A stretch of 64,000 nt of DNA, taken from NCBI GenBank assembly GCA_964415355.1, contig CAYPYS010000006.1, positions 752-64,751 on the forward strand, read 5' to 3'. Source of the stretch: an uncultured Planctomycetia bacterium. Its GTDB lineage: Bacteria; Omnitrophota; Gorgyraeia; Gorgyraeales; Gorgyraeaceae. Below are positions 1 through 64,000 of the stretch, piece by piece. Numbering within the stretch: position 1 is the stretch's first letter; the number at the start of each line of letters is the position of its first letter. The position numbers and the translations under genes were made by a program. Below the pieces are notes generated by a model. That model worked only from the letters and a program-made list of their open reading frames with translations. It was not told the DNA's origin and did no database searches.

Positions 1-776
1 CAAGGAATCGCAGAGTAAGATGGTATTCTGCAGAGCGTATCATGTCTGAGATAGAGATGCTGGTAAAAGAATTTGGAGTAAGAGAGATTTCTTTTTTCGA
101 TGATAATATGCTAGCTAACAAAAAACTTTTATCGCAGCTGTGCGAGCGCCTGATTGACGCTAGGCTGGACTTGACATGGAATTGTTACGGTAGCGCTAAT
201 TACGCGGACGAGAAGTTGTTTCGGTTAATGAGAAAGGCTGGGTGCTGGCAGATCTCGTGGGGAGTAGAACATGGAAGACAAGAAATATTAGATGTTTATA
301 GTAAGGGAATAAGGATCAGCAAAATGACTAATGCCCTTAGAGAGGCCAAGAGATCTGGTTTGCGAAACCGGGCATTTATGATGCATGGCAATTTTTTAGA
401 GACAAAAGAAACCGTAGAGGACAATATAAAATATCTTAATTCTTTACCCGTAGAAGATTTTCATGCTACATTTTTTACGCCGCTTCCTGGTACGATAGCG
501 TATGATGAAGTTGAAAAATACGGAAAATGGCTTAAGGATCCAGAAATATGGGAGAATTATGCCTGTTATACTACGTCGATATTCCTTCCGCGGGATATGG
601 AAGAAAAAGAGCTTGTCGAATCATTCAGCAGGATATACAGAAAATTTTATTTTAGACCGAGGGTCTTTTTGTATTTTGCTTTGAAGATGTTGCGTAATCC
701 CAATACGATGGCTCATATAACCAAGACAGCATTTCGTTTCATAAAGGTTTTTGGAAAGAAAAAGGCCAAACAATAA
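1..776 (+). CDS. B12-binding radical SAM protein, C-terminal part (5' end truncated by window edge)
   Basis: ORF is open to position 1. Its C-terminal FYFRPR motif is paralogous to the next two genes and to 27095..28585, whose intact sequences carry the CxxxCxxC radical SAM motif. Confidence 0.55.
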   Translation, partial: RNRRVRWYSAERIMSEIEMLVKEFGVREISFFDDNMLANKKLLSQLCERLIDARLDLTWNCYGSANYADEKLFRLMRKAGCWQISWGVEHGRQEILDVYSKGIRISKMTNALREAKRSGLRNRAFMMHGNFLETKETVEDNIKYLNSLPVEDFHATFFTPLPGTIAYDEVEKYGKWLKDPEIWENYACYTTSIFLPRDMEEKELVESFSRIYRKFYFRPRVFLYFALKMLRNPNTMAHITKTAFRFIKVFGKKKAKQ

Positions 777-777
777 T

Positions 778-2208
778 ATGAAAAAAATATCCAGGATTTT
801 ATTGATCAATCCGCCTCAGATCTCAGATGGAAAATTCCTTGACGGTTATCAAGGTACCAGGCCTGTGCTTCCACCGCTAGGGCTTGCTTATATAGCCTCG
901 TATCTAGAAAGACAAGGTTATAAGGTGGATATGTTTGATGGCATGGTAGAGTCGGCTTCTCCGCAAGAGATAGCCACTAGGACGCTTTCCTATGATATGG
1001 TAGGTATTACCTCTATAACATTTCAGGTAATTTTGACTTATAGAGTGCTTGAAGAGATAAGACGGCAGAATCCAACTATCCCTATTGTCGTAGGGGGTCC
1101 TCATGTTTCGTCTTTGCCTCTCGAGCCGATTGAAAAAGGGCTGGCGGATTTTGTAGTTATCGGAGAAGGCGAGATAGCGATGTCCCAGATAATAAAGGCG
1201 TATGAAAGCGGGGGAGATTTCTTCGCTATCCCGGGAGTAGCCTTTAAAAGAGATGGCAAGATTCATGTGCCTGATGACTCAGGCTTGGTCGATGATATAG
1301 ATTCTTTGCCTTTTCCTGCAAGGCACTTGCTTCCAATGGAAAGATATCGTACGAGTGCAGTGCGCACCAGGCGATTTCCTGCCATGTCAATGATAACCTC
1401 GCGTGGATGTCCCATGAAATGCACCTTTTGTTTTAACAATAAGCCTTATCGCAGGCGCGTAAGATTTGTCTCGGCACCTAAAATGATAGATGAGATGATG
1501 CAGCTTATAGATAAATACGGAGCGAAAGAAATACATTTTTGGGATGATAATTTTCTTATGAACAAGAATCGCATAAATGAATTTTTAAAAATTATGGAAT
1601 CACGCAAGTTATATATTCCCTTTGATTGCGAGGGTATAATAAATGCCTTTGATCCTGAAATATTGATGAGATTGAAAAAGGTAGGCTGTTACAGCGTTTC
1701 TTATGGCATAGAGTCTGGCAATCAAAGGATCCTTGATTTGATGGGGAAGCACACGACTATAAAGGAGATAAGAAGGGTAGTAAAAGAGACCAAGGCGCTG
1801 GGTCTTGATGTGAGAGGATATTTTTTATTTGGGCTTCCCACGGAGACAAGAGAAGAAATCCTCGATACTATAAGGTTTGCCAGATCGCTTAAGCTTACTG
1901 ATGCTACATTTTCTTTACTCATACCTTTGCCTGGAACCGAGATTTACGAAATGGTTAAGGACGAGTCGCAGTTTATGAAAGATTATTGGGATAAGCTTTT
2001 GCTTTCTGAGATAAGTTTTCCAAAGTCCCCTTTGGTATATTGTCCTGATGGAATAAAAGAGGAAGAGCTTTTGCATCTGCATCGATTGGCGTTCAAAAGT
2101 TTTTATTTCCAACCGCGCCAGTTATTAAATAAGATGTTCAGGTGTTTTAAGAGTTACGAAGTTTTTAAAGAGTCGCTTAAAGGGTTAAAATCTTTAGTTA
2201 AAGGATAG
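778..2208 (+). CDS. B12-binding domain / radical SAM protein
   Basis: N-terminal Rossmann-like B12-binding region (ILLINPP...LGLAYIASYL), CPMKCTFC = Cx3Cx2C radical SAM motif; ATG at 778 immediately after upstream stop. Confidence 0.7.
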   Translation: MKKISRILLINPPQISDGKFLDGYQGTRPVLPPLGLAYIASYLERQGYKVDMFDGMVESASPQEIATRTLSYDMVGITSITFQVILTYRVLEEIRRQNPTIPIVVGGPHVSSLPLEPIEKGLADFVVIGEGEIAMSQIIKAYESGGDFFAIPGVAFKRDGKIHVPDDSGLVDDIDSLPFPARHLLPMERYRTSAVRTRRFPAMSMITSRGCPMKCTFCFNNKPYRRRVRFVSAPKMIDEMMQLIDKYGAKEIHFWDDNFLMNKNRINEFLKIMESRKLYIPFDCEGIINAFDPEILMRLKKVGCYSVSYGIESGNQRILDLMGKHTTIKEIRRVVKETKALGLDVRGYFLFGLPTETREEILDTIRFARSLKLTDATFSLLIPLPGTEIYEMVKDESQFMKDYWDKLLLSEISFPKSPLVYCPDGIKEEELLHLHRLAFKSFYFQPRQLLNKMFRCFKSYEVFKESLKGLKSLVKG

Positions 2209-2227
2209 ATAGGTGGTATCAAGAATT

Positions 2228-3580
2228 ATGAGAGTAGCTATTATCAGACCTAGATATTATACGCATCTTGTCACGCCTCCTCTTGGTATGGGTTATGTCT
2301 GCGCTTATCTCAAACAAGCGGGTATAAAGGCAAGTATTATAGACGGCCTCAAAGAGGGGTTGGATAATGAGCAGCTTTTAAGGCGTTGCGAAGATGCGGA
2401 TATAGTAGCTATATTCTGCATGAGCGATTATATCTGGGATGTTATTGACATTAGTAAGAGATTAAAGGGTGCAGGGAAGACAGTCGTGATAGGTGGGCCT
2501 CATGCTACCATAATGCCTAAGGAGACTCTGGGACATACTGACGCAGACTATGCGATTGTTGGTGAAGGAGAAAAGAGCATGTTGGAGCTTGTGCATGCTA
2601 TAAGCAACAAGAAAGACCCTTCGACTATCCAAGGTATTTACTCGAAGGCAACGACAAGATTTTTACCCAGGGAGTTTTTTAATAACCTAGATGAAATACC
2701 TTTTCCTGCGTGGGAGGAGATTGACCCCAGGAGTTATCCGCCAGCTCCGCATGGTGCCGTAGTAAAAGCCTTCCCTGTTGCACCTATTACGTCTTCTCGC
2801 GGATGTCCTTTTTCATGTCATTTTTGCGCCAGCCCTAAGATATGGAAGCGTCAGATAAGGTATCGTTCTGCAAAGAATGTAGTGGATGAAATAGAATTAC
2901 TTGTAAAAAAATATCAGGTAAAAGAGATTCATTTTGAAGATGACAATCTTACCTTAAAGAGATCTCATGTTGAGGGCATATGTGAAGAGATTTTAAAGAG
3001 AAGGCTTAAGGTGTATTGGGCTACACCAAACGGTATACGCGTCGATGCGGTTTCAGAGGAACTTTTAAAGTTAATGAAGAGGAGCGGATGTTACAGTGTG
3101 GCCTTTGGCATAGAATCTGGTTCACAGAAAATACTAGACAATATAGATAAAAAGACAGACTTGAAGATGATGAATTCGGCCATACGAATGGCTCATAGAA
3201 CTGGTCTAATAACACAGGCCTTTATTATTTTTGGCCTTCCCGGAGAAACGCGAAAGACCATAGAAGACACAATAAAAATGGTTATGTCTTTGCCTCTGCA
3301 TAAGTCGCAATTTTTGCTCTTGGATCTCTTGCCCGGGTCTGTTCTATGGGATAGGTTTGGAAATGGCGATATAGAACTGTTCAAAAAAAGGAGTTATCAA
3401 GAGCCTGGATTTATACCTGAAGGCCTTACAGCGGATTATCTTATTAAGGCAAGGACCCAGGCATTCAGAAGGTTTCATTTAAGGCCAAGACAGTTTTGCA
3501 TGATCCTTAGAATGTTAAAGATGAAACAAATTGGGTATATTATGCAAAGGATGAAGGATTTTTATATATTCGGAAAATAA
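2228..3580 (+). CDS. B12-binding domain / radical SAM protein (paralog)
   Basis: VAIIRPRYY...PPLGMGYVCAYL B12-like N-terminus; CPFSCHFC Cx3Cx2C; C-terminal FHLRPRQ motif shared with neighbours. Confidence 0.7.
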   Translation: MRVAIIRPRYYTHLVTPPLGMGYVCAYLKQAGIKASIIDGLKEGLDNEQLLRRCEDADIVAIFCMSDYIWDVIDISKRLKGAGKTVVIGGPHATIMPKETLGHTDADYAIVGEGEKSMLELVHAISNKKDPSTIQGIYSKATTRFLPREFFNNLDEIPFPAWEEIDPRSYPPAPHGAVVKAFPVAPITSSRGCPFSCHFCASPKIWKRQIRYRSAKNVVDEIELLVKKYQVKEIHFEDDNLTLKRSHVEGICEEILKRRLKVYWATPNGIRVDAVSEELLKLMKRSGCYSVAFGIESGSQKILDNIDKKTDLKMMNSAIRMAHRTGLITQAFIIFGLPGETRKTIEDTIKMVMSLPLHKSQFLLLDLLPGSVLWDRFGNGDIELFKKRSYQEPGFIPEGLTADYLIKARTQAFRRFHLRPRQFCMILRMLKMKQIGYIMQRMKDFYIFGK

Positions 3581-3587
3581 CAAGGCC

Positions 3588-3628
3588 CTTAAGTTTACAT
3601 TTCAACGTTGTTGAAATGTAAACTTAAG
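3588..3628. repeat. 41-bp palindromic element (19-bp stem, GTT loop), copy 1
   Basis: cttaagtttacatttcaacgttgttgaaatgtaaacttaag read directly; perfect inverted repeat. Confidence 0.95.
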
Positions 3629-3641
3629 AAGATGAATTACG

Positions 3642-4844
3642 ATGAAGATAGCTTTAGTTGTAGATTGGCATTCGGAAAAGATGGGGTATTCTGATAATTT
3701 TTTACCTAAGGCCTTGGCTTCTTTGGGGCATGAGGTTCATCTGATAAGCTCTAATGGCCAGGTGTATTTTACCTCGTCTATTTACAAGGATGTCTTTGAA
3801 CCTTTTTTAGGGCCTCCGATCGTGGATTGCGGTGTGGAGGAACGCGATGGCTATACATTGCATCGTTTACCGCATGCTACTTTTAGAGGAAAAATGCGGA
3901 TAAAGGGCCTTGCGAAGAAATTACGCACGCTGCGACCAGATATAGTGCAAGCTGGCGAATTTACCTGTCTAACAACTTATGAGGCAGCATTTTTAAAGAA
4001 GATGCTAGGATATAAGTTTTTTGTAGAATGTCACGTGCACGCATCTGTTTTTCCTCCAGCTAATGGAATAGCAAGCGCAAAAGAGCGTTTTTATTGGAAT
4101 ATGTACGCCGCCACTATTGGCAAGATGGTAAACCATATGTCTGAGAGATGTTATCCCATAAGCACTGATGCTGCCGACATATTAGCTAAATTTTTTGGAA
4201 TTCAAAAAAATAAGATTGCTATAAGATCTTTAGGGGTAGATACGGATTTATTTAAACCTGTTTCTGATGAGGTTTCTAGGCAGAGACGTAGCAAGATTAG
4301 GAAAGAGCTTGGTTTTTCGGATTCGGATATTGTATGCGTATATACCGGGCGTTTCGAGTCATGCAAGAATCCTTTGTGTCTTGCGCATGCAATAAAAAAG
4401 CTTGCGGCTATAGGGGAGCCTTTTCGGGGTTTATTTATAGGATGTGGTAGCGAGGTTAACAGAGATAAGATATCGGATTCTTCATGCTGTATTACGCATC
4501 CTTTTGTTCCAGTGAAAGAATTACCCAAATTTTATCAGGCTGGCGATATAGCTGTTTGGCCTAAGCAAGAATCAACTAGCCAACTTGACGCAGCAGCATG
4601 TGGCTTACCCCTAATACTTAGCGATAAAGTAAAAGTAAAAGAACGCATAGAGGGCAATGGACTGACTTACAGGGAGGACGACATTGAGGATATGATTCGC
4701 CAATTGCTTGTTCTTCGTGATCCTGTATTACGTCAGAAAATGGGTGCTTGCGGTGCTGATAAAATGCGTAGGTCGTTTAGCTGGCATAACATTGCCAAAG
4801 AATACGCGACTGATTACGAAGATGCCTTGAGGAAAACAGGATGA
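3642..4844 (+). CDS. glycosyltransferase, GT4/GT1-like
   Basis: GT-B C-terminal region (GDIAVWPKQESTSQLDAAACGLPLILSD); weak N-terminal similarity. Confidence 0.5.
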   Translation: MKIALVVDWHSEKMGYSDNFLPKALASLGHEVHLISSNGQVYFTSSIYKDVFEPFLGPPIVDCGVEERDGYTLHRLPHATFRGKMRIKGLAKKLRTLRPDIVQAGEFTCLTTYEAAFLKKMLGYKFFVECHVHASVFPPANGIASAKERFYWNMYAATIGKMVNHMSERCYPISTDAADILAKFFGIQKNKIAIRSLGVDTDLFKPVSDEVSRQRRSKIRKELGFSDSDIVCVYTGRFESCKNPLCLAHAIKKLAAIGEPFRGLFIGCGSEVNRDKISDSSCCITHPFVPVKELPKFYQAGDIAVWPKQESTSQLDAAACGLPLILSDKVKVKERIEGNGLTYREDDIEDMIRQLLVLRDPVLRQKMGACGADKMRRSFSWHNIAKEYATDYEDALRKTG

Positions 4845-5929
4845 AAAAGAAGATTGTTATAGCAGGAGGGGCACGGCCGAATTTTATAAAAATAGTCCCG
4901 CTTATAAGAGAATTTAAAAGATATAAGAAGCATTTTGATGTTTTATTCGTGCACACCGGACAACATTATGATTTTACTATGTCAGAAATATTTTTTCAGG
5001 ACCTATGTATTCCTAAACCTGATGTTTTTTTGAACGCGGGATCTTCGTCTCATGCTATTCAGACGGCCAAGATTATGATGGGCTTCGAGAGGGTTCTTAT
5101 AAAAGAGAAACCTGATCTAATAGTCGTTGTCGGAGACGTTAATTCTACATTGGCGTGTTCTTTGGTTGCGTCAAAATTAAACATCAAGATAGCTCATGTA
5201 GAATCAGGGTTGAGGAGTTTTGATAAAACAATGCCCGAGGAGATCAATCGCATAGTTACAGATAGTCTCTCGGACTATTTATTCGTAACTGAAAAAAGCG
5301 GGATGGAAAATTTAAAGAAAGAAGGAATCGATAAAAAAAAGATATTTTTTGTAGGCAATGTAATGATAGATACATTACTGTTGAACATGCGCAAGATAGA
5401 CAAATCCGATATCCTTAAACAGTTTTCTTTAAGGCCTGATTCTTATGGCGTTTTGACTCTTCATAGACCCAGTAATGTTGACACAGAGGATTCATTTCTT
5501 GAGATATACGCTATTTTAAAATCTCTTTTAGGCAAAATAAGGATAATTTATCCTGTCCATCCACGTTCCATGCGAATGATGAGATCGTACGGTATTTTAG
5601 GCAAGTTCAAAAAGCTAAATAACCTTTGCATGACGAAGCCACTTGGTTACGTCGATTTTATTAAGTTGATAAAAAAATCCAGTTTTGTCCTTACTGATTC
5701 AGGAGGGATACAAGAAGAGGCTGCTTTTATGAGGACTTCCTGTCTTACGTTAAGGGAAAATACAGAACGGCCCGCTACTTTAAAAGGCACAAATTATTTA
5801 GTAGGTAGAAATAAAGATAAGATACTCAGACACGTGAAAAATATATTGAACGGCAAAATAAAAGATGGCAAAATCCCCGAATTATGGGATGGCAAGGCAG
5901 CACGCAGAATAGCCAAGATTCTAATATGA
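4841..5929 (+). CDS. wecB: UDP-N-acetylglucosamine 2-epimerase (non-hydrolysing)
   Basis: ARPNFIKIVPL...HTGQHYD...KPDLIVVVGDVNSTLA...AHVESGLRSFD motifs typical of WecB/MnaA. Confidence 0.8.
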   Translation: MKKKIVIAGGARPNFIKIVPLIREFKRYKKHFDVLFVHTGQHYDFTMSEIFFQDLCIPKPDVFLNAGSSSHAIQTAKIMMGFERVLIKEKPDLIVVVGDVNSTLACSLVASKLNIKIAHVESGLRSFDKTMPEEINRIVTDSLSDYLFVTEKSGMENLKKEGIDKKKIFFVGNVMIDTLLLNMRKIDKSDILKQFSLRPDSYGVLTLHRPSNVDTEDSFLEIYAILKSLLGKIRIIYPVHPRSMRMMRSYGILGKFKKLNNLCMTKPLGYVDFIKLIKKSSFVLTDSGGIQEEAAFMRTSCLTLRENTERPATLKGTNYLVGRNKDKILRHVKNILNGKIKDGKIPELWDGKAARRIAKILI

Positions 5930-6954
5930 TAGACACAGAAAAGACATTTCTAGAGATGACTAGTTCTTATGAAAATAGCAGATCAAAGGATATGACTTCC
6001 AAATATTGGACAGAGCTAAACAGGAAAAATATAGATCAATTGCAAAGAGAAGGATATTGCAATTTTAAACAAACCGTAGGTAAAAATTATTTTATATGGG
6101 CGACAAGAATACGAGACCCTAAGATTAGATACTTGATGAATAATCTGCCGCTTTCATGCGTGTCGTCGGCTTTTGCTAAGGCGCTTTTTTCAAAAAGACA
6201 TATATATTTTAGTTTAAAAGGTACAATCGTCTATAATTTTCTCAGTCTTTTGCTATGGGAATACACGATAAGAAAAATATCTTTTAACATGGTAGATTCC
6301 ATCGAAGAACCGCTGGAGGGTAACCCTCCTTGTGTCAGAGTAGGTCGTAGGATGATTTCCCAGGACTTGGCTTATTCCGTATTGGAGCTTAATGAAATGA
6401 TAAAAGGAGGCGTAGATTTTAATAGCATAAATACGGTAATGGAGTTAGGCGCAGGGTATGGCAGGACAGCGTATGTTTTTCTTAAGGCATTCCCGCATTT
6501 GAAATATATAGTAGCGGATATTCCCCCAGCGCTTTACATTTCCCAGAGGTACTTATCAGGTCAATTCCCGCATAGAAAGATATTTGAATTCAAAAATTTT
6601 AAAGATTATTCAGAAATCGCGGATGAGTTTGAAGAATCGCAGATAGCTTTTGTGTTACCGTCACAGTTGGAATTGTTGCCAACTAAGACAGTAGACATGT
6701 TTTTGGCTATAGATTCACTTCATGAAATGCTGCCAAAACATATAGAGTATTATTTTAATAATATAGATAGACTTACAAAAAAGTTTTTCTATTTTAAATG
6801 CTGGAAGATAACAGAGATGCTCTACGATGATATCGTGCTTAAGGAAACAGACTATCCTGTACGCGAGAACTGGTACAGGGTGTTTTGGAACGAATGCGAT
6901 GTGCTTACTTCATATTTTGAAGCGCTTTTCAGGATTGATAATGGAGGGAATTAA
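5926..6954 (+). CDS. putative SAM-dependent (sugar) methyltransferase-like protein
   Basis: LELGAGYGRTAYVF GxGxG-like motif; ATG at 5926 overlaps wecB stop (ATGA). Confidence 0.35.
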   Translation: MIDTEKTFLEMTSSYENSRSKDMTSKYWTELNRKNIDQLQREGYCNFKQTVGKNYFIWATRIRDPKIRYLMNNLPLSCVSSAFAKALFSKRHIYFSLKGTIVYNFLSLLLWEYTIRKISFNMVDSIEEPLEGNPPCVRVGRRMISQDLAYSVLELNEMIKGGVDFNSINTVMELGAGYGRTAYVFLKAFPHLKYIVADIPPALYISQRYLSGQFPHRKIFEFKNFKDYSEIADEFEESQIAFVLPSQLELLPTKTVDMFLAIDSLHEMLPKHIEYYFNNIDRLTKKFFYFKCWKITEMLYDDIVLKETDYPVRENWYRVFWNECDVLTSYFEALFRIDNGGN

Positions 6955-8171
6955 TGAAAGAATGCTTGGTTTGTAGAACGCTTATAGAGCCTTTTATGTC
7001 TTTCGGAAAGATGCCTATTGCGAACGGATTCTTGAAGAAAGACCAGTTTGGCGAGGAATACTTTTTTGAACTAAAGGTTGCTTCTTGTCCTGAGTGCGGC
7101 ATGTTTCAGCTTATAGAGCAACCTGACCGCACTAAAATGTTTAACGAAAACTACGCCTTTTTTTCAGGGACATCAAAAAATATGGCTGTTCATTTCCAGG
7201 AGTTTGCAAAACATCTGAAGGGCGATTATCTCTCTTCTAAAGATCCTTTTGTGGTAGAGGTAGGCAGTAATGATGGTATTATGCTGAAGAATTTTGTTGA
7301 TTCAGGAATACGTCACTTAGGGATTGAGCCGTCTGCTAATGTGGCCAAAGCAGCAACGGATAAAGGTATAAATACGATATGTAAGTTTTTTGACGAAGAA
7401 TGTGCCAAGGAGATCGTAGCTAAGCATGGTCAGGCAGATGCCTTTCTTGGTGCAAATGTCATGTGCCATATCCCCTATCTCCATTCTGTGATCAAAGGAG
7501 CCAAGATACTTATTAAGCCAAAAGGCGTGATGATATTTGAAGATCCTTATCTGGGAGATGTCATTGAGAAAACGACGTATGACCAGATTTACGATGAGCA
7601 CGTTTTTTTGTTTTCCGTTTCCTCTATTAAGAATCTTTTTGCGCGACATGATATGGAGCTGATAGACATAGAGCCACAAGAGACACATGGAGGATCGATG
7701 CGCTATATAATAGCGAACAAAGGAAAAAGGCCTGTGTCTGCTAGAGTCAATAGACAGCTGGAAGAAGAAAAGGCTTTGGGCTTGGATAGGGCAGAGACAT
7801 ATGATATGTTTCGCAAAAATTGTGAACGCTATCGCAATGAGCTTATGGGTCTTCTGCGTGACATAAAGAAAAAAGGAAAAAGGATCGTAGGCTATGCGGC
7901 TACATCAAAAAGCACTACTATAATGAATTATTGTGGTATCACTGAGGACCATATAGAGTTTATAAGCGATACTACGCCTTTGAAGCAGGGTAAATTCAGC
8001 CCGGGTGTCCATATACCCGTGCGACCATATGAAGATTTTAAGGCAGATTACCCGGATTATGCGCTTCTGTTTGCTTATAATCACGCTAAAGAGATTATGG
8101 CAAAAGAAAAGGATTTTATGGTCTCAGGCGGGAAGTGGATTACATATGTGCCAAAGGTGCAGATATTATAG
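6954..8171 (+). CDS. NDP-hexose C-methyltransferase-like protein (zinc ribbon + class I MTase + C-terminal domain; TylC3-type architecture)
   Basis: N-terminal CxxC...CxxC (CLVCRT...CPECG), central MTase fold (VVEVGSNDGIML), C-terminal extension; architecture recalled from the Methyltransf_13/14 family. Confidence 0.5.
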   Translation: MKECLVCRTLIEPFMSFGKMPIANGFLKKDQFGEEYFFELKVASCPECGMFQLIEQPDRTKMFNENYAFFSGTSKNMAVHFQEFAKHLKGDYLSSKDPFVVEVGSNDGIMLKNFVDSGIRHLGIEPSANVAKAATDKGINTICKFFDEECAKEIVAKHGQADAFLGANVMCHIPYLHSVIKGAKILIKPKGVMIFEDPYLGDVIEKTTYDQIYDEHVFLFSVSSIKNLFARHDMELIDIEPQETHGGSMRYIIANKGKRPVSARVNRQLEEEKALGLDRAETYDMFRKNCERYRNELMGLLRDIKKKGKRIVGYAATSKSTTIMNYCGITEDHIEFISDTTPLKQGKFSPGVHIPVRPYEDFKADYPDYALLFAYNHAKEIMAKEKDFMVSGGKWITYVPKVQIL

Positions 8172-8185
8172 ATTAAATGACAGTG

Positions 8186-8226
8186 CTTAAGTTTACATTT
8201 CAACAACGTTGAAATGTAAACTTAAG
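8186..8226. repeat. 41-bp palindromic element, copy 2 (opposite orientation, AAC loop)
   Basis: cttaagtttacatttcaacaacgttgaaatgtaaacttaag. Confidence 0.95.
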
Positions 8227-8249
8227 CGAGTTGGGAGGGATTTTAGCTG

Positions 8250-8696
8250 ATGATAGAAGGTGTTGAGGTTAAGGAGTCAGTTGTACATAGAGATGGTAGG
8301 GGTTTTTTCTGCGAGATAATAAGGCGCTCGGATGATTTTTTTCAGGGCAGGTTCGGTCAGCTTAGCCATTCAATGGCGCATAAGGGAGTATTTAAGGCTT
8401 GGCATATGCATAAGAAACAGACTGACTGGATGTATGTTGCTACAGGAGATATTAAGCTAGCCTTATACGATACACGGAAAGATTCCAAGACAAAAGGAAG
8501 ATTGCAGGAGATGCTAATTGGAGAGACGCATGGTCACAAGGTCATAAAAATCCCACCAGGCGTAGCTCATGGTTACAAAATAATAAATGGACCGATGCAC
8601 ATCGTGTATGTGACAGATAGGGAATATGACCCTGGGGATGAATTAAGGATATCGCATGATGACCCGGAAATTGGGTATGATTGGGTGTCTGATTAG
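8250..8696 (+). CDS. cupin-fold NDP-sugar 3,5-epimerase / 3,4-ketoisomerase (RmlC/FdtA-like)
   Basis: 148 aa; WHMHKKQTDWMYVATG cupin motif resembling dTDP-4-dehydrorhamnose epimerase-like proteins. Confidence 0.55.
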   Translation: MIEGVEVKESVVHRDGRGFFCEIIRRSDDFFQGRFGQLSHSMAHKGVFKAWHMHKKQTDWMYVATGDIKLALYDTRKDSKTKGRLQEMLIGETHGHKVIKIPPGVAHGYKIINGPMHIVYVTDREYDPGDELRISHDDPEIGYDWVSD

Positions 8697-8700
8697 ATCT

Positions 8701-9696
8701 ATGGCTAAAAAAAGTAATAATTATTATAAAAATAAAAACATACTTATTACGGGCGGAAGTGGATATCTAGGGAGTTCTCTTGTAAACGCGTTAAGCCTTA
8801 TTCCGTGCAGGATTACTGTTTTAGACCTGAAACCTGATGCCGTGCGCTCGGTTAAAGATCAGGCTGCAGATATAACATTCAAAGAAGGCGATATCAAGTG
8901 TGAAAAAATATGGTTTAAATACCTGAAAGACATTGATATTATTTTTCACTTTGCAGCCCAGACAAGTTCGCGTATCGCCAATGAAAATCCTATAAGCGAT
9001 CTTAGGAGCAATCTTTTGCCTGTAGTGAACCTTGTCGAGACATGTCATAAAAATGGATTTAAGCCTGATATAATATTTGCTGGCACTGTTACAGAAGCAG
9101 GCCTTACTAATAAGTTGCCAGTTAATGAGAATTTTAAAGATAGACCTATAACGGTATATGATATAAATAAACTCGCTGCCGAGAAGTATCTCCAGTATTA
9201 TGCTAATCAAATAGGAGGGAAGTCTGTGACACTAAGGCTAGCAAATCTGTATGGCCCAGGCACTGCTTGTGCTAGCGTAGATAGAGGCATACTTAACTTG
9301 ATGGTCAGAAAAGCGCTTAAAGGAGAAGGGCTGACTGTTTATGGGGACGGTGCTTTTATAAGAGATTATACGTATATAGATGATGTGGTAGTGGCATTTC
9401 TATTGGCAGGAATAAATATAAATGTTTTATCCGGAAGATATTGTGTTCTCGGTACTGGCGTTGGGCATTCTATCAAGGATATGGCAAATATGATCAAAGA
9501 AGAGGTTTTTGATATGACGAGAAAGGAAACCGTAATCAATTACGTTTCTCCAGACAAAGACCTTGCACCTATCGAAACCAGAAATTTTATAGCTGACACT
9601 ACTTCTTTTAAGGAAGCAACGGGGTGGGTTTCGAAAATAGATCTAAGAAGCGGTATTAGGCAGACGATAGATTATTTTTTAAAGGAGAAGATATAG
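8701..9696 (+). CDS. NAD-dependent epimerase/dehydratase (extended SDR)
   Basis: ILITGGSGYLGSSL Rossmann motif; YDINK YxxxK; ATG at 8701 directly after upstream stop. Confidence 0.65.
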   Translation: MAKKSNNYYKNKNILITGGSGYLGSSLVNALSLIPCRITVLDLKPDAVRSVKDQAADITFKEGDIKCEKIWFKYLKDIDIIFHFAAQTSSRIANENPISDLRSNLLPVVNLVETCHKNGFKPDIIFAGTVTEAGLTNKLPVNENFKDRPITVYDINKLAAEKYLQYYANQIGGKSVTLRLANLYGPGTACASVDRGILNLMVRKALKGEGLTVYGDGAFIRDYTYIDDVVVAFLLAGININVLSGRYCVLGTGVGHSIKDMANMIKEEVFDMTRKETVINYVSPDKDLAPIETRNFIADTTSFKEATGWVSKIDLRSGIRQTIDYFLKEKI

Positions 9697-10664
9697 TGGA
9701 TATATTAATATTAGGAGGCGCTGGGTTTTTAGGGAGTAATTTGGTCAGGAGGTGCCTAAAGGAGCCCGGGAATAGAGTAACTGTCGTGGACTCTTTGGAT
9801 CCCAGGCTAAAAAGCACGTCTGATAATTTGAGAGAAGTTTTACAGCAGATAGAATTTATCAAAGGTGACATGAGGGATTCTGTATTAATGGGAAGGATTG
9901 TAAAAGGCAAAGATGCTATTTTTAATTGCGCAGGCCAAACCTCCCATCCATTATCGTTGACAGATCCATTTTTTGATGTCGAGGTGAATTGCGCGGGCAA
10001 TCTCACGCTTTTAGAAGCCGTAAGGAAATACAATAAAGAAGTGCCCGTGGTCTATACATCAAGCAGTACTGTTATAGGAAAGACACAGGGAGAGGTTGTG
10101 GATGAGACGCATGGCGAATTTCCGCTGGATATCTATTCAGCCAATAAAGGCGTAGCAGAGAAATATTACCGTATTTATAACCGCGTTTATGATTTAAATA
10201 CGCTGTCGCTTCGCTTTGCCAATCTCTACGGCCCCTATGGGAAAGGTTATCCCGAATTTGGGTTTATAAATTATTTTATTGCGTTGGCAATGGCAGACAA
10301 GGATATAGAGATTTTTGGGGAGGGCAGTCAGAATCGAAATGTCATGTACGTCGAAGACGCTGTGGAGCTCATTTATAGATCTATATCGCATAAGGAGATC
10401 TTCGGCAATGTCTATTTTGCAGTGCACAGGGAACATTATTCTGTTTTGGATATCGCAAGGGAGATCGTCTCTGTCTTTAAGAAAGGGAATATTAGAAAAA
10501 TAGCATGGCCTGATGTACGCAAGAGAATAGAGATAGATAATGTAATAATTTCTGCGGAAAAGCTTTGTTATGATATGAAATTTGAACCGAGATATAATCT
10601 CAAAGAAGGGCTTCTTAAGACAAGAGAGATTTTAGAAAAAAATGCACTAATTGAATCTTCTTAA
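9696..10664 (+). CDS. NAD-dependent epimerase/dehydratase (extended SDR)
   Basis: ILILGGAGFLGSNL; YSANK; GTG start preceded by aaaggag RBS. Confidence 0.65.
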   Translation: MDILILGGAGFLGSNLVRRCLKEPGNRVTVVDSLDPRLKSTSDNLREVLQQIEFIKGDMRDSVLMGRIVKGKDAIFNCAGQTSHPLSLTDPFFDVEVNCAGNLTLLEAVRKYNKEVPVVYTSSSTVIGKTQGEVVDETHGEFPLDIYSANKGVAEKYYRIYNRVYDLNTLSLRFANLYGPYGKGYPEFGFINYFIALAMADKDIEIFGEGSQNRNVMYVEDAVELIYRSISHKEIFGNVYFAVHREHYSVLDIAREIVSVFKKGNIRKIAWPDVRKRIEIDNVIISAEKLCYDMKFEPRYNLKEGLLKTREILEKNALIESS

Positions 10665-10700
10665 GTTTACATTTCAACGTTGTTGAAATGTAAACTTAAG
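10660..10700. repeat. 41-bp palindromic element, copy 3
   Basis: perfect copy; its CTTAAG supplies the TAA stop of the upstream gene. Confidence 0.95.
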
Positions 10701-10727
10701 TCAGAAGCGTAACCAGGGAGGCATTTT

Positions 10728-11681
10728 ATGAATATCTGCGTAACAGGTGCCCTGGGCCATATAGGCTCAGCGCTTATCCGCAATATATCTACGCCATTAA
10801 TCAAGAAGGTATATTTAGTTGATAACTTTTTAACTCAGAGATATGCTTCTTTGTTTAATTTGCCCTACGGGATAAATTATTCCTTTCATGAACTGGATAT
10901 CCTTTCAGAGGACATGGGACCTATTATAGAGGATTCTGATGTCCTAATACATCTTGCAGCTGTTACGAATGCAGAAAAGAGTTTCCATGATTCTGAGCTA
11001 GTTGAAAAGATAAATAAAAAAGGATTGGAAAATGTTGCCAGTCTATGTTCGCAGCATGACTGCGCCTTGGTTTTTCCTTCTTCTACGAGCGTTTATGGTG
11101 TGCAGGAAGGAGTGGTGGATGAGAATTGCAAAGAGAAAGATCTTATGCCTCAAAGCCCATATGCGGAGTCGAAGATTTACGGGGAAAAGCTGTTAGCGCG
11201 ATTGTCCAAAGAAAAAGGCCTGAGATTCGTGATTTTTCGTCTTGCTACGATTTTTGGATATTCTATTGGGATGAGATTTCACACGGCAGTGAATAAATTT
11301 ATATGGCAGGCATCTTTAGGACAGGATATAACAGTGTGGAAAACAGCATTAAACCAGAAGAGGCCGTATTGTGATTTGCAAGATGCTGTTTCAGCATTTA
11401 ATCAAGTGGTCGAAAAAAATATGTTCGACAGAGAAATTTATAATGTAGTTACTATGAATTTGACAGTTGCTGATATAGTAGCCTCTATAAGGCAATATAT
11501 CCCAGAGCTTAAATTTAAATTCGTAGAGTCAGCGATTATGAATCAACTTTCGTATAATGTATCGAATGAGAAATCGATCAAAGCAGGGTTTAAGTACTCA
11601 GGTGATTTGGATGTTAGCATAAAAGAATCGCTTAAACAAATAAAGAACATCAACGCATCCAATCCCAAGATAGATTTATGA
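10728..11681 (+). CDS. NAD-dependent epimerase/dehydratase (SDR family)
   Basis: ICVTGALGHIGSAL; YAESK. Confidence 0.6.
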   Translation: MNICVTGALGHIGSALIRNISTPLIKKVYLVDNFLTQRYASLFNLPYGINYSFHELDILSEDMGPIIEDSDVLIHLAAVTNAEKSFHDSELVEKINKKGLENVASLCSQHDCALVFPSSTSVYGVQEGVVDENCKEKDLMPQSPYAESKIYGEKLLARLSKEKGLRFVIFRLATIFGYSIGMRFHTAVNKFIWQASLGQDITVWKTALNQKRPYCDLQDAVSAFNQVVEKNMFDREIYNVVTMNLTVADIVASIRQYIPELKFKFVESAIMNQLSYNVSNEKSIKAGFKYSGDLDVSIKESLKQIKNINASNPKIDL

Positions 11682-13651
11682 ACAAGAGTCCAAAAGTAGG
11701 CATAGTTATACCCAGTTACGAACGCCTGGAATACCTTAAAGAGGCTGTAGATAGCGCTATAAACCAGACCTATGGAAATCTCGAGATAGTCATAATAGAC
11801 GACAATTCTCCAGATCCGGCTATAAAAGAATATCTGAGTAAGATAGGAGATTCAAACGTCAGGTATTTTATCAATAAGACAAACATTGGCACTACAAGAA
11901 ATTATGATACAGGCGTAAGGCTTTTAGCCCGAGACGTCGAATGGTGCGTGATACTTGATAACGATGATTTTTTGGACAAAGATTTTGTCAAGGAAGCTGT
12001 GGAGTTGCATTTGAAATATCCTAAATCAAAGGTAGTGCATTGCCATCAAGTGTTTATAGATGTTGATAAGAGAAAAATACGAGAGGATTCTGGCTTTGCT
12101 TCTCTTGAGAAGGCAGAGGATTATTTGTTTTCAAGATGCATGGGCCGTCGCGATATAAGATCATCCAGCATCTTTTTTAATACAGAAGAATACAAGAAGG
12201 TGGGGGGGTACCCTATATTTTCCTCAGGCATGTGTACTGATACGGTATTTCCTTTTTCTCTTGCATTCGATAACATGCTGGCTTTTTCCGAAAAGGCATT
12301 GGTATATATAAGAATCCATGATGAGGCAGAATCTCTTACAGCTGACAATATAAAAGGCAAACTCGTGTCTATAAAACAGATGCAGGAATATTGCATGGAT
12401 GTGTATAAGACCAATAATATGGATAATTCTTTTGGAAATAAGGTGAGAACAAAAGTATATTTAAGACGTTACGGCATGTCTTTGACTTATGCCTTGCTTA
12501 TAAGAATGTACAAAGAAACATTGCTTAAAAAGGATAAGAATTCTGCCAAGGCCTATATAAAGGATGTTGTAAATTTCTGCAGAGAGAACGGATTGACTGT
12601 GTCGTCAAGGTTTTTGCTCTTATTCGGTTCCTTCAATTGTTTTAATTTAGATTTAAGCAAGGCAGGTTTTGGCAAGTTTGTCCGTATGCTGGAGGCCGGC
12701 AGAGGTTTCCTGTCAAATAGATATGCTAATCTTAGAAAATATTTGAGCAGAATACAACTTCTATCATTCGTAAAGAGACAATCGATGGTTATTTTAAACA
12801 CTTTAAAAGGCAGATTCGCTTTAGTTGATTTTAAATATTGTCCCTCTTGCGGATGTTATAGTTTATTTTATTGGTGGCGTTATTATGAAGAGATACTTAG
12901 AGAAAGTGTTCCCGAATGGGGAGTCAGCATAGATTATACCGAACAGATGATAAAAAGAGAAAATAAGCTTTGCGCCAATTGTGGTACTGTTTTTAGAATA
13001 CGAGCTCATGCCCAAACAATACTGAAGATATTTGGTTGGAGCAGATTGTCGGGTTTTGTGTCTTTTTTAAGGAATAATCCTTCTTTTGTGGTATACGAAT
13101 CCGCGAATTACAATGTCTTTCGCAATAGAGCATTAAAGCAGCTGGATAATTATATGGTTTCCGAATTTCACCCAGAGTATAGATTCGGACAAGATGCAAA
13201 TGGTGTGAGGAATGAAAATCTCGAGAGATTGACCTTCGAAGATAAACTATTTGATTTAATAATAACCAGTGATGTGCTCGAGCATGTTTCTGATCTGGAT
13301 AAGGCATTGTCTGAAATACACAGGGTTCTTAAGCCAGGTGGTTATCATATCTTTACAGTACCCGTAGATTCTTCTTTGATCAGAACAAGACAAAGGGCAT
13401 TGGTAGGTACGGATGGAAAACTGAATCATCTTTTACCTCCCGTGATACACGGAGACGATATCAGGGACGGTATACTGGCTTATAGAGATTTTGGTACTGA
13501 TATAAATAAAATAATGGAAACATATGGATTTACATGTGAAGAAAATAGATATTTTATAAACAAAAAACATATTGTCTCTATTTACATAGCACAGAAGATC
13601 AGCGCAGGTGTATTTTTACAGGCAGCTTCAAAAAGACGCTCGGCCAGGTAA
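11678..13651 (+). CDS. bifunctional GT2 glycosyltransferase / class I SAM-dependent methyltransferase
   Basis: N-terminus VGIVIPSYERLEYLKEAVDSAINQTY...IIDDNS (GT2); C-terminus DLIITSDVLEHVSDLDKALSEIHRVLKPGG (Methyltransf_11-like). Confidence 0.6.
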   Translation: MNKSPKVGIVIPSYERLEYLKEAVDSAINQTYGNLEIVIIDDNSPDPAIKEYLSKIGDSNVRYFINKTNIGTTRNYDTGVRLLARDVEWCVILDNDDFLDKDFVKEAVELHLKYPKSKVVHCHQVFIDVDKRKIREDSGFASLEKAEDYLFSRCMGRRDIRSSSIFFNTEEYKKVGGYPIFSSGMCTDTVFPFSLAFDNMLAFSEKALVYIRIHDEAESLTADNIKGKLVSIKQMQEYCMDVYKTNNMDNSFGNKVRTKVYLRRYGMSLTYALLIRMYKETLLKKDKNSAKAYIKDVVNFCRENGLTVSSRFLLLFGSFNCFNLDLSKAGFGKFVRMLEAGRGFLSNRYANLRKYLSRIQLLSFVKRQSMVILNTLKGRFALVDFKYCPSCGCYSLFYWWRYYEEILRESVPEWGVSIDYTEQMIKRENKLCANCGTVFRIRAHAQTILKIFGWSRLSGFVSFLRNNPSFVVYESANYNVFRNRALKQLDNYMVSEFHPEYRFGQDANGVRNENLERLTFEDKLFDLIITSDVLEHVSDLDKALSEIHRVLKPGGYHIFTVPVDSSLIRTRQRALVGTDGKLNHLLPPVIHGDDIRDGILAYRDFGTDINKIMETYGFTCEENRYFINKKHIVSIYIAQKISAGVFLQAASKRRSAR

Positions 13652-13685
13652 GTAGTTTAAAGATGTGGGCCTCGCTTCGTTTATT

Positions 13686-14711
13686 ATGAAGATTCTTTAC
13701 GATAATACTATTTTTAATCTACAGAGATACGGCGGCATATCAAGGTATTTTACCGAGATCATAAGACGCATAGAGGAAGACAAAGATGTAGGCGTAAGCC
13801 TATTTAAAGGTATGGATATCTTGCCTTATAGATTTTTGAATCTCAATAATCCATTTCTAAATCACAAGCTATCTAATCCCAAATGCGATATATATCATCC
13901 TACTTATTATTCATCCATGGTTAAAAGGAGAAAAGGTGTTAAGACGATAGTTACAGTCTACGATATGATACATGAATTATATTTATCTAAGATAGATGAC
14001 CTTAATAAAGACCTGGAGGTCAAAAGAAAGTCTATTCATAATGCAGATCATATAATTTGCATTTCGGAAAAGACAAAGCAGGACCTCCAGGAGATATATA
14101 AGATAAAGGACGATAGCGTATCAGTAGTTTACTTTGGATCGTATGTAGATAGCTTGAAGCAGGAAGGGGAGGGATTCAGACAGCCAGACAAACCATATAT
14201 ATTCTATGTAGGAAAGAGGTCGCACTATAAGAATTTTAGAGTACTGGTTCAGGCTTTTAACTCGTTGGGACTAAAGAAAAAATTTGATCTTATTTGTTCT
14301 GGAGGAGGGCCTTTTTCAAAGCAAGAATTATCAGAGTTTAGAAGAATGAAATTAGAAGACTCGATAAAATATGTTGCAGGCCCAAATGAATTTCTATATC
14401 TATATTACAAAAACGCAGTTTTTTTAGTATACCCCTCGCTTTATGAAGGATTTGGACTGCCTATCCTTGAAGCAATGGGTAATGATTGTGCTGTTATTGC
14501 CGCTAACGCAGGGTCTATTCCCGAAGTTGCAGGTGATTCAGCATTGCTTTTTTCTCCTGAGGACGTGGACGAGCTGTGTCATTGCATGAAAACATTCTTA
14601 AACAATGATTCTGTTAGGAATGATTATATAAAGAGAGGGAAAGAAAGGGTCAAATTATTTTCTTGGGATAAAACAGCGAAGGATACTCTCGAGGTATACA
14701 AGAAGTCTTAA
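13686..14711 (+). CDS. glycosyltransferase GT4 (paralog A)
   Basis: C-terminal YPSLYEGFGLPILEAMGNDCAVIA motif; start chosen by alignment with paralog (MKILYDNT); alternative GTG at 13665. Confidence 0.55.
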   Translation: MKILYDNTIFNLQRYGGISRYFTEIIRRIEEDKDVGVSLFKGMDILPYRFLNLNNPFLNHKLSNPKCDIYHPTYYSSMVKRRKGVKTIVTVYDMIHELYLSKIDDLNKDLEVKRKSIHNADHIICISEKTKQDLQEIYKIKDDSVSVVYFGSYVDSLKQEGEGFRQPDKPYIFYVGKRSHYKNFRVLVQAFNSLGLKKKFDLICSGGGPFSKQELSEFRRMKLEDSIKYVAGPNEFLYLYYKNAVFLVYPSLYEGFGLPILEAMGNDCAVIAANAGSIPEVAGDSALLFSPEDVDELCHCMKTFLNNDSVRNDYIKRGKERVKLFSWDKTAKDTLEVYKKS

Positions 14712-14747
14712 GTTTACATTTCAACGTTGTTGAAATGTAAACTTAAG
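14707..14747. repeat. 41-bp palindromic element, copy 4
   Basis: perfect copy between the two GT4 paralogs; provides TAA stop of upstream gene. Confidence 0.95.
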
Positions 14748-14758
14748 CTGTGAGATAT

Positions 14759-15778
14759 ATGAGGATACTTTACGATAATACAATATTTGCCCTGCAGAGA
14801 TACGGTGGCGTATCGCGTTATTTTAATGAGATCATCGATCATATGCAAAAGCGAAACGATATCGAAGCGCGCGTATTTAAAAGGGTAAACTGGAAATTCA
14901 CAAAGTTCAATGATCTGATAATGGATGCTATTCTTAGATCAAATAGATATGAGATATATCATCCTACTTACTATTGTTCTGCGGTTAAAAAGAGGAAAGG
15001 TATCAAGACTTTTGTCACGGTCTATGATATGATCCATGAAATCTATTCGGCGAGATTCCCGGAACTTGATGATGGGATTGAGATAAAGAGATCTTCTATT
15101 TTGAACGCGGAACATATAATTTGTATTTCTAATGCTACCAAGAAAGACTTGAAAGAAATATATAAAATAGAGGACAGGCGCATATCAGTTATTTATTTAG
15201 GGATTTCTTTGAATAATGCCGGTAAAGATTTTAATAAACTACCCAAACCTTATCTCTTGTATGTAGGGAGGAGATCTTCTTATAAGAATTTTAATGCCCT
15301 CCTAGAGGCTTTTCACGCGTTGGATCTCAAAAAAGATTTTGATCTTATATGCTTTGGAGGAGGCATGTTTTCGGAAGAAGAATTGACGAAATTTAAAAAG
15401 TTAGGACTCGAGGATTCTATAAAATACGCAGAAGGTGTTGACGAAGAATTAAGCGCTTATTATAAAAATGCTCACATCTTTATATGCCCATCTATTTACG
15501 AAGGCTTCGGGTTGCCTGTTTTAGAGGCTATGGGTAATGACTGCATGGTCATTGCTTCTAACGGAGGCTCTATCCCTGAGATAGCAGGTGATGCCGCGAT
15601 GTTTTTTTCTCCCGACAAGATCGATGAGTTATGTTCTTGCCTGAAGCAGGTTATAAATAATGATCGTCTTAGGCAGGAATATATAGATAGAGGCAGGAAA
15701 AGAGTTAAATTGTTCTCGTGGGCCAGAACAACCCAGGAGACATATGATATATATAAAAAGGTATTAGATGACAAATAA
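14759..15778 (+). CDS. glycosyltransferase GT4 (paralog B)
   Basis: MRILYDNTIFALQRYGG... CPSIYEGFGLPVLEAMGNDCMVIA; clear tandem duplicate of 13686..14711. Confidence 0.55.
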   Translation: MRILYDNTIFALQRYGGVSRYFNEIIDHMQKRNDIEARVFKRVNWKFTKFNDLIMDAILRSNRYEIYHPTYYCSAVKKRKGIKTFVTVYDMIHEIYSARFPELDDGIEIKRSSILNAEHIICISNATKKDLKEIYKIEDRRISVIYLGISLNNAGKDFNKLPKPYLLYVGRRSSYKNFNALLEAFHALDLKKDFDLICFGGGMFSEEELTKFKKLGLEDSIKYAEGVDEELSAYYKNAHIFICPSIYEGFGLPVLEAMGNDCMVIASNGGSIPEIAGDAAMFFSPDKIDELCSCLKQVINNDRLRQEYIDRGRKRVKLFSWARTTQETYDIYKKVLDDK

Positions 15779-16514
15779 ACCACTAATAAGCGTTGTAACT
15801 GCTTGCTTGAATTCAACGAATGTGCTTGAGCGAACGATTCAGAGCACCTTGAGTCAGGACTATTCCAATATAGAATATATTTTAGTGGACGGAGGCTCTG
15901 ATGATGGCACTGTGGATATTATTCGTAAATACGAAAACCGTATTTCTCGCTGGATAAGTGAAAAGGATAAAGGGATTTCAGATGCATTCAATAAAGGACT
16001 TTCTTTATCAAGAGGGGATTGGGTGGCATTTTTAAACGCAGGCGATGAATATCACGGACAGGACTCTATTTCGCGATTGATGTCTGCCTCAAACGGATAC
16101 GATATTGTATTCGGCGGATTGAAACATATCAAGATCAATAGGCCGCCTAGTTATTACGACCCTATGAAAGTCGATGGAGATGCTTACTGGCTTAGGAGGT
16201 CCATACCTCATCAATCTTCTATAGTGTCAAGAAAGGTGTTTGATAATATAGGAGATTTTGATATTAATTTGAAATACGCAATGGATTATGAACATTTTTT
16301 AAGGGCATATAGAAAAGGATACAGGTTTTTTGCGATTATGGATATTATTACAGACGTGAGAGTCGGAGGAGTCAGTAGCGTTTACTGGAAAGAACAACTC
16401 AAGGAATTCAAATTATCGCAAGAGAGGCATAATGTATTGCCTTTTCTTCGTGCCTTTTATTATTGGAAAAGATATTTAAAACAACTTTATTATAATAAGC
16501 TGGATTTGCTGTGA
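15768..16514 (+). CDS. glycosyltransferase GT2
   Basis: ISVVTACLNSTNVLERTIQS...YILVDGGSDDGT. Confidence 0.7.
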   Translation: MTNKPLISVVTACLNSTNVLERTIQSTLSQDYSNIEYILVDGGSDDGTVDIIRKYENRISRWISEKDKGISDAFNKGLSLSRGDWVAFLNAGDEYHGQDSISRLMSASNGYDIVFGGLKHIKINRPPSYYDPMKVDGDAYWLRRSIPHQSSIVSRKVFDNIGDFDINLKYAMDYEHFLRAYRKGYRFFAIMDIITDVRVGGVSSVYWKEQLKEFKLSQERHNVLPFLRAFYYWKRYLKQLYYNKLDLL

Positions 16515-17653
16515 AAGATATAAATATTCTTCATATAATAGAGAGTTTGGGGCCAGGAGGAGCAGAGCGCTTAATGACGTCTACTTTGCGCTACCTGGAT
16601 AGAGATAGGTTCAGGAGCGTTATTGCATATCTATATGATGAAGATCATTTTTCGGATGATCTTTTGGGAATGAGCTTCAATGTGTATAAGTTGCATGCGA
16701 AAAACATCTATCAGGCACCTAAGATAATAAAAAGCCTTTTAAAAATCATAAGAGATGAAAAGATCGACATGATACATACGCATTTATTTGGAGCCAGTAT
16801 CTACGGCAGATTATCCGGATGGCTATCCAGAGTTTCGAGCATAGTAACGACGTTGCATAATCCGGATTACAGCCCGTATTTTACATTTCGCAACAAGTTT
16901 TCGTTTGAAAGAAGAAGGTTTTTGGATAGGTTGAGTGGAAATTTATTCAATGATTCCTTTATTGCGGTCTCAGAGGCAGTAAAGGAATCTGCCGAGCGAT
17001 TTTTAGGTTTTAAGGATATAAAGGTGATGTATAATTCCATAGATCCTGATGAGTTCGAGCCTTTGAGTGATAAAGAAAGGAGCGAAGAGAGAAAAAGACT
17101 TGGTATTCCAGATGGCTGCATTGCATTGGTTATAGTGGGCAGACTAGATCCACAAAAGGGCCATACTTTTTTATTTCGAGCGCTTAATGATGATAGATTG
17201 AAAGGTCGGGATATAAAGTTGTTTGTGGCGGGCAAGGGACAACTTGAGAATGAACTCAGAAGAGAAGTCGAAGCGCTGGGATTGCAGGATAAAATAGTAT
17301 TCCTTGGGAGCACAAAAGATGTAAGAGGCACAATAGGTTGCTGTGACATATTTATATTACCTTCTGTATACGAGGGTTTTGGCATAGCTTTGCTTGAGGC
17401 AATGGCGTTAAAGATACCGTGTATTGCTTCATATGTAGATGGCGTTAAGGAGATTGTTGTAGACAAAAAAGAGGGATTGTTAGTTGAGCCTTGTTCTCCT
17501 CAATCTATAACAGAAGCAATAGTACATCTTATAGAAAATCCAGACAAGAGATCAAATATGGTTGAAGCAGGGTATTCAAAGGTCATAAAAGATTTTAATA
17601 TCAAGAAACAGGTTAGGTTGTTGGAAGACGTTTATTCGCATGTCTTAAGATAA
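16511..17653 (+). CDS. glycosyltransferase GT4
   Basis: PSVYEGFGIALLEAMALKIPCIAS; GTG start overlapping upstream stop. Confidence 0.7.
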   Translation: MKDINILHIIESLGPGGAERLMTSTLRYLDRDRFRSVIAYLYDEDHFSDDLLGMSFNVYKLHAKNIYQAPKIIKSLLKIIRDEKIDMIHTHLFGASIYGRLSGWLSRVSSIVTTLHNPDYSPYFTFRNKFSFERRRFLDRLSGNLFNDSFIAVSEAVKESAERFLGFKDIKVMYNSIDPDEFEPLSDKERSEERKRLGIPDGCIALVIVGRLDPQKGHTFLFRALNDDRLKGRDIKLFVAGKGQLENELRREVEALGLQDKIVFLGSTKDVRGTIGCCDIFILPSVYEGFGIALLEAMALKIPCIASYVDGVKEIVVDKKEGLLVEPCSPQSITEAIVHLIENPDKRSNMVEAGYSKVIKDFNIKKQVRLLEDVYSHVLR

Positions 17654-17656
17654 GTG

Positions 17657-17697
17657 CTTAAGTTTACATTTCAACAACGTTAAAGTGTAAACTTAAG
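17657..17697. repeat. 41-bp palindromic element, copy 5 (AAC-loop orientation, 2 arm changes)
   Basis: cttaagtttacatttcaacaacgttaaagtgtaaacttaag. Confidence 0.9.
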
Positions 17698-17708
17698 CAA
17701 GAGTATAT

Positions 17709-18641
17709 ATGTTACATGATAATATAAAGTGTCTGGTCTGTGATTCCAAGAATTCAAGAGAGTCTATTTATCCGGGTTATTTGTATAAAGATAAAAAATA
17801 TAAGAAGTATCAATGCAAGAGATGCTCTTTTATTTTTATTGATCCCATACCTGATAAAGGTGAAGTAAGAGAAATATATAATAACCATGCTTACTTTGAC
17901 GATTATTTTGTGCCAAATGCCAAAGGGTGTGGATATTTAGATTCTCAGGAGGCTGCTTTCGGCAATGCCGAAAAGACATTGGATAAAATAAAATTATATT
18001 CAACCGGGACTAGGTTGCTTGAGATAGGTTGTGCCGGAGGGTTTTTTCTTAGGGCAGCAAAGAAGTCTGGTTTTGAGGTTACCGGAATAGAAATCAATAA
18101 AGAAATGGTAGAGATCGCCCGTAAAGAATTAGGAGACAAGGTTATTCACGGCGATATCATGGATCTAGAACTCAGGGATGCAAGATTCGATATTGTTTGC
18201 ATGGGCGATGTCTTTGAGCATCTAATCGACATATCTAAAATCACAGGACGTATTAAGGATATTTTAACGGATAGAGGGATTTTATTAATAGAGGGCCCTG
18301 TAGCATATTATAAAACTTTATACAATTTTCTTCTGAAATTGAAATTTTTCTTAAAGAGAAGATGTTACAGTACGAATCCGCCTACACATCTTTGGGAATT
18401 TACGCCTGGGAATCTTAGATTATTTCTGGAGAGACATGGTTTTAAGGTGTTGTATATGGAGCTATGGGAAAGTTCTGCACCTGATAGAAAAGTATTTTTC
18501 AAACAAGACAAGCATGTTTTTTTGAAATCAATTGCCTGGTATATAAAGGCACTCTCTGGTTGTATATCAAATAGCTGGTTTGGCAGGATAATGGGACTAG
18601 GAGACAGGGTAATCATAATAGCATCAAAATCAACTTTTTAA
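17709..18641 (+). CDS. class I SAM-dependent methyltransferase with N-terminal zinc ribbon
   Basis: CLVCDS...CKRCSF; LLEIGCAGGFFL; FDIVCMGDVFEHL. Confidence 0.6.
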   Translation: MLHDNIKCLVCDSKNSRESIYPGYLYKDKKYKKYQCKRCSFIFIDPIPDKGEVREIYNNHAYFDDYFVPNAKGCGYLDSQEAAFGNAEKTLDKIKLYSTGTRLLEIGCAGGFFLRAAKKSGFEVTGIEINKEMVEIARKELGDKVIHGDIMDLELRDARFDIVCMGDVFEHLIDISKITGRIKDILTDRGILLIEGPVAYYKTLYNFLLKLKFFLKRRCYSTNPPTHLWEFTPGNLRLFLERHGFKVLYMELWESSAPDRKVFFKQDKHVFLKSIAWYIKALSGCISNSWFGRIMGLGDRVIIIASKSTF

Positions 18642-18677
18642 GTTTACATTTTAACGTTGTTGAAATGTAAACTTAAG
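18637..18677. repeat. 41-bp palindromic element, copy 6 (C>T variant)
   Basis: tttaagtttacattttaacgttgttgaaatgtaaacttaag. Confidence 0.9.
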
Positions 18678-18691
18678 GGGATATAGGGAAT

Positions 18692-20602
18692 ATGTGCGGG
18701 ATTGCAGGAGTCTTATATAGGGATAATAGGAAGGTAGATCAAGGGGTCCTCAAGCGGATGACTGACACCTTGATACACAGAGGTCCTGATGACGAGGGTT
18801 TTTATATTAACAGGTCTGGGAATCTAGGGCTGGGGTTTAGGAGGCTGAGTATCATAGATCTTGTCACTGGGCATCAACCTGTTCCGAACGAAGATAAAAC
18901 AATTTGGACGGTCTTAAACGGAGAGATATATAATTTTATAGAAATCAGAGAGCAGTTAGAGAAAAAAGGTCATATATTCAGCACAAAGGGCGATGCTGAA
19001 GTACTCGTGCATTTGTATGAGGATAAAGGCATTGATTGCCTGCATGATTTAAGAGGGATGTTTGCATTTTGTATATGGGATGATAGGAATAATTTGTTGT
19101 TTATGGCGAGGGATAGGGCAGGCAAAAAACCTCTTGCTTATCTGCAGAAAAACGGATGCATGATCTTTGCTTCAGAGATAAAGGCCATATTGCAACATCC
19201 TGATGTTAGTGCGGAACTTGACATGGGTTCGATGGATCACTATCTGACCTATGGATATTCTTTGCCTGGGAGCTCTATGTTTTCCGGGATAAAAAAGCTT
19301 CCACCCGCACATTATCTTATTTGTGACAAAAACGGAATAAAGATAAAGAGATATTGGGGGTTGAATTATGAAGATAAGTTAAGGTTAAAAGAAGAAGATT
19401 ATGCGGATCTGATTTTAAATAAATTAAGAGAGGCGACGAAGCTTAGGATGATAAGCGATGTTCCTCTTGGCGCATTGTTGAGCGGAGGAGTGGATTCGAG
19501 TGCAGTAGTAGCTTTGATGAGCGAGGTATCCAGTAGACCCGTAAAGACTTTTTCTATAGGATTCAACGAGAAGAACTATAGTGAGTTAGATTACGCAAGA
19601 TTGATCTCAAAGAGATTTAATACCGAACATTATGAATTTGTCGTAAAACCTGATGTCTTGGGTCTTCTTCCGAAGCTGGTGTGGCATTATAATGAGCCGT
19701 TCGGTGACTCTTCCTGTATACCTACGTATTATGTGGCAAATATGGCGAGAAGGCATGTTACTGTGGCGCTTAACGGAGACGGAGGAGATGAGTCATTCGC
19801 TGGATACGAAAGGTATATAGGCTTAAAATTTTCAGAACTCTTTAAAATTATACCAGCGCCGCTTTTGAAATTCTCATATTCTATGTTAACTGGCATAAAT
19901 CGCGTTGCGAATAAGAGCGAGACATCGAGGTTTTCAAAAATATGTATGTATATCAAGATACTCTCGGATTATAAAAAGAGATATATTTATCCTAGATTTA
20001 TATCTTATTTTACCCCGGAAGAAAAGGAGTTTTTATATAATGAAGAATTCAAGAGAAGGAATAATCTTGGCTACTCTTTTGATTTCTTGGCAGATGTAAT
20101 GGATGGTTTTCAAGGCAGGGATACAGTGAATAGGGCAATGGCTACTGATATACTTACGTATTTACCCGAAGACCTTCTGGTGAAGATGGATATAGCTGCA
20201 ATGGCCAATTCGTTAGAAGGGAGATCTCCTTTTCTTGATCATAAGGTTATGGAGGCAGCTTCGAGAATCCCATCGAACTTAAAACTTAGAGGCATCATGA
20301 CAAAATATATATTGAAAAAATCTTTACAACCCATAGTGCCCAAGCAAGTTCTTTATAGAAAAAAAATGGGGTTTGGCGTGCCTCTCCCGAGTTGGTTCAG
20401 AAATGATTTAAAAGGATTTATCCAGGATATCTTGCTTTCCGATGAATTCATAAAGAGGGGATTTTTTAATAAGGTATTTATTAAGAAAGTGCTTGATGAT
20501 CATATATCAGGCAGGCGGAATAATGCTAATAAGATATGGGCGTTATTGAATTTTGAGCTCTGGCACAGAATGTTTATTGATAAATCATGGACATATTCTT
20601 AG
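18692..20602 (+). CDS. asparagine synthetase B-family glutamine amidotransferase (probable sugar/uronate amidotransferase)
   Basis: N-terminal MCGIAG Ntn Cys; SGGVDSS PP-loop; 636 aa. Confidence 0.8.
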   Translation: MCGIAGVLYRDNRKVDQGVLKRMTDTLIHRGPDDEGFYINRSGNLGLGFRRLSIIDLVTGHQPVPNEDKTIWTVLNGEIYNFIEIREQLEKKGHIFSTKGDAEVLVHLYEDKGIDCLHDLRGMFAFCIWDDRNNLLFMARDRAGKKPLAYLQKNGCMIFASEIKAILQHPDVSAELDMGSMDHYLTYGYSLPGSSMFSGIKKLPPAHYLICDKNGIKIKRYWGLNYEDKLRLKEEDYADLILNKLREATKLRMISDVPLGALLSGGVDSSAVVALMSEVSSRPVKTFSIGFNEKNYSELDYARLISKRFNTEHYEFVVKPDVLGLLPKLVWHYNEPFGDSSCIPTYYVANMARRHVTVALNGDGGDESFAGYERYIGLKFSELFKIIPAPLLKFSYSMLTGINRVANKSETSRFSKICMYIKILSDYKKRYIYPRFISYFTPEEKEFLYNEEFKRRNNLGYSFDFLADVMDGFQGRDTVNRAMATDILTYLPEDLLVKMDIAAMANSLEGRSPFLDHKVMEAASRIPSNLKLRGIMTKYILKKSLQPIVPKQVLYRKKMGFGVPLPSWFRNDLKGFIQDILLSDEFIKRGFFNKVFIKKVLDDHISGRRNNANKIWALLNFELWHRMFIDKSWTYS

Positions 20603-20603
20603 T

Positions 20604-20644
20604 CTTAAGTTTACATTTTAACGTTGTTGAAATGTAAACTTAAA
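20604..20644. repeat. 41-bp palindromic element, copy 7
   Basis: cttaagtttacattttaacgttgttgaaatgtaaacttaa. Confidence 0.9.
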
Positions 20645-20653
20645 AGGGGAGTT

Positions 20654-21346
20654 ATGAAGCTGTCGATAATAATACCTGTTTTTAATGAGAAAGATACGAT
20701 TCTTCCGGTTCTTGATAAGATCCAAAAGGCCTATTCTGGAGAAAAAGAGATAATTATAATAGACGATTATTCTAGTGATGGCACAAGGGAGTTGCTGACC
20801 GAATATTGCAGCAGGCGCGATCATATACGTTTGAGTTTCAACGAAGCAAATTACGGAAAAGGCAGAAGCATACGAAATGGATTGTTGCATGCGACCGGTG
20901 ATTTCGTAGTAATACAGGATGCGGATTTAGAGCTCGATCCAAGTGAATACAATAAATTAATAGCTTTTGGCGTAGAAGAAAAAGGGTCTGATGTAGTATT
21001 TGGTTCGAGGTTTCTCGAGTCAAAAAAAGGAAATGTACCTATAAACAGAGTGGCTGCGAATAAGATACTCACTTCCATGATCAATATCTTGTATGGCAGC
21101 AGGTTAACGGATATCATGACCTGTTATAAATTGATAAAGAGAGACGTGTTTTTGTCGTTGGGCCTGAAATGCGATAGGTTTGATATAGAGGCAGAGATAA
21201 CGTGCAAACTCCTCAAAAAAGGCATTGGAATATCAGAGGTACCAATAGATTATAATCCAAGAAGTTGGGAACAAGGAAAGAAGATACGGGCCAAAGATTT
21301 TTTCAATGTAAGTAAAGCTATTTTTAAATACAGATTTTCAGATTAA
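20654..21346 (+). CDS. GT2 polyprenyl-phosphate sugar synthase-like (DPM1/ArnC-like, soluble)
   Basis: MKLSIIIPVFNEKDTI...IIDDYSSDGT...DADLELDP; ATG at 20654 with RBS aaaagggga; the track's upstream extension is repeat-encoded. Confidence 0.65.
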   Translation: MKLSIIIPVFNEKDTILPVLDKIQKAYSGEKEIIIIDDYSSDGTRELLTEYCSRRDHIRLSFNEANYGKGRSIRNGLLHATGDFVVIQDADLELDPSEYNKLIAFGVEEKGSDVVFGSRFLESKKGNVPINRVAANKILTSMINILYGSRLTDIMTCYKLIKRDVFLSLGLKCDRFDIEAEITCKLLKKGIGISEVPIDYNPRSWEQGKKIRAKDFFNVSKAIFKYRFSD

Positions 21347-21366
21347 AAGGATATAGAGTGTAAGTT

Positions 21367-22785
21367 ATGCTATTCAATTCTTTACAATTTGCCGGATTCT
21401 TCATTATAGTCTATTGCCTTTATTTAGCTATGAATCATAAATGGCAAAACAGAATGCTTCTTATAGCTAGTTTTATTTTTTATGGCGCATGGGATTGGAG
21501 ATTTCTATTTTTAATGTTCGTTACTATAATCACGGACTATTTCTGTGCACTCAAGATAGACGAATCAAAAGAAGATAAAACAAAAAAAAGATTTTTGTTT
21601 TTAGGGATATTCGTAAACCTGCTTATATTGAGTTTCTTTAAATATTTCAATTTCTTTGCCACGAGTCTCCAGGGGTTATTCGGCTATTTTGGTTTTTCTG
21701 CCAACCCGAAACTTCTCAATATAATACTTCCTGTCGGTATATCTTTTTATACATTTCAGGCGTTGAGCTATATCATAGATGTCTATAGAGGAGATATAAG
21801 ACCTACAAAGAGTCTTAGAGATTGCGCGCTTTTTATTTCTTATTTTCCACAGCTTGTAGCCGGGCCTATCATGAGGGCAAAAGACCTTCTTCCTCAGGTC
21901 ATTAGGCCGAGAAAATTATCACTCGAGAAATTTTATGAAGGATGCTACCTTATTTTCTGGGGCCTTTTTCTGAAGATCTTCGTTGCAGATAATCTGGCAA
22001 CTATAGTAAATCCAGTGTTTGCATCTCAGGGGCCTTACAATGCAGCGAGAGTGCTTATAGCGTTATATGCATTTGCATTTCAGATATACTGTGATTTTGC
22101 AGGGTATTCCAATATAGCCAGGGGCCTTGGTAAGTGCATGGGGTTTGATATTATGGTTAACTTTAATCTACCGTATTTTGCTACTAACCCCAGTGATTTT
22201 TGGAAAAGGTGGCACATAAGCTTATCAACTTGGCTTAGGGATTACTTGTATATACCTTTAGGAGGCAACAGGGTATCTGGATTTATTACTTATAGGAATC
22301 TGGCAATAACTATGCTCTTGGGTGGCCTTTGGCATGGAGCTGCATGGACATTTGTTATCTGGGGGGCTTATCATGGCTTGTTGCTTATCATACATAGATC
22401 GCTTAAACCAGTACTTGCAAAACTCCCTGTCCCCAGGAATCCCGTTTTGGAAAGGGCATGGTTTTTTCTGCGCGTTATTTTCTTTTTTCACTTTACCTGC
22501 CTGGGTTGGTTGATCTTCAGGGCTGAATCTGCAGGGCAGATATTTAGTATGCTCGGTAGCTTTGTTTCTGGTTTTAATCTTGGTTCGAATATGGGTCTTT
22601 TTAGCCTAGTCCGATTGATCTGGTTACTGACATTAGTACAATTTATCCAGTTTATAAGGAGGGATAAGATGGTTATATATAGATCAGGGGTAATAGTTAA
22701 AGCAGCATTTTATATAGTCTGTTTTTATTCTATGATAATATTTGGAGTAAATAGTGGAAAAGAATTTATCTACTTTCAATTTTAA
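21367..22785 (+). CDS. MBOAT-family membrane O-acyltransferase (AlgI/DltB-like)
   Basis: polytopic; FYTFQALSYIIDVYRG; WHISLSTWLRDYLYIPLGGNR; conserved His. Confidence 0.8.
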   Translation: MLFNSLQFAGFFIIVYCLYLAMNHKWQNRMLLIASFIFYGAWDWRFLFLMFVTIITDYFCALKIDESKEDKTKKRFLFLGIFVNLLILSFFKYFNFFATSLQGLFGYFGFSANPKLLNIILPVGISFYTFQALSYIIDVYRGDIRPTKSLRDCALFISYFPQLVAGPIMRAKDLLPQVIRPRKLSLEKFYEGCYLIFWGLFLKIFVADNLATIVNPVFASQGPYNAARVLIALYAFAFQIYCDFAGYSNIARGLGKCMGFDIMVNFNLPYFATNPSDFWKRWHISLSTWLRDYLYIPLGGNRVSGFITYRNLAITMLLGGLWHGAAWTFVIWGAYHGLLLIIHRSLKPVLAKLPVPRNPVLERAWFFLRVIFFFHFTCLGWLIFRAESAGQIFSMLGSFVSGFNLGSNMGLFSLVRLIWLLTLVQFIQFIRRDKMVIYRSGVIVKAAFYIVCFYSMIIFGVNSGKEFIYFQF

Positions 22786-23929
22786 GAGATTGCCAGGCGC
22801 ATTTCTTATTGCACTTTCGATTATAGTTATTGTTTATTTTGTCGAGATCTTTATATTGCCAATTAACTTTTTTACTTTTAGAACCTGGGAGGCCTTAATG
22901 GTAAAAGGCCTTCTTCCCGGAGAATTTTATCCTAATATGAAGATATCGATGATTGAAACAGGAGACTTGGGACATCATACTAAATTTGCTGTAGAGAAAG
23001 AAGTAGAGTGGGAGACTGATCGTTATGGATATAGGAAACACGATATAGGAACAATTAGACATCGAATAGTAATTCTTGGAGATTCTGCTGTAGCAGGAAC
23101 AGCGCTTACTCAAGAAGACATGCTTTCAGAGGTTTTGGAGCGAAGACTAAAGGTTAGCGTCTATCCCTTTACTCCTTCTAGGTATCCCCTAGTAGATAGT
23201 TTTTTAAATGAAAAGCGTTTTATTGATAATCCTCCAGATGTAGTCATTCTAGAGAGGATTGAAAAAAAGATACCGGAGTTGTCCGTTTTCAAACTGGATT
23301 TTGAGGCAGGGCACAGATATTCCTGGCTAGAGCGAGGCTGGAAAGATTTTCTAGGCAAACATCAAGATCTTGCAGTATTACTCGACAGGATCTACAAAAA
23401 TAATATGGGTAATTATTTTAAGAGCAGACTCGAAATTATGATCCAGCACCCTGTACAACTGGTTATCAAGCCGAGCCAGAGACATGATTCACCTAGTGCT
23501 GTACGTGGTACAGCAGATAATGGCATGCTCTTTTTGAAAGAGACGGTTGACAGTATGGCTACTGGAATAGATATCTTACCCGAAGACATAGATAGGATCG
23601 CAGAAACCATAGATTCTTATGACAAAGCGTTTAGAAAAATGGGTATTAATTTTGTTTTCATGCCTGTGCCGAACAAGGAGAGTGTTTATTACGAAGAGTT
23701 ACCTATCGAAGATAACAAAAAGCCGAGATTTCTCAAAGACTTGGTCTTGAAATTACGACACAGAGGAGTAGAGGTAATCGATGTGCAGCAGGCTCTTGAG
23801 GAAGCATCTCGAAAAAATAATATCTTGCTTTATCATACAGATGACACGCACTGGAATGCAGAAGGCATAAAGATAGTAGCTGATTTAATCGAGCAAAGGT
23901 TGTACCATATGGGATTTGACTCAAAATGA
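22754..23929 (+). CDS. membrane-anchored SGNH/AlgJ-AlgX-like O-acetylation partner protein
   Basis: single N-terminal TM helix; C-terminal HTDDTHWN motif as in AlgJ/AlgX-type proteins; position immediately after MBOAT. Confidence 0.45.
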   Translation: MEKNLSTFNFKRLPGAFLIALSIIVIVYFVEIFILPINFFTFRTWEALMVKGLLPGEFYPNMKISMIETGDLGHHTKFAVEKEVEWETDRYGYRKHDIGTIRHRIVILGDSAVAGTALTQEDMLSEVLERRLKVSVYPFTPSRYPLVDSFLNEKRFIDNPPDVVILERIEKKIPELSVFKLDFEAGHRYSWLERGWKDFLGKHQDLAVLLDRIYKNNMGNYFKSRLEIMIQHPVQLVIKPSQRHDSPSAVRGTADNGMLFLKETVDSMATGIDILPEDIDRIAETIDSYDKAFRKMGINFVFMPVPNKESVYYEELPIEDNKKPRFLKDLVLKLRHRGVEVIDVQQALEEASRKNNILLYHTDDTHWNAEGIKIVADLIEQRLYHMGFDSK

Positions 23930-25605
23930 CAAGAAGGGAGCACCTGGTGAACAAAAGGACATTTTTGATATGCTTTTTTATTGTGTTGATATTGGCCTCT
24001 TTTCTGAGATTTACCGGACTAAGAGATAGAGGTATATTTTTATGCGACGAAGGCGATTATCTTGCAGGGGGTCGCACGGTCGTAGCTGCACTTGATTTTG
24101 CTTTTAAAAGAATATTCAGTTCAGGAGAAACAGGTATTTCTTTTTCTGAATACCTATCTGAACATGGAGGAGGTTATGCCTCGGCAGTAAAACCTGGATA
24201 TTATCTTCTGGTCGCAATATCTTTTTTGGTAGGAGGCGTACATGATTATTCGGTTCTTTATCTTTCGGCTATATTGGGACTTTTGACTATATTGGTGACG
24301 TCTCTTATAGGGGGGCTTTTGTATAATAGGCGCGTTGCGCTTTATGCTGCTATACTTTTAAGCTTTTCGGTGTACCATATAAATTATTCCCGTTCGACTT
24401 TTTCTGTAGCTGCTGTCGCGTTTTTCCTGTATTTGGGCGTGTATTTCATATTGAAATACTTCAAGGATCTTAAGGCTTCGCATAAAGATAATCCTGTGAG
24501 TTTGATATTAGGCGGGTTTGCTCTGGGTTATTCGTTTTCGTGTCATTATAATTTGTTAGCAACTATAGGCATTATGTTTTTGATCTGCGGATTCTTTTTA
24601 TTTAAATATTCAAAATTAGGTCGCTTAAAACATCTTATCGTATCATTTATTACCCCTCTTGTTTTGCTGGAAATACCTTATTGGGCAGTGAAATATCTGA
24701 CTAGAGGGATGACTGGGGTCACGACAGGCAAGCCATATGCCATAAAGAGTTATTTTGAGCAACTCACTTTTATTTTCAATAAAACGTTTTTTTATACCAA
24801 TAGACCTCAGGCCCCGTTTTTTTCTTATACTGATTTATTGCTTAAGACAGAAGGCGCAGTGGTTGTTTTATTATTTTTGGTAAGTTGTATTTTTATTATT
24901 AAGCGGGATTGGTTTAGAAGAGAAACGGCAGGAGCAGTTTTTTTATTTACCATGGGCCCCCTTATGTTTGTCTTTTTTTCCATGCTTGGCGAAAAAGCAC
25001 CGCGTACCATATTATCTGTTATACCGGCTTTTTGTGTAATAGCGGCGTTATTCCTGGCCGATTTTGAAAAAAGAGTCATTAAGATATTTAAAAACAGATA
25101 TATTGGTTATGGGCTTTTGGTTTTGCCTGTATGGCTTTGTATTATTTTTAGCCAGTTTTTCAATTCCCTCGATTATATAAAATTCAGGTCTCCTTATGTA
25201 AAGGCAATAGAGTTCATAAAAAGACAAGGTGATTATAAACATTTTTCAACCAGTCCGCCTGTTTCAGTGTTTTATGCTGGACTTAAGAATGCAAGTCCTT
25301 ATTGGGATATGAAACTGGAAGAGGCAAAGAGATTATATAGTAAAGAGGGCTATAGGTTTCTTATATTAGAGGTAGGGGAAGAAGGGCAGAGATATAGACA
25401 TGAGCTAGTAGATGTAGTTCTTAGGTCTGGCGTAAGGCCTGCGTTTGAAATTTTCTATAATCCTTTGCCGCTTGCACTGGAAGATCTTTTTTTCTATACA
25501 TATAAAAAAGGAGAGCCGGTTATTATTTATCATAGATACGAGAAAGATAAGCCCGGAGTTTATCCGAGTGTAAGAGTGATAGACCTTAAAGATATATTCG
25601 GATAG
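23926..25605 (+). CDS. GT-C-fold membrane glycosyltransferase (ArnT/PMT-like)
   Basis: about 12 TM helices; DEGDY acidic motif in first loop (CDEGDYLAGG) typical of GT39/GT83. Confidence 0.45.
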   Translation: MTRREHLVNKRTFLICFFIVLILASFLRFTGLRDRGIFLCDEGDYLAGGRTVVAALDFAFKRIFSSGETGISFSEYLSEHGGGYASAVKPGYYLLVAISFLVGGVHDYSVLYLSAILGLLTILVTSLIGGLLYNRRVALYAAILLSFSVYHINYSRSTFSVAAVAFFLYLGVYFILKYFKDLKASHKDNPVSLILGGFALGYSFSCHYNLLATIGIMFLICGFFLFKYSKLGRLKHLIVSFITPLVLLEIPYWAVKYLTRGMTGVTTGKPYAIKSYFEQLTFIFNKTFFYTNRPQAPFFSYTDLLLKTEGAVVVLLFLVSCIFIIKRDWFRRETAGAVFLFTMGPLMFVFFSMLGEKAPRTILSVIPAFCVIAALFLADFEKRVIKIFKNRYIGYGLLVLPVWLCIIFSQFFNSLDYIKFRSPYVKAIEFIKRQGDYKHFSTSPPVSVFYAGLKNASPYWDMKLEEAKRLYSKEGYRFLILEVGEEGQRYRHELVDVVLRSGVRPAFEIFYNPLPLALEDLFFYTYKKGEPVIIYHRYEKDKPGVYPSVRVIDLKDIFG

Positions 25606-25613
25606 GAGTTTTT

Positions 25614-26309
25614 ATGCATGATTATGACGAGTCTTGGAGTCAATGGCTAGATTGCGAAAAATACGGACCTACGTTGCGTCATCAAAGAAGAAATATAGAA
25701 TTTCTTTTAAAGGATCTTGATTATAAGTCTATCTTGGATGTAGGTAGCGGTAGCGGCGATAATCTGTATCATATGCTGAATGCTAAGAAGGTCGAAGACG
25801 TATGTCTTATAGATGTTTCTTCCAAGGCTTTGGCTAGAGCAAGGACATTGGTACCTGGAGCCAGGCTTGTCCAGCTGGATATACAGAAAGAGAGCGTTGA
25901 TCGTAGGTTTGATATGGTTCTTTGTTGTGATGTATTGGAGCATATACCTAATGATGCAGCTGCATTAAAGAATATAAGAAATATGTCAGATAAATACTTT
26001 GTGCTTTCCACCCTTTCTGGAAAAATGCGCGAATCAGAAAAGCATGTTGGACATGTAAGAAATTACACGTTGGATGGTCTTTTGAGTAAATTAAAAGAAG
26101 CTCGCTTTAAGCCAGTGAAGGTGATAAGGTGGGGATTTCCTTTTTATTCGCCGTTATATCGCAATCTCTGGAATAGATTGCCTCAAGAAATAAATTATGG
26201 AAAATTTGGCTGGTTCAGAAGAGTATGCGCGCAGATGTTATATCTTTTATTTATATTGAATTCTAGGACAAAAGGAGACTACCTTTTTATTTTATGCGAA
26301 TCAGTCTAA
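25614..26309 (+). CDS. class I SAM-dependent methyltransferase
   Basis: ILDVGSGSGDN; VLCCDVLEHI. Confidence 0.65.
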   Translation: MHDYDESWSQWLDCEKYGPTLRHQRRNIEFLLKDLDYKSILDVGSGSGDNLYHMLNAKKVEDVCLIDVSSKALARARTLVPGARLVQLDIQKESVDRRFDMVLCCDVLEHIPNDAAALKNIRNMSDKYFVLSTLSGKMRESEKHVGHVRNYTLDGLLSKLKEARFKPVKVIRWGFPFYSPLYRNLWNRLPQEINYGKFGWFRRVCAQMLYLLFILNSRTKGDYLFILCESV

Positions 26310-26350
26310 GATAAGTTTACATTTTAACGTTGTTGAAATGTAAACTTAAG
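26310..26350. repeat. 41-bp palindromic element, copy 8
   Basis: gataagtttacattttaacgttgttgaaatgtaaacttaag. Confidence 0.9.
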
Positions 26351-26378
26351 CGAAAGAGGGATAGCAATAGGAGATGAT

Positions 26379-27074
26379 ATGAAACAAAGATGGCAGAAGA
26401 TGACGGATGGTCTCATTGGAAAAAGGGAATATTTTTTGATAGATACTACGATCTATAGTTTTTACAAGGAGATCACGCGTTATATAGATAAATACGTGAA
26501 AGGCGATGTCCTGGATGCAGGGGCAGGCAGGCTTGCTTTTAAGTATTTGTTAACAGGAAAAGCAAAGAGATATTATGCCATGGATAAATATATTGCCAGG
26601 CAGGGACTGGACATAGTAGGTGACTTGAACTCAAGCCCTTTTAAGAAGCATGCATTCGATACTATAACATGCCTTCAAGTGATAGAGCATGCTAAAGATC
26701 CGGTAAGTATTATAGAGAATCTGGCGGATTCATTGAAAGACAATGGCGTGCTTATAATTTCAGCACCGCATGTCTCATATTTACATAGCGAACCAGAGGA
26801 TTATTATAGATACACGAAGTATGGATTGCATCATATTGCTGAAAAAAACGGGCTTGAGGTACTGGGGATCAGCGTAGCAGGAAGCATATTCGGTTTTTTG
26901 TTTACTCCTATATCGGATTTTTTGCTCTCATATACATATAAGGTGCCGGTAATATTTAATTTAGTATTTTTTGTGAATAGCCTTTTTGTGCGCTCTATAT
27001 GTAAGCTGGACGAGTGGTTTTTTAGAAATTGCATCATGCCGACTAATTATATCATGGTGGCGAGAAAAAAATAA
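26379..27074 (+). CDS. class I SAM-dependent methyltransferase
   Basis: VLDAGAGRLAFKYL; ITCLQVIEHAKDP. Confidence 0.65.
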   Translation: MKQRWQKMTDGLIGKREYFLIDTTIYSFYKEITRYIDKYVKGDVLDAGAGRLAFKYLLTGKAKRYYAMDKYIARQGLDIVGDLNSSPFKKHAFDTITCLQVIEHAKDPVSIIENLADSLKDNGVLIISAPHVSYLHSEPEDYYRYTKYGLHHIAEKNGLEVLGISVAGSIFGFLFTPISDFLLSYTYKVPVIFNLVFFVNSLFVRSICKLDEWFFRNCIMPTNYIMVARKK

Positions 27075-27094
27075 CCTTAAGAAATTATCGTAGG

Positions 27095-28585
27095 ATGAAG
27101 ATTACACTTTTTTGCATAGGTTCGAATTTTACATGTATAGGCCCCAGGAGGATATCTTCTTATTTGAGGTCGAAGGGAATAAAGGTCAAGATAGTTTTTG
27201 TCCAAACAGATCGTAATCTTAAGATTTTACTTGAAGGAGATTGCAAGAAAGATTTGCTGGGCATGGTAAAGGATGATATAGCTGTGGGCATGTCTTTTAC
27301 TTCTAATTACCTAAATGTTGCCGAGACCTTGACCGCGTTAATAAAAAAGCATATGCCTATCCCGGTAATTTGGGGCGGGGTGCATGCGACTGTTTCTCCG
27401 GAGGAGTCACTTAATGTTTGCGATGCTGTTTGTCTGGGAGAAGGAGAAGATCCGATCTTAGAATTTCTTGAGGGTGGAGCCGATATAAAGGGTAATAACC
27501 GGATAGATAATATATGGCTGAGATCGGGTGATCAGATAATAAAGAATAAACAGAGGCCGCTAAGAGTCAATCTCGATCGATTACCTTATCAGGATTACGA
27601 CATCGAAAATCACTTTATTTTAGAAAATCAGCGTCTAAGACATCTCCAGCGTAACGACCTGAAGAGAAATTACGGTTTTTCTCTTACGCGAATGATGACA
27701 TTCGGCTGTCCCTTCAGTTGCACGTATTGCGTAAACAGCAGATATAAATCATTGGATAAGGGAAATTCAAGAATAAGGTCCTATTCAGTGGACTATTTTA
27801 TAGGAGAGACAAAGGATATTTTAAATAGATTACCTTTTATTAGCTACTTACTGTTTGACGACGATGCCTTTTTAAGCTTATCCTCAAATGCCATTGAAGA
27901 ATTTTGCCAGAAATACAAAAGAGAGATAGGGCTACCGTTTGGCATAGGTGGCATAAAAGCCGAGATGGTAAAAAAAGAAAAACTTGCACCGTTAGTGGAG
28001 GCGGGGTTGATAACAGTAAGGATGGGAATTCAAACTGCTAGCGAGAAAACAAACAGGAATATTTTTCACAGGCAGTTCTCTAGAGAAGAAAACTTGAAGG
28101 CTGTTCAGACATTCAAATCGTTAGGAAAAAAGATAAGGCCTCCTTTTTATGATCTTATTTTGGATAATCCATGGGAAGATACTGATGATAAATTGGAGAC
28201 CCTAGATTTTTTTAGGTCGCTTCCGCTACCCTATTTTTTAAATGTTTTTTCTTTAACTTTTTTTCCCGGGACAGAGTTGTATAAAAGGGCATTGACAGAG
28301 AGACTGATAGGCAATTATGACCCCTATAGGCATTATCATGATTTCAAGAAGACATATTTAAATCTCATGATATTATTTTCGAGTCTTTTCAAGCTACCAG
28401 ACAGTTTATATAAAAGGCTCGCCAGATCAAAAAGAATAAGGAATCAAATTAAGGAGTACCCATTTTTTTATTATATCTACAAGACCTTTGATTTATTATT
28501 TCGTTTAATGTCATATTATACTAACCGTAGATTCATTGCTGTACATATGTGCAAGAGGAGGACGTCCTATGAAACGCAATCCTGA
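27095..28585 (+). CDS. B12-binding domain / radical SAM protein (fourth copy)
   Basis: CPFSCTYC Cx3Cx2C; N-terminal B12-like domain; 496 aa. Confidence 0.7.
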   Translation: MKITLFCIGSNFTCIGPRRISSYLRSKGIKVKIVFVQTDRNLKILLEGDCKKDLLGMVKDDIAVGMSFTSNYLNVAETLTALIKKHMPIPVIWGGVHATVSPEESLNVCDAVCLGEGEDPILEFLEGGADIKGNNRIDNIWLRSGDQIIKNKQRPLRVNLDRLPYQDYDIENHFILENQRLRHLQRNDLKRNYGFSLTRMMTFGCPFSCTYCVNSRYKSLDKGNSRIRSYSVDYFIGETKDILNRLPFISYLLFDDDAFLSLSSNAIEEFCQKYKREIGLPFGIGGIKAEMVKKEKLAPLVEAGLITVRMGIQTASEKTNRNIFHRQFSREENLKAVQTFKSLGKKIRPPFYDLILDNPWEDTDDKLETLDFFRSLPLPYFLNVFSLTFFPGTELYKRALTERLIGNYDPYRHYHDFKKTYLNLMILFSSLFKLPDSLYKRLARSKRIRNQIKEYPFFYYIYKTFDLLFRLMSYYTNRRFIAVHMCKRRTSYETQS

Positions 28586-29756
28586 TTTTGAAAATAGAGA
28601 AATAGAGGTATCGGTTGTCATGCCTTGTCTCAATGAAGAAGACACTATTGGGATATGTATCGAGAAGACTAAAAAGGCATTTATCGAGCACAGTATAAAG
28701 GGCGAGATAATTGTTTCTGATAATGGCTCTAGCGATAGGTCTGTAGAGATATCCACGAGATCGGGTGCTAGGGTCGTACACCAGCCATTAAGAGGTTATG
28801 GAAATGCATATATAAAAGGGATAGAGAGCGCAAGAGGAAAATATATAATCATGGGTGATGCGGATAATACCTATGATTTTTCAGAGATCCATAAATTTAT
28901 AGAGCCCTTGAGAAAAGGTGCTGATATGGTTATGGGGTCGCGGTTGAAGGGGAAGATATATAAGGGAGCGATGCCTTTTTTGCATCGATATATAGGCAAT
29001 CCTATACTTTCGGGTATCCTTAATCTATTATTTAAGGCAAAGGTTTCTGATTCGCATTGCGGCATGAGGTCTTTTAAAAAAGAAGTATTTAATAAATTGC
29101 GATTAAAGACACCAGGGATGGAATTTGCATCCGAGATGGTAATAAAGGCTGCAAAGGCAAGGATAAAGATAGTGGATATCCCTATATCATATTATCCCAG
29201 AGAAGGCGAATCAAAGCTTAGGACATTCAAAGATGGTTGGCGTCATTTGAAATTTATGCTTTTATTAAGCCCAAAGTATTTATTCTTATTGCCTGGCTCA
29301 TTGATGTTTGCCTTTGGTTTTATTTCTCTTGTCATGCTCGTAAAAGGCCCGATTATAATACGGGGGCATAACTTTGATCTGCACATGATGATCCTTTCAA
29401 GTCTCCTTACTATATCAGGACTTCAGATGCTGTCGCTCGGTTTGTTCACCCAGATATATGCCCACGATCTATTCGATACCAAGAACAGATTTGTTGCGGT
29501 TTTGATAGAATATTTTTCCTTAGAAAGAGGTTTGTATACGGGTTTTTTCCTTCTGGTTATAGGGTTTATGTTCTGCCTGAAGGTTTATTATAATTATTTA
29601 AACGGTATAATAGGGAATTCTATTTATTACAATGCCAGGCTCGCAGTTTTTGGTACTACATTTATGATATCTGGTATTCAGATATTATCGTCATCGTTTT
29701 ATATAAGTTTTTTAGGCACAAGGAAAGAGCATGAAGATTTTAATAATATGCCATGA
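28569..29756 (+). CDS. GT2 polyprenyl-phosphate glycosyltransferase with C-terminal TM helices (GtrB/ArnC-like)
   Basis: VSVVMPCLNEEDTI...VSDNGSSD...GDADNTYD; 4 C-terminal TM segments; ATG 28569 with aggagga RBS. Confidence 0.7.
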   Translation: MKRNPDFENREIEVSVVMPCLNEEDTIGICIEKTKKAFIEHSIKGEIIVSDNGSSDRSVEISTRSGARVVHQPLRGYGNAYIKGIESARGKYIIMGDADNTYDFSEIHKFIEPLRKGADMVMGSRLKGKIYKGAMPFLHRYIGNPILSGILNLLFKAKVSDSHCGMRSFKKEVFNKLRLKTPGMEFASEMVIKAAKARIKIVDIPISYYPREGESKLRTFKDGWRHLKFMLLLSPKYLFLLPGSLMFAFGFISLVMLVKGPIIIRGHNFDLHMMILSSLLTISGLQMLSLGLFTQIYAHDLFDTKNRFVAVLIEYFSLERGLYTGFFLLVIGFMFCLKVYYNYLNGIIGNSIYYNARLAVFGTTFMISGIQILSSSFYISFLGTRKEHEDFNNMP

Positions 29757-30867
29757 GTTCCCTCCGGTAGGAGGAGGTGCAGCCAATGCTACGTTTTATT
29801 TGGCAAAGCACATGGCTGCCAGTCAGCATCAAGTAACAGTGCTTACGTCCAAGTTTAAAAAGGCACGTTATAAAGCACCTGGCTTTGATGTTGTGCGCCT
29901 TCCTGTTCTAAGGAGATATATAGATAGGGCAGCTCCTATAGAATTACTATCTTTTGCTTTATCAGGAATTTTCTATGCCTTGTTTAATATAAGAAAACAG
30001 AAATACGACACATGTCTAGCTATGCATGGTATTCCCAGTGGATGGGTCGCGCTGTTTATTTATAAGATATTCAAGATTCCCTATGTGGTTTCGTTGCGCG
30101 GAGCAGACGTCCCTGGTTTTTTACCTCAAGAGTACGACAGGTTGCATAAAAAAGTAAAAATATTGACTCGAGCGTATTGGAAAAATGCGAAGTCTATTAT
30201 TACCAATAGTCAAGGTTTAAAGGCACTGGCAGAGGTTATCGCCTGCAAGCTAGGAAAGGAAGTAAAGATTATACCAAATGGAGTTGATTGTCAGAAGTTT
30301 AATCCTGATTACTCACTAAGAGATACTAAAAATATAAGATTGCTTTATACCGGCAGGATTACCTTGCAGAAGGGACTAGGACCTTTTATAGAGGCCCTAA
30401 AGCAAGTAGTGGGTAGTATAAAAAATAATTTTAATATGAAGATCATAGGCAATGGTTATTTGAAAAATCATCTTAAGGAGATATCGTCCGAGCTTAGCAG
30501 TAGAGGGACAATAACGTTTTGTGATTGGATGGATAAGCAAAAATTAAGAGAAGAATATAAAAAGGCCCATATATTTGTTCTCCCTTCGCTTTATGAGGGC
30601 ATGTCAAATTCGCTTCTTGAGGCTATGTCTTGCGGATGCATGGCTATAGTAAGTGATATACCGGGTTCGAGGGAGTTAGTCAAAGGATGCAAAAATGGTT
30701 TTGTTTTTAATGTAGGCGATTCATCTAGCCTAAAGGATATATTGATAACGGCGTTAAGCAGAGATGTCGCTGCTATAGAAGAGATGGGCAGACAAAGCAG
30801 GGCAATAGCTCAGGGGTTTGACTGGAATAAGGTATCGGATTTATATATAAAAGAGTTCTATGCGTAA
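29731..30867 (+). CDS. glycosyltransferase GT4
   Basis: MKILIICHEFPPVGGGAANATF; PSLYEGMSNSLLEAMSCGC. Confidence 0.7.
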   Translation: MKILIICHEFPPVGGGAANATFYLAKHMAASQHQVTVLTSKFKKARYKAPGFDVVRLPVLRRYIDRAAPIELLSFALSGIFYALFNIRKQKYDTCLAMHGIPSGWVALFIYKIFKIPYVVSLRGADVPGFLPQEYDRLHKKVKILTRAYWKNAKSIITNSQGLKALAEVIACKLGKEVKIIPNGVDCQKFNPDYSLRDTKNIRLLYTGRITLQKGLGPFIEALKQVVGSIKNNFNMKIIGNGYLKNHLKEISSELSSRGTITFCDWMDKQKLREEYKKAHIFVLPSLYEGMSNSLLEAMSCGCMAIVSDIPGSRELVKGCKNGFVFNVGDSSSLKDILITALSRDVAAIEEMGRQSRAIAQGFDWNKVSDLYIKEFYA

Positions 30868-32203
30868 AGAATACCTGATAATTTTTATAGTAGCATTTTT
30901 AATAGCCAGTGTTTTTATATGTCTTGATACAGAAGGCAGAAAGATACAGGCGGATTCTGCTATTTACTATGGCATAGCGAGTAATATTGTAAATGGCCAT
31001 GGTTTTTCTGGCAGCACAGCCCCACCGTATTTACCTACGATGTCCCGCGAACCCGTATATCCTTTATTTTTGAGCAGCGTTTTTTATCTATTTGGAAGAA
31101 ATATCGCAGTAGTTCAATTCATGCAGGCCTTTATATATGCCTTGACCTGCGTACTTATACTTAAAATAGCTTCTATATTATCGATTAAAAACAGGATGAG
31201 GTTCAAACTCTCACTCGCAATAGCCCTTTTACCTGTTATACCGAGTTACGTACCATATTTATTGACAGAGATCTTGTTTACGTTTCTATTGGCGCTGTGT
31301 ATTTTTTGTCTGATAAATAGCATGAGGCAGGGTAAGTTGATATGGTATTTTTTTTCAGGTATCATGCTGGGTATTGCTGTATTATGTAAGGCTGTATTGA
31401 TTTTTTTATTCGCCTTTATATTGATCTCGATATTCGTGCATTTTTATAGAAGAGACAAAAAGATAATTAGCGCTAGGTTGGCGAAGGCCTGTATATTATT
31501 GTTATTTGGATGCGGTCTTGTAGTGACGCCATGGGTTATAAGGAACAAGTTATTGTTGGACAAGCCAGCCATTACATTAAGAGGTCATGACAGTGTCTAT
31601 ATAAGGGCTGCAAAAGTGGATTTAAATAAACATGAATTCAGGATGTATAGCGTCTATTGTCTTTCAGAATATATGGCCAGGAGACTGTATCCGGGTTATA
31701 ATCTTAGGTCTATAGCCGGAGGTTATTTTTATAGACCCTTGCTTCAAAAGATAGAAGAATATTCGGATAAAGGGCTTTCGTCGGAAGAGGTAGACAGCAT
31801 GCTTAAGAAAGAGGCCTTGGATTTAATCCGGAACCGGCCCGTGAAATTTATAGGTATGGGTTTTTTTGAACTAGTAAAATTGAATTCTTTTTTTCAGGTT
31901 TTGTTATTAAATCAAGAAAATATAAAGGTCCTTGTGCCTGACAGATATATTTTGCCTCTAGCAAGGGGATTTTTCAAATTTCTTGGATTTTTTATTGTTA
32001 TCATAGCTTTTATAGGCATGTTTTCTGCGTCTAGGCATGCGCCTGAATGGATGGTTTTGTTTTCTGTGGTCATGTATTTTAATATGGTACATTTTTTTCT
32101 AGATGCTACGGGTAGATACGCTGTGCCTATATTACCGTATTATTTGTTATTTTTTGCGTTGCAGGTAGATAAATGTACAAAAGGTCACTCTCGTGATATT
32201 TAA
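30860..32203 (+). CDS. GT-C-fold membrane glycosyltransferase (ArnT/PMT_2-like)
   Basis: polytopic; periplasmic loop DSAIYYGIA after first TM. Confidence 0.45.
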   Translation: MRKEYLIIFIVAFLIASVFICLDTEGRKIQADSAIYYGIASNIVNGHGFSGSTAPPYLPTMSREPVYPLFLSSVFYLFGRNIAVVQFMQAFIYALTCVLILKIASILSIKNRMRFKLSLAIALLPVIPSYVPYLLTEILFTFLLALCIFCLINSMRQGKLIWYFFSGIMLGIAVLCKAVLIFLFAFILISIFVHFYRRDKKIISARLAKACILLLFGCGLVVTPWVIRNKLLLDKPAITLRGHDSVYIRAAKVDLNKHEFRMYSVYCLSEYMARRLYPGYNLRSIAGGYFYRPLLQKIEEYSDKGLSSEEVDSMLKKEALDLIRNRPVKFIGMGFFELVKLNSFFQVLLLNQENIKVLVPDRYILPLARGFFKFLGFFIVIIAFIGMFSASRHAPEWMVLFSVVMYFNMVHFFLDATGRYAVPILPYYLLFFALQVDKCTKGHSRDI

Positions 32204-33542
32204 ATCAGAGATATTAAACAGATATAAGCCGTGGTTATCAATATCAATCGCAGTAGCGCTTGCAGTGTGTTTCCTGCCTTCCGAAGGCATCTTGTTTCCT
32301 TTTTTTGTTTTCTGCATGGGGCTGTTTATAGGCATATTTTTTATTAGGTTATTGCCGGAGGCCGACAGAGACTTTTTAGTTACATTGTTTCTGGCGGCAT
32401 TTTTACTGAGGATTGTAGCGGCTTTATTTTTTTATAATGCTATTTTCTTGCGTAATGGCACAGGTATGGTCGGGGATGCATGGCCATATAGTCAAAGCGG
32501 CTATGAGATTCTTAAAATGTGGATGATGGGGATCAGAGACCATAAAGTCATTTACGAAAATATGATGAAGGTAACTGCGAGCGGGACTCTGAGTAGTTAT
32601 GATTATTGGAATGCGGTTGTTTATTTTTTTACAGGCAAAAGCCCTCTTTCGGTGATATTTATTAATTGCCTGGCAGGTTCTTTGGCCGTTGTTTTTATAT
32701 ATTTTATCACAAAACAGATCAAGGATATAAGAGCAGCCAAGATAGCGGCTTTATTGACAGCCTTTTGGCCTTCGACATTTATGTGGTCTATACAAAATTT
32801 TAAAGAGCCCATAAGCATATTTTTGATAGTAGCTCTTGCATGGGCTATTTTAAGCCTAAGGGTACGTTTTAGATTTTATCTTATATTTCTAGTATTTATT
32901 TTAAGTGTAGCCCTTAAGGAGATGAGACTCGTCTCTTTTACCGTATTCTATATCTTGGTTATACCTGCTTCTTTGTTTTTATTAACATTGAGATCCAAAA
33001 AGCCTGAATTGATATTTCCGTTTCTATTGATTATCCTCGTTGCTTTTTTATCATTCGGAGCGATAAAGCTATACATAGCAAAATATATACCTTTTTTTCC
33101 TGCAAAAGGCAATGTTGAATTTTTAAAATGGGCACAGGCAATGAGGAGCGTCAGGGCTACTGGAGGAACGGCATTTCTTGTAAACTGGGATATATGTAAT
33201 CCTTTAGTCCTTATGCTTTTTATACCAGCTGCTTTATCTATTGCATGGTTGGCGCCTTTCCCCTGGCAATTGGGGAGCGTGCAGCAGATAATGGCTGTTC
33301 CTGAAATGATAATTTATTACATGCTTATTCCGTTTATGTTTTCGGGGTACAGGTTTGTTATGAAAAACAAACCCTTTGAGGGCGGTATAATTACAGTCTA
33401 TGTTTTTATCATGATGGTCATATTGGCTTTTATAGAGGGCAACATAGGTACTTTATTTAGACATAGGGCTATGGTCATGCCTTTTTTATTTATATTGATA
33501 GCAGTAGGATCAGACAGGCATAGGATTAGAATTACGATATAG
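32193..33542 (+). CDS. polytopic integral membrane protein (possible Wzy/ligase-like or GT-C; undetermined)
   Basis: about 12 predicted TM segments by hydrophobicity only. Confidence 0.3.
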   Translation: MIFKSEILNRYKPWLSISIAVALAVCFLPSEGILFPFFVFCMGLFIGIFFIRLLPEADRDFLVTLFLAAFLLRIVAALFFYNAIFLRNGTGMVGDAWPYSQSGYEILKMWMMGIRDHKVIYENMMKVTASGTLSSYDYWNAVVYFFTGKSPLSVIFINCLAGSLAVVFIYFITKQIKDIRAAKIAALLTAFWPSTFMWSIQNFKEPISIFLIVALAWAILSLRVRFRFYLIFLVFILSVALKEMRLVSFTVFYILVIPASLFLLTLRSKKPELIFPFLLIILVAFLSFGAIKLYIAKYIPFFPAKGNVEFLKWAQAMRSVRATGGTAFLVNWDICNPLVLMLFIPAALSIAWLAPFPWQLGSVQQIMAVPEMIIYYMLIPFMFSGYRFVMKNKPFEGGIITVYVFIMMVILAFIEGNIGTLFRHRAMVMPFLFILIAVGSDRHRIRITI

Positions 33543-33556
33543 CGATAGATAGGAAT

Positions 33557-34771
33557 ATGATAAAGAGTTTATTTATTTCTTATAACGGTGCATTGGAACC
33601 ATTAATGCAATCCCAGGCCATTCCTTATTTAAAGGGGCTTTCCGAGAAAGGGGTGGGATCTTTCCTGTTGACTTTTGAAAAGACAAAAGACAAAGAAAGA
33701 ATTCGGAATCTAAAAAGAGAGTTAGAGAGTTATAATATAGAATGGCACGCCTTTAGATATCACAAGAGACCTTCAGTGCCTGCTACTTTATTGGATATAT
33801 TTATAGGTATTGTGGCGGGGTTATGCCTAGTTATTTCTAAAAAGATAGATATCATACACGCGCGCGCCACTGTCCCGGCAGCCATGGCTTATGTGATAGC
33901 GAAGATCACTCGCAAGAAGTTCATTTTTGACGTGAGAGGGCTTATGGCAGAAGAATATGCGGACGGAGGCATATGGAGGCGAGAAAGCTTACGTCATAAG
34001 TGCACGCTATATTTTCAGAAGTTATTTTTGAAAAGCGCTGATGAACTCGTTGTTATTACCGAGAATATAAAAAATTTTTTATACGAGAGCGATTATCTCG
34101 ACAAAAAGAACAAAAAGATCAGCGTTGTATCATGCTGCGTAGATACAGGAAGATTCAGGAAGGCCTCTTCGCGTAATGAGGCCTTGAGGCAGAAATTTGG
34201 ACTTATGGGAAAATTCGTGTTTTTGTATATAGGGTCTGTCGGTACATGGTATATGTTAAGAGAGATGATGGATTTTTTTATTGCTACAAAAAGCGTTATA
34301 TCGAATTCCCATTTTTTAATATTGACTCATGTCGACAAAGACATGGCCAAGAGAGTGCGTGACGAAAAAGGTCTTTCTTCAAAAGACATTACCATTGACG
34401 AGGCAGGATTCAACGATATGCCTGAATATATAAACTTGGCAGATGTTGGCATCTTTTTTATAAAGCCTGTTTTTTCCAAAAGGTCGTCATGTCCCACTAA
34501 GTTTGCGGAATATTTATCATGCGGTTTGCCTCTTGTGATAAATTCCAAGATAGGGGATACTGACAATATAGTAAAAGAACGCAAACTAGGCGTTGTCATA
34601 GATGATTTTGATAAGGATTCTTATTTGTCGGGTTTACGAGAATTATCGGTTCTTATGAAAGAGAAAGAGTTATTGACTAAAAGGTCTCGAATGACAGCAG
34701 AAGAGTTATTTTCTTTAGAAAAGGGCGTTTCTGTGTATTTTGATATTTACAGGAGGTTAGGATGCAATTAA
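33557..34771 (+). CDS. glycosyltransferase, GT4-like
   Basis: GT-B-like; weak motif support. Confidence 0.45.
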   Translation: MIKSLFISYNGALEPLMQSQAIPYLKGLSEKGVGSFLLTFEKTKDKERIRNLKRELESYNIEWHAFRYHKRPSVPATLLDIFIGIVAGLCLVISKKIDIIHARATVPAAMAYVIAKITRKKFIFDVRGLMAEEYADGGIWRRESLRHKCTLYFQKLFLKSADELVVITENIKNFLYESDYLDKKNKKISVVSCCVDTGRFRKASSRNEALRQKFGLMGKFVFLYIGSVGTWYMLREMMDFFIATKSVISNSHFLILTHVDKDMAKRVRDEKGLSSKDITIDEAGFNDMPEYINLADVGIFFIKPVFSKRSSCPTKFAEYLSCGLPLVINSKIGDTDNIVKERKLGVVIDDFDKDSYLSGLRELSVLMKEKELLTKRSRMTAEELFSLEKGVSVYFDIYRRLGCN

Positions 34772-35640
34772 AGGCTTTGATTACTGGTGCAAATGGGATG
34801 TTGGCGGATGCGCTTATACCGCTTTTGAAGAAAAAAAGCTACATAATATATCCAACGGATATTGTCGGTAATGAGAATGTTATAAAAATGGATATAAGAA
34901 ACTCGGAGCAATTAATGGAGTTTGGCGCAAGGAATAAGCCGAATGTTATATTTCATCTCGCCGCTGAGACAGATGTAGACAAGTGTGAATTAAACGAGAA
35001 ACATGCGTATGAGACAAATGCCAAGGGCACAGAGAATGTAGCACTTGTTTGCAAGGCACTTGATATCCCGATGGTTTATATAAGTACAGGGGCTGTATTT
35101 GATGGTAAAAAAGAGGGAGGTTATACAGAGGAGGACGAACCTGGGAGCCCGGTGAATGTATATGGTAGAAGCAAATTAAAAGGAGAAGAGATAGTACGGT
35201 CACTATTGACTAAATATTATATTATAAGGGCTAGTTGGATGATAGGGGGATTTAATAAAGATAAGAAATTTGTCTGGAAGATAGTTCATCTTTTAAAGAG
35301 CAAAAAGGAAATAGAGGTCGTCATTGATAAAGCAGGTAGCCCTACTTTTACAAGCGACCTTGCAAAAGGCATGATTGATATTGTGTCTACCGGTAAGTAT
35401 GGCGTATATCATTGTGTCAATAAAGGTATATGCACGAGATTCGATATTGCCAAAAAAATAGCCGAGTATTTAGATAAAAAAGAGGTCATTCTGAAGCCAG
35501 TTACCTCAGAAAGATTTCCGTTGCCTGCGCCAAGGCCAAAGTCAGAAGCATTGATCAATCATAAGCTTTGCTTAATGGGAATAGACAATGCGAGGCCATG
35601 GGGAGATGCTTTAAGGGAGTATATAGAAGAGATAAAATAA
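34762..35640 (+). CDS. dTDP-4-dehydrorhamnose reductase-like (RmlD family)
   Basis: ITGANGMLA; STGAVFDG...YGRSKLKGE pattern characteristic of RmlD. Confidence 0.65.
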   Translation: MQLKALITGANGMLADALIPLLKKKSYIIYPTDIVGNENVIKMDIRNSEQLMEFGARNKPNVIFHLAAETDVDKCELNEKHAYETNAKGTENVALVCKALDIPMVYISTGAVFDGKKEGGYTEEDEPGSPVNVYGRSKLKGEEIVRSLLTKYYIIRASWMIGGFNKDKKFVWKIVHLLKSKKEIEVVIDKAGSPTFTSDLAKGMIDIVSTGKYGVYHCVNKGICTRFDIAKKIAEYLDKKEVILKPVTSERFPLPAPRPKSEALINHKLCLMGIDNARPWGDALREYIEEIK

Positions 35641-36716
35641 TGAGAATATTGTTTATAGAACCGTATCCAATCGAAGGGCCGAGTAGTCGTTATAGGATAG
35701 AGCAGTACATACCTTATTTTAAGCATAATGGGATAGAATGTGTTGTCAGGCCGTTTGTTTCTTCAAAGTTTTACAGGATTATTTATAAAAAAGGTTTTTA
35801 CTTTCAAAAGATGTTGTTTTTTTTACAGAGTACCCTTAGTAGATTTTTTGATATTTTTAGCGCGCTGAAATCAGATATTATTTTTATACACCTGGAGGCC
35901 TTTCCATTTGGACCTCCATTGTTTGAATGGGTTCTATCAAAGGCGGGCAAAAAGATTATATATGATCTTGATGATGCGATATATATGGGTATTACAAGCT
36001 CTGCCAATAGCTTTTTGAGGTATTTGAAATGTCCGTCAAAGATCAAAAAAATAATTAAAATGGCCGATCATGTCATAACTTGTAACGGATATCTGGCTGA
36101 CTATGCCAAGAAATATAATAAAAATATCACAGTTATACACACTTCCGTAGATACGGAAAAATTTAAACCAATAAATAAGGAGAAGAAAGAGGGCTTAATA
36201 ATAGGATGGATAGGGAGCCATAGTACTGCAAAATATTTGTCGGAATTAAAAGGCATCTTTGTCAGGCTCGTTTCAGGCAGATACCATTTTGTCCTAAAAA
36301 TCATAGGGGCAGGAGACGAATATGATTTTGATGTACCAGGGATAGAAATTATTAAACTCGGCTGGAATCTTAAAGACGAAATAGATCAATTTCAATCTCT
36401 TGATATAGGCGTGTATCCTTTGCCGGATAACGAATGGACTAGGGGCAAGACAGGCTTCAAAACCATTCAATATATGAGCGTAGGGGTTCCCTGCGTAGTG
36501 TCGGCAGTAGGAGCAAATAAGAGCATAGTGGAAGATGGTATAAATGGTTTTATAGCAGCCTCTAAAGAAGAATGGATAAAAAAGATATCGATGCTCATAG
36601 AGGATGTTGATTTACGGAAGCGAATAGGCTCTAATGGCAGGCAAACAGCCGAGGAGAATTTTTCTATAAAGGTAAATGCCCCGAAATATTTGCATGTAAT
36701 AAGAAGCCTGGCGTAG
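35640..36716 (+). CDS. glycosyltransferase GT4
   Basis: MRILFIEPYP...; GW.GS...; ATG overlaps upstream TAA (TAATG). Confidence 0.65.
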   Translation: MRILFIEPYPIEGPSSRYRIEQYIPYFKHNGIECVVRPFVSSKFYRIIYKKGFYFQKMLFFLQSTLSRFFDIFSALKSDIIFIHLEAFPFGPPLFEWVLSKAGKKIIYDLDDAIYMGITSSANSFLRYLKCPSKIKKIIKMADHVITCNGYLADYAKKYNKNITVIHTSVDTEKFKPINKEKKEGLIIGWIGSHSTAKYLSELKGIFVRLVSGRYHFVLKIIGAGDEYDFDVPGIEIIKLGWNLKDEIDQFQSLDIGVYPLPDNEWTRGKTGFKTIQYMSVGVPCVVSAVGANKSIVEDGINGFIAASKEEWIKKISMLIEDVDLRKRIGSNGRQTAEENFSIKVNAPKYLHVIRSLA

Positions 36717-36741
36717 TATTTTGTTGAGAGTAGTTATCGCG

Positions 36742-36782
36742 CTTAAGTTTACATTTCAACAACGTTAAAATGTAAACTTAAG
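36742..36782. repeat. 41-bp palindromic element, copy 9 (AAC orientation)
   Basis: cttaagtttacatttcaacaacgttaaaatgtaaacttaag. Confidence 0.9.
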
Positions 36783-36798
36783 TGAATGAAAGATTATT

Positions 36799-37602
36799 AT
36801 GTTGCCAAAAGTTTCAATTATAACGGTCTGCCTTAACAGTAGTAAATATTTGGAAGATGCAATAAGAAGCGTAACAAGGCAAAGCTACGAAAATATAGAA
36901 TATTTGGTCATAGACGGAGGTTCTACTGATGGGACAGAGGAAACCCTGGATAAATATAAAAGCAGAATAAATAAGATCGTTGCAGAAAAAGATGAGGGTA
37001 TTTTTGATGCAATGAATAAGGGCATTGGTTTTGCTTCAGGGGAGCTTATTTATTTTTTAAATTCAGATGATAAATTATATAGGGCTAATACAGTAGAGAA
37101 TATGGTAAGTTTTTTTATGAAAAATAAAGATGCAGATTTTATATATGGAAACATAGAGGTTTTTGATCCGGTTGATAATTTTTCATATATCGAGAGGTAT
37201 CCATATAAAATTACCAAAAATCTTTTTATAATTAAAACAATTGCACAGCCAGGAACTTTTTTTAAAGCAAGTTGCTTTAAAAAAAGTGGTTATTTTAATA
37301 TTAATTATAGATTTGCGGCTGACCACGACTGGTATTTAAAAGCCATATTTACTAAAGGATTAAAAGGTATCCATGTAGAGGATACCATTTCTGTTTTTAG
37401 GCTAGGGGGCAAAAGTACTCAAGCCAGAAATATGAGTTCATATTTTCGCGAAAGAGATTTGATACAAAAGAAATATTTCAACATCTTGGAATTATTATGT
37501 TCTAGGTTTTTGTTCGGAGTAAAAAAACTGTTAGGAAAGAGAAACAGTAAGTTTTTACATCGGTTAAAGATATGTTGTTTTGGGAGAAATGTTAAATGTT
37601 AG
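36799..37602 (+). CDS. glycosyltransferase GT2
   Basis: VSIITVCLNSSKYLEDAIRSV...YLVIDGGSTDGT. Confidence 0.7.
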   Translation: MLPKVSIITVCLNSSKYLEDAIRSVTRQSYENIEYLVIDGGSTDGTEETLDKYKSRINKIVAEKDEGIFDAMNKGIGFASGELIYFLNSDDKLYRANTVENMVSFFMKNKDADFIYGNIEVFDPVDNFSYIERYPYKITKNLFIIKTIAQPGTFFKASCFKKSGYFNINYRFAADHDWYLKAIFTKGLKGIHVEDTISVFRLGGKSTQARNMSSYFRERDLIQKKYFNILELLCSRFLFGVKKLLGKRNSKFLHRLKICCFGRNVKC

Positions 37603-38426
37603 ATTATAATGATAAAACAAAAAAAGCCTATGGATTTTTATGGAAAACTCATAAAAATGCCTTATTCATAAATACATGGCATTTTAATGAAGTACAGGAA
37701 AGCGTTTCTGAGCCTATAGTAAGGGGTGGCTTTGGTATAGACATTGGTTCCGGATGTGGTTACGATACATATATTATGGCTAAAACCAATCCTTCAGTAA
37801 AGATATATAGCATGGATATAAGTGATGGAGTATACAAGACGAAAGAATTTAGTCAAGGGTTGGAGAATGTATTTGTGATAAAAGGATCTGTTTTGGATCT
37901 TCCAATAAAAAATAATATATTTGATTTTGCATATTCTTTCGGAGTATTGCATCATGTCTCTGATTCTGAGCGTGGCCTCAAGGAAATAACAAGGACTCTT
38001 AAGAAAGGTGCTCCTGTTTTTTTGTATCTTTACGAAGATCATTCAGAAAATCGTATTAAATATTATACATTAAAGCTGGTTACTGTTTTAAGAAAATTTA
38101 CAGTAAAGATACCTCCTAAAATTTTGTATGGTATTTCATATTTGATTTCTCCTATTATGGTAATTTTGTTTTCTTATCCCGCCAGAATTTTTAATAGATT
38201 TAGAATTTTAAAACCATTATCTGAAAAAATGCCTTTTAATTTCGGAACCCATCTTTTTTCTCTGGTGGGTAGTCTGTACGATAGATTTAGCGTCCCCATA
38301 GAAAATCGTTTTAGTAGGCAGGAGGCTTTTGATTTACTTAGTAAGAATAAATTTACCAAAGTCAAAATTAATAGATTAAGAACAAAAGCAGGGTGGGTGG
38401 TTTGGGGGCATAAAGATAAATGCTAA
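37596..38426 (+). CDS. class I SAM-dependent methyltransferase
   Basis: GIDIGSGCGYDTYIM; FGVLHHVSD. Confidence 0.6.
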   Translation: MLDYNDKTKKAYGFLWKTHKNALFINTWHFNEVQESVSEPIVRGGFGIDIGSGCGYDTYIMAKTNPSVKIYSMDISDGVYKTKEFSQGLENVFVIKGSVLDLPIKNNIFDFAYSFGVLHHVSDSERGLKEITRTLKKGAPVFLYLYEDHSENRIKYYTLKLVTVLRKFTVKIPPKILYGISYLISPIMVILFSYPARIFNRFRILKPLSEKMPFNFGTHLFSLVGSLYDRFSVPIENRFSRQEAFDLLSKNKFTKVKINRLRTKAGWVVWGHKDKC

Positions 38427-40258
38427 AATACGAAAATATAATCTGCATATCTTCTATTGACTGGGATTTTATATGGCAGCAGCACCAGTCTATCATGTCC
38501 AGACTCGCGAAAAATGGCAATAAAGTGCTGTTTATCGAGAACACAGGCGTTAGGACGCCTACAATAAAAGATATAGGTAGGATAAGACGGCGTATAATCA
38601 ACTGGTTTAGTAGCAGTAAAGGATTTAGGAAAGAGGCTGAAAACCTCTATGTGTATTCTCCGTTGATATTGCCGTTTCCTTATTTGAGAATCGCACGATT
38701 AGTAAATAGATTTTTATTACTCAGCCCTATAAAAAGATGGATGAAGGCGGTTGATTTCCATGACCCAATCATATGGACATTTTTACCTACCCCTATTACT
38801 TTGGATTTTACGGAAAACATATTTCACAAGGCCCTTGTCTATTACTGTACGGATAAGTTTTCAGCCACTTCAAGATCAGCTAAAAAGATAACCAGGTATG
38901 AGGAAGAAGTTATGAGAAAGGCTGATGCAGTATTTGTAATGGCGAGAGGGATGGTGGATTATTGTGCCAAATTTAACAAAGATGTTATGTGTATACCTAT
39001 GGGCATTGATGTGGGGAGATTTACCGATGATAAGAATGTTGCTGAACCTCTAGAGATAAAGGGAGTCAGTAGGCCTGTGATCGGCTTCATAGGAGGAGTG
39101 AGGAATTCCATAGACAAAGAGCTTGTTGTGTATCTTGCAAAGAGATTCAGCGGCTATACATTTGTTTTCGTGGGACCTATACAGACGGATATATCTAGGT
39201 TAAAGAGGATTGGAAATGTAATATTTACAGGCTCAAAGGATCACGAGGAGCTTAAAAGATATATAAAATTTTTTGACGTATGCATGATACCATACAAGAT
39301 AGACGATTATACGAATAATATTTCACCTGCCAAGCTAAACGAATATCTTATCATGGGAAAACCTGTGGTCTCTACTAGGCTTGGAGAGGTAGAGCGTTTC
39401 AATAGAGAGAATGGCAACATCTTGTTTGTAGGGGGTAATATAGAAGAGTTCGGAGATCTTATAATACAGGCTGTAGAAAAGGATAGTGATATTTTAAGGA
39501 AAAAGAGAAAAGAAGTTGCTTGTAATAATAGTTGGGACAAGAAGACAGAGAAGATGTCCGATATTATAATGACCGTGATTAAAAGAAAAGAAGAAGCGAT
39601 GGAATTAAATTGGAAGACAGGCCTTATGAGGCTATACCGAGAAGCCAGAGGCAAAACAGCAAAAGCTGTTGTTGCTATTGCAGCGTTATGGTTGATAATT
39701 TTTTATTCTCCTTTATTGTGGTTCATTGCTGAGCCTTTAAGGATTTCGCAGGTGCCGCAGAAAACAGACGCTATAGTTGTGTTTGGGGGCGGGGTCGGTG
39801 AGACCGGAAGCCCAGGCAAGAGCACCATAGAGAGAGCAAGATATGCCGTGAGTTTGTATAAAAAGGGGTATGCCGACACAATAATATTCTCATCGGGTTA
39901 TACCTATATATATAACGACGCCGAAAACATGAGGCTTTTTGCTGTCTCTATGGGCGTGCCCAAAAGAGATATTATATTAGAACAGAATGCGGATAGCGCT
40001 TATGAAAATGTAAGATTTTCCAAGGATATAATAAAAAGAAATGACTGGGATTCCATATTACTGGTCAGCTCGCCTTACAATATGCGTCGTGCTTCGCTTG
40101 TTTTTAATAAATGGGATCCTGATATAAAAGTTACCTATACTCCTGTGCCTGATAGCCAGTTTTATGATAAAAGCAAAGGTGTGAGGCTGGAACAGATACG
40201 AGCAATCGCTCACGAGTATTTGGGGATAATATATTATTTAATAAAAGGGCATATCTAA
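38420..40258 (+). CDS. GT4-like glycosyltransferase fused to C-terminal DUF218 (ElyC/YdcF/SanA-like) domain
   Basis: N-terminal 400 aa GT-B-like; C-terminus TDAIVVFGGGVGETGSPG...IIFSSGYTY...LLVSSPYNMRRA matches DUF218 signature. Confidence 0.5.
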   Translation: MLKYENIICISSIDWDFIWQQHQSIMSRLAKNGNKVLFIENTGVRTPTIKDIGRIRRRIINWFSSSKGFRKEAENLYVYSPLILPFPYLRIARLVNRFLLLSPIKRWMKAVDFHDPIIWTFLPTPITLDFTENIFHKALVYYCTDKFSATSRSAKKITRYEEEVMRKADAVFVMARGMVDYCAKFNKDVMCIPMGIDVGRFTDDKNVAEPLEIKGVSRPVIGFIGGVRNSIDKELVVYLAKRFSGYTFVFVGPIQTDISRLKRIGNVIFTGSKDHEELKRYIKFFDVCMIPYKIDDYTNNISPAKLNEYLIMGKPVVSTRLGEVERFNRENGNILFVGGNIEEFGDLIIQAVEKDSDILRKKRKEVACNNSWDKKTEKMSDIIMTVIKRKEEAMELNWKTGLMRLYREARGKTAKAVVAIAALWLIIFYSPLLWFIAEPLRISQVPQKTDAIVVFGGGVGETGSPGKSTIERARYAVSLYKKGYADTIIFSSGYTYIYNDAENMRLFAVSMGVPKRDIILEQNADSAYENVRFSKDIIKRNDWDSILLVSSPYNMRRASLVFNKWDPDIKVTYTPVPDSQFYDKSKGVRLEQIRAIAHEYLGIIYYLIKGHI

Positions 40259-40292
40259 GTTTACATTTTAACGTTGTTGAAATGTAAACTTG
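40255..40292. repeat. 41-bp palindromic element, copy 10 (slightly truncated)
   Basis: ctaagtttacattttaacgttgttgaaatgtaaacttg; provides TAA stop of upstream gene. Confidence 0.85.
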
Positions 40293-40296
40293 TCTT

Positions 40297-41169
40297 ATGG
40301 CGAATTCGTGCAATATTTGCAATAGCAGTTCTTATGAAACTATTTTTATCAAAGATAGATATAATATAGTCAAATGTCTGTCCTGTGGCCTGGTCTATAT
40401 CGAAAATCCTTTAAAGGATGACGAATTGAAGAAGTTGTATTCTTTCGATTCGGATTATCACAAGTGTTTCAGTGACGCTAATTCTTATCAATGCAAGAGG
40501 CAGTCGAAATTGGCCTACAAAAAATACAAATATCTTAAGCGGCATAGTAAAAAAGGTCGAGTTTTAGATATAGGGTGTTCCGCTGGTTTTTTTCTTAAAA
40601 TCGCGAAAGATAATGGATGGGAGGCACGTGGCGTAGAGATATCGGGCGATACGTCACAAATTGCAAGGGATAGATATGGCTTGAACGTGTTGACAGGTGA
40701 TCTAGAGGTAGATAGTTTTTCTCCAGGTTCGTTTGATGCTGTCACGTTATGGGATACGTTAGAACATGTTAGGGATCCAAGAAAGACTATGTCTATAGTT
40801 AATAAGGTACTTAATGTCGGAGGGACAGTAATTATATCTACGCCGGATATAGAGGGGCTATTTCCTAGATGTGCTCGTAAGATATCTGGGGTGACAGGTG
40901 ACTGGATTCATCCCGAACCTCCTCATCACCTTTACCAGTTTTCAAAAAATACGCTGCGAATGTTATTAGAGCTGTCAGGCTTTGAATTGATAAGGATGTA
41001 TTATGAAAGGATACCTATTACATATACTTTCAAAAGTTTTAAGATCTTAAGAAAATCATTGCACAGCTTATTGCGCGCATCTATGATTGTGCCGTTGAGT
41101 TTCGTGGGTCCATGGATAAAGTCAGGCGATATTATAGTAGTCGTAGCTAGAAAGATAAGAGGTATATAA
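40297..41169 (+). CDS. class I SAM-dependent methyltransferase with N-terminal zinc ribbon
   Basis: CNICNS...CLSCGLVY; VLDIGCSAGFFL; AVTLWDTLEHV. Confidence 0.6.
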   Translation: MANSCNICNSSSYETIFIKDRYNIVKCLSCGLVYIENPLKDDELKKLYSFDSDYHKCFSDANSYQCKRQSKLAYKKYKYLKRHSKKGRVLDIGCSAGFFLKIAKDNGWEARGVEISGDTSQIARDRYGLNVLTGDLEVDSFSPGSFDAVTLWDTLEHVRDPRKTMSIVNKVLNVGGTVIISTPDIEGLFPRCARKISGVTGDWIHPEPPHHLYQFSKNTLRMLLELSGFELIRMYYERIPITYTFKSFKILRKSLHSLLRASMIVPLSFVGPWIKSGDIIVVVARKIRGI

Positions 41170-41173
41170 CGTT

Positions 41174-42139
41174 ATGGAATACGAGAGAGGCGGAAAACAA
41201 AAGGAATTTTACGATAAGGATGATGTTATATATAGATGCTGCCCTTTGTGCAACAGTAAGGATAATCGTAATATCTATACTGAAAGAGGACATATAGCTA
41301 TAGTTAGTTGCAAGAAATGTGGTCTTATTTATACAAACCCCACAGTAAGAAGTTCTGAGAAAAACTACTGGGGTGAAGAAAATAAATATTACGAAGAGGC
41401 TCGTTTGATATTTCATAACACGGGGAAACATCACAGGGATACTAATTATTTGGAAGATATAAGCATAATAGAGCGCTTAAAGTCAGTCGGGTATTTTCTG
41501 GATATAGGAACGAATATGGGCATGTTTTTAAGGCATACGCGTGCGAAAAAATGGATTGTTACAGGAATCGAACCTTCGCCGGCTTTGTCTGAAATGGCTC
41601 GTAAATACTTTGATTTAAATGTAAAGACATGTTATTTGAACGAAGCGGGTTTTAAAGACGAATCTTTTGATATAGTGACAATGACGGATGTTTTTGAGCA
41701 TATAGCAGAACCTAAAAAGATGTTGGTTGATATAAAAAGAGTTCTTAAGCACAATGGTATATTATTCATAAAAGTGCCGAATGGGAGATGTAATCTATTA
41801 AAATTATGGCTCGCTAAGATATTCGACAGGTTAAAAGATTATGATATTTTTGACTCTTATGAGCATCTTACACATTTTACCCATGATACATTAAAAAGGA
41901 TGCTAGAGGAATGTGGTTTTAAGATCAAGAAAATCTATATAGGAAAACCCATACAGTTACCTGTCTGGCATAAATATGTGGGGCATTATTATCAATATCC
42001 TAGTCCGTGGTTTTTAGATTGGAAGAATTATATATTGAGGCAGGTGTTTTACTGGATATCTAAGTTAGAGCGGTTGCTAAGGTTTGGTAATATAGGTTAT
42101 TTTGCACCTAATATCGTGATGATAGCTTCTAAAATATGA
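41174..42139 (+). CDS. class I SAM-dependent methyltransferase with zinc ribbon (paralog)
   Basis: CCPLCNS...CKKCGLIY; FLDIGTNMGMFL; IVTMTDVFEHI. Confidence 0.6.
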   Translation: MEYERGGKQKEFYDKDDVIYRCCPLCNSKDNRNIYTERGHIAIVSCKKCGLIYTNPTVRSSEKNYWGEENKYYEEARLIFHNTGKHHRDTNYLEDISIIERLKSVGYFLDIGTNMGMFLRHTRAKKWIVTGIEPSPALSEMARKYFDLNVKTCYLNEAGFKDESFDIVTMTDVFEHIAEPKKMLVDIKRVLKHNGILFIKVPNGRCNLLKLWLAKIFDRLKDYDIFDSYEHLTHFTHDTLKRMLEECGFKIKKIYIGKPIQLPVWHKYVGHYYQYPSPWFLDWKNYILRQVFYWISKLERLLRFGNIGYFAPNIVMIASKI

Positions 42140-43314
42140 AAATCCTTAGAATAATTACGAGGCTTAATATAGGCGGGCCGGCGAGGAATGCGGTGTTTCT
42201 TACAGAGGGAATACCTCGAACAATATTGGTTTGCGGGGAGGTCAGTGAAGATGAGGGGGATATGATGTATCTGGCAAGGGAGAAAGGGATCGAGCCGGTT
42301 ATTGTACCCGAACTTGGCAGAGAATTATCCATTGTCAATGACTGGAAAGCGTTTTGGAAAATATATAGAATTATTAGCAGGGAGAGGCCGAATGTTGTAC
42401 ATACTCATACGGCAAAGGCAGGTACGCTGGGAAGAGGAGCAGTAATTTTATATAGATTGCTTCGTCGCTTTGCTCCTCGCAATGACATGGTAGATTCCCG
42501 CTTTCGCGGGAATGACAGAACGGTTATTTTGGTACATACCTTCCATGGGCATGTGCTGCATAGTTATTTTGGAAAAATTAAAACATTTATTTTTATATGT
42601 ATAGAAAAGATCCTGGCTATATTCACTGATAGGATAATAGCAGTTAGTGAGTCTTTAAAAAAAGAGCTGGCAGGGAGATTCAGGATAGCTCCTGAAGAAA
42701 AATTTTCTGTTGTGGAGCTGGGGTTTGAATTAGAGAAATTATTGGCATTAGAACCAAGGCTTAAATCCGATCGCGTGAATATTGGTATCGTAGGGAGGTT
42801 GACAGCAGTGAAAAATCATAAGATGTTGTTTAAAGTAGCCTCAAGGCTTAAGGCTCAAGGCTTAAGGCCTGGAATTATTGTTATCGGAGACGGAGAATTA
42901 AGAGGCGAGTTAGAAGTATACGCGAGGGAGTTAGGTATAGGAGATACAGTGAAATTCCGGGGATGGGTCAAGGATGTCACAGAGATATACAGAGAGCTGG
43001 ATATCGTGGCATTGACGTCTCTGAACGAAGGCACACCTGTCTCTATAATAGAGGCCATGGCCGCAGCAAGGCCTGTTGTCGTTGCCAGGGTTGGCGGGGT
43101 TAGTGATATCGTTCAAAATAGAAAGACAGGATATCTGGTTGATGCTGGCAATGAGGAAGGTTTTACGGAAAAATTAACGGATTTAATCAAAAACAAAGAG
43201 AGGCGCGTAGAATTTGGAAGATATGGTAGAGAATCGGTAAAAGATAGATTTTCAAAAGATAGGTTGATAGAAGATATGAAAAAAGTGTATGGATTCCCGC
43301 TTTTGCGGGAATGA
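42136..43314 (+). CDS. glycosyltransferase GT4 carrying an in-frame 25-bp repeat insertion
   Basis: HTHTAKAG...VHTFHGH GT4 N-domain interrupted by DSRFRGND encoded by the GATTCCCGC repeat; C-terminus LLRE also repeat-encoded. Confidence 0.65.
   Translation: MKILRIITRLNIGGPARNAVFLTEGIPRTILVCGEVSEDEGDMMYLAREKGIEPVIVPELGRELSIVNDWKAFWKIYRIISRERPNVVHTHTAKAGTLGRGAVILYRLLRRFAPRNDMVDSRFRGNDRTVILVHTFHGHVLHSYFGKIKTFIFICIEKILAIFTDRIIAVSESLKKELAGRFRIAPEEKFSVVELGFELEKLLALEPRLKSDRVNIGIVGRLTAVKNHKMLFKVASRLKAQGLRPGIIVIGDGELRGELEVYARELGIGDTVKFRGWVKDVTEIYRELDIVALTSLNEGTPVSIIEAMAAARPVVVARVGGVSDIVQNRKTGYLVDAGNEEGFTEKLTDLIKNKERRVEFGRYGRESVKDRFSKDRLIEDMKKVYGFPLLRE
42493..42517. repeat. 25-bp palindromic element GATTCCCGCTTTCGCGGGAATGACA (REP2), copy inside the CDS
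   Basis: read directly; translates in frame as DSRFRGND. Confidence 0.9.
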
Positions 43315-43337
43315 CGATTATGAGAGTGGGAATGACA
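43292..43337. repeat. REP2 copy plus partial second copy
   Basis: gattcccgcttttgcgggaatgacg ... gggaatgaca. Confidence 0.85.
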
Positions 43338-43441
43338 GTAAAAGAAAATAGATACTCCTGTGTCTATATATAAGAGAGGGGGTGAATTAAAGAGGTTGAT
43401 TTTTAAAGTCAGATGGCAGTATAATGCACAGGAGGAGAGCT

Positions 43442-43858
43442 ATGAAAAAAGATACTGGGAAAAAGACAATGCTAAAAGAAATCAAAGGCTATATTGATTC
43501 ATCATTAAAAGAAATCAAAGGATATGTTGATTTATCATTAAAGGAAGTCAAGGGATATGTCGATTCATCATTAAAGGAAGTCAAAGAAGAATTACAAGAG
43601 ACCAAGAGATATACGGGAGTTTTGGTCGAAGGTCTGCGGTCAGAGGTCAAGCTGGTGTTTGAGCAATATGGTACTGTTATAAGAAAGCTCGAGGATCATG
43701 ACAGAAGGTTTGATGAGATTGATAGAAGGTTTGAGAATATAGATGTTAGATTTAACTGCGTTGATCTTGAGCTTAAAGGTATGAAGACGGCATTGTTTGA
43801 CAATAGCCATAGGCTTAATGACCATGAGGGCAGGATCAGGAACTTGGAAATGAATTAA
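43442..43858 (+). CDS. hypothetical coiled-coil protein with 3x tandem 10-aa repeat (SLKEIKGYVD)
   Basis: aggagga RBS then ATG; 30-nt tandem repeats at about 43490-43580; no recognisable family. Confidence 0.4.
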   Translation: MKKDTGKKTMLKEIKGYIDSSLKEIKGYVDLSLKEVKGYVDSSLKEVKEELQETKRYTGVLVEGLRSEVKLVFEQYGTVIRKLEDHDRRFDEIDRRFENIDVRFNCVDLELKGMKTALFDNSHRLNDHEGRIRNLEMN

Positions 43859-43860
43859 TG

Positions 43861-43885
43861 GATTCCCGCTTTCGCGGGAATGACA
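43861..43885. repeat. REP2 copy
   Basis: gattcccgctttcgcgggaatgaca. Confidence 0.9.
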
Positions 43886-43896
43886 AAGGGGTCATC

Positions 43897-44859
43897 GTGA
43901 GGGTATTAATTACAGGCGGGGCAGGGTTTATTGGGTCGCACCTGGCAGATGAGCTGATAAAGGCCGGGAATGAAGTTGTGGTGCTTGATAATCTCTCAAC
44001 AGGCAGCTTTGAAAACATCGAGCACCTGACCGGGAACAAAATGTTCAAGTTTGTAGAAGGCACTATTTTAAATGAGTCCCTTGTGGACAAACTGGTCGGA
44101 CAGTGCGATGCAGTATACCACCTGGCAGCGGCAGTAGGCGTGGACCTGATAGTGAAAAAGCCGCTCGAGTCGCTCGTCACGAATATAAAAGGGAGCGAGA
44201 TAGTGCTTGAGATGGTGCATCGCTATCATAAAAAAATCCTTATAACGTCTACGTCTGAGATATATGGCAAGAACGCGAACGGTCCTTTAAAAGAAGAAGA
44301 TGACAGGATCCTTGGTTCGCCTTTGAAGTCCAGGTGGGGATATTCTACTGCAAAGGCAGTGGACGAGATGCTCGCGTATATATACTGGAGAGAAAAAAAA
44401 GTGCCGAGCGTGATAGTGCGGCTTTTCAATACTGTGGGTCCAAGGCAAACCGGCGCTTACGGCATGGTAATCCCAAGATTCATAAGCCAGGCGCTCAAAG
44501 GTGAAGACATAACAGTATATGGCAGCGGAAAACAATCTAGATGTTTCTTGCATGTTAAAGATGTAGTTATTACGCTTATAAAATTGATGAATAGCCATGA
44601 TGCCGTGGGAAAGGTTTTTAATATAGGCAGCCAGGAAGAGATAACCATAGAGGGCCTTGCGAAAAAGGTAATCGACATTACAAAAAGCAGGTCAAGATTG
44701 GTTTACGTGCCTTATGACAAGGCCTATGAAGAAGGTTTTGAAGATATGCAGCGCAGGGTCCCTGATACCAGCAAGGCAAGAGATGCGGTAGGTTTTAAGC
44801 CTACAGTGGATCTCAATGGAATTATTAAGAACGTAGTCGAATATTATAAAAATAGATGA
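43897..44859 (+). CDS. NAD-dependent UDP-sugar epimerase/decarboxylase (extended SDR, UXS/GalE-like)
   Basis: VLITGGAGFIGSHL...VVLDNLSTG; YSTAK; GTG at 43897 after aaagggg RBS. The upstream ATG at 43858 would make the N-terminus repeat-encoded (MDSRFRGND). Confidence 0.7.
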   Translation: MRVLITGGAGFIGSHLADELIKAGNEVVVLDNLSTGSFENIEHLTGNKMFKFVEGTILNESLVDKLVGQCDAVYHLAAAVGVDLIVKKPLESLVTNIKGSEIVLEMVHRYHKKILITSTSEIYGKNANGPLKEEDDRILGSPLKSRWGYSTAKAVDEMLAYIYWREKKVPSVIVRLFNTVGPRQTGAYGMVIPRFISQALKGEDITVYGSGKQSRCFLHVKDVVITLIKLMNSHDAVGKVFNIGSQEEITIEGLAKKVIDITKSRSRLVYVPYDKAYEEGFEDMQRRVPDTSKARDAVGFKPTVDLNGIIKNVVEYYKNR

Positions 44860-46637
44860 TATTGAAAAGCTACCTCATACCGTTTTTTCTGTCATTCGCG
44901 ATTTCAATCCTGCTCACCCCTTTTATAAAAAAAATAGCTGTTATTAAAGGCTATGTGGCACACCCTAACGGAGACCGCTGGCACAAGAAAGAGACCGCGC
45001 TTTTTGGCGGCATAGCTATTTTTATCTCGTTTATTATTCCTTATGTTATTTTTGTAAAACCTGACATCGAGGCCATTGGTATTCTTTTATGCGGAACTAT
45101 TATTTTTGCCTTAGGTGTTTTTGACGATATAAAGCGCATAAAGCCATACACGAAGCTAATAGGGCAGATCGTCATAGCGTCTTTACTGGTCAGTTTTGGC
45201 GTGAGCATAAAAATCATTCCTTACAGGATAGTGAGCATGCCGCTTACGATACTATGGATGGTGGCGATCGTAAATTCCTTTAATCTACTCGATAATATGG
45301 ACGGGCTTTCAACCGGCATTGCGGCGATCGTGACCGGTATCCTGTTTCTGTGTGCGGTTTTTAACGGAAATATTTTATTGGCATCAACGGCATTGATACT
45401 GGCAGGGAGCCTTTTAGGTTTTCTCAGGTATAATTTTAATCCCGCGAAGATCTTTATGGGAGATTGCGGCAGCATGTTTATAGGCTTTATGCTGGGCGCG
45501 ATAACTCTGCAGGGCAGCTGGAAAGAATCAACGCATTTGGTGATGATATTAGCTATCCCTGTTTTGGTATTGGCCGTGCCTATATTTGATACGACATTTG
45601 TAACGCTTGCGAGAGGGATAAGCGCGCGCAAGATCTTTCAGGGAGGCAAGGATCATATATCTCACAGGATGGTGGTTCTTGGGCTCTCAGAGAAGAATAC
45701 GGTGCTTGTGTTGTATTTCATAGGTTTATTTTTCGGAGGCATAAGCGTGCTTTCGATGTTTGTCGCGCCGATAATAACGCTAATGCTTGTCCTGGTTGCG
45801 GCTGTGAGCCTTATATATTTCGCGACATTTTTAGGCAAGGTCAAGGTCTATAGCGACGACAAGGCAAAGACATTGAAGAAGAAAAACGGCAACGTGGTGC
45901 TGGGCGGCGCGTTGATGCATAAAAGAAGGATGTTGGAAGTAGCCATTGACTTTATATTGATATGCGTGGCGTATGTCTCAGCGTATCTTTTGAGATTCGA
46001 AGGCGTATTGTCTCATACAAATCAGGAGCTTATCGTAAGGTCTCTTCCTGTTATATTGATAATAAAATACATCGTGTTCTTTAAGTTCGGGCTTTACAGG
46101 GGTATATGGAGATACGTGAGCGTGCCTGACCTTATAGACATATTTAAGGCAGTATTGACGGCATCTTTGTTTTCGGCAGTGGCTGTGCTTTTTATGTGGA
46201 GGTTTCATGGTTTTTCAAGGGCAGTGTTTATTATTGACTGGCTTTTACTTTTTATGCTGATTTCAGGCGCAAGAATACTTGAGAGGATCTACAAGGAGAT
46301 ATTTGACCAGGTAAGATTGGGCGATAAAAAGGTCTTGATATACGGGGCTGGCGATGCAGGAGAAATCGTTTTAAGAGAGATAAGGAACAATAAGGCATTG
46401 GGTTATAAGCCGGTCGGGTTCCTGGATGACGACGAAGAGAAATTAGGGAGGCGCATACATAACGTATCGGTCTTAGGCTCAAAGACTGACATGGCGCGTT
46501 TGATAAAACAGAAAGAAGTGGGGGAGATCATAATAGCAATACCAGACCTTCCAAAAGATATCTTTGAAGACACTGTGAGTATCTGCAGAAGCTTAGACGT
46601 AAGCTGCAAAAAGATGCACGACATCCTGCCAAAATAA
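44856..46637 (+). CDS. WecA/MraY-family polyprenyl-phosphate HexNAc-1-phosphate transferase fused to PglF/WbaP-type N-terminal (4 TM + CoA_binding_3-like) module
   Basis: NSFNLLDNMDGLSTG and other PNPT motifs in residues 1-330; C-terminal 260 aa with 4 TM and IYGAGDAGEIVLREI...PVGFLDDDEEKLG...VLG. Confidence 0.7.
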   Translation: MILKSYLIPFFLSFAISILLTPFIKKIAVIKGYVAHPNGDRWHKKETALFGGIAIFISFIIPYVIFVKPDIEAIGILLCGTIIFALGVFDDIKRIKPYTKLIGQIVIASLLVSFGVSIKIIPYRIVSMPLTILWMVAIVNSFNLLDNMDGLSTGIAAIVTGILFLCAVFNGNILLASTALILAGSLLGFLRYNFNPAKIFMGDCGSMFIGFMLGAITLQGSWKESTHLVMILAIPVLVLAVPIFDTTFVTLARGISARKIFQGGKDHISHRMVVLGLSEKNTVLVLYFIGLFFGGISVLSMFVAPIITLMLVLVAAVSLIYFATFLGKVKVYSDDKAKTLKKKNGNVVLGGALMHKRRMLEVAIDFILICVAYVSAYLLRFEGVLSHTNQELIVRSLPVILIIKYIVFFKFGLYRGIWRYVSVPDLIDIFKAVLTASLFSAVAVLFMWRFHGFSRAVFIIDWLLLFMLISGARILERIYKEIFDQVRLGDKKVLIYGAGDAGEIVLREIRNNKALGYKPVGFLDDDEEKLGRRIHNVSVLGSKTDMARLIKQKEVGEIIIAIPDLPKDIFEDTVSICRSLDVSCKKMHDILPK

Positions 46638-47701
46638 TGAAAATAGGGATAGATATTCGTCCGACACTCAAGAAGACAACAGGCATAGGCAAGTATACCC
46701 TTCATCTGATCAATGCCCTTGCAGAAGTAGATCCCGAAAATAGATATTTTCTCTACAGCAGAAAAAAGATATTGGATTTTAAAAGGCGGTTGCCAAGGTT
46801 GCCCGGCGCTAATTTTTCGCATCGCGTGGATCATTTTAAAAAAGGCGTGAGTGCAGCGATGCCGGAGATAGATATTTTCCACACCTCTTCTTATGACCTG
46901 GATAGGCCGAAAAAGGCAAAATATATCGTCACTGTCCATGATGTAATTATAAAGGCATATCCGCACGGCCATAGCGAGAAGACTATAAGAGAAACAGATG
47001 AAAAATTAAAAAAGATTTTAGGCGAGGCAGATGTGTTGGTGGCGGATTCCCATAGCACCAAAGCGGATCTGATGAGGTTTTATGATGTGGCCGAGTCAAG
47101 GGTAGCGGTAATCTATCCCGGAGTTAATTTTACGGAATACGGAATACGGGATGCGGAATGCGAAGACTATATTCTCTTTGTCGGGACGCTTGAGCCGCGA
47201 AAGAATGTAGATGGAGTCATAAAGGCGTATAGCTGGCTGAGAAAAAACTCAGGCGTGAGGCATAAGCTTTATATAGCGGGCATGAAGGGATGGATGTACG
47301 AAAATATTTTTAAGGAATACGAGAAGAGCGAATTTAAAAAAGATATTATCTTTAAAGGTTATGTAAGCGAACGAGAACTGAGCGCGTTGTACCAGAATGC
47401 GTCTTTATTCGTGTATCCGTCCTTTTATGAAGGTTTCGGGTTTCCTGTGATAGAGGCGTTTAGCTATGGAGTACCTGTTGTTACTTCGAAGACTTCTTCT
47501 TGCGGAGAGGTAGCAGGCGATAACGCATTATTGGTAGACCCTTCTAATATAAAGGAGATTAGAGAAGCAATGGCAAGACTCATTGCCGATAAAAACTTAA
47601 GGGAGCAGCTGGCGAGGCGCGGCCGAGAGAGAGCGAAGCAATTCACCTGGCGCAACACCGCCTCCGCCTTAAGTATACATTTCAACAACGTTAAAGTGTA
47701 A
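46637..47701 (+). CDS. glycosyltransferase GT4
   Basis: YPSFYEGFGFPVIEAFSYGVPVV; last 10 codons lie inside a 41-bp element. Confidence 0.7.
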   Translation: MKIGIDIRPTLKKTTGIGKYTLHLINALAEVDPENRYFLYSRKKILDFKRRLPRLPGANFSHRVDHFKKGVSAAMPEIDIFHTSSYDLDRPKKAKYIVTVHDVIIKAYPHGHSEKTIRETDEKLKKILGEADVLVADSHSTKADLMRFYDVAESRVAVIYPGVNFTEYGIRDAECEDYILFVGTLEPRKNVDGVIKAYSWLRKNSGVRHKLYIAGMKGWMYENIFKEYEKSEFKKDIIFKGYVSERELSALYQNASLFVYPSFYEGFGFPVIEAFSYGVPVVTSKTSSCGEVAGDNALLVDPSNIKEIREAMARLIADKNLREQLARRGRERAKQFTWRNTASALSIHFNNVKV

Positions 47702-47707
47702 AGTTAG
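47668..47707. repeat. 41-bp palindromic element, copy 11 (subfamily 2, tatac/ctaac variant)
   Basis: cttaagtatacatttcaacaacgttaaagtgtaaagttag. Confidence 0.85.
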
Positions 47708-47709
47708 GG

Positions 47710-47734
47710 GATTCCCGCTTTCGCGGGAATGACA
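47710..47734. repeat. REP2 copy
   Basis: gattcccgctttcgcgggaatgaca. Confidence 0.9.
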
Positions 47735-47743
47735 TTTTTCGCT

Positions 47744-48253
47744 ATGATACATATTTACACGGGTAATGGAAAAGGGAAGACTAGTGCGGCGTTTGGGCTG
47801 GCAATGAGGGCAAGCGGCCAGGGGCTCAAGGTCATTATATTTCAGTTTCTAAAGCCAAAGGAGATTGTGTCAGGCGAAGAGATCTCAGCAAAAAAGCTAA
47901 AGGGTTTAAAAGTGGTAAGATTTGACCAGGCGCACCCTATATTTAAAAATAAAAGCGAAGGCGTAAATAAGACTATAGAAGAAGATTTCGAAAAAACAAA
48001 AAAGGCTGCTTTAAGCGGTAAATACGATATGGTGGTGCTTGATGAGATCATCAATGTCGTGGACCAGGGTTTTATAAAAAAAGATAGTTTTATTAGTTTG
48101 CTAGGATCCGTTCCAGGGAAGTTAGAGTTAATCCTTACGGGCAGAGGTGATACTTTAGGGATAGAGGAATATGCGGATTATGTGACCGTAATGACAGATA
48201 AAAAACATCCTTTTAAAAAGACAACAGACGCACGGAAGGGTATAGAGTATTAA
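47744..48253 (+). CDS. cobO: cob(I)yrinic acid a,c-diamide adenosyltransferase (CobA/CobO/BtuR type)
   Basis: MIHIYTGNGKGKTSAAFGLAMRASG P-loop and overall 170-aa size. Confidence 0.8.
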   Translation: MIHIYTGNGKGKTSAAFGLAMRASGQGLKVIIFQFLKPKEIVSGEEISAKKLKGLKVVRFDQAHPIFKNKSEGVNKTIEEDFEKTKKAALSGKYDMVVLDEIINVVDQGFIKKDSFISLLGSVPGKLELILTGRGDTLGIEEYADYVTVMTDKKHPFKKTTDARKGIEY

Positions 48254-48263
48254 GGTTTTTTTG

Positions 48264-48303
48264 CTTAAGTATACTTTTAACATTGTTGAAATGTATACTT
48301 AAG
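48264..48303. repeat. 41-bp palindromic element, copy 12 (compensatory tatac variant)
   Basis: cttaagtatacttttaacattgttgaaatgtatacttaag. Confidence 0.85.
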
Positions 48304-48313
48304 GATTTTTTAA

Positions 48314-48342
48314 TTGACATAGCTGTAAAATAGTTGTATAAA
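48314..48342 (+). promoter_or_regulatory. sigma70-like promoter TTGACA-17-TATAAA
   Basis: read directly; located immediately upstream of the riboswitch. Confidence 0.45.
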
Positions 48343-48359
48343 ATAAGAAACCGAATATA

Positions 48360-48560
48360 TATTATATTGTTTAAGGGAAGCTGGTGTGAGTCCAGCGCAG
48401 CCCCGCTGCTGTAATAGGGTACGAAATCTGCAAAAAGTCATTGTCCTGGAGATTTAGGACGAGAAGGCGCAGAGATTAGAGCGATCCTTAAGTCAGAAGA
48501 CCTTGCAATGTGATCTTTAAAAAGCTACGCAGGGTAGCTTTGAGGGCCAAGTAAATCAGG
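48360..48560 (+). promoter_or_regulatory. cobalamin (AdoCbl) riboswitch
   Basis: GGGAAGCTGGTGTGAGTCCAGCGCAGCCCCGCTGCTGTAATAGGG core and AGTCATTGTCCTGGAGA B12-box-like segment; upstream of btuF. Confidence 0.7.
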
Positions 48561-48565
48561 GTGCA

Positions 48566-48600
48566 ACCCCGACTAAAAAAGTCGGGGTTTTTTATTTTGT
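48566..48600 (+). terminator. riboswitch expression-platform intrinsic terminator
   Basis: ccccgactaaaaaagtcgggg hairpin followed by ttttttatttt. Confidence 0.65.
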
Positions 48601-48606
48601 GATAAT

Positions 48607-49452
48607 ATGAGAAGATTTTTTATTATTAAATTTTTAATAATGTTTTTTCTAGCTTTTAGCAGCTATTCCTTTTCTTCGGAAGGCAAAAGGTTGAGGGTAG
48701 TCTCGCTTGCGCCGTCTACTACTGAGATATTGTTCGCGCTGAGGCTGGATGAGGAGATCGTAGGTGTAAGTTCATTCTGTAATTATCCCTTAAAAGCTCA
48801 GGAAAAAGATAAGATAGGGACTTTTAGCCACCCAAACATTGAAAAGATCCTGTCTCTAAAACCAGATATTGTGTTTTGTACAGGGCTTGAGCAGGCGCCT
48901 GTGATCAGTAAGTTAAAACAATTAAATCTGGAGGTCTTTGTCAGTGATCCGCAGAACATAGAAGAACTTTTTGATTCGATCAGGGATATGGCCGTGCTTA
49001 CAAGTCGCAGCAAAGAAGGCAAAGAGTTGATTAATAAAATGAAAAAAGGTGTAGAAGAAATAAGGTCAAAAACAGAGTCTATTCCAAAAGAAGACAGGGC
49101 GAGCGTTTTTATAGAATTTTGGAATGATCCCTTGATGAGTGCGGGTGATAATTCTTTTATCGGCGAATTGATCGCATTGGCTGGAGGCATAAATATTGCC
49201 CATGACGTTAAGAGACCTTATAGTTATTTTAGCCCCGAAGAAGTAATAAAGCGCAATCCCGATCGCATCATTCTGGCTTATATGGTCAATGAAGACGCGG
49301 CAAAGACAATAAGAAAACGCCTGGGCTGGAAAGATATATCAGCGGTTAAAAATAATCGCGTATATAGCGATGTTGATCCTGATATGCTTTTGAGGCCTGG
49401 ACCGCGTTTAGTAGAAGCCCTAGGGGAGTTATATAAAAGGCTATACCCGTAG
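48607..49452 (+). CDS. btuF: periplasmic cobalamin-binding protein of ABC transporter (BtuF/TroA-like)
   Basis: signal peptide; RVVSLAPSTTEILFAL...IVGVSSFCNYP. Confidence 0.75.
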   Translation: MRRFFIIKFLIMFFLAFSSYSFSSEGKRLRVVSLAPSTTEILFALRLDEEIVGVSSFCNYPLKAQEKDKIGTFSHPNIEKILSLKPDIVFCTGLEQAPVISKLKQLNLEVFVSDPQNIEELFDSIRDMAVLTSRSKEGKELINKMKKGVEEIRSKTESIPKEDRASVFIEFWNDPLMSAGDNSFIGELIALAGGINIAHDVKRPYSYFSPEEVIKRNPDRIILAYMVNEDAAKTIRKRLGWKDISAVKNNRVYSDVDPDMLLRPGPRLVEALGELYKRLYP

Positions 49453-49476
49453 ATTCCCGCTTTCGCGGGAATGACA
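49452..49476. repeat. REP2 copy
   Basis: gattcccgctttcgcgggaatgaca. Confidence 0.9.
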
Positions 49477-49480
49477 TGTG

Positions 49481-49519
49481 TTTAAGTTTACTTTTAACAT
49501 TGTTGAAAGTAAACTTAAG
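49481..49519. repeat. 41-bp palindromic element, copy 13 (short variant)
   Basis: tttaagtttacttttaacattgttgaaagtaaacttaag. Confidence 0.85.
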
Positions 49520-49529
49520 GGAGAAAATT

Positions 49530-50480
49530 TTGAAGAAGAAAATAGTATTTTTATTTTTAATATTGTTAGGCGTTGCGTTATTAGCGGTTAGCAAGGGGTC
49601 TGTTAGCTTGACCCTTAGGGAATTATTGCTTCAGGAAAATAGAAATATATTGTATCTGCGGTTTGCGCGTATTTTAATGGCGGCCCTGGCAGGCGCAGGC
49701 CTTGCAGTCTCAGGCATAGCGCTCCAGGCTATTCTGAGGAATTCGCTTGCCGAACCTTATATCCTGGGAACGTCTAGCGGCGCTGGGTTAGGGGCTATCT
49801 TGGCTATAATTATAGGTATAGGTGCTTCATTTTTACCTGTAATAGCATTTATAGGGGCAATATTAGCCATTGTACTAGTATATAACCTGGCAAAAGAAGG
49901 GAACCGCGTCGGTGTACAATCGCTTATTTTATCAGGGGTCATCGTGTCTATAGCGTTTTCTGCCATAATAGTCTTTATGGTTTCTCTGTCGAGCAACGAG
50001 GCCCTTCACGGGATGATGTGGTGGTTATGGGGGAATTTGCAAGTGTACGATGTTAAGCACTTATTTATAGTAGGCGCTATAGTGATAGCAGGCATTATCA
50101 TGATATATATATTGGCGCAAGATTTGAATGCGATAAGCATAGGAGAAGAAGAGGCAATGCATTTAGGTATAAACGCAGAGACAGTAAAAAAGATATTGTT
50201 CGTTATTACATCCATGATCACGGCGAGTCTTGTCTCCATATGCGGTATAATCGGTTTTGTGGGGCTCATTGTCCCTCACATGATGCGGTTTATAATAGGC
50301 CCTAACCATAAGGCGCTTATTCCTGCTACTTGCGTTGCAGCCGCGATATTTATGATAACATGCGATCTGATCTCCCGAATACTTTTGTCTCCGCTGGAGA
50401 TCCCTATAGGAGTCATTACAGCTGTTATAGGCGCGCCTGTGTTTATTATTTTATTGAAGCAGAAACAGAGGATCAGGTAG
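49530..50480 (+). CDS. btuC: cobalamin/siderophore ABC transporter permease (FecCD family)
   Basis: FecCD-like polytopic sequence; TTG start after aaggga RBS; the track's longer N-terminus is repeat-encoded. Confidence 0.7.
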   Translation: MKKKIVFLFLILLGVALLAVSKGSVSLTLRELLLQENRNILYLRFARILMAALAGAGLAVSGIALQAILRNSLAEPYILGTSSGAGLGAILAIIIGIGASFLPVIAFIGAILAIVLVYNLAKEGNRVGVQSLILSGVIVSIAFSAIIVFMVSLSSNEALHGMMWWLWGNLQVYDVKHLFIVGAIVIAGIIMIYILAQDLNAISIGEEEAMHLGINAETVKKILFVITSMITASLVSICGIIGFVGLIVPHMMRFIIGPNHKALIPATCVAAAIFMITCDLISRILLSPLEIPIGVITAVIGAPVFIILLKQKQRIR

Positions 50481-51278
50481 ATGCAGTCATTGGTCAGAGT
50501 GGATAGGCTTTCAGGAGGCTATTATAAAAAACTTGTAATAAAAGATGCCCTTTTTGAGATAAAAAAAGGGGATTTTTTGGGGATCATAGGGCCCAATGGT
50601 TCAGGTAAATCAACCCTTTTAAAGTTAATGACAAGGGTCTTGTCTCCGCAGTCAGGCAGTATTTTTCTTGAAGAAAAAGATATAAGAGGCATGGGGCTAA
50701 AAGAATTTTGCAGAAAGGTAGCGTTTGTGCCCCAGGATACGCTGATTAATTTTTCATTCAGCGTTGAAGAGATAGTGCTTATGGGCAGGATCCCGCATCT
50801 CAAGAGGATGCAGTTTGAGACAAAGAAGGACTTTTCAATAGCTTGCAATGCGCTTAAGCTGACAGATACCTTATATATAAAGGAGAAGGAGATAAGCCAG
50901 CTTAGCGCTGGCGAGCGCCAGAGAGTCATAATCGCAAAGGCGCTTGCGCAGGAGCCAATGCTTTTATTTCTGGACGAACCTACTTCCCATCTGGACATAG
51001 GCCACCAGGTGCAGATATTGGATCTATTGAAGAGGCTGAATAGAGAGAGCGGGCTTACAGTGGTTATGGTGATGCACGACCTGAATCTTGCGAGCGAATA
51101 TTGCAATAGGATAATGTTGTTTGATGAAGGCCGCATTTTTAAAGAGGGGACTCCTGAGCAAGTCCTGACCTATCAGAACATAGAAGCAGTATACAAGACA
51201 GTCGTGGTAGTGAAGAAGAGCCCTGTTTCTTCCAAGCCGTACGTAATACTGGTGTCGGGGAATAAGAGCATAGCCTAA
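50481..51278 (+). CDS. btuD: ABC transporter ATP-binding protein (BtuD/FecE-like)
   Basis: GIIGPNGSGKST Walker A; LSAGERQRV signature; LLFLDEPTSHLD Walker B. Confidence 0.8.
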   Translation: MQSLVRVDRLSGGYYKKLVIKDALFEIKKGDFLGIIGPNGSGKSTLLKLMTRVLSPQSGSIFLEEKDIRGMGLKEFCRKVAFVPQDTLINFSFSVEEIVLMGRIPHLKRMQFETKKDFSIACNALKLTDTLYIKEKEISQLSAGERQRVIIAKALAQEPMLLFLDEPTSHLDIGHQVQILDLLKRLNRESGLTVVMVMHDLNLASEYCNRIMLFDEGRIFKEGTPEQVLTYQNIEAVYKTVVVVKKSPVSSKPYVILVSGNKSIA

Positions 51279-51420
51279 GTTTACGCTTTAACATTGTTGA
51301 AGTAAAACCAGAGACGTTTACCGAGCCAATCGGGAACCTGTCTCATGTTTAAGGACAGGTTCCCGATTGGCTCGGTAAACGTCTCTAAAATACTTTAACA
51401 TTGTTGAAATGTAAACTTAG
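51274..51420. repeat. composite element: two 41-bp-element cores flanking a 33-bp-arm perfect inverted repeat (13-nt loop)
   Basis: ctaagtttacgctttaacattgttgaagtaaaac | agagacgtttaccgagccaatcgggaacctgtc-tcatgtttaag-gacaggttcccgattggctcggtaaacgtctct | aaaatactttaacattgttgaaatgtaaacttag. Confidence 0.85.
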
Positions 51421-51430
51421 ACAAGGTGAG

Positions 51431-51979
51431 ATGGCGACGAGATTGATATTGATCAGACATGGTGAGACAGATTATAGCACAGAGAAGAGATATTGCGGGC
51501 TTACGGATGTATGTTTGAACAAGAGGGGCATTGAACAGGCAGAAGGACTTTGTCAAAAACTTGGCGAAGAAGACGTTGATAAAGTCTATAGCAGCGATTT
51601 GAGGCGTGCATCAGAATTTGCGAAGATAGTATTTAAGAATAAAGAAATAGAACCCGCGCCTGAATTCAGGGAAATAAATTTTGGGATTTTTGAAGGATTG
51701 ACATATGAAGAGATCATGGATAGATATGCCGAGATATATAAAAAGTGGTTAAACGAGCCATACGAGAGCGTTATCCCTGAAGGTGATAGCTTGGCCGATT
51801 TTAAAAATAGGGTACAAAAGGCATTAAAAAAAATTATCCAGCTTAATAGAGGCAAGACATTGGCAATAGTTACTCATGCCGGGCCTATAAAGATAATAAT
51901 GAGAAATGTCACAAAATCCAAAAACATATGGGATATAAACCCTGAATTAGGAGGCTTCTGGAGATGCGCGTATGAGTAA
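51431..51979 (+). CDS. cobC: histidine phosphatase family protein (alpha-ribazole phosphatase CobC-like)
   Basis: RLILIRHGETDY RHG motif; operon context with cobU/T/S. Confidence 0.7.
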   Translation: MATRLILIRHGETDYSTEKRYCGLTDVCLNKRGIEQAEGLCQKLGEEDVDKVYSSDLRRASEFAKIVFKNKEIEPAPEFREINFGIFEGLTYEEIMDRYAEIYKKWLNEPYESVIPEGDSLADFKNRVQKALKKIIQLNRGKTLAIVTHAGPIKIIMRNVTKSKNIWDINPELGGFWRCAYE

Positions 51980-52499
51980 AATCACATTTATTTTAGGCGG
52001 GGCAAGGAGCGGTAAAAGTAAGTTTGCGACAGAAGAGGCTAAGGGGATCGGGAAAAAGGTTGCATTCATCGCAACCTGTAAGCCAATGGACAAAGAAATG
52101 GAAGAGCGTATCTCTATTCATAAAAAGGCAAGGCCAGCTGAATGGCAGACTTTTGAAGAGCCGCGGGATATACCTTTATTATTGAAAAAAATGAGCCGGG
52201 GATTCGAGGTTATTATAGTAGACTGCCTGACTCTCCTCGTGTCCAATCTGTTATTAGACGGATTTAAAGAAAAAGATATCGAGGAGAATATTAACGAGAT
52301 ACTTTTTGTATTAAATAAGCTAAAGGCTCATGTGATAATCGTATCCAATGAAGTAGGATTAGGTATAGTCCCGGATAATAAACTTGCAAGAGAATTCAGG
52401 GATATTGCCGGCAGGGTGAATCAGCTAGTAGCAAAGGAAGCCAATAAAGTGTTTTTTATGACATCCGGCCTGGCTTTAAAGATAAAAGGAGAGAAGTAA
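51972..52499 (+). CDS. cobU: adenosylcobinamide kinase / adenosylcobinamide-phosphate guanylyltransferase
   Basis: [17 protein letters not shown]-loop; 175 aa. Confidence 0.85.
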
Positions 52500-53554
52500 T
52501 GAATAAAACAAAGAAAGCCATTGCAAAGATAGGAGAAGTCGATAAGGGCCTTATGGATAAGGCACAGGAGAGGCTCGATAATCTCACTAAGCCTCAGGGC
52601 AGCCTGGGTCGATTAGAGGAACTTGCAAAACTTATCGTCGGTATTACTGGAAAAGAAAATCCTATGCTTAAAAACAAGGTCATTTTTACTCTTGCGGGTG
52701 ACCATGGCGTGACAGAAGAAGGCGTGAGTGTTTTTCCAAAAGAGGTGACTCCTCAGATGGTCTATAATTTTTTAAGGGGCGGGGCGGGTATAAATGTATT
52801 GGCAAATCATGTTGGCGCGAAAGTCAGAGTAGTGGATGTCGGAGTGGATAGCGGCCTGGAGTTACATCCGGAATTAATTGTTAAAAAAATAGACTATGGC
52901 ACAAAGAATATGACAAAAGGTCCTGCAATGACAAAGGAACAAGCGACAAGGTCAATAGAGGCAGGGATAGAGGTGTTCGAAGAGGAATTCAATAAAGGTA
53001 TAGATATAGTCGGCACTGGTGATATGGGAATTGGAAATACTACGCCGAGTAGTGCCATAACAGCTGTTTTTACTGGTAAACCAGTCGAAGAGGTTACGGG
53101 AAGAGGCACTGGTGTCGATAACAGCGGTTTAAAAAACAAAATAGATATTATTAAAAGAGCTCTTAAAGTAAATAAGCCGGATCCAAAAGACGCAATAGAT
53201 GTGCTGTCAAAGGTAGGTGGTTTTGAAATAGGTGGGCTTGCCGGAATAATACTTGCAACTGCTTCGCGAAGGATCCCTGTTGTAATAGATGGTTTTATCT
53301 CAGGCGCCGCAGCGCTTATAGCGTATCATCTAGAGCCAAAGGTTAAGGATTACATGATCGCAGGGCATTGCTCAGTGGAGAGCGGACACAAGATTATCTT
53401 GCAGCATATAGGACTTGAACCCGTATTAGACCTAAATCTGAGGCTCGGTGAGGGGACAGGGGCTGCGCTCGCAATGAGCATAATAGACGCAGGCCTTAAG
53501 ATCATGACACAGATGGCGACATTTAAGGGCGCCGGAGTTTCGGAAAAATGCTAA
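52499..53554 (+). CDS. cobT: nicotinate-nucleotide--dimethylbenzimidazole phosphoribosyltransferase
   Basis: [14 protein letters not shown] and overall CobT similarity. Confidence 0.9.
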
Positions 53555-53559
53555 CGGCG

Positions 53560-53598
53560 CTAACTTTACACTTCAACAACGTTAAAGTGTAAAGTTAG
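53560..53598. repeat. 41-bp palindromic element, copy 15 (subfamily 2, ctaac termini)
   Basis: ctaactttacacttcaacaacgttaaagtgtaaagttag. Confidence 0.85.
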
Positions 53599-53606
53599 AG
53601 ATCAAT

Positions 53607-54356
53607 ATGAAAAACTTTTTATTGGCCTTACAATTTTTGACGATTATTCCTGTTAAAGTCAGGGGCGTTGAGGAGAAAGACATAGGGCGCTCGGTCGTGT
53701 ATTTTCCTCTGGTCGGGTTATTTTTGGGCCTTATTTTAACAGGCGCTAATAATCTTTTTTTGTTTCTGGGCTTCGGAGAAGTTTTTATAAATATTACCCT
53801 GGTTGTCTTGCTGATTGTCCTTACAGGCGGGATCCATATGGATGGTCTGGCTGATACTGCAGATGCCTTCCTGAGCAGAAAGAATAAAGATGAGATGCTG
53901 AGGATCATGCGTGATTCACGGATAGGCGCAATGGGCGTCTTGGCTCTTATTAGCGTTGTGCTTTTGAAAATAGTTTTTCTCTCGTGCGTAAATGTCCCTT
54001 TAAAACCCGCTTCACTTATTATTATGTGTGTTCTGAGCAGGTGGTGCTTGGTCTTTTCGCTATTTTTATTTCCGTATGCCAGGCAAGAAGGGAAAGCAAA
54101 ACTATACACAGAAAGCGCTAATTTTAGAGCACTTATTTTTTCTACGATAACTGTTTTATGCTGTGCATTTCTGTTTTTAAAAATACACGGGTTGCTGGTC
54201 TTATTGATAATAGCGATCTTAACTTACGCAATGGGACGTTTCATCGTAGGTAAGGTCGGTGGTATCACAGGAGATACGCTTGGCGCAGCAAATGAGATCA
54301 TAGAGGTGTCGGTGCTTTTTATTCTATGTTTATTGGGGAGGCTGATCTATGTATAA
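53607..54356 (+). CDS. cobS: adenosylcobinamide-GDP ribazoletransferase (cobalamin synthase)
   Basis: polytopic; MDGLADTADAF motif. Confidence 0.85.
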   Translation: MKNFLLALQFLTIIPVKVRGVEEKDIGRSVVYFPLVGLFLGLILTGANNLFLFLGFGEVFINITLVVLLIVLTGGIHMDGLADTADAFLSRKNKDEMLRIMRDSRIGAMGVLALISVVLLKIVFLSCVNVPLKPASLIIMCVLSRWCLVFSLFLFPYARQEGKAKLYTESANFRALIFSTITVLCCAFLFLKIHGLLVLLIIAILTYAMGRFIVGKVGGITGDTLGAANEIIEVSVLFILCLLGRLIYV

Positions 54357-55056
54357 TTCAGAGATAATATCATCCTGGAGCGGAGGAAAGGATAGCTGTC
54401 TTGCTTGTTATAAGGCAATCCAGGCAGGCTATAAAGTAAAACATCTTTTGAATTTTATCTCCAGGGAATCGGGTCGCGGGTGCTTTCATGGTATAGAAAA
54501 AAAACTCCTTAGGCTACAGGCAGAAGCAATAGGCATACCACTGACTCAAAAAGAAACAACAGCAGATATGAAAGAATACGAAAAAGAATTCAAGGAAGCT
54601 ATCTCAGAATTTAGAGATAAGGGCATAAATAAAATGGTCTTCGGCGACATCTATCTGGACGAGCATAAAGATTGGGTGGAGCGGGTCTGTGGAGATATAG
54701 GCATCGAGCCGCTCGAACCTTTATGGAATAAATCGCCCTTATCTCTTGTAGAGGAATTCGTGGACCTTGGCTTTAAATCGATTGTTGTCAGCTGCCACGC
54801 GGATAAATTCGAAAAGGATTTTGTGGGCAGAGTGATCGACAGGACGTTGATAGATGAATTAAAGGAAAAGAATATTTGCCCGTGCGGCGAAAACGGAGAA
54901 TTTCATACGTTTGTCGTTGACGGCCCAATGTTTAAAAAAAGAATAGATATAACAAAAAGTGAACCGGTTTTTAAAAAAGGTTTTTGGGAATATTATTTTT
55001 TGGACATCAAAGATTATGAGGTTAGAGAGAAGGGCCAGGTAGTCAAAACGAAATGA
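54349..55056 (+). CDS. PP-loop ATPase of the MJ0570/Dph6 (ATP_bind_4) family
   Basis: SSWSGGKDSCLACYKA PP-loop; GDI..DEHKDWVE; CGENGEFHTFVVDGP. Confidence 0.7.
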   Translation: MYNSEIISSWSGGKDSCLACYKAIQAGYKVKHLLNFISRESGRGCFHGIEKKLLRLQAEAIGIPLTQKETTADMKEYEKEFKEAISEFRDKGINKMVFGDIYLDEHKDWVERVCGDIGIEPLEPLWNKSPLSLVEEFVDLGFKSIVVSCHADKFEKDFVGRVIDRTLIDELKEKNICPCGENGEFHTFVVDGPMFKKRIDITKSEPVFKKGFWEYYFLDIKDYEVREKGQVVKTK

Positions 55057-56918
55057 GAATATATAGCGTAGCATTAAGCCTGATTTTCTTGTGTTTGCAT
55101 TGCTTGGTTTGCAATTTTGAAGTCGAGGCAAAAGAAGAGAATTCAGATTATTATAATATTGATTTAGAGAAGATTATCATTACCCCATCCAAGATAGAGC
55201 AGGGATATAAATACTCTACTCAAAACATAAGTATTGTCGGTAAGGAAGATATCGAAGCTAGTGCCGTTACTGAGGTAACAGAGATCCTGGACCTGTTGCC
55301 TTCAGTAGATATATTAGAGTACGGTTCTGCTGGTTCCACGAAGACTGTCCACACGAGAGGCGCTTCTTCTTCCCAGGTCCTGACCTTGATAGACGGAAGA
55401 CCTGTCAATACGCCCAGAGACGGAGTCACAGATTTTAATCAGATCCCTATTTCAAATATTGAAAGGATAGAGGTGCTGCGTGGGCCTGCCAGTAGTATGT
55501 ATGGGGCGAATGCCGTGGGAGGCGTTATAAATATAATAACAAAGAGCGGCGAAAAAAAGGCGCGCACTGAGATGCTGAATAAATTTGGCTCTTTCAATAC
55601 AAAGTTTTCCTCTTTTTCGCACGGCCGCAAGATAGATGAAATAGATTATTTTATATCCCATGATTACCTGGCTTCTCACGGCCACAGAGATAATGCTGAT
55701 TATTTAAGCAATAATGTGAATTGGAAATTCGGCTATGATCTGAATCCTGAGAATCATATGGGTCTTTCCGCAGGATATTATAATTCAGAGGCAGGTACGC
55801 CAGGGTTGCTCTCCAATACAGATCTTGATGACAGGCAGGAGAATTTTAAGAAATACATAGATTTTACTTATAACGGAAAGATGTTTGAAGGACAGGATAT
55901 TGTTTTGAAATTATTTCAGAATAGTGACAGGCTTGAATTTATAGAGACATTTGACCCTCTGGATAAAGATACTCACCATACCAAGATCTACGGATTGGAT
56001 ACCCAGATATCGCAGACTTTTTTCGATATATTTCGTACGGCATTAGGCTGCAGCTATCAAGAGCACAATCTAAATAGTTCAACCAGCAGCAAGCATACAT
56101 ATAATGCAAGGGCATTTAATTTTGAGACAGAGGTCGATATATTAGACAAAAGCACCTTGAAATTTGGCGCTCGCTGGGATGACTATTCAAATTTTGGAGA
56201 TAAGATAAGTCCGAGCGCAAGTTTTAATTTTTGGTTATTTGATAAAATAAAGGCCCATGCCTTGGCCGCCAAGTCTTTTAGGGCGCCTACCTTTAATGAC
56301 CTCTATTGGCCCAGGGAAGACTGGGGGATCTGGGGAGGAGTAGAGGGTAATTCCAGTCTTGGCCCTGAAAAGGCGGAGTCTTATGAGATTGGAATAAGCG
56401 GATATTTTTTAGAAAAGATAAAGACAGACATCACTTTGTTTAGAACAAACTTTGAGGATCTGATAGAATGGACCGTTGATGATGCCTGGTGGTGGCGGCC
56501 TCAAAATACGAGTTCTGCTGTAACAAAAGGCCTTGAGCTCGAGACAGAAGTCGTTCTAAAGGATAATCTCAAAGCCAATTTTAATTATACTTATCTGGAA
56601 TCCAAAAACAAGAACACGAGAAAATGGTTGATATATCGTCCGCGTCATTTATATAAGCTAAGATTGACATTTTCACCTTTTCCTAAATATGAACTTGGGG
56701 CGAACGCTATATTCAAGACGAAGAGGTTTGCTAATGCTGCGAATACGAGCATCCTCGATCATTATTTTATAGTAAATTCGAACCTGTCTTATAAAATAAA
56801 TGACAGCGTCAGTGTCTTATTAGAGGCTAAAAACATATTTGATAAATATTATGAGGAGGAAAGGGATTATTCAATGCCGGGCCGCGCCTTCTACACCGGC
56901 ATTAAATTGGGCTTCTAA
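55053..56918 (+). CDS. btuB: TonB-dependent outer-membrane receptor (vitamin B12/BtuB-like by context)
   Basis: signal peptide; plug VEVLRGPASSMYGANAVGGVINIITK; beta-barrel; C-terminal Phe. Confidence 0.8.
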   Translation: MRIYSVALSLIFLCLHCLVCNFEVEAKEENSDYYNIDLEKIIITPSKIEQGYKYSTQNISIVGKEDIEASAVTEVTEILDLLPSVDILEYGSAGSTKTVHTRGASSSQVLTLIDGRPVNTPRDGVTDFNQIPISNIERIEVLRGPASSMYGANAVGGVINIITKSGEKKARTEMLNKFGSFNTKFSSFSHGRKIDEIDYFISHDYLASHGHRDNADYLSNNVNWKFGYDLNPENHMGLSAGYYNSEAGTPGLLSNTDLDDRQENFKKYIDFTYNGKMFEGQDIVLKLFQNSDRLEFIETFDPLDKDTHHTKIYGLDTQISQTFFDIFRTALGCSYQEHNLNSSTSSKHTYNARAFNFETEVDILDKSTLKFGARWDDYSNFGDKISPSASFNFWLFDKIKAHALAAKSFRAPTFNDLYWPREDWGIWGGVEGNSSLGPEKAESYEIGISGYFLEKIKTDITLFRTNFEDLIEWTVDDAWWWRPQNTSSAVTKGLELETEVVLKDNLKANFNYTYLESKNKNTRKWLIYRPRHLYKLRLTFSPFPKYELGANAIFKTKRFANAANTSILDHYFIVNSNLSYKINDSVSVLLEAKNIFDKYYEEERDYSMPGRAFYTGIKLGF

Positions 56919-56953
56919 CTTTACATTTCAACAACGTTAAAGTGTAAAGTTAG
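56915..56953. repeat. 41-bp palindromic element, copy 16 (subfamily 2)
   Basis: ctaactttacatttcaacaacgttaaagtgtaaagttag; supplies TAA stop of btuB. Confidence 0.85.
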
Positions 56954-57001
56954 GCGCGATTGATTTGACAAAGCAAAGGGCAATTGTTATTATATAGACA
57001 A

Positions 57002-57661
57002 ATGTATGGCGGAAAGAGTTTTAAAATCGCGGTTTTGGTTTCTGTTTTAATCCATTCGGCGCTATTTTTTTCTATTCCTAATCTATCGTTTTTCCCCAGC
57101 AGAAGGTCTTTGGAGAATCTGAGAATCACGTATTATAAGATCAAACAGCAGCCAAAGTCAAAGACTATAGCCAGGAAAAAAGCAAAGCCAGTAGCGCAAA
57201 AACTTCCAGAGATAAAAAAAGATGAGATACTCAGGCCTCCGAGACCTGCCAGGAAAGAGGCAAAAAAGGTCAAGCGCGTGACTAGGCACGTCAAGCCTGT
57301 TGAAAAAAAGGAAGAGAAGAAGTTTGAGACAGTCATCAAAGAAGAAAAAGACGACGCCAGGAAAGCGGCATACATAAGTTATTATCGGGCAGTCAGAGAG
57401 AAAATAAAGCGATACGCTGACAGGAATTATCTAAGGAATCGCAGGCTGGGCGAAGGAGAGGTATTTTTATCTTTTGTCGTGGCTTCCAGCGGAGAGCTTC
57501 TGCATGTTAAGGTGGCTAGCGAAAGGTCTGTGGATGACCCTTTGCTAAGAAATATTGGTATAAATAGCATCAGAGATGCGAGCCCATTTTCTTCCTTCCC
57601 TAAAGGTATGAGTCAATACCAGATTACCTTTAATGTCATAATCGCATTCGAGCATAGGTAG
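57002..57661 (+). CDS. tonB: energy transducer TonB family protein
   Basis: N-terminal TM anchor, Lys/Pro-rich spacer, C-terminal TonB_C-like domain. Confidence 0.6.
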   Translation: MYGGKSFKIAVLVSVLIHSALFFSIPNLSFFPSRRSLENLRITYYKIKQQPKSKTIARKKAKPVAQKLPEIKKDEILRPPRPARKEAKKVKRVTRHVKPVEKKEEKKFETVIKEEKDDARKAAYISYYRAVREKIKRYADRNYLRNRRLGEGEVFLSFVVASSGELLHVKVASERSVDDPLLRNIGINSIRDASPFSSFPKGMSQYQITFNVIIAFEHR

Positions 57662-57670
57662 GCGCGCTTG

Positions 57671-57695
57671 GATTCCCGCTTGCGCGGGAATGACA
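57671..57695. repeat. REP2 copy (one substitution)
   Basis: gattcccgcttgcgcgggaatgaca. Confidence 0.85.
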
Positions 57696-57712
57696 AAAAG
57701 CGCAAAAAAAGC

Positions 57713-57741
57713 TTGACAAAATATCAGGTTTTGGTAAGATA
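57713..57741 (+). promoter_or_regulatory. sigma70-like promoter (TTGACA -35; TAAGAT -10) for groESL
   Basis: read directly. Confidence 0.45.
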
Positions 57742-57752
57742 GTAAAACATTT

Positions 57753-57780
57753 CTGGCACTCCTCTTGTGAGAGTGCTGAT
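57753..57780 (+). promoter_or_regulatory. CIRCE-like HrcA operator
   Basis: TGGCACTC-N9-GAGTGCTGA matches TTAGCACTC-N9-GAGTGCTAA consensus at 15/18 positions. Confidence 0.7.
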
Positions 57781-57817
57781 AACAAAAACCAATAACTATA
57801 ATCAAGGAGGTGTTGGT

Positions 57818-58105
57818 ATGGGAATACAGCCTTTAGGTGACAGGGTTCTAGTAAAAAGGCTAGAGGCAGAAGAGAAGACCAAAGGCGGCATTGTTCTGCC
57901 TGATACTGCAAAGGAGAAGCCGCAAAAAGGAGAGGTAGCAGCTGTTGGCAAGGGTAAGGTGCTTGAAAGCGGCAAGGTCGAGGCATTAGAGGTAAAGAAG
58001 GGTGACAAGATTCTTTTTGGTAAATACGCTGGCAATGAGATCACTTATAAGGATGAAGAGTATCTTATTATGCGAGAGGAAGATATTTTAGCGATATTAA
58101 AATAA
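57818..58105 (+). CDS. groES: co-chaperonin GroES
   Basis: [36 protein letters not shown]; aaggagg RBS. Confidence 0.95.
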
Positions 58106-59773
<1,668 letters not shown>

Positions 59774-59807
59774 TTTAAGCAGGTAAGAGACAAGTAATAG
59801 ACCCCGT

Positions 59808-59848
59808 TGGTAATAAACATTGCCAACGGGGTTTTTTTATTTTCACTC
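59808..59848 (+). terminator. Rho-independent terminator
   Basis: ccccgttggtaataaacattgccaacgggg followed by ttttttta. Confidence 0.75.
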
Positions 59849-59850
59849 CC

Positions 59851-59889
59851 CTAACTTTACACTTTAACGTTGTTGAAATGTAAACTTAG
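59851..59889. repeat. 41-bp palindromic element, copy 17 (subfamily 2, GTT loop; flanked by cccc/gggg and T-run)
   Basis: ctaactttacactttaacgttgttgaaatgtaaacttag. Confidence 0.85.
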
Positions 59890-59899
59890 GGGTTTTGTT

Positions 59900-59928
59900 T
59901 TGACAATAGTTATTGCCTATGATATATT
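59900..59928 (+). promoter_or_regulatory. sigma70-like promoter TTGACA-17-TATATT
   Basis: read directly; upstream of the moxR operon. Confidence 0.5.
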
Positions 59929-59976
59929 TAATGTAATTCATAGCCCCTATATTGAGTATATAAATGGAGGTCGCGC

Positions 59977-60915
59977 ATGCCAAGTCTACATGAGATCCCC
60001 CAGAAATTAATAGACAATATTTCCAAGGTAATAGTAGGGAAGCTCGAGGTCATACAGCTTGTCGTGGCAGGCTTGCTTAGCAACGGTCATGTTCTTTTAG
60101 AAGATGTGCCAGGTCTGGGCAAGACAATGCTTTCGCGCTCCCTTGCAAAATCCATAGCAGCAAATTTCAAAAGATTACAATTTACTCCTGATCTTTTGCC
60201 GTCTGATGTGACAGGCGTTTCTATATATAATCAAAAGAGTCAGGAGTTTGAGTTCAGGAAAGGACCTATATTCGCGAACATAGTGCTTGCTGATGAAATA
60301 AACCGCACGACGCCCAGGACGCAGTCAGCTCTTCTGGAGGCCATGCAGGAGTTCAAAGTGACTGTTGATGGCACGTTGAGAGAATTGCCTCGGCCATTTT
60401 TTGTCATAGCCACCCAGAATCCCATAGAATTTCACGGCACTTATCCTCTCCCTGAATCTCAAGTGGATAGATTTTTGATGCAGCTCGATGTAGGATATCC
60501 GTCTGACAAGGAAGAGACAGATATCCTGGCCAGGAATCTTAAGGAGTCTCCCCTGGAGAGATTGCAGAGCGTGGTTAAGATAGAAGAGATCGTCGAATTG
60601 CAGAATGTGGTGAGCGTGGTCCATGTCGAGAATAAAATATACGATTATATAGTCAAGATAGTTTCGACAACGAGAAATCTACCAGGCGATATTAAACTGG
60701 GCGCAAGTCCTCGCGCGTCTCTCGCGCTAATGCGCTCCGCAAGAGCCCTGGCGTTTCTTGACAAGAGAGATTATGTGATACCCGATGATGTAAAGAGATT
60801 GGCTTATCCTGTCTTAAGGCACAGACTTATATTGCAGCCGAGGTCCATAGTGCGCGGCCTTAATACCAGGGATATCGTGAATCATATATTGAAAAAAGTA
60901 ACCGCTCCGGTTTGA
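59977..60915 (+). CDS. moxR: MoxR-family AAA+ ATPase
   Basis: EDVPGLGKTMLSRSLA Walker A; LADEINRTTPRTQSALLEAM. Confidence 0.9.
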   Translation: MPSLHEIPQKLIDNISKVIVGKLEVIQLVVAGLLSNGHVLLEDVPGLGKTMLSRSLAKSIAANFKRLQFTPDLLPSDVTGVSIYNQKSQEFEFRKGPIFANIVLADEINRTTPRTQSALLEAMQEFKVTVDGTLRELPRPFFVIATQNPIEFHGTYPLPESQVDRFLMQLDVGYPSDKEETDILARNLKESPLERLQSVVKIEEIVELQNVVSVVHVENKIYDYIVKIVSTTRNLPGDIKLGASPRASLALMRSARALAFLDKRDYVIPDDVKRLAYPVLRHRLILQPRSIVRGLNTRDIVNHILKKVTAPV

Positions 60916-60919
60916 GCAT

Positions 60920-62149
60920 ATGTTTACCCCAAAAAGCATATTTCTGCTCATAGTAACCATCGCCCTCCTTGCCATTTCATGGAATACAGACATAACAATG
61001 GTGTACATTTTTTTTACAGTGACGCTTGTTATGTTTGTGCTTTCTTTTGTACACCTCCAGATCACTAAGCCTGATATAGTTATTTCTCGTGAATTATATG
61101 ACACTGCATATGAAGATGATATGCTGAGTGTAAATCTAGATGTGCATAATAAACGTGGTTTCGCTGTTCATTTTTTTGAGATCTGCGATTTTTTTCCAGG
61201 TGCTCCTTTGGATAAAAAAGAGGCGTCTTTATTTGTTTTAAAAATGGAGTCGAATGAGCGCAAAAAAATAAACTATATAACGACCTGTTACAAAAGAGGG
61301 CTCTGGAGGATCGGCCCTATATCAGTTATTTCACAGGACGCGCTCGGGTTTTTTAAGACAAAAAAGCTATTAAAGATTTATTCGGATATTCTGGTTTATC
61401 CGAGATTGTTCAGGGTATTTGCTTTTCCGCCGCTCGCGAGCGGCTCTGCGTCCTGGGTAGGCGTTGAGACATCTAAGATAAGCGGCGACAGTCATGAATT
61501 TTTTGGTATAAGGGAATACCAGCGCGGAGACATGATCAGTCGTATTCATTGGCCTTCGTCGGCAAAGCACAACAAGCTTATCGTGAAACAGTTTGAACGA
61601 AATGCTGTCCAGGAAGTGACGATAGCGTTTGATTTAAAGAAAGGCCATGACATTGGAACCGGCAGAGAGACGACGTTGGAATATGCAGTCAAGATAGCAG
61701 GGTCTATTGCGTCGTATCTTTTAAACGAAGGCGCGCTCGTGCAGATGGTCGGGTATGGCAAGGAGTCGTCGATCCTGCCTTTAGGAAAAGGTGAGTCGCA
61801 CAAGTATAAGATCCTGGAATATCTGGCAAAGATTCAGGCCGACGGCGATTTTAAACTCAGCCAGGCTCTGGATGAAGCGAGTTTTGTTGTTCCTCATCGC
61901 TCAACATTGGTGACTATTATACTGGATAATGATATAGATAGCCTGACCAGCCTTATTCAGTTTAAGGTCAAAGGTATAAAACTCATAATTATCGTGCTGG
62001 CTACTTCGACATTCGGTCCTATTGAAGAAAAGGATTTTATGGATGCGGAACGGGCCAGGAAATTTGACGAGGCCTTAGCCGGACTCGAGGCGTATGTATA
62101 CAAGATCTCCAAAGGAGAGGTCCTGGAGAAAAAGTTTGAGACACTGTAA
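60920..62149 (+). CDS. DUF58 (vWA-like, MoxR-associated) protein
   Basis: N-terminal TM helices; REYQRGDMISRIHWPSSAK DUF58 signature. Confidence 0.8.
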   Translation: MFTPKSIFLLIVTIALLAISWNTDITMVYIFFTVTLVMFVLSFVHLQITKPDIVISRELYDTAYEDDMLSVNLDVHNKRGFAVHFFEICDFFPGAPLDKKEASLFVLKMESNERKKINYITTCYKRGLWRIGPISVISQDALGFFKTKKLLKIYSDILVYPRLFRVFAFPPLASGSASWVGVETSKISGDSHEFFGIREYQRGDMISRIHWPSSAKHNKLIVKQFERNAVQEVTIAFDLKKGHDIGTGRETTLEYAVKIAGSIASYLLNEGALVQMVGYGKESSILPLGKGESHKYKILEYLAKIQADGDFKLSQALDEASFVVPHRSTLVTIILDNDIDSLTSLIQFKVKGIKLIIIVLATSTFGPIEEKDFMDAERARKFDEALAGLEAYVYKISKGEVLEKKFETL

Positions 62150-62152
62150 GTT

Positions 62153-62190
62153 CTAACTTTACATTTCAACAACGTTAAAGTGTAAAGTTA
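62153..62190. repeat. 41-bp palindromic element, copy 18 (subfamily 2)
   Basis: ctaactttacatttcaacaacgttaaagtgtaaagtta. Confidence 0.85.
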
Positions 62191-62202
62191 CGGATGTGAG
62201 AC

Positions 62203-63852
62203 ATGGATAGAGACGCATTATATTTTCATATTTCAAATCTTATCCTGGTTCTTCTAGCGCTGGTAAGCATAGGACCTGTTTTAAATCCTTTTATCGCAAT
62301 GATTCTGATTCCCGGCACTATCGTTGGTTTTATTGTAAGCTGGCAGATAAAGGAACGCAGGCCGCAGCAGATAGATACATTTATCGGGATGCTTTCTCTC
62401 GCCGCCATTATCATTATCTTTGGACGGTTATACGATACAGCTATCGTAGTCGATAATCTCCTGAAGATTTTTTCTTTGGCCTTAGCATGGCTTACATTTT
62501 TTCAAAGCTTCGGCCTTAAAACCGGCAAAAGCTATGCGATGATGCAATTTATATCAGTAAGTTTATTACTGTCGTCTGTTGGCCTGGCCCTCGAGCAAGA
62601 GGCGTTTTACATGGTGCTCCTTACCGTTTTTCTCTTTGTGTTTATTTTTACTATGCGGTTGAATTTGGTGTGCGATAAAAAACGCAAGGGTTCTCATATC
62701 ATAGGTTATCAGCGCGAGATAATGAGCCTGCCTCAGCAGATAAAAACAGTTTCTCTTATGTTTTCGTTTATCTTGATAGTCGCTTCTTTTGTGTATCCGC
62801 TTGTCCCTAGATTTGAAAATATTTCTTTCAGACAGATACCGTCTTCTCTCGTAGGATTTCCTGAGCAGGTGCCTTTGCTCAAGATGTTTGTTAGTGCGCC
62901 GAAAACCGTAGAGGATGACAAAAAGGCCAAAGAAGCGCAATTTGTTGATGACCAGAGCAGGATAAGAGAAATAAATGACAAGAAAACAAGGGATGGCGAT
63001 AACCAAAAAGATTCCGAAGGCAAAGTCGATGGTTCTATTATTACTAGATTCCCGTCAGAGGGCTTTGATGAGAGCATAGATATATTTCAGATAGAATCCC
63101 TTACTATAGATTCAGATAAAGAAGAGGTGGCAGCCGGAGGGCAATGCAATCTCAGCGCAGAAATAAAACTGATAGACGGCTCAGTTATTCCAGTGACCGA
63201 GATCGTTGACTGGAAGGTGACCGGTTCTAAAAAGGTTTCTGTGGATAGAGGTATTCTGGTCCCAAAGGAAAAAGGCCGCATAAGCATTTCAGCCTCATAT
63301 CTGGGTAGTTTTAGCAATGATGTAGACATAAAAGTAACAGAGGCCCTGGGGGCGCAGAGAAAAATAGATTGGATGCGTAGAACGTGGACGATTTTAGCAT
63401 GGTTGATTATATTTGCCTTGCTTGGCTTGTTTTTCTGGGCTTTTATAAGGAGCAGCAGATTAAGAGAGCTGGCGATCAAGGATCCGCGGGAGTTCATAAA
63501 AGAGATATATGTCACGCTGTGCAGGGGATTTAAGATCTATGGCATCCCCAGGCTGGATTGCTTTGCCCATAGAGAATTTTTTGAATTTTCTAAAAAACTT
63601 GTATATTCAAAGCCAGAGCCGTTGTGTATTATGACTGAGAATGTGCTGGAGGCGCGTTTTTCCGCTCATGATATTTCCGCAGAGCATTCGAAGAAAATAT
63701 TGGGATTATTCCATGATGTCAGGAGGATAGTTCTTGGCAGGCCCGGATTTAAAGAGAGCGGGAAGAAATTCTTATTCACCTTGCTCATGTTGGATGTCCT
63801 GATGCTGGGGCAATTTATTGCATGTCATTCCCGTGCAAACGGGAATCCATAA
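62203..63852 (+). CDS. membrane protein with bacterial Ig-like (Big_2) domain, MoxR-operon partner
   Basis: N-terminal TM helices; Big_2-like segment (IDGSVIPVTEIVDWKVTGSKKVSVD); last 10 codons lie in an inverted REP2 copy. Confidence 0.35.
   Translation: MDRDALYFHISNLILVLLALVSIGPVLNPFIAMILIPGTIVGFIVSWQIKERRPQQIDTFIGMLSLAAIIIIFGRLYDTAIVVDNLLKIFSLALAWLTFFQSFGLKTGKSYAMMQFISVSLLLSSVGLALEQEAFYMVLLTVFLFVFIFTMRLNLVCDKKRKGSHIIGYQREIMSLPQQIKTVSLMFSFILIVASFVYPLVPRFENISFRQIPSSLVGFPEQVPLLKMFVSAPKTVEDDKKAKEAQFVDDQSRIREINDKKTRDGDNQKDSEGKVDGSIITRFPSEGFDESIDIFQIESLTIDSDKEEVAAGGQCNLSAEIKLIDGSVIPVTEIVDWKVTGSKKVSVDRGILVPKEKGRISISASYLGSFSNDVDIKVTEALGAQRKIDWMRRTWTILAWLIIFALLGLFFWAFIRSSRLRELAIKDPREFIKEIYVTLCRGFKIYGIPRLDCFAHREFFEFSKKLVYSKPEPLCIMTENVLEARFSAHDISAEHSKKILGLFHDVRRIVLGRPGFKESGKKFLFTLLMLDVLMLGQFIACHSRANGNP
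63823..63847. repeat. REP2 copy, inverted orientation, variant
   Basis: tgtcattcccgtgcaaacgggaatc. Confidence 0.8.
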
Positions 63853-63865
63853 ATACCGTTATATA

Positions 63866-63890
63866 GATTCCCGCTTTCGCGGGAATGACA
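63866..63890. repeat. REP2 copy
   Basis: gattcccgctttcgcgggaatgaca. Confidence 0.9.
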
Positions 63891-64000
63891 AAGAAGCTCT
63901 TGACTTAAAGGCGATATTGCTGTATTATACAAAAATTAAATTAAAAAAACGGAGGTAGGTACAATGGGTATGTGGGTTGGAAGGGGAAGAAAGGCTCGCA

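Follow-up and report, generated by a model that had tools for sequence, protein, structure and literature searches.

What is the second dispersed palindromic repeat of this Omnitrophota bacterium, found between 42.5 and 63.9 kb of a 64-kb window (the whole stretch of DNA that was analysed), and which enzyme, if any, is associated with it? The initial annotation described it as a REP-like family, possibly associated with RAYT genes of the IS200/IS605 type. It is indeed a short REP-type hairpin repeat, oriented by its tail, and the 41-nt palindrome belongs to another family; the family is not new, having already been named and characterised. The repeat is an ordinary new instance of a described hairpin, in an uncultured Omnitrophota genome. 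With a probability of about 0.8, it belongs to the family known as CGTC-1 REP, Neisseria dRS3/NTS or Ssn-related motif (SRM), which is linked to the GIY-YIG nuclease Ssn.

By a pattern search allowing up to 3 mismatches, eight copies of GATTCCCGCTTTCGCGGGAATGACA were recovered, exactly those annotated before: seven on the + strand, at 42493, 43292, 43861, 47710, 49452, 57671 and 63866, and one on the - strand, at 63823. The same search gave no match in 100 dinucleotide-preserving shuffles of the window. Five of the eight copies are exact, being identical over 25 nt, and the set is arranged as six singletons and one dimer. The partial duplicate reported near 43292 was found as well: it is GGGAATGACA, at 43328..43337 (- strand), and holds the 3' arm and the tag only.

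Each copy is made of an 8-bp stem, a 4-nt loop and conserved unpaired flanks. The - strand form is TGTCATTCCCGCGAAAGCGGGAATC, and the opposite-strand reading can be written as (T/C)GTC-ATTCCCGC-GAAA-GCGGGAAT-C. The hairpin core ATTCCCGC-N4-GCGGGAAT is found in all eight copies, the stem at 63823 carrying a compensatory pair change (ATTCCCGT...ACGGGAAT, C-G to T-A). A G precedes ATT throughout; the tail GACA, annotated as conserved, is present in seven copies and reads GACG in 43292. The G+C content of the repeat is 56%, compared to 40-46% in the flanking DNA, as had been claimed. The ability to fold was evaluated on single-stranded DNA, where the repeat reaches -9 kcal/mol (z = -4.4 to -4.9, equalled by 0 of 200 shuffles) and the inverted pair 63823/63866 reaches -21 kcal/mol (z = -7.3), in agreement with the short hairpin originally proposed.

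Family identity was observed directly, by comparison of the copies with published definitions. Chenal et al. (2025, Nat Commun; PMC11893778) described the NTS, or "Ssn-related motif" (SRM), which is cut by SsnA, a GIY-YIG single-strand nuclease; SsnA binding depends critically on the C that directly follows the stem, and cutting on the GTC that precedes it (PMC11893778). Their SRM search sequence, HGTCWYN(0-2)YYVSBRHN(0-5)WNVSBRGN(0-2)RNCYNB (PMC11893778), matches seven of the eight copies and nothing else in the 64 kb, on both strands. The remaining one, an SRM-like copy with loop GCAA at 57668..57695 (- strand), located between ORF 56984-57661 and the groES promoter, misses the pattern at the last tail base only, and both the GTC and the C critical for SsnA are kept in all eight. 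No copy comes within 1 mismatch of the Neisseria NTS consensus CGTCATTCCCGCGMAVGCGGGAATCYRG, the strict criterion: the copies show 2-4 mismatches, which always include the outermost position 1 or 28. In six copies the mismatches are limited to positions 1 (T for C), 27 or 28 (tail); additional ones are located in the loop of 43292 (13) and at the compensated stem pair of 63823 (12, 17). The window copies are therefore SRMs only in the wider sense and fall outside the strict Neisseria-type NTSs.

CGTC-1 tagged REPs, which include Neisseria dRS3 and Rickettsia RPE-6, were described by Di Nocera, De Gregorio & Rocco (2013; PMC3733652). All eight copies fit the CGTC-1 definition (8-bp stem with A-T at the first two positions, 4-nt loop, tag CGTC, TGTC or CCTC), as well as the dRS3 pattern ATTCCC-N8-GGGAAT, and a paper on N. 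gonorrhoeae prints the exact hairpin as well. Conservation of the 3' tail (CYRG/CCA) is loose in the window, the tails being CTA, CCA, CCA, CCC, CTA, CCA, CCA and CTA, with the consensus CCA in four of eight. An Rfam search assigned no family to the repeat, the sole match in the window being a cobalamin riboswitch.

The spread across phyla was likewise observed directly. Confinement of the copies to this window, named by the initial annotation as the outcome that would speak against its proposal, is excluded because the exact 25-mer is present in at least 119 stretches of other genomes, from most bacterial phyla. Hosts include CPR bacteria, Omnitrophota, Bacteroidota, Proteobacteria, Chloroflexota, Planctomycetota and a Rickettsia endosymbiont, among others, and inverted pairs are frequent. 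In four of the 119 loci, inverted copies flank a gene of about 95 aa with a GIY-YIG domain (Pfam PF01541); an Omnitrophota MAG (L020) has an SRM-flanked GIY-YIG gene. When the ORFs of the 119 loci were clustered, and six of the largest clusters inspected, GIY-YIG was the only family adjoining the repeat, the other large clusters inspected being response regulators/kinases, dehydrogenases and ABC ATPases.

The link was tested independently on 80 loci with Ssn-like GIY-YIG genes, chosen by protein alone. An SRM lies within 200 nt upstream of the gene in 34 of 77 cases, downstream in 43 of 78, and on both sides in 23 of 75; the density is 2.99 SRMs per kb near the gene and falls to 0.10 per kb beyond 500 nt from it, a difference of about 30-fold. 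The SRMs at these genes form inverted pairs with the tags outward (33:6 upstream, 46:7 downstream); beside these genes, ATTCCCGC is again the most frequent stem. The known partner of the repeat is the GIY-YIG nuclease Ssn, of the cd10448 type, not a RAYT, and the link is independently replicated; it is no new finding, having already been published in 2025 (PMC11893778). Ssn is a small, single-domain nuclease of about 95 aa, specific for single-stranded DNA, which binds the hairpin and cuts just 5' of it, leaving double-stranded DNA, RNA and the complementary strand intact (PMC11893778). Spread of the repeats is proposed to start from an SRM-ssn-SRM unit that resembles an insertion sequence and is formed by inverted copies with tags outward, and the sole demonstrated biological role is the limitation of natural transformation, in Neisseria (PMC11893778).

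A six-frame HMM search of the window recovered no GIY-YIG gene, and none was found in the 10 kb to the right, where further repeat copies are also missing. The window copies are thus orphan and non-autonomous, as no nuclease gene adjoins them. All sampled strains carry the same copies (contigs 99.9-100% identical), so that no recent movement is seen. Under the SRM/Ssn assignment, the genome would encode a matching Ssn, which would move the window copies. The inverted pair formed by the opposite-oriented copy at 63823..63850 (+ strand), encoding the C-terminal residues of ORF 62203-63852, and its partner at 63863..63890 (- strand) has tags outward and tails inward, the polarity of the pairs flanking ssn genes elsewhere, and may be viewed as an SRM-ssn-SRM unit without its gene.

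The best surviving alternative, still an unlikely one, is that the copies are relics, descended from an SRM-ssn-SRM element whose matching nuclease has since been lost, and now represent inactive, neutral or mildly structural DNA. Such an origin would agree with the absence of an ssn gene from about 74 kb, with copies fixed and identical among all sampled strains, with the partial copy at 43328, and with the finding that an Ssn homologue is missing from 19% of SRM-rich genomes (PMC11893778). Yet the identity of five of the eight copies over 25 nt, together with the preservation of the critical bases in all, argues for recent spread or constraint; the sole diverged stem is altered by a compensatory pair; and the DNA examined is about 74 kb of the genome.

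In a compact, one-directional Omnitrophota array, copies would survive only where they are harmless, that is in the few bases between genes, in the last codons and stop of a gene, or in frame in a tolerant protein loop. The copy at 43858..43885 (- strand) starts at the last base of the TAA (43856-43858) of ORF 43424-43858 and lies upstream of an epimerase/dehydratase gene, and the one at 49449..49476 (- strand) overlaps the TAG stop of a periplasmic binding-protein gene (48607-49452) and is followed by a degenerate 41-nt palindrome. The copy at 47707..47734 (- strand) abuts the 41-nt palindrome 47668-47708 and includes the mechanical ATG (47729) of a cobO-like gene. The frequent adjacency to the 41-nt element claimed for the repeat holds for these two sites (47668/47710 and 49452/49481) and shows no enrichment over chance: 15 of 57 gene junctions contain the palindrome and 6 the repeat, with a strict shared count of 1 (P = 0.86). 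Adjacency is a chance effect, because intergenic space is scarce. When metagenomes were scanned for the 41-nt palindrome, 0 matches were obtained.

Two copies are hosted by a GT4 glycosyltransferase gene (42136..43314, + strand). The SRM CGTCATTCCCGCAAAAGCGGGAATCCAT, at 43289..43316 (- strand), provides its final 7 codons (GFPLLRE) as well as its TGA stop. The SRM TGTCATTCCCGCGAAAGCGGGAATCTAC, at 42490..42517 (- strand), fits the published pattern and lies in frame inside the gene, where it encodes ..MVDSRFRGND..; directly upstream of it, and in the same frame, a hairpin of a second type, TGTCATTGCGAGGAGCAAAGCGACGAAGCAATC (42455..42487, - strand), encodes LLRRFAPRND. This second hairpin does not match the SRM pattern, and its sequence type recurs in loci of other phyla (L002 and L131). 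Jointly, the hairpins at 42455 and 42490 form a 63-nt (21-codon) in-frame insert, and homologues free of the insert exist.

The insert falls between HTHTAKAGxxGR and VHTFHGH, in a surface loop of a conserved GT4 glycosyltransferase, where orthologous GT4 genes show a hairpin insert that is present, absent or of another type. Among 118 homologues compared, about a quarter have a loop of 10-11 residues and many others carry 4-31 extra residues; about 15 of the extended loops read as translated SRMs (MDSRFRGND) or ATTGC-type hairpins (LLRRFAPRND), and several further inserts resemble other repeats, as in CHCEAAGRSNL. The window gene contains two hairpin inserts in tandem. Tentatively, these loops suggest that in Omnitrophota SRMs and other hairpin repeats may be, or may recently have been, mobile enough to colonise coding sequence repeatedly, a possibility that is less likely than not.

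A role at the RNA level, the hairpin being an intercistronic mRNA stabiliser, a processing site or a terminator within the co-directional array, appears improbable. It is suggested by the orientation of seven of the eight copies with the genes, right after stop codons, and by the proposal that REPs of the same superfamily act as RNA elements (PMC3733652), against which stand the lack of a U-tract, the copy found inside coding sequence and the absence of any Rfam family match; in addition, SsnA does not bind RNA (PMC11893778). In the terminator test only one of eight copies (47707..47734) was flagged as terminator-like and this reading was rejected, the clear terminators of the region being other hairpins (59799 and 48565). 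In the window, the strand cleavable by Ssn is the template, C-rich strand in seven of eight copies (two-sided binomial P ~0.07), whereas among singletons in the 119 loci of other genomes no bias is seen with respect to neighbouring co-directional genes (28:21, P = 0.39), which also speaks against an RNA role, or with respect to the GC skew nearby (50:50; 14:6 at |skew| > 0.1, P = 0.12). An orientation bias of the copies is thus unproven. An RNA role would also be compatible with the SRM/Ssn explanation.

Mobilisation as REP/REPIN elements, in which an IS200/IS605-like tyrosine transposase (RAYT) recognises the hairpin and a tetranucleotide tag and spreads the copies, is very improbable, and the association suggested by the initial annotation could not be maintained. 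The resemblance to REPs consists of a hairpin with an unpaired tag and of inverted doublets, and GTAG precedes the stem on the + strand at 42493 and 49452; however, the corresponding four bases are otherwise ATGG, GGGG, TTGG or ATAG, and the conserved tag is TGTC/CGTC. CGTC REPs occur without RAYT association in over 80 species (PMC3733652), no recurrent transposase was found in the inspected ORF clusters of the 119 loci (six of the largest), and no transposase family is among the Pfam matches listed for the window ORFs.

It is equally improbable that the copies are recombination or integration targets, the part that dRS3 plays in Neisseria for filamentous prophages and IS110-type recombinases. 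A phage recombinase is described as targeting dRS3 there (PMC11893778), and the window motif fits dRS3, but no prophage, recombinase or insertion-sequence gene lies beside any of the eight copies and no recurrent recombinase was found in the inspected clusters of the 119 loci.

Compared to the NTS/SRM and SsnA system, to which the window repeat is here assigned, the copies share the palindrome ATTCCCGC...GCGGGAAT, the GTC tag, the post-stem C, the SRM pattern and the outward tags of inverted pairs. They differ in starting with T instead of C in seven of eight cases, in a 3' tail other than CYRG, in the lack of a nearby ssn gene, and in a host phylum, Omnitrophota, unmentioned in the text of the paper (PMC11893778). 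Overlap with coding sequence involves three or four of the eight window copies, whereas in N. meningitidis only 2% of NTSs are intragenic (PMC11893778). With CGTC-1 REPs they have in common the 8-bp stem starting from AT, the 4-nt loop, a CGTC tag that is often TGTC, a short unpaired tail, inverted dimers and occasional intragenic units; they differ in that the tail is CCA in about half of them, singletons predominate and the phylum lies outside the 2013 survey (PMC3733652). GTAG REPs/REPINs with RAYT, and IS200/IS605 elements, are alike in outline: a small enzyme devoted to the repeat recognises the tagged hairpin in single-stranded DNA, inverted copies stand on both sides of the gene for this enzyme, and doublets and singletons that lack the gene are scattered between other genes. 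The tag is TGTC in the present case, the enzyme has a GIY-YIG nuclease fold, not that of an HUH/Y1 transposase, and transposition by Ssn is putative.

As a discovery the repeat carries little weight, since the family, its occurrence across phyla and the enzyme associated with it were published in 2013 and 2025. For annotation, the eight sites can be labelled as SRM/CGTC-1 REP, not as unexplained repeats or terminators; mechanical ORF starts and ends falling inside copies (47729, 49476, 43858) call for caution, and the repeat itself encodes short "hypothetical" peptides such as DSRFRGND or FPLLRE. If the GT4 loop is a true insertion hot spot, and not merely a tolerant site, it would provide natural filled and empty sites for the insertion of Ssn-associated repeats, and hairpin repeats would be a source of protein-loop variation. 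Compact Omnitrophota genomes with such in-frame filled and empty sites could help to establish whether Ssn moves the repeats, and what role the repeats play in bacteria without known natural competence.

The 25-mer GATTCCCGCTTTCGCGGGAATGACA matches the window at precisely eight sites, seven on the forward strand (starting at 42493, 43292, 43861, 47710, 49452, 57671 and 63866) and one, 63823, on the reverse strand; the eight copies described in the initial annotation, the inverted one included, were all re-found, and the observation is real and accurate. Five copies are exact, all eight contain the core ATTCCCGC-N4-GCGGGAAT, and position 43328 has a half copy, GGGAATGACA. The stem of the 63823 copy reads ATTCCCGT...ACGGGAAT, a compensatory change by which pairing is kept. 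No occurrence of the 25-mer was obtained in 100 dinucleotide-preserving shuffles. Folding of the unit as single-stranded DNA gives an 8-bp stem closed by a 4-nt loop, at -9 kcal/mol and with a z of about -4.4 to -4.9; the inverted pair 63823/63866 folds at -21 kcal/mol (z = -7.3) into one long hairpin. A general scan of the window for AT-stem hairpins followed by GAC revealed no convincing ones beyond the known copies.

The opposite strand of the unit is (T/C)GTC-ATTCCCGC-GAAA-GCGGGAAT-C. The unit belongs to the already known CGTC-1 family of tagged REPs, whose members have an 8-bp stem beginning with AT, a loop of 4 nt, a short tail and a CGTC tag that is frequently replaced by TGTC (PMC3733652); the proposed REP-like nature was right in kind, and the interest of the element, as a member of a known family, is low. 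CGTC-1 has been described in five phyla and includes Neisseria dRS3 and Rickettsia RPE-6; in contrast to the GTAG REPs, those with a CGTC tag were emphasized to have no associated RAYT or other transposase (PMC3733652).

The connection of the repeat with GIY-YIG proteins is the subject of a 2025 paper (PMC11893778). It describes the 28-nt Neisseria Transformation Sequence (NTS), CGTCATTCCCGCGMAVGCGGGAATCYRG, and its generalized form, the Ssn-related motif (SRM). SRMs flank the genes that encode the single-domain GIY-YIG protein SsnA (cd10448); according to the authors, the NTS-ssnA-NTS arrangement resembles an insertion sequence. SsnA binds this hairpin; its cleavage is restricted to single-stranded DNA and to the motif strand, where it falls just 5' of the motif, and neither double-stranded DNA nor RNA is a substrate. 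Binding depends critically on the C that follows the palindrome and cleavage on the three bases that precede it, and in N. meningitidis the Ssn system reduces transformation by motif-bearing DNA (PMC11893778). The published SRM pattern is matched by seven of the eight window copies and nowhere else in the window, and GTC before the stem and C after it are kept in all eight. These data show the window copies to be SRM-family hairpins with intact recognition features. All fall outside the strict NTS definition of Neisseria, which tolerates no more than one mismatch: each copy has two to four, which in six copies fall at the outer positions 1, 27 or 28 and in 43292 and 63823 affect the loop or stem as well.

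The repeat is clearly not confined to the window, as the exact 25-mer was found in at least 119 stretches of a species-representative genome collection. Among the stretches listed, hosts include CPR/Patescibacteria, Omnitrophota, Bacteroidota, Ignavibacteria, all Proteobacteria classes, Chloroflexota, Planctomycetota, Acidobacteriota, a Rickettsia endosymbiont and others, with a G+C content of 30 to 73%. The flanks lengthen the consensus to CTG-GAT...ATGACA; inverted partners are frequent, 15-90 nt off, and stems often co-vary (e.g. ATCCCCGC, ATGCCGGA). Some loci carry tandem arrays or dense mosaics, recalling Neisseria intergenic mosaic elements: five copies with a 124-nt period in L086 (70% G+C, 2522-3042), a 36-nt period in L044 (5789-5921), L033 (117-434), and strings of half copies around a GIY-YIG gene in L045 (2400-3100).

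Clustering of the ORFs from the 119 repeat-bearing loci identified, in four loci from different phyla, a stand-alone GIY-YIG protein of about 95 aa, its gene flanked each time by inverted repeat copies with tags outward; among the largest clusters, which were inspected, there was no recurrent transposase. As an independent check, 80 loci were fetched by GIY-YIG protein similarity alone, the repeat-encoded N-terminus of the query having been removed beforehand. An SRM lay within 200 nt of the gene upstream in 34 of 77 loci, downstream in 43 of 78 and on both sides in 23 of 75, and density was 2.99 per kb beside the gene versus 0.10 per kb beyond 500 nt. Upstream SRMs were on the gene strand (33:6), downstream ones on the opposite strand (46:7), and half of the flanking SRMs had the stem found in the window, ATTCCCGC.

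Neither the window nor the next 10 kb on its right contains a GIY-YIG gene; an Omnitrophota MAG, L020, encodes one of Ssn type. The genome of the window would, like L020, encode a matching Ssn, located elsewhere; the eight copies would be non-autonomous derivatives, and the tags-outward pair 63823/63866 may represent a gene-less form of SRM-ssn-SRM. That the copies are instead relics without a partner is a less likely alternative. A purely RNA role, as terminator or stabilizer, is disfavoured: a U-tract is absent, only one copy in eight was flagged as terminator-like, one is intragenic, and in other genomes orientation relative to genes is unbiased (28:21). The window's own 7:1 orientation, in which the cleavable strand is the C-rich template of transcription, was not reproduced relative to GC skew in other genomes either. 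A RAYT-driven REP, with the IS200/IS605-type partner suggested initially, is disfavoured by the tag, the literature and the gene associations in the 119 loci.

Nearly all long ORFs of the window (57 of 58) are on the forward strand, the exception being one of 85 aa, and GC skew is strong and positive throughout (0.10-0.37). Near 42 kb the G+C content rises stepwise from 34-41% to 40-47%, and all eight SRMs lie on the higher side (42-64 kb). The part at 1-42 kb, where G+C is 36-40%, encodes glycosyltransferases, methyltransferases, radical-SAM/B12 enzymes and epimerases. In the part at 42-64 kb, with 40-46% G+C, further glycan genes are joined by an operon for cobalamin salvage and transport, a gene for a TonB-dependent receptor, groES-groEL and a MoxR/DUF58 cluster. 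A cobalamin riboswitch (48350-48524; Rfam RF00174, 88.7 bits) precedes btuF-like, FecCD and ABC transporter genes and the cobU/cobT/cobS salvage genes. Directly downstream of SRM 57671, the region upstream of groES-groEL (57713-57790) contains a sigma-70-like promoter, TTGACA-16-TAAGAT, and then a CIRCE-like inverted repeat, GGCACTC-N9-GAGTG. A JGI metagenome contig, Ga0118720_1000127, is identical to the window, and the same copies occur in other assemblies 99.9% identical to it.

The other repeat family of the initial annotation, a 41-nt perfect palindrome, CTTAAGTTTACATTTCAAC-GTT-GTTGAAATGTAAACTTAAG, is found on both sides of the step (3585-62203; e.g. 3588-3628, 14707-14747, 53559-53599), with 15 clear and about four degenerate copies at gene junctions throughout the window; its loop occurs in both GTT and AAC orientations, and a stem variant, CTAACTTTACA..., predominates past 53 kb. 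It had no match in the JGI metagenome collection (exact or IUPAC scan) or in the 119 cross-phylum loci, and so looks lineage-specific. The frequent adjacency of the two repeats proposed earlier corresponds to chance expectation.

The SRM copies are placed where spare DNA is almost absent. The 43861 copy starts 3 nt past a stop codon, 49452 overlaps a TAG stop, 43292 provides the final seven codons and TGA of a glycosyltransferase (GT4) gene (42136-43314, forward strand), 63823 encodes C-terminal residues of ORF 62203-63852, and the mechanically called start codons 47729 and 49476 lie inside copies. The unit is open in five of its six reading frames, and this explains how a copy can turn into codons; in such a compact, co-directional gene array, selection would have left harmless insertions only. 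ORF 43424-43858 (144 aa, no Pfam match), bracketed by the direct-orientation SRMs 43292 and 43861 and the half copy 43328, contains three 33-nt tandem repeats (43473-43586) encoding SLKEIKGYVDS.

Just upstream of the 42493 copy lies a second hairpin type, TGTCATTGCGAGGAGCAAAGCGACGAAGCAATC (42455-42487, reverse strand). This ATTGC-type hairpin, TGTCATTGCGAGGAGC(A/G)AAGCGACGAAGCAATC, is widespread, with near-identical copies in unrelated phyla (e.g. L002:2927, L131:2084); its TGTCAT...AATC frame is also that of the SRM, yet it does not match the published SRM pattern, and it is not enriched beside the sampled Ssn-like genes (4 matches in 302 kb). Together with the 42493 copy, it forms a 63-nt, 21-codon insert in the GT4 gene, in frame, reading LLRRFAPRNDMVDSRFRGND and placed between the invariant motifs HTHTAKAGTLGR and VHTFHGH. 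The nearest homologues of this gene are annotated as Candidatus Omnitrophota, and in Omnitrophota homologues (P0002-P0120) the loop that separates HTHTAKAGxxGR from VHTFHGH varies in length between 10 and 42 residues. This loop has 10-11 residues (LAGILYGKAIL) in about a quarter of 118 homologues and 4-31 extra ones in many others; about 15 of the longer loops read as translated SRM (MDSRFRGND) or ATTGC-type hairpins (LLRRFAPRND, LLRFARND), and further insert peptides include CHCEAAGRSNL and LTLTLSPKGRG. Similar inserts occur at two further loops and at the C-terminus. The pattern points to either repeated insertion at the same sites or tolerance of the inserts, and the GT4 loops represent natural filled and empty sites.

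Follow-up and report, generated by a model that had tools for sequence, protein, structure and literature searches.

A polytopic phosphoglycosyl transferase fused to a PglF/WbpM-type membrane and Rossmann-like module, probably retained after decay of its dehydratase

A 593-residue protein encoded in the window, the 64,000-nucleotide stretch of an Omnitrophota contig analysed here, joins a polytopic phosphoglycosyl transferase (PNPT) to four further transmembrane (TM) helices and a cytoplasmic Rossmann-like domain (Table 1). The explanation that we favour, and consider reasonably probable, is that the initiating PNPT of a glycan locus was fused to a PglF/WbpM-type N-terminal module, which was kept after the attached dehydratase decayed and which regulates the transferase. 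The sequence-only reading had called this architecture unusual. It does appear to be undescribed, as we found no account of a PNPT + 4-TM + DUF protein in the open-access literature searched, but it is not a one-off: the protein belongs to a large family spread across many phyla.

Table 1. Positions in the window of the fusion gene, its parts and its neighbours, with the evidence for each
Feature	Position	Strand	Evidence
GT4 glycosyltransferase, 392 aa; opens the conserved GT4-SDR-fusion cassette	42136..43314	+	Glycos_transf_1, E 5e-36
Extended-SDR gene, 333 aa, upstream; stop overlaps fusion gene start	43858..44859	+	Pfam Epimerase, GDP_Man_Dehyd
Whole gene, PNPT fused to 4-TM + Rossmann PglF-type module	44856..46637	+	ORF list, Pfam, NCBIfam, homologues
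PNPT catalytic domain, residues 1-326, 11 predicted TM helices	44856..45833	+	PF00953, phmmer, Foldseek, hydropathy, model
Asp90-Asp91, cytoplasmic loop	45123..45128	+	Invariant in 36/36 aligned homologues
NSFNLLDNMDGL motif, residues 140-151	45273..45308	+	Alignment; inside PF00953 match
Basic cytoplasmic linker, residues 327-358 (KVKVYSDD...KKK...HKRR)	45834..45929	+	Low pLDDT, low conservation
Four-TM-helix bundle, residues 359-480	45930..46295	+	Hydropathy, model, NCBIfam WcaJ/WbaP N-terminal alignment, L035 alignment
Cytoplasmic Rossmann-like domain (CoA_binding_3 / 'DUF'), residues 481-593	46296..46634	+	PF13727, PF17836, model, 3nkl
GAGDAG (GxGxxG) nucleotide-binding loop, residues 497-502 (putative)	46344..46361	+	Conserved in alignment
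GT4 glycosyltransferase, 354 aa, last gene of the glycan locus; start overlaps fusion stop	46637..47701	+	Glycos_transf_1, E 4e-39

Gene and domain layout

The open reading frame list and translation give one uninterrupted frame for the 593-residue protein, whose TAA stop (46635-46637) shares its last base with the start codon of the next gene in the junction TAATG. Pfam places Glycos_transf_4 (PF00953) at residues 74-219 (E 4e-35, 121.5 bits against a cut-off of 27), CoA_binding_3 (PF13727) at residues 411-563 (E 1.5e-14, 54.8 bits against a cut-off of 25) and PglD_N over residues 492-562. The NCBIfam WecA model covers residues 11-325, and the N-terminal halves (profile positions 2-229) of the WcaJ, EPS and WbaP models match residues 364-590. 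Hydropathy and an AlphaFold2 model of the whole protein (pLDDT 79, pTM 0.72) agree on eleven TM helices, a linker, four TM helices and a beta-alpha domain, in that order and within the residue limits of Table 1. These results bear out the layout read from the sequence alone, an MraY/WecA-type PNPT followed by four TM helices and a CoA_binding_3 Rossmann region, with a GT4 (a complete Glycos_transf_1 match) as the following gene.

Neither a bac_transf nor a dehydratase domain was found by Pfam and NCBIfam searches of the protein, as had also been proposed. In both the Pfam annotation and the model, the chain ends at residue 593 straight after the Rossmann domain, where a bac_transf domain is absent. 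Searching the whole window in every frame with tblastn returned no PglF-type dehydratase domain, only generic weak SDR similarity elsewhere.

The sequence-only reading had asked whether a frameshift near 46.6 kb conceals such a domain. The frame there is intact and no dehydratase or PGT domain follows downstream; a frameshift is excluded because the GT4 gene, itself intact, begins within the stop codon, and a hidden domain by this overlap together with tblastn using PglF-type and degenerate SDR domains. More broadly, the idea that a frameshift, misassembly or gene-calling error fused a PNPT gene to a cut-off neighbour, whose probability we regard as negligible, is refuted. Besides the continuous frame, the overlapping stop and the lack of a dehydratase remnant in any frame, the database holds a protein (P0001) that is 100% identical to that of the window, and the identical protein is found on several independent contigs. 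Hundreds of homologues share its length and its end, and the stop position is common to over 100 clusters of homologues (47-83% identity).

The PNPT half

By its profile match, aspartate motifs and predicted fold, the fusion protein is a member of the PNPT, or polytopic PGT, superfamily (Glycos_transf_4, MraY/WecA/GPT). MraY (5jnq) matches this half in phmmer (E 1e-12) and, with the predicted structure as query, in a Foldseek search of the PDB (E 1e-9, target TM 0.79), which also returned DPAGT1. The Asp90-Asp91 pair we take, from published WecA and MraY work, to be the Mg2+/catalytic aspartates of the MraY/WecA superfamily. The motif quoted in the sequence-only reading, NSFNLLDNMDGLSTG, corresponds to residues 140-154, within which N140, N143, D146, D149, G150 and L151 are invariant across 36 homologues, and the same 36 sequences all keep FMGD203 and H267/H270. 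With every catalytic motif retained, the PNPT half is predicted to be catalytically competent.

WecA, TagO, MraY and DPAGT1 share with the window protein the fold, the eleven TM helices (WecA), the DD pair, the NxxNxxDxxDGL and FMGD motifs and a His-containing cytoplasmic loop. They differ in that the window protein carries a 267-residue C-terminal extension that is missing from characterised PNPTs. The earlier label 'WecA-type' stands at the level of the superfamily but is otherwise loose: the score of 112.2 bits does not reach the cut-off of 326 of the WecA equivalog TIGR02380 (UDP-GlcNAc:Und-P GlcNAc-1-P transferase), nor do 52 bits reach the 192 of the MraY equivalog. The window PNPT is about 30% identical to standalone WbpL-like PNPTs and 35-40% identical to TagO/WecA-like PNPTs of Bacillota.

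The C-terminal module

The linker is the least conserved region of the protein (43% mean pairwise identity), with pLDDT below 50 over residues 328-353. Beyond it, the modelled helices of the bundle run over residues 347-380, 387-410, 423-448 and 455-485, and the Rossmann-like domain is modelled as five strands and three helices. In the same model the chain stops seven residues past strand 5, and the beta6/beta7 hairpin of WbaP is absent. An acidic pair after strand 2, D524-D525, partners the putative nucleotide-binding loop, and G497, A498, G499, G502, D524 and D525 are invariant in the homologue alignment. Truncated fusions and PglF-type proteins have in common the signature residues GAGxxG, E508, GFxDD, G541, C577, R473 and W418.

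The 4-TM bundle and the Rossmann domain have mean pairwise identities of 56.6% and 51.7%, compared with 54.7% for the PNPT. Conservation at the level of the catalytic domain, together with the retained PglF-type signature, argues that the module is functional and that it has a role of its own beyond anchoring a dehydratase. It is improbable, in our judgement, that the module is instead a vestige of the lost dehydratase, providing at most membrane anchoring and no specific function. The catalytic partner is indeed gone, and two relatives, L023 (494 aa) and L027 (526 aa), seem to be reduced further, as their called ORFs contain just the TM part of the module. Yet a vestige would not be expected to stay as conserved as the catalytic domain in lineages down to 47% identity, to persist in at least seven phyla or to keep its GxGxxG loop, DD pair and other signature residues invariant or nearly so, and an enzyme with eleven TM helices has no need of an extra membrane anchor.

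Ancestry of the module

The sequence-only reading had described the module as PglF/WbaP-like. It is homologous to both, and profile scores now refine its origin: judged by these comparisons the C-terminal module is clearly of PglF/WbpM type rather than WbaP type, and the four-TM bundle in particular shares ancestry with the N-terminus of PglF/WbpM-type dehydratases and, more remotely, with that of WbaP. Against a profile of the module, PglF-type N-termini score 162-250 bits (162-168 for the dehydratases of loci L035 and L079) and the single WbaP-type N-terminus compared scores 20. The L035 N-terminus aligns to the window module at 32% identity (E 5e-33). Among solved structures, the profile matches 3nkl (E 1.4e-17) better than WbaP (E 1.3e-8). 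When a library was searched with the same profile, 26 of the best 150 representatives were dehydratase-bearing and none was WbaP-type.

Derivation of the module from a WbaP-type large monotopic PGT would make the protein a chimera of two PGT superfamilies, which we consider highly improbable. Two observations point that way, namely the matches of the NCBIfam WcaJ, EPS and WbaP models over residues 364-590 (E 7.5e-25 to 3e-18) and a Foldseek match of the C-terminal half to WbaP 8t53 (E 1e-4 over 246 columns), next to which 3nkl was returned with E 5e-4 and TM 0.68-0.70. The NCBIfam comparison is one-sided, however, because no PglF-type N-terminal model was returned for the window protein, and in direct comparisons the PglF-type scores are far higher. 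Furthermore, every non-fusion protein tested from the best 150 carries Polysacc_synt_2 and none carries bac_transf, and full fusions bearing a dehydratase exist. A WbaP origin was dropped in favour of the PglF type on the profile scores and the composition of the library.

The fusion family

The PNPT-module architecture, at about 590-620 aa, is found in Omnitrophota, Planctomycetota, Acidobacteriota, Chloroflexota, Bacillota, Desulfobacterota and Actinomycetota, with intact fusion ORFs of 583-626 aa in Scalindua, Acidobacteriota, Chloroflexota, Heliomicrobium, Desulfobacterales and Gaiellaceae. The module is matched at E<=1e-30 by 581 library representatives, and 56 of the best 150 combine it with a PNPT. 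Two further proteins, P0152 and P0141, resemble free-standing 4-TM + DUF proteins, but their ORFs start at the edge of contigs of 0.9-2.0 kb.

Other relatives retain the dehydratase. In L035 (Ampullimonas) and L079 (a Desulfobulbaceae MAG), a standalone PNPT is followed 3-4 nt on by a 649-aa CoA_binding_3 + Polysacc_synt_2 protein. Five proteins of 936-1013 aa (P0123, P0140, P0149, P0230 and P0242) are full PNPT-module-Polysacc_synt_2 fusions, so that the earlier description of a module without its usual catalytic partner is correct for the window protein but does not extend to these relatives, in which the partner is present in cis. Within this group P0123, P0140 and P0149 (936-975 aa) are the closest to the window protein: their PNPTs are 45-52% identical to that of the window, and their modules score 286-321 bits, the best among dehydratase-bearing relatives. 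The catalytic signature of such dehydratases is TDK...MxxxK (PMC8987622). In these three proteins TDK is replaced by TSK, SIK or IEK and MxxxK by AxxxR, LxxxR or FxxxK, with the glycine motif kept, and the active site is thus degenerate; the altered domains could instead hold a new activity.

Arranged together, these proteins form a candidate decay series, from adjacent genes to full fusions, full fusions with a seemingly dead dehydratase and finally the truncated form. The degenerate dehydratases of the three closest full fusions argue that the window protein stands, in truncated form, at the end of a fusion lineage and is not a fresh chimera. The order of fusion, inactivation and truncation is the most parsimonious one rather than a demonstrated one, because the neighbour-joining tree of the module, which served as a consistency check, is star-like and without support values. 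In P0230 and P0242 the dehydratase is intact and the PNPT resembles the standalone WbpL-like enzymes, and the PNPTs of P0123, P0140, P0149 and the truncated family are TagO/WecA-like. A single origin of all PNPT-PglF fusions from WbpL-WbpM adjacency was set aside as too simple, given the two PNPT lineages.

Gene neighbourhood

The fusion gene lies in a glycan locus of roughly 44 kb, which ends with the downstream GT4; the gene after that, at 47729, encodes a corrinoid adenosyltransferase. In 14 loci a homologue of the first GT4 of the cassette (31-45% identity) is found upstream of the SDR or the fusion gene. The closest solved structure to the upstream SDR is human UDP-glucuronate decarboxylase (E 7e-57), and its best family matches are LegB, RmlB and UXS; it remains below every NCBIfam equivalog cut-off, and each of these three identities was rejected as its score falls far short. 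Thirteen loci, from Omnitrophota, Planctomycetota, Acidobacteriota, Chloroflexota and Bacillota, have an orthologue of this SDR (51-58% identity) beside the fusion gene, and these orthologues are more conserved than the fusion protein itself.

This association raises the possibility, which we regard as doubtful, that the module is a docking platform recruiting soluble pathway enzymes to the transferase as a metabolon, mainly the upstream SDR. As part of such an arrangement the SDR would act in trans, standing in for the lost cis dehydratase and channelling its UDP-sugar product to the PNPT; docking would be compatible with nucleotide sensing. The overlap of the SDR gene with the start of the fusion gene and its recurrence across five phyla are consistent with docking, as is the fact that in PglF/WbpM systems this module serves as the membrane tether of an SDR (PMC8987622). 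In the three loci of the degenerate-dehydratase fusions, moreover, no gene with an epimerase/SDR Pfam match lies directly upstream. Nonetheless, an SDR orthologue also adjoins three standalone PNPTs that have no module (L039, L045 and L055), such an SDR is missing within 3 kb in roughly half of the fully flanked fusion loci, and the resemblance of the upstream SDR to UXS, LegB and RmlB is in each case below the cut-off.

Discussion

In the O-antigen loci of Pseudomonas aeruginosa, the PNPT WbpL precedes WbpM, a membrane UDP-GlcNAc 4,6-dehydratase. The WbpL/WbpM-like pairs of L035 and L079 share with the window this order of a PNPT and then a 4-TM + CoA_binding_3 module, and the L079 pair also has an SDR gene directly upstream; the pairs are two proteins, whereas the window has a single polypeptide without Polysacc_synt_2. 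PglF of Campylobacter jejuni, CapD/Cap5D and WbpM combine a 4-TM bundle with a Rossmann-like 'DUF' and have the signature residues of the window module, and the best solved match to that module, 3nkl, is the isolated DUF of a homologue from Vibrio fischeri. Compared with these enzymes, the window protein lacks the SDR catalytic domain and its TDK...MxxxK signature, and its module lies C-terminal to another enzyme instead of at the N-terminus. As there is no Polysacc_synt_2 domain in the protein or the window, it is not a member of the dehydratase family and carries the accessory module alone.

WbaP, WcaJ and CpsE, the Lg-PGTs, resemble the window protein in combining an initiating Und-P sugar-1-phosphate transferase with a 4-TM/DUF in cis, both releasing UMP. 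Their catalytic domain is bac_transf, in contrast to the unrelated polytopic MraY fold of the window protein. The domain order is also reversed: the N-terminal 4-TMH + DUF (PF13727) of Lg-PGTs has its homologue after the catalytic domain in the window protein, where it is closer to PglF.

Our favoured explanation, of a regulatory module left in place after dehydratase decay, can be set out as a series of steps. A PNPT would have been fused to a complete PglF-type dehydratase at the start of the lineage; the dehydratase domain would then have lost its catalytic residues and later been deleted, the 4-TM/Rossmann module being retained, presumably under purifying selection. At the cytoplasmic face of the membrane, the PNPT half would take a sugar-1-phosphate, probably that of a HexNAc derivative, from a UDP-sugar and attach it to undecaprenyl phosphate, releasing UMP, which is a by-product of PNPT reactions. 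TM helix 11 would bring the chain back to the cytoplasm and the four extra helices would put the Rossmann domain on the face of the active site. There it would most likely bind a uridine nucleotide or UDP-sugar and modulate the transferase, possibly together with its oligomeric state or partner enzymes, as reported for the WbaP module. The sugar substrate, the ligand binding of the Rossmann domain and its regulatory or scaffolding role are what we infer, and by analogy the module is most likely a non-catalytic nucleotide-sensing or scaffolding unit acting on the initiating transferase.

The DUF of WbaP mediates dimerisation and binds UMP, UDP and UTP; UMP also inhibits the full-length enzyme, with an IC50 of 4.1 uM (PMC10942596). 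Two observations count against this analogy: the WbaP module is distantly related to that of the window, at the profile E-value given above, and the beta6/beta7 hairpin missing from the window protein is the dimerising one. In the WbaP DUF the domain-swapped hairpin forms the dimer interface (PMC10942596, PMC12802240), and EpsZ is also without it (PMC12802240).

Hosts of the module fall into two classes, the WbaP-type transferases, the most abundant bacterial glycan-initiating class, and the PglF/WbpM/CapD dehydratases, and the 2024 WbaP structure paper found it 'puzzling' that PglF shares it (PMC10942596). With the fusion family the module gains a third host, the unrelated polytopic transferases. 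The family also amounts to a natural deletion experiment, in which the dehydratase decayed and then vanished while conservation of the module stayed level with that of the catalytic domain. Loss of the dehydratase without loss of the module argues that the latter is not merely a dehydratase anchor, but has a function tied to the initiating transferase step.

We tentatively suggest a more general possibility, that the 4-TM/Rossmann module is an 'initiation-step' unit belonging physically and functionally to the phosphoglycosyl transferase and not to the dehydratase. If so, it would act in cis on monotopic PGTs (WbaP) and polytopic PGTs (the fusion family) and in trans, via the dehydratase, in PglF/PglC and WbpM/WbpL. 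The fusions would then be Rosetta-stone evidence that WbpM/PglF-type dehydratases dock on the initiating transferase through the module, and one UMP/UDP-sugar-sensing regulator would have been adopted convergently by two unrelated enzyme superfamilies to ration undecaprenyl phosphate.

The fusion protein offers a compact system for asking about UMP/UDP-sugar sensing, the control of undecaprenyl phosphate use and complexes of WbpL-type with WbpM-type proteins. Its description also corrects the automatic labels that such proteins carry, which include 'hypothetical protein', 'glycosyl transferase' and 'WecA'.

An intact gene for a truncated fusion

The fusion gene forms an intact reading frame whose product has 593 residues (Table). 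The sequence-only reading of a PNPT (MraY/WecA-type transferase) followed by four TM helices and a CoA_binding_3 Rossmann domain is confirmed by Pfam, hydropathy and an AlphaFold2 model built with 36 homologues as input (pLDDT 79, pTM 0.72), with the model and Kyte-Doolittle analysis concurring on the layout of the protein. In NCBIfam, residues 11-325 align to the WecA model and residues 364-590 to profile positions 2-229, the N-terminal half, of the WcaJ, EPS-sugar-transferase and WbaP models. When the predicted fold was compared with the PDB using Foldseek, its first half matched MraY 5jnq (E 1e-9, target TM 0.79) and human DPAGT1, and its second half matched WbaP 8t53 (246 columns) and 3nkl, the isolated DUF of a Vibrio PglF-type protein. 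The positive-inside rule, applied to hydropathy and model, predicts that the DD, NxxNxxDxxDGL, FMGD and His loops, the basic linker and the Rossmann domain all lie on the cytoplasmic side. The fusion is thus topologically seamless, since an 11-helix PNPT ends in the cytoplasm, where a PglF/WbaP-type four-TM module must start.

An absent C-terminal domain might reflect a sequencing frameshift, and a check near 46.6 kb was accordingly proposed; none was found. The start codon of the fusion gene overlaps the stop of the upstream SDR gene, and its TAA stop (46635-46637) shares bases with the ATG of the next gene (TAATG), which is a GT4, as first read, and is complete. One database protein (P0001) is identical to the fusion protein, and more than 100 further clusters at 47-83% identity share its three Pfam domains at 589-626 aa, with C-termini that coincide within a few residues in the alignment. 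Finally, tblastn of the 64-kb window with intact and degenerate PglF-type SDR domains as queries revealed nothing PglF-like elsewhere. The artefact reading is therefore rejected: the protein ends with its Rossmann domain, and neither a bac_transf nor a dehydratase domain follows.

Table. Coordinates of the features discussed.
Feature	Position	Description	Basis
Fusion gene	44856-46637 (+)	PNPT + module	
Fusion protein	residues 1-326	11 TM helices	Kyte-Doolittle, AlphaFold2
Fusion protein	residues 74-219	Glycos_transf_4 (PF00953)	Pfam, E 4e-35
Fusion protein	residues 327-358	basic linker, low model confidence	Kyte-Doolittle, AlphaFold2
Fusion protein	residues 359-480	four additional TM helices	Kyte-Doolittle, AlphaFold2
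Fusion protein	residues 411-563	CoA_binding_3 (PF13727)	Pfam, E 1.5e-14
Fusion protein	residues 492-562	PglD_N	Pfam
Fusion protein	GAGDAG at 497-502	compact terminal domain of five strands and three helices, closing the protein	Kyte-Doolittle, AlphaFold2
Upstream genes	42136-43314	GT4 of cassette	
	43858-44859	SDR of cassette	
Overlapping run	43424-47701	144-aa ORF, SDR, PNPT fusion, GT4	
Glycan locus	~3.6 to 47.7 kb	single strand	
Radical-SAM genes	751-3580, 27095-28585, also 42-776	three B12-binding enzymes and a fourth radical-SAM ORF at window edge	
GT2-methyltransferase	11678-13651	657-aa fusion	
MBOAT/AlgX-like pair	21367-23929		
GT-C and unmatched proteins	23926-25605, 30860-32203, 32193-33542	two GT-C proteins, one 449-aa protein	
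GT4-DUF218	38420-40258	612 aa	
Cobalamin cluster	47729-56918	directly downstream of glycan locus	
P0123	L081 4664-7474	tripartite fusion	
P0140	L085 882-3809	tripartite fusion	
P0149	L083 6001-8868	tripartite fusion	
Bifidobacteriaceae MAG ORF	L023 5962-7446	494 aa	
Chloroflexia MAG ORF	L027 5965-7545	526 aa	

Relation to known families

By every sequence criterion and by its predicted fold, the protein belongs to the PNPT superfamily. D90, D91, N140, N143, D146, D149, G150, L151, F200-M201-G202-D203, H267, H270 and R271 are invariant in 36 aligned sequences; in published work on WecA and MraY the equivalent positions are the Mg2+ and catalytic aspartates and the sugar-recognition loop. The protein misses both NCBIfam equivalog cut-offs, scoring 112 bits against 326 for WecA and 52 against 192 for MraY. 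Lacking an SDR domain it falls outside the PglF/WbpM family, and lacking a bac_transf domain it falls outside the Lg-PGT family, while carrying the accessory module common to both. Database homologues are named 'hypothetical protein', 'glycosyl transferase' or with a WecA-type label, and no description of the architecture (PNPT, four TM helices and DUF) was found in the open-access literature searched. The parts are familiar; their combination, taken with a decay series described below, bears directly on the open question of the role of the 4-TMH/DUF module.

The architecture is widespread. A scan of one genome for each GTDB species returned full-length matches in Omnitrophota, Candidatus Scalindua, several Acidobacteriota families, Chloroflexota and Anaerolineales, Heliomicrobium, Desulfobacterales, Desulfovibrionaceae, Gaiellaceae and other Actinomycetota, Fibrobacterales and one Pseudomonadota MAG. 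Most re-derived ORFs were intact (583-626 aa), carrying the PNPT motif and, some 100 residues before the C-terminus, a GxGxxG; two were confirmed by Pfam. An exhaustive phmmer search of 1.84 billion cluster representatives with the module (residues 355-593) gave 581 matches at E<=1e-30. The best 150 of these comprised 56 PNPT+module proteins, five that also carry Polysacc_synt_2, 15 classic PglF-type proteins, six PglF-type proteins with an additional N-terminal stretch and 68 fragments; none was of WbaP type. Separately, the called ORFs of two PNPT proteins, from a Bifidobacteriaceae and a Chloroflexia MAG, match only the four-TM part of the module and may represent its further truncation, although a frameshift is possible in the latter because its tblastn match ran on to query residue 587.

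Origin of the module and a proposed decay series

Several comparisons place the module closest to PglF-type dehydratases. In Ampullimonas aquatilis (locus L035) and a Desulfobulbaceae MAG (L079), a standalone PNPT (357 or 339 aa) is followed, after a 3-4 nt gap, by a 649-aa CoA_binding_3+Polysacc_synt_2 protein, the arrangement of WbpL-WbpM. The N-termini of these two PglF-type proteins score 162-168 bits against a profile of the Omnitrophota module, and other PglF-type proteins reach ~250 bits, a range equal to that of fusions from other phyla, against 20 bits for the sole WbaP-type protein among the loci compared. A broader module profile matches 3nkl (E 1.4e-17 over 96 residues) and WbaP (E 1.3e-8 over 210 residues). 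Residues present in at least 85% of truncated fusions are those conserved in PglF-type proteins: D365, P398, Y414, W418, R473, G497-A-G499, G502, E508, G521-F, D524-D525, G541 and C577.

The five tripartite fusions, in which a Polysacc_synt_2 (SDR) domain follows the module, form two groups. In P0230 and P0242 the Polysacc_synt_2 domain matches strongly (328-370 bits) and retains an intact STDKA or SSDKA, and the PNPTs are only 28-31% identical to that of the window, resembling in this the standalone PNPTs of L035 and L079. P0123, P0140 and P0149 (936-975 aa), which are genuine genes on independent contigs, have PNPTs 45-52% identical to the window's and modules that give the top scores among dehydratase-bearing relatives (286-321 bits), and their Polysacc_synt_2 match is weak (139-178 bits). 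The dehydratase catalytic signature is TDKxnMx3K (table in PMC8987622). In the SDR domains of these three proteins the TDK triad has become TSK, SIK or IEK and the MxxxK dyad AxxxR, LxxxR or FxxxK, with the NAD-type glycine motif kept, making them candidate pseudo-dehydratases or enzymes of altered activity.

The most parsimonious history for the window's family would be one of fusion, inactivation and deletion: a TagO/WecA-like PNPT was joined to a PglF-type dehydratase, the dehydratase then lost catalysis, and the dead domain was finally deleted to leave the truncated fusions. By the same reasoning, WbpL-like PNPTs would have fused to PglF-type dehydratases separately, independent of this lineage. 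A neighbour-joining tree of the module, itself without support, is compatible with the series.

Function of the retained module

Conservation argues that the retained module is functional and not a relic, since it is conserved like the catalytic domain, occurs in at least seven phyla and has an invariant glycine loop and acidic pair. Mean pairwise identities in the Omnitrophota alignment are 54.7% (PNPT), 56.6% (four-TM bundle), 51.7% (Rossmann domain) and 42.9% (linker). The module is most likely a non-catalytic, nucleotide-binding regulatory or scaffolding unit acting on the PNPT, whose output would be allostery, dimerisation or partner recruitment.

WbaP is the sole source of experimental data on the module. 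UMP is a product released in PNPT reactions too, so the UMP logic of WbaP would transfer to the fusion protein. In WbaP the DUF forms the dimer interface and binds UMP, UDP and UTP, and UDP-Gal destabilises it. UMP inhibits the full-length enzyme (IC50 4.1 uM), and the authors of that work proposed that consumption of Und-P is subject to a 'one-size-fits-all' allosteric brake (PMC10942596). However, the WbaP module is only distantly related to the window's, and the fusion-protein model has no beta6/beta7 hairpin, the element through which WbaP dimerises. EpsZ likewise lacks this hairpin and has been proposed, by structural modelling, to need a response-regulator partner for an active dimer (PMC12802240). 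In a further homologue, P0156 (744 aa), the CoA_binding_3 + Polysacc_synt_2 layout of a PglF-type dehydratase is extended at the C-terminus by a response-regulator receiver domain, which is of note because the single-domain response regulator EpsW was lately reported as an activator of the WbaP-type EpsZ.

Gene neighbourhood provides the main alternative reading. A three-gene cassette of GT4, SDR and fusion gene is kept across phyla, and this synteny motivates a reading, rival or complementary to the regulatory one, in which the module docks the SDR encoded directly upstream. SDR orthologues in 13 fusion loci share 51-58% identity, exceeding the conservation of the fusion itself. Among solved structures, human UDP-glucuronate decarboxylase UXS1 comes nearest to the SDR (E 7e-57); the SDR resembles LegB and RmlB as well, and falls far below every NCBIfam equivalog cut-off. 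Judged by these matches, it appears to represent a strongly conserved but uncharacterised subfamily of NDP-sugar-modifying enzymes linked to the PNPT.

The surrounding glycan locus

The fusion gene is second-last in a glycan locus rich in GT4 and GT2 genes, which also encodes at least nine methyltransferases along with B12-binding radical-SAM enzymes, an AsnB-like amidotransferase, a UDP-GlcNAc 2-epimerase and RmlD. Start and stop codons overlap along the run that ends the locus, whose 144-aa ORF has no family match. Inside the locus, none of the Wzx, Wzy_C and ABC-exporter families was found.

One further protein of the locus has the C-terminal domain of a GT4-type glycosyltransferase and, at its C-terminus, a DUF218; another joins an N-terminal GT2 glycosyltransferase to a class-I methyltransferase domain at its C-terminus. 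The gene for an MBOAT membrane O-acyltransferase precedes one whose product has an SGNH domain of AlgX type, and the two resemble the AlgI/AlgX pair of polysaccharide O-acetylation. Two PMT_2/ArnT-like GT-C membrane glycosyltransferases are accompanied by a 449-aa protein with no family match. The radical-SAM set beside the SAM methyltransferases suggests that the glycan undergoes unusual C-methylation or some other radical reaction. Genes for cobalamin uptake and salvage, clustered directly downstream of the locus (BtuR/CobO adenosyltransferase, BtuF-like binding protein, FecCD permease, ABC ATPase, CobC-like phosphatase, CobT, CobS and TonB-dependent receptor), may supply the upstream B12-radical-SAM enzymes.

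Follow-up and report, generated by a model that had tools for sequence, protein, structure and literature searches.

What conserves the palindromic form of the 41-bp element that is scattered through this locus, and in which molecule does its hairpin matter? In its canonical orientation, CTTAAGTTTACATTTCAAC-GTT-GTTGAAATGTAAACTTAAG, the element consists of a 19-bp stem and a 3-nt loop, base i pairing with base 42-i, and it carries TAA in all three frames, supplying the stop codon of the upstream gene in about half of the copies. The hairpin foot shows no conserved GTAG-type tetranucleotide, and target duplications beyond the 41 bp were not seen; termini that vary do so with inverted, not direct, symmetry (CTAA...TTAG). 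A covariance-model search with filters off retrieved 17 full copies and 2 degenerate ones from the window, that is, the whole 64-kb stretch that we analyzed (Table 1).

Table 1. Copies of the 41-bp element in the window (coordinates are those of the 64-kb stretch)
Positions	Strand	Description
3588..3628	+	A-type, perfect 19-bp stem, C16-G26
8186..8226	-	A-type, perfect stem, antisense to genes
10660..10700	+	A-type, perfect stem; element TAA (positions 3-5) terminates ORF 9696-10664
14707..14747	+	A-type, perfect stem; stop codon for ORF 13665-14711
17657..17697	-	A-type with C13.A29 mismatch and T16.G26 wobble
18637..18677	+	A-type, T16.G26; stop codon for ORF 17709-18641
20604..20644	+	A-type, T16.G26; begins 1 nt past stop codon of ORF 18692-20602
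26310..26350	+	A-type, T16.G26; begins immediately past stop codon of ORF 25614-26309
36742..36782	-	A-type, T16.G26; antisense, hence C.A in transcript
40254..40294	+	A-type, degenerate ends; stop codon for ORF 38420-40258
47668..47708	-	Apparent mosaic with C6.C36, T8.T34 and C13.A29 mismatches; in canonical reading, left arm B-type (CCTAAC), right arm TATAC-type; contains stop of ORF 46637-47701
48264..48303	+	TATAC subfamily, 40 nt, ATT loop; A8-T34 compensated, A12 deleted (1-nt bulge); matches elements flanking transposase gene in L108 and L117
49481..49519	+	39 nt, ATT loop; pair 12-30 lost on both sides (paired deletion)
51274..51421	+	148-nt near-perfect palindrome, RNA fold -98.7 kcal/mol; both degenerate copies, one per arm (51274-51314, 51381-51421)
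53559..53599	-	B-type; C6-G36, C2-G40 and C13-G29 all paired
56914..56954	-	B-type; C6-G36 compensated, C13.A29 mismatch; stop codon for ORF 55053-56918
59850..59890	+	B-type left arm; C6.C36 and C13.A29 mismatches; follows groEL terminator (59799-59834); orthologous to sister-genome copy L059:2935
62152..62192	-	B-type; C6-G36 compensated, C13.A29 mismatch

As the initial annotation of this DNA had observed, the copies between 3.5 and 40 kb, ten in all, hardly differ from one another; six of them have CTTAAG at both ends. That annotation distinguished two subfamilies where three are present, the third being marked by an ATT loop (48264, 49481 and 51274/51384), and it overlooked both the copy at 49481 and a C13.A29 mismatch in five window copies. 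The two paired changes on which it based its case are only partly complete. The replacement of G6-C36 by C6-G36 (aagttt/aaactt to aacttt/aaagtt) is finished in the copies at 53559, 56914 and 62152 but half-done in those at 47668 and 59850, where C6 faces C36, and the replacement of T8-A34 by A8-T34 (tttaca/tgtaaa to tataca/tgtata) is finished at 48264 but half-done at 47668. The copies at 47668 and 59850 look like mosaics of two subfamilies. A recurrent C/T difference does always map to position 16, opposite G26, in either orientation; however, it exchanges a C-G pair for a T.G wobble and is therefore not covariation. Retention of the C13.A29 mismatch in B-type copies indicates that pairing is not strictly enforced.

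In the window copies alone, 92.7% of the cells are paired and eight double-change cells fall in four pairs, a level that 11 of 500 shuffles reached; covariation on this scale is weak and only suggestive. The whole-family set, composed of 58 haplotypes out of 117 copies from related Omnitrophota genomes, gave 94.8% paired cells and 75 double-change cells in eight pairs, and none of 500 shuffles reached that level. When the partner was slid by one to three columns as a control, at most 50% of the cells paired and at most 14 were double changes. Across the family, pair 9-33 occurs as T-A, C-G, G-C and A-T, pair 6-36 as G-C and C-G, and pair 13-29 as C-G, T-A and both intermediates. In the alignment of all available copies, compensatory changes conserve the pairing of the arms, as had been proposed. 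The further proposal that selection acts on structure rather than on primary sequence was too strong: pairing is conserved, but six of the 19 stem pairs are invariant, five others vary in isolated copies only, and at least four genomes show hardly any variation in the loop and the top of the stem (AAC-NTT-GTT). Moreover, many of the double-change counts represent a few ancestral events multiplied by amplification or conversion, not independent compensations.

A strongly conserved core and a nearly perfect dyad would also suit a double-stranded DNA site for a dimeric protein, the dyad being kept since both half-sites must match; a nucleoid protein, a regulator or the HTH tail of the Y1 protein described below are candidates, and the C-terminal HTH domain of that protein speaks for such a role. 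We nevertheless consider a dimer site very improbable, given that it is hard to see why a regulator should have a site between almost every other gene in operons that are unrelated, that the conserved asymmetries of the element (the centre base and T16.G26) are unexpected for a symmetric dimer, and that the same junctions exist in relatives without the site.

The gene context might suggest a role in RNA. The genes on either side of the element almost always point in the same direction; in about two-thirds of the cases the element contains the upstream stop codon or starts at most 5 nt from it, and the ribosome-binding site of the next gene still has room behind it. Its RNA hairpin is stable (-22 to -12 kcal/mol), and sense copies outnumber antisense ones (67 versus 32, p = 0.0006). 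All this would fit a hairpin selected by the host in polycistronic mRNAs, where it might halt decay from the 3' end, be cut by RNase III or slow down ribosomes that terminate at the neighbouring stop codon, with the covariation reflecting selection on RNA folding; E. coli REPs located at most 15 nt from a stop codon stall ribosomes, according to a report cited in PMC12306157. Such a function is unlikely to account for the element, however. One-third of the copies are antisense, and T16.G26 is as frequent among them (21/32) as among sense copies (46/67; Fisher p = 1.0), even though it becomes a C.A mismatch in antisense transcripts, at a cost of ∼5 kcal/mol. Since the sense bias is unchanged among copies with a Watson-Crick 16-26 pair, it does not depend on RNA stability. 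Orthologous sites differ in orientation, the operon junctions of relatives work with 2- to 8-nt spacers that lack the element, and an Rfam search returned no family that matches it. Comparisons of orientation, of T16.G26 and of orthologous centres, which flip, gave no sign of an element tuned to the transcript, and the RNA structure that the initial annotation had offered as one option is not borne out.

Its distribution in the available sequences indicates that the element is a dispersed, lineage-restricted repeat of one Candidatus Omnitrophota lineage. The sister metagenome-assembled genome (MAG) CAYULJ01, hereafter C, holds ∼100 copies in 298 kb (∼1 per 3 kb), variants are found in the Omnitrophota MAGs UBA10183, CG1_02_40_15 and bin.291, and contig breaks occur within the element. 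The dnaE>HU spacer contains a copy in the window genome and is empty in C, the groEL>moxR and DUF58>TgpA spacers are empty in two relatives (MoxR 81-82% identical), and the spacer orthologous to that of the 62152 copy is empty and 2-8 nt long in two more distant relatives. Copies at orthologous sites differ exactly where the consensus sequences of the two genomes differ (2/40, 6/36, 20 and 29), and at four of nine shared sites positions 16, 21 and 26 of the centre have flipped together. The orthologous spacers of the sister genome thus hold copies with the diagnostic bases of their own genome, in agreement with the recent spread or gene conversion suggested earlier.

Such concerted evolution, the unitary flips of the centre and the existence of half-changed, mosaic copies (47668, 59850) would be expected as well if the symmetry were a mutational by-product, quasi-palindrome template switching in replication or arm-to-arm conversion mimicking compensation. 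The paired deletion of one base pair at 49481, next to the one-arm deletion in the related copy at 48264, fits such a process. Mismatches should then vanish quickly, yet T16.G26 is the majority state in every genome (74 of the 117 family copies) and C13.A29 is common in B-type copies; dispersal to new sites, restriction to one lineage and the link with a transposase gene would all be left unexplained. We therefore hold a purely mutational origin to be improbable.

The transposase gene in question was found in C (ORF 1560-2351 of L042); the 64-kb window itself contains none. The encoded protein combines an HUH motif (NHIHLLL) with a Tyr motif (YIHHNPV) and matches Pfam Y1_Tnp (35.6 bits, cut-off 23) and NCBIfam REP_Tyr_transpos (E 1.3e-17), in the latter case under the equivalog cut-off (64 versus 80 bits). 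PDB sequence searches with this protein found nothing, while its predicted structure (pLDDT 86.7) has E. coli TnpAREP (4ER8) as best fold match; the protein has an additional HTH domain at its C-terminus. On both sides of the gene lie inverted copies of the element (1499-1539 and 2334-2374), the gene's stop codon falls within the downstream one, and the 16-mers of these flanking elements are the most abundant in the C sequence examined (91 occurrences). Given the density of the element in C, flanking of any one gene there may be due to chance, which is why the argument leans on the repeat-poor L110 genome and on L111. The gene lies just 3' of thrC in four loci, and other Omnitrophota share it at this syntenic position. 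The elements that flank it belong to the TATAC subfamily in L108 and to the AACAAC subfamily in L110, a genome otherwise poor in the repeat that here has four of them within 1.6 kb; in L111 a different palindrome flanks the gene. Repeat subfamily and Y1 gene vary together. L117/L118 belong to the sample series that yielded the window's contigs and share 83% nucleotide identity with L042. In them, thrC is followed by a TATAC-type element, whose GTT loop is of the window type, and by a Y1 gene encoding a shorter protein (229 amino acids) without the C-terminal HTH domain, the contig stopping directly after the stop codon. This gene is probably from the window's own population, judging by sample series, divergence level and loop type rather than by an assembled contig.

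The presence of element copies around a REP-associated tyrosine transposase gene in relatives argues for a new lineage of REP-type mobile hairpin repeat, not a new RNA. Overall, a single-stranded DNA hairpin recognized by a putative REP-associated tyrosine transposase fits the evidence best, and we think it rather likely that the 41-bp element is a REP, the candidate substrate of a single-copy, syntenic RAYT-like Y1/HUH enzyme; the 2:1 sense excess and the C13.A29 mismatch kept by B-type copies count against this assignment. From the known chemistry of the family, the enzyme would recognize the hairpin into which one of the element's strands folds when single-stranded, and copies would be inserted in very short spacers directly behind stop codons. 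Propagation may be restricted to copies still able to fold, a cause that we infer from the observed pattern. For a change in one arm to persist in a subfamily, the opposite arm would then have to change accordingly, which would explain the compensatory pattern. Copies within a genome would swap sequence, through gene conversion or enzyme-mediated REP-to-REP strand transfer; this would account for what is observed, namely subfamilies specific to a genome or a region, half-changed copies of mosaic make-up and an asymmetric centre that flips. Effects of the hairpin in mRNA, if any, would be secondary. With neither a GTAG-type head nor a target duplication, the chemistry of cleavage and insertion is not readable from the sequence.

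One close parallel is the REP/BIME-TnpAREP system of E. coli, which shares short, high-copy extragenic hairpin palindromes at gene 3' ends, repeats flanking a Y1/HUH transposase gene, the predicted fold of the enzyme and a conserved non-Watson-Crick stem position, here T16.G26; binding of E. coli TnpAREP requires a mismatch in the REP stem (PMC3479197). The Omnitrophota element differs from this proteobacterial system by the missing GTAG head, by a longer (19 bp), AT-rich and nearly perfect stem and by the lack of mosaic BIME organization, and its protein by the extra HTH domain and the subthreshold equivalog score. As in the REPIN-RAYT system of Pseudomonas (Bertels and Rainey; PMC3116915, PMC5581495), the Y1 gene is apparently single-copy and syntenic, and thus presumably vertically inherited, the flanking 16-mers are the most abundant of the genome (in the C sequence examined), and the repeats form a within-genome population with master-like subfamilies. 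REPINs replicate as inverted doublets of two REPs (PMC3116915, PMC5581495), whereas the Omnitrophota copies are nearly always single, the exceptions being two inverted copies that abut each other shortly beyond the window's edge (L053:17029/17067) and the 148-nt composite. IS200/IS605 elements (IS608, ISDra2) have the same catalytic fold, as judged from the predicted structure (Foldseek E 5e-5 to 1e-3), and are likewise expected to use single-stranded DNA hairpins and to insert without target duplication; in contrast to them, the Omnitrophota gene is neither present in many copies nor carried along by the repeat, the loci examined contain no repeated long sequences, and one symmetric hairpin replaces distinct left-end and right-end hairpins. 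MITE-type elements such as the Correia elements of Neisseria are also small non-coding repeats with inverted termini near gene ends, tolerated because they carry stop codons, but the Omnitrophota element has no target-site duplication, its termini vary by inverted symmetry, and no DDE transposase or parent IS was seen in the loci examined. Repeats of a second family adjoin two elements of the window, at 47709-47735 beside the copy at 47668 and at 49453-49477 beside the copy at 49481.

The 41-bp element is a palindrome of the form CTTAAGTTTACATTTCAAC-GTT-GTTGAAATGTAAACTTAAG, in which a 19-bp stem closes on a 3-nt loop and base i faces base 42-i. It was located in the window by repeat detection and by scanning with an ungapped consensus; a family-derived covariance model, run with filters off, returned exactly 17 full copies, to which two degenerate ones are added, both within a single composite palindrome (see the table). 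When the canonical orientation is defined as that in which the loop reads GTT or ATT, 11 copies lie one way and 8 the other, the two degenerate copies included. All long ORFs of the window are on the plus strand, and the copies occupy only short inter-ORF spacers or overlap ORF ends. Predicted hairpin energies range from -22 to -12 kcal/mol for RNA and from -17 to -10 kcal/mol for DNA. As the initial annotation reported, the ten copies of the glycan cluster (A-type) are near identical; four of them form perfect 19-bp stems, and T16 faces G26 in most of the others. That annotation further described two subfamilies related by compensatory stem changes, an observation that is real, although the sequence is less tidy than was described. 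We recognize three subfamilies, the third having an ATT loop. The replacement of G6-C36 by C6-G36 is complete in three copies but leaves C6 opposite C36 in two others, and that of T8-A34 by A8-T34 is complete in one copy only and half done in another. Likewise, the recurrent C/T difference does fall on a single pair, C16-G26 versus T16.G26, but the latter is a wobble and hence no covariation. Copies 47668 and 59850, in which only half of a change is present, appear to be mosaics produced by conversion.

Alignment and covariation were examined against shuffled controls at two scales. Within the window, 13 distinct sequences gave 92.7% paired cells and 8 double-change cells in four pairs, and since 11 of 500 shuffles reached the covariation value, the window by itself is only suggestive. 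Across the family, 117 full copies reduced to 58 haplotypes, with 94.8% of cells paired and 75 double-change cells in 8 pairs; arm pairing beat 500/500 shuffles, 0/500 reaching the observed values. In a control with the partner slid by 1 to 3 columns, pairing was at most 50% and double-change cells at most 14. Copies were accepted by their number of consensus matches, a threshold that penalizes double changes more than single ones, so that it could not create the signal. Among the 117 copies, pair 9-33 is T-A in 93, C-G in 18, G-C in 4 and A-T in 1; pair 6-36 is G-C in 97 and C-G in 15, with five mismatches; pair 13-29 is C-G (86), T-A (17), C.A (8) or T.G (4); and pair 16-26 is T.G (74), T-A (32) or C-G (10). 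Six pairs are invariant, with almost no change in the stem top or the loop either. Judged from this alignment, pairing between the arms is conserved across the family; the structural inference made earlier holds for the family, but its wording that the primary sequence is not what is maintained goes too far, as much of the sequence is kept as well. The family can be read as a natural mutational scan, in which pairs 2-40, 3-39, 6-36, 8-34, 9-33 and 13-29 are changeable and the stem top, the loop and the T16.G26 wobble are fixed, a partition usable in the design of binding or cleavage assays.

Coordinates of the features discussed (window positions unless a locus is named; single numbers are starts)
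Feature	Coordinates	Strand	Remarks
Element, A-type	3.5-40 kb		ten copies
Element	47668-62190 (range)		C13 opposite A29 in five copies
Element	47668		C6 opposite C36; A8-T34 change half done; aberrant arm matches neighbouring copy 48264
Element	48264		complete A8-T34; ATT loop; one partner of pair 12-30 lost
Element	49481-49519		full copy absent from the initial list; ATT loop; both partners of pair 12-30 lost
Element	53559, 56914, 62152		complete C6-G36
Element	59850		C6 opposite C36
Composite	51274-51421		148-nt near-perfect palindrome; RNA fold -98.7 kcal/mol, z = -17; per arm one degenerate element copy (ATT-loop subfamily) plus ~34 nt of further sequence; lies between ABC ATPase gene and following B12 gene
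Cobalamin riboswitch RF00174	48350-48524	+	88.7 bits; upstream of B12 transport/salvage genes; begins 47 nt past element 48264
FecCD gene	49476		called start codon probably a false one inside the element
groEL terminator	59799-59834		upstream of element copy 59850
groES upstream region	~57713-57775		sigma-70-like promoter and CIRCE-like inverted repeat GGCACTC-N9-GAGTGCT
Second repeat family	42494-42516, 43293-43315, 43862-43884, 47711-47733, 49453-49475, 57672-57694, 63867-63889
Second repeat family	63824-63846	-
ORF	43424-43858		3.5 tandem copies of a 33-nt repeat at 43473-43586
Y1/HUH transposase gene	L042:1560-2351		263 aa; genome C
Abutting inverted element pair	L053:17029/17067
60-nt element variant	L003:2643-2702, L016:471-530	-	genome C
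60-nt element variant	L046:4794-4853	+	genome C
Diverged element copy	L063:8202-8244		more distant relative; groES-groEL spacer
Unrelated palindromic insert	L059:4001-4077		77 nt; moxR-DUF58 spacer of genome C

A hairpin selected in RNA was one of the explanations first offered for the covariation, and the placement of the copies bears on it. Gene-flanked copies lie between co-directional genes in 104 of 112 cases, and of 99 co-directional cases the canonical strand is sense in 67 and antisense in 32 (p = 0.0006). The T16.G26 wobble is equally common in both classes (46/67 sense, 21/32 antisense), the sense bias is unchanged among copies with a Watson-Crick 16-26 pair, and the transcript of antisense copies with T16.G26 has a C.A mismatch with a penalty of about 5 kcal/mol. 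This sense/antisense comparison reveals no apparent tuning of the hairpin to mRNA, and the RNA reading is not supported. An intrinsic terminator, with its G+C-rich stem and T run, was likewise rejected, a terminator scan of 46-64 kb calling no copy, and so was a known Rfam family, as only the cobalamin riboswitch passed the gathering-score scan of the window; in an Rfam E-value search the elements gave only chance-level hairpin matches (E of 0.17 or higher). We read the covariation instead as imposed by the propagation of the element itself, and as multiplied through amplification and copy-to-copy exchange. The upstream stop codon falls within the element in 47 of the 99 co-directional cases, and in 34 of those 47 it is a TAA at positions 3-5; the frame counts are 34, 6 and 6, where random in-frame insertion would give an even spread.

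When one genome per species was scanned with the pattern, the element turned up in Candidatus Omnitrophota MAGs alone, apart from four single chance matches. The sister MAG CAYULJ01 (hereafter genome C, labeled Planctomycetia in its record) holds about 100 copies in 298 kb, and UBA10183 and CG1_02_40_15 carry variants ending AACAAC...GTTGTT. The first 52 loci gave no synteny with the window; syntenic loci were reached through MoxR homologues in four genomes, namely the window's own (W), C and two more distant relatives, R1 and R2; the MoxR proteins of C, R1 and R2 are 94%, 82% and 81% identical to that of W, respectively. Along the shared order groES-groEL-moxR-DUF58-TgpA_N-IMPDH-dnaE-HU-hisS, the groEL-moxR spacer holds a copy common to W and C with the same flanks and is empty in R1 and R2. 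The DUF58-TgpA spacer is filled in W and only 2-8 nt long in R1 and R2, and the dnaE-HU spacer carries a copy in W and none in C. The HU-hisS spacer is filled in both W and C with the centre reversed between them, and the X219-groES and TgpA-IMPDH junctions carry the element in C and a different, G+C-rich repeat in W. The W and C copies of the groEL-moxR spacer differ at positions 2, 6, 20, 29 and 40 and nowhere else, which are five of the six positions separating the B-type (C6-G36) consensus of W from the consensus of C. A metagenome scan yielded 44 short contigs (JACKQG01) that are 82-89% identical to C and carry B-type copies; at seven sites orthologous between these contigs and C, the two partners of pair 6-36 differ jointly in four and one without the other in none, positions 20 and 29 track the genome, and the 16/21/26 block is reversed in three. 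These differences indicate that copies evolve in concert within each genome and that the asymmetric centre flips often. Together, the orthologous comparisons record turnover, concerted evolution and orientation flips of a REP, and bear on how repeat populations persist. Strain polymorphism in the glycan cluster is uninformative, since five further contigs from the population match the window at 99.8% identity or more and have the elements at their places. Window 48130-64000 is 100% identical to a JGI metagenome contig.

REP-RAYT systems associate such repeats with a Y1/HUH transposase gene. With approximate IS200 TnpA and E. coli YafM query sequences, tblastn gave nothing better than E > 0.5, and neither these queries nor a motif search found such a gene in the window. 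An HUH-motif regular expression applied to six-frame translations of the collected loci gave one match, in L042 of genome C, containing NHIHLLL and YIHHNPVRAGLV. The encoded protein scores 35.6 bits against Pfam Y1_Tnp (cut-off 23), has a C-terminal HTH domain, and matches NCBIfam REP_Tyr_transpos (NF047646) with E 1.3e-17 and 64 bits, short of the 80 required as equivalog cut-off; the same model was matched by 35/35 homologues tested (best E 2.2e-20). In a fold search with its AlphaFold model (pLDDT 86.7), the best solved structure was 4er8_A (E 1.3e-6, target TM 0.75), the complex of E. coli TnpAREP with its REP hairpin, followed by the IS200, IS608 and ISDra2 transposases. At the sequence level, neither the protein nor a 35-sequence profile found a significant match in the PDB, so that the link to 4ER8 comes from the fold search only. 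The gene lies between inverted element copies, one 20 nt upstream and one overlapping its stop codon, and the 16-mers of these flanks are the commonest in the C sequence examined (91 occurrences in 298 kb). The protein has 1220 homologues, the named ones nearly all from Omnitrophota, and the gene is directly 3' of thrC in every locus examined, including L042, L109/L110, L111 and L117. Relative to the protein of C, the homologue in L108 is 75% identical and has the A8-T34 (TATAC) subfamily on both sides; that in L110, which shares a sample with R2 and lies in a genome otherwise poor in the repeat, is 51% identical and has four AACAAC-subfamily copies within 1.6 kb; and that in L111 is 52% identical and has a different palindrome on both sides. 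In L117/L118, from the sample series that yielded the contigs of W and with 83% nucleotide identity to L042, thrC is followed by a TATAC-type copy with the GTT loop of W and then by a 229-aa Y1 gene lacking the HTH tail; the element is seen on the upstream side of this gene. This is probably the locus of W itself, though unlinked to the window. The motif search of the collected loci, which come from incomplete genomes, found no second Y1 gene copy, and all-against-all BLAST of these loci gave orthologous matches only, with no parent IS or multi-copy coding sequence.

A single-copy, vertically inherited RAYT flanked by the most abundant 16-mers of its genome is the hallmark of REP-RAYT systems (PMC5581495). 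By its sequence features and genomic context, the element is REP-like in behavior and tied to the RAYT-like gene in the REP-RAYT manner: it is a short, imperfect hairpin palindrome, extragenic and of high copy number, and the Y1/HUH gene is flanked by the repeat on both sides in L042, L108 and L110 and appears single-copy and syntenic. It departs from classical systems in having a longer, AT-rich stem and an enzyme with an added HTH domain in L042. It also lacks the GTAG head, whereas a GTAG/GTGG tetranucleotide 5' of the hairpin foot is the guide sequence of classical REPs (PMC3479197). In the 15 nt on each side of 118 copies there is no conserved tetranucleotide, position -1 being G in just 47/118, and the element itself begins with CTTAAG. 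REPINs are inverted repeat doublets (PMC3116915); unlike those of the Pseudomonas type, nearly all copies here are single, and the exceptions are one abutting inverted pair and the composite, which could represent an inverted duplication or a doublet of the REPIN kind.

Several other classes of repeat were considered and rejected. We rejected a MITE because no target duplication was found at any boundary offset assumed; shuffled pairings yielded boundary direct repeats of 2-8 nt at least as often. A TTAA or YTAR duplication is contradicted by variant ends that are inverted (CTAA...TTAG) and never direct. An integron attC site keeps one orientation relative to its cassette genes and has its core sites at the outer palindrome ends; against it stand the presence of both orientations in one co-directional gene array and the position of AAC/GTT at the tip of the hairpin, not its base, and a DNA uptake sequence was dismissed as the window repeat scan shows no lone half-sites. 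Deamination of 5-methylcytosine at AACGTT was considered for the genome-specific loop base, but leaves the linked 2/40, 6/36 and 29 differences unexplained.

RAYT enzymes act on single-stranded DNA hairpins. Our current working model is that the Y1 enzyme would mobilize these copies and that the TAA placement would reflect its choice of sites. E. coli TnpAREP depends on the fold as well as on a stem mismatch (PMC3479197), which gives a direct reason for the kept pairing together with the kept T.G irregularity. A bolder proposal, which we regard as rather unlikely, is that a distinct Omnitrophota-wide RAYT clade with a C-terminal HTH fusion, fixed beside thrC and acting on long AT-rich REPs that lack a GTAG guide, seeds copies behind TAA stops and catalyzes REP-to-REP strand exchange in vivo; if true, such exchange would yield concerted evolution, mosaics and centre flips at orthologous sites. 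REP-to-REP exchange has reportedly been proposed for TnpAREP from in vitro strand transfer, and we know of no documented case in genomes. To our knowledge, REP-RAYT systems have been studied almost solely in Proteobacteria, and our literature search turned up no publication about palindromic repeats in Omnitrophota. The system described here would carry the REP-RAYT partnership into an uncultivated phylum, as a version with no canonical guide tetranucleotide and with an added DNA-binding domain on the enzyme.

The element also has practical consequences, in that it breaks metagenome assemblies and that its stop and false start codons mislead gene callers in these MAGs. Contig ends fall within it at both ends of L060 and at the start of L114 (window 18638), which implies that the repeat fragments assemblies of these genomes, and gene callers picked a false start codon inside it for hisS in L059. 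The 60-nt variant has the 12-bp outer stem of the element, CTTAAGTTCACA/TGTGAACTTAAG, but differs inside it, where it forms a separate small hairpin, GCCACGAAGTGG. The diverged L063 copy, ACAACTTTACACTTCTGACATTGTCAAAAGTGTAAACTTGG, has a 20-bp stem, one base pair extra, with A17-T25 compensated to G-C. In W, the moxR-DUF58 spacer, which in C holds the unrelated insert, is only 4 nt long. The second, G+C-rich family is also REP-like, NT(A/G)G-ATTCCCGC-TTTC-GCGGGAAT-GAC, with a head similar to the GTAG tag known from classical REPs; it often adjoins the 41-bp element (at 47709 and 49478, and in L002, L008 and L043) and in W fills two junctions where C has that element. The groES promoter and CIRCE-like repeat are kept in C and in a more distant relative, and the tandem repeats of ORF 43424-43858 would encode an 11-residue protein repeat.
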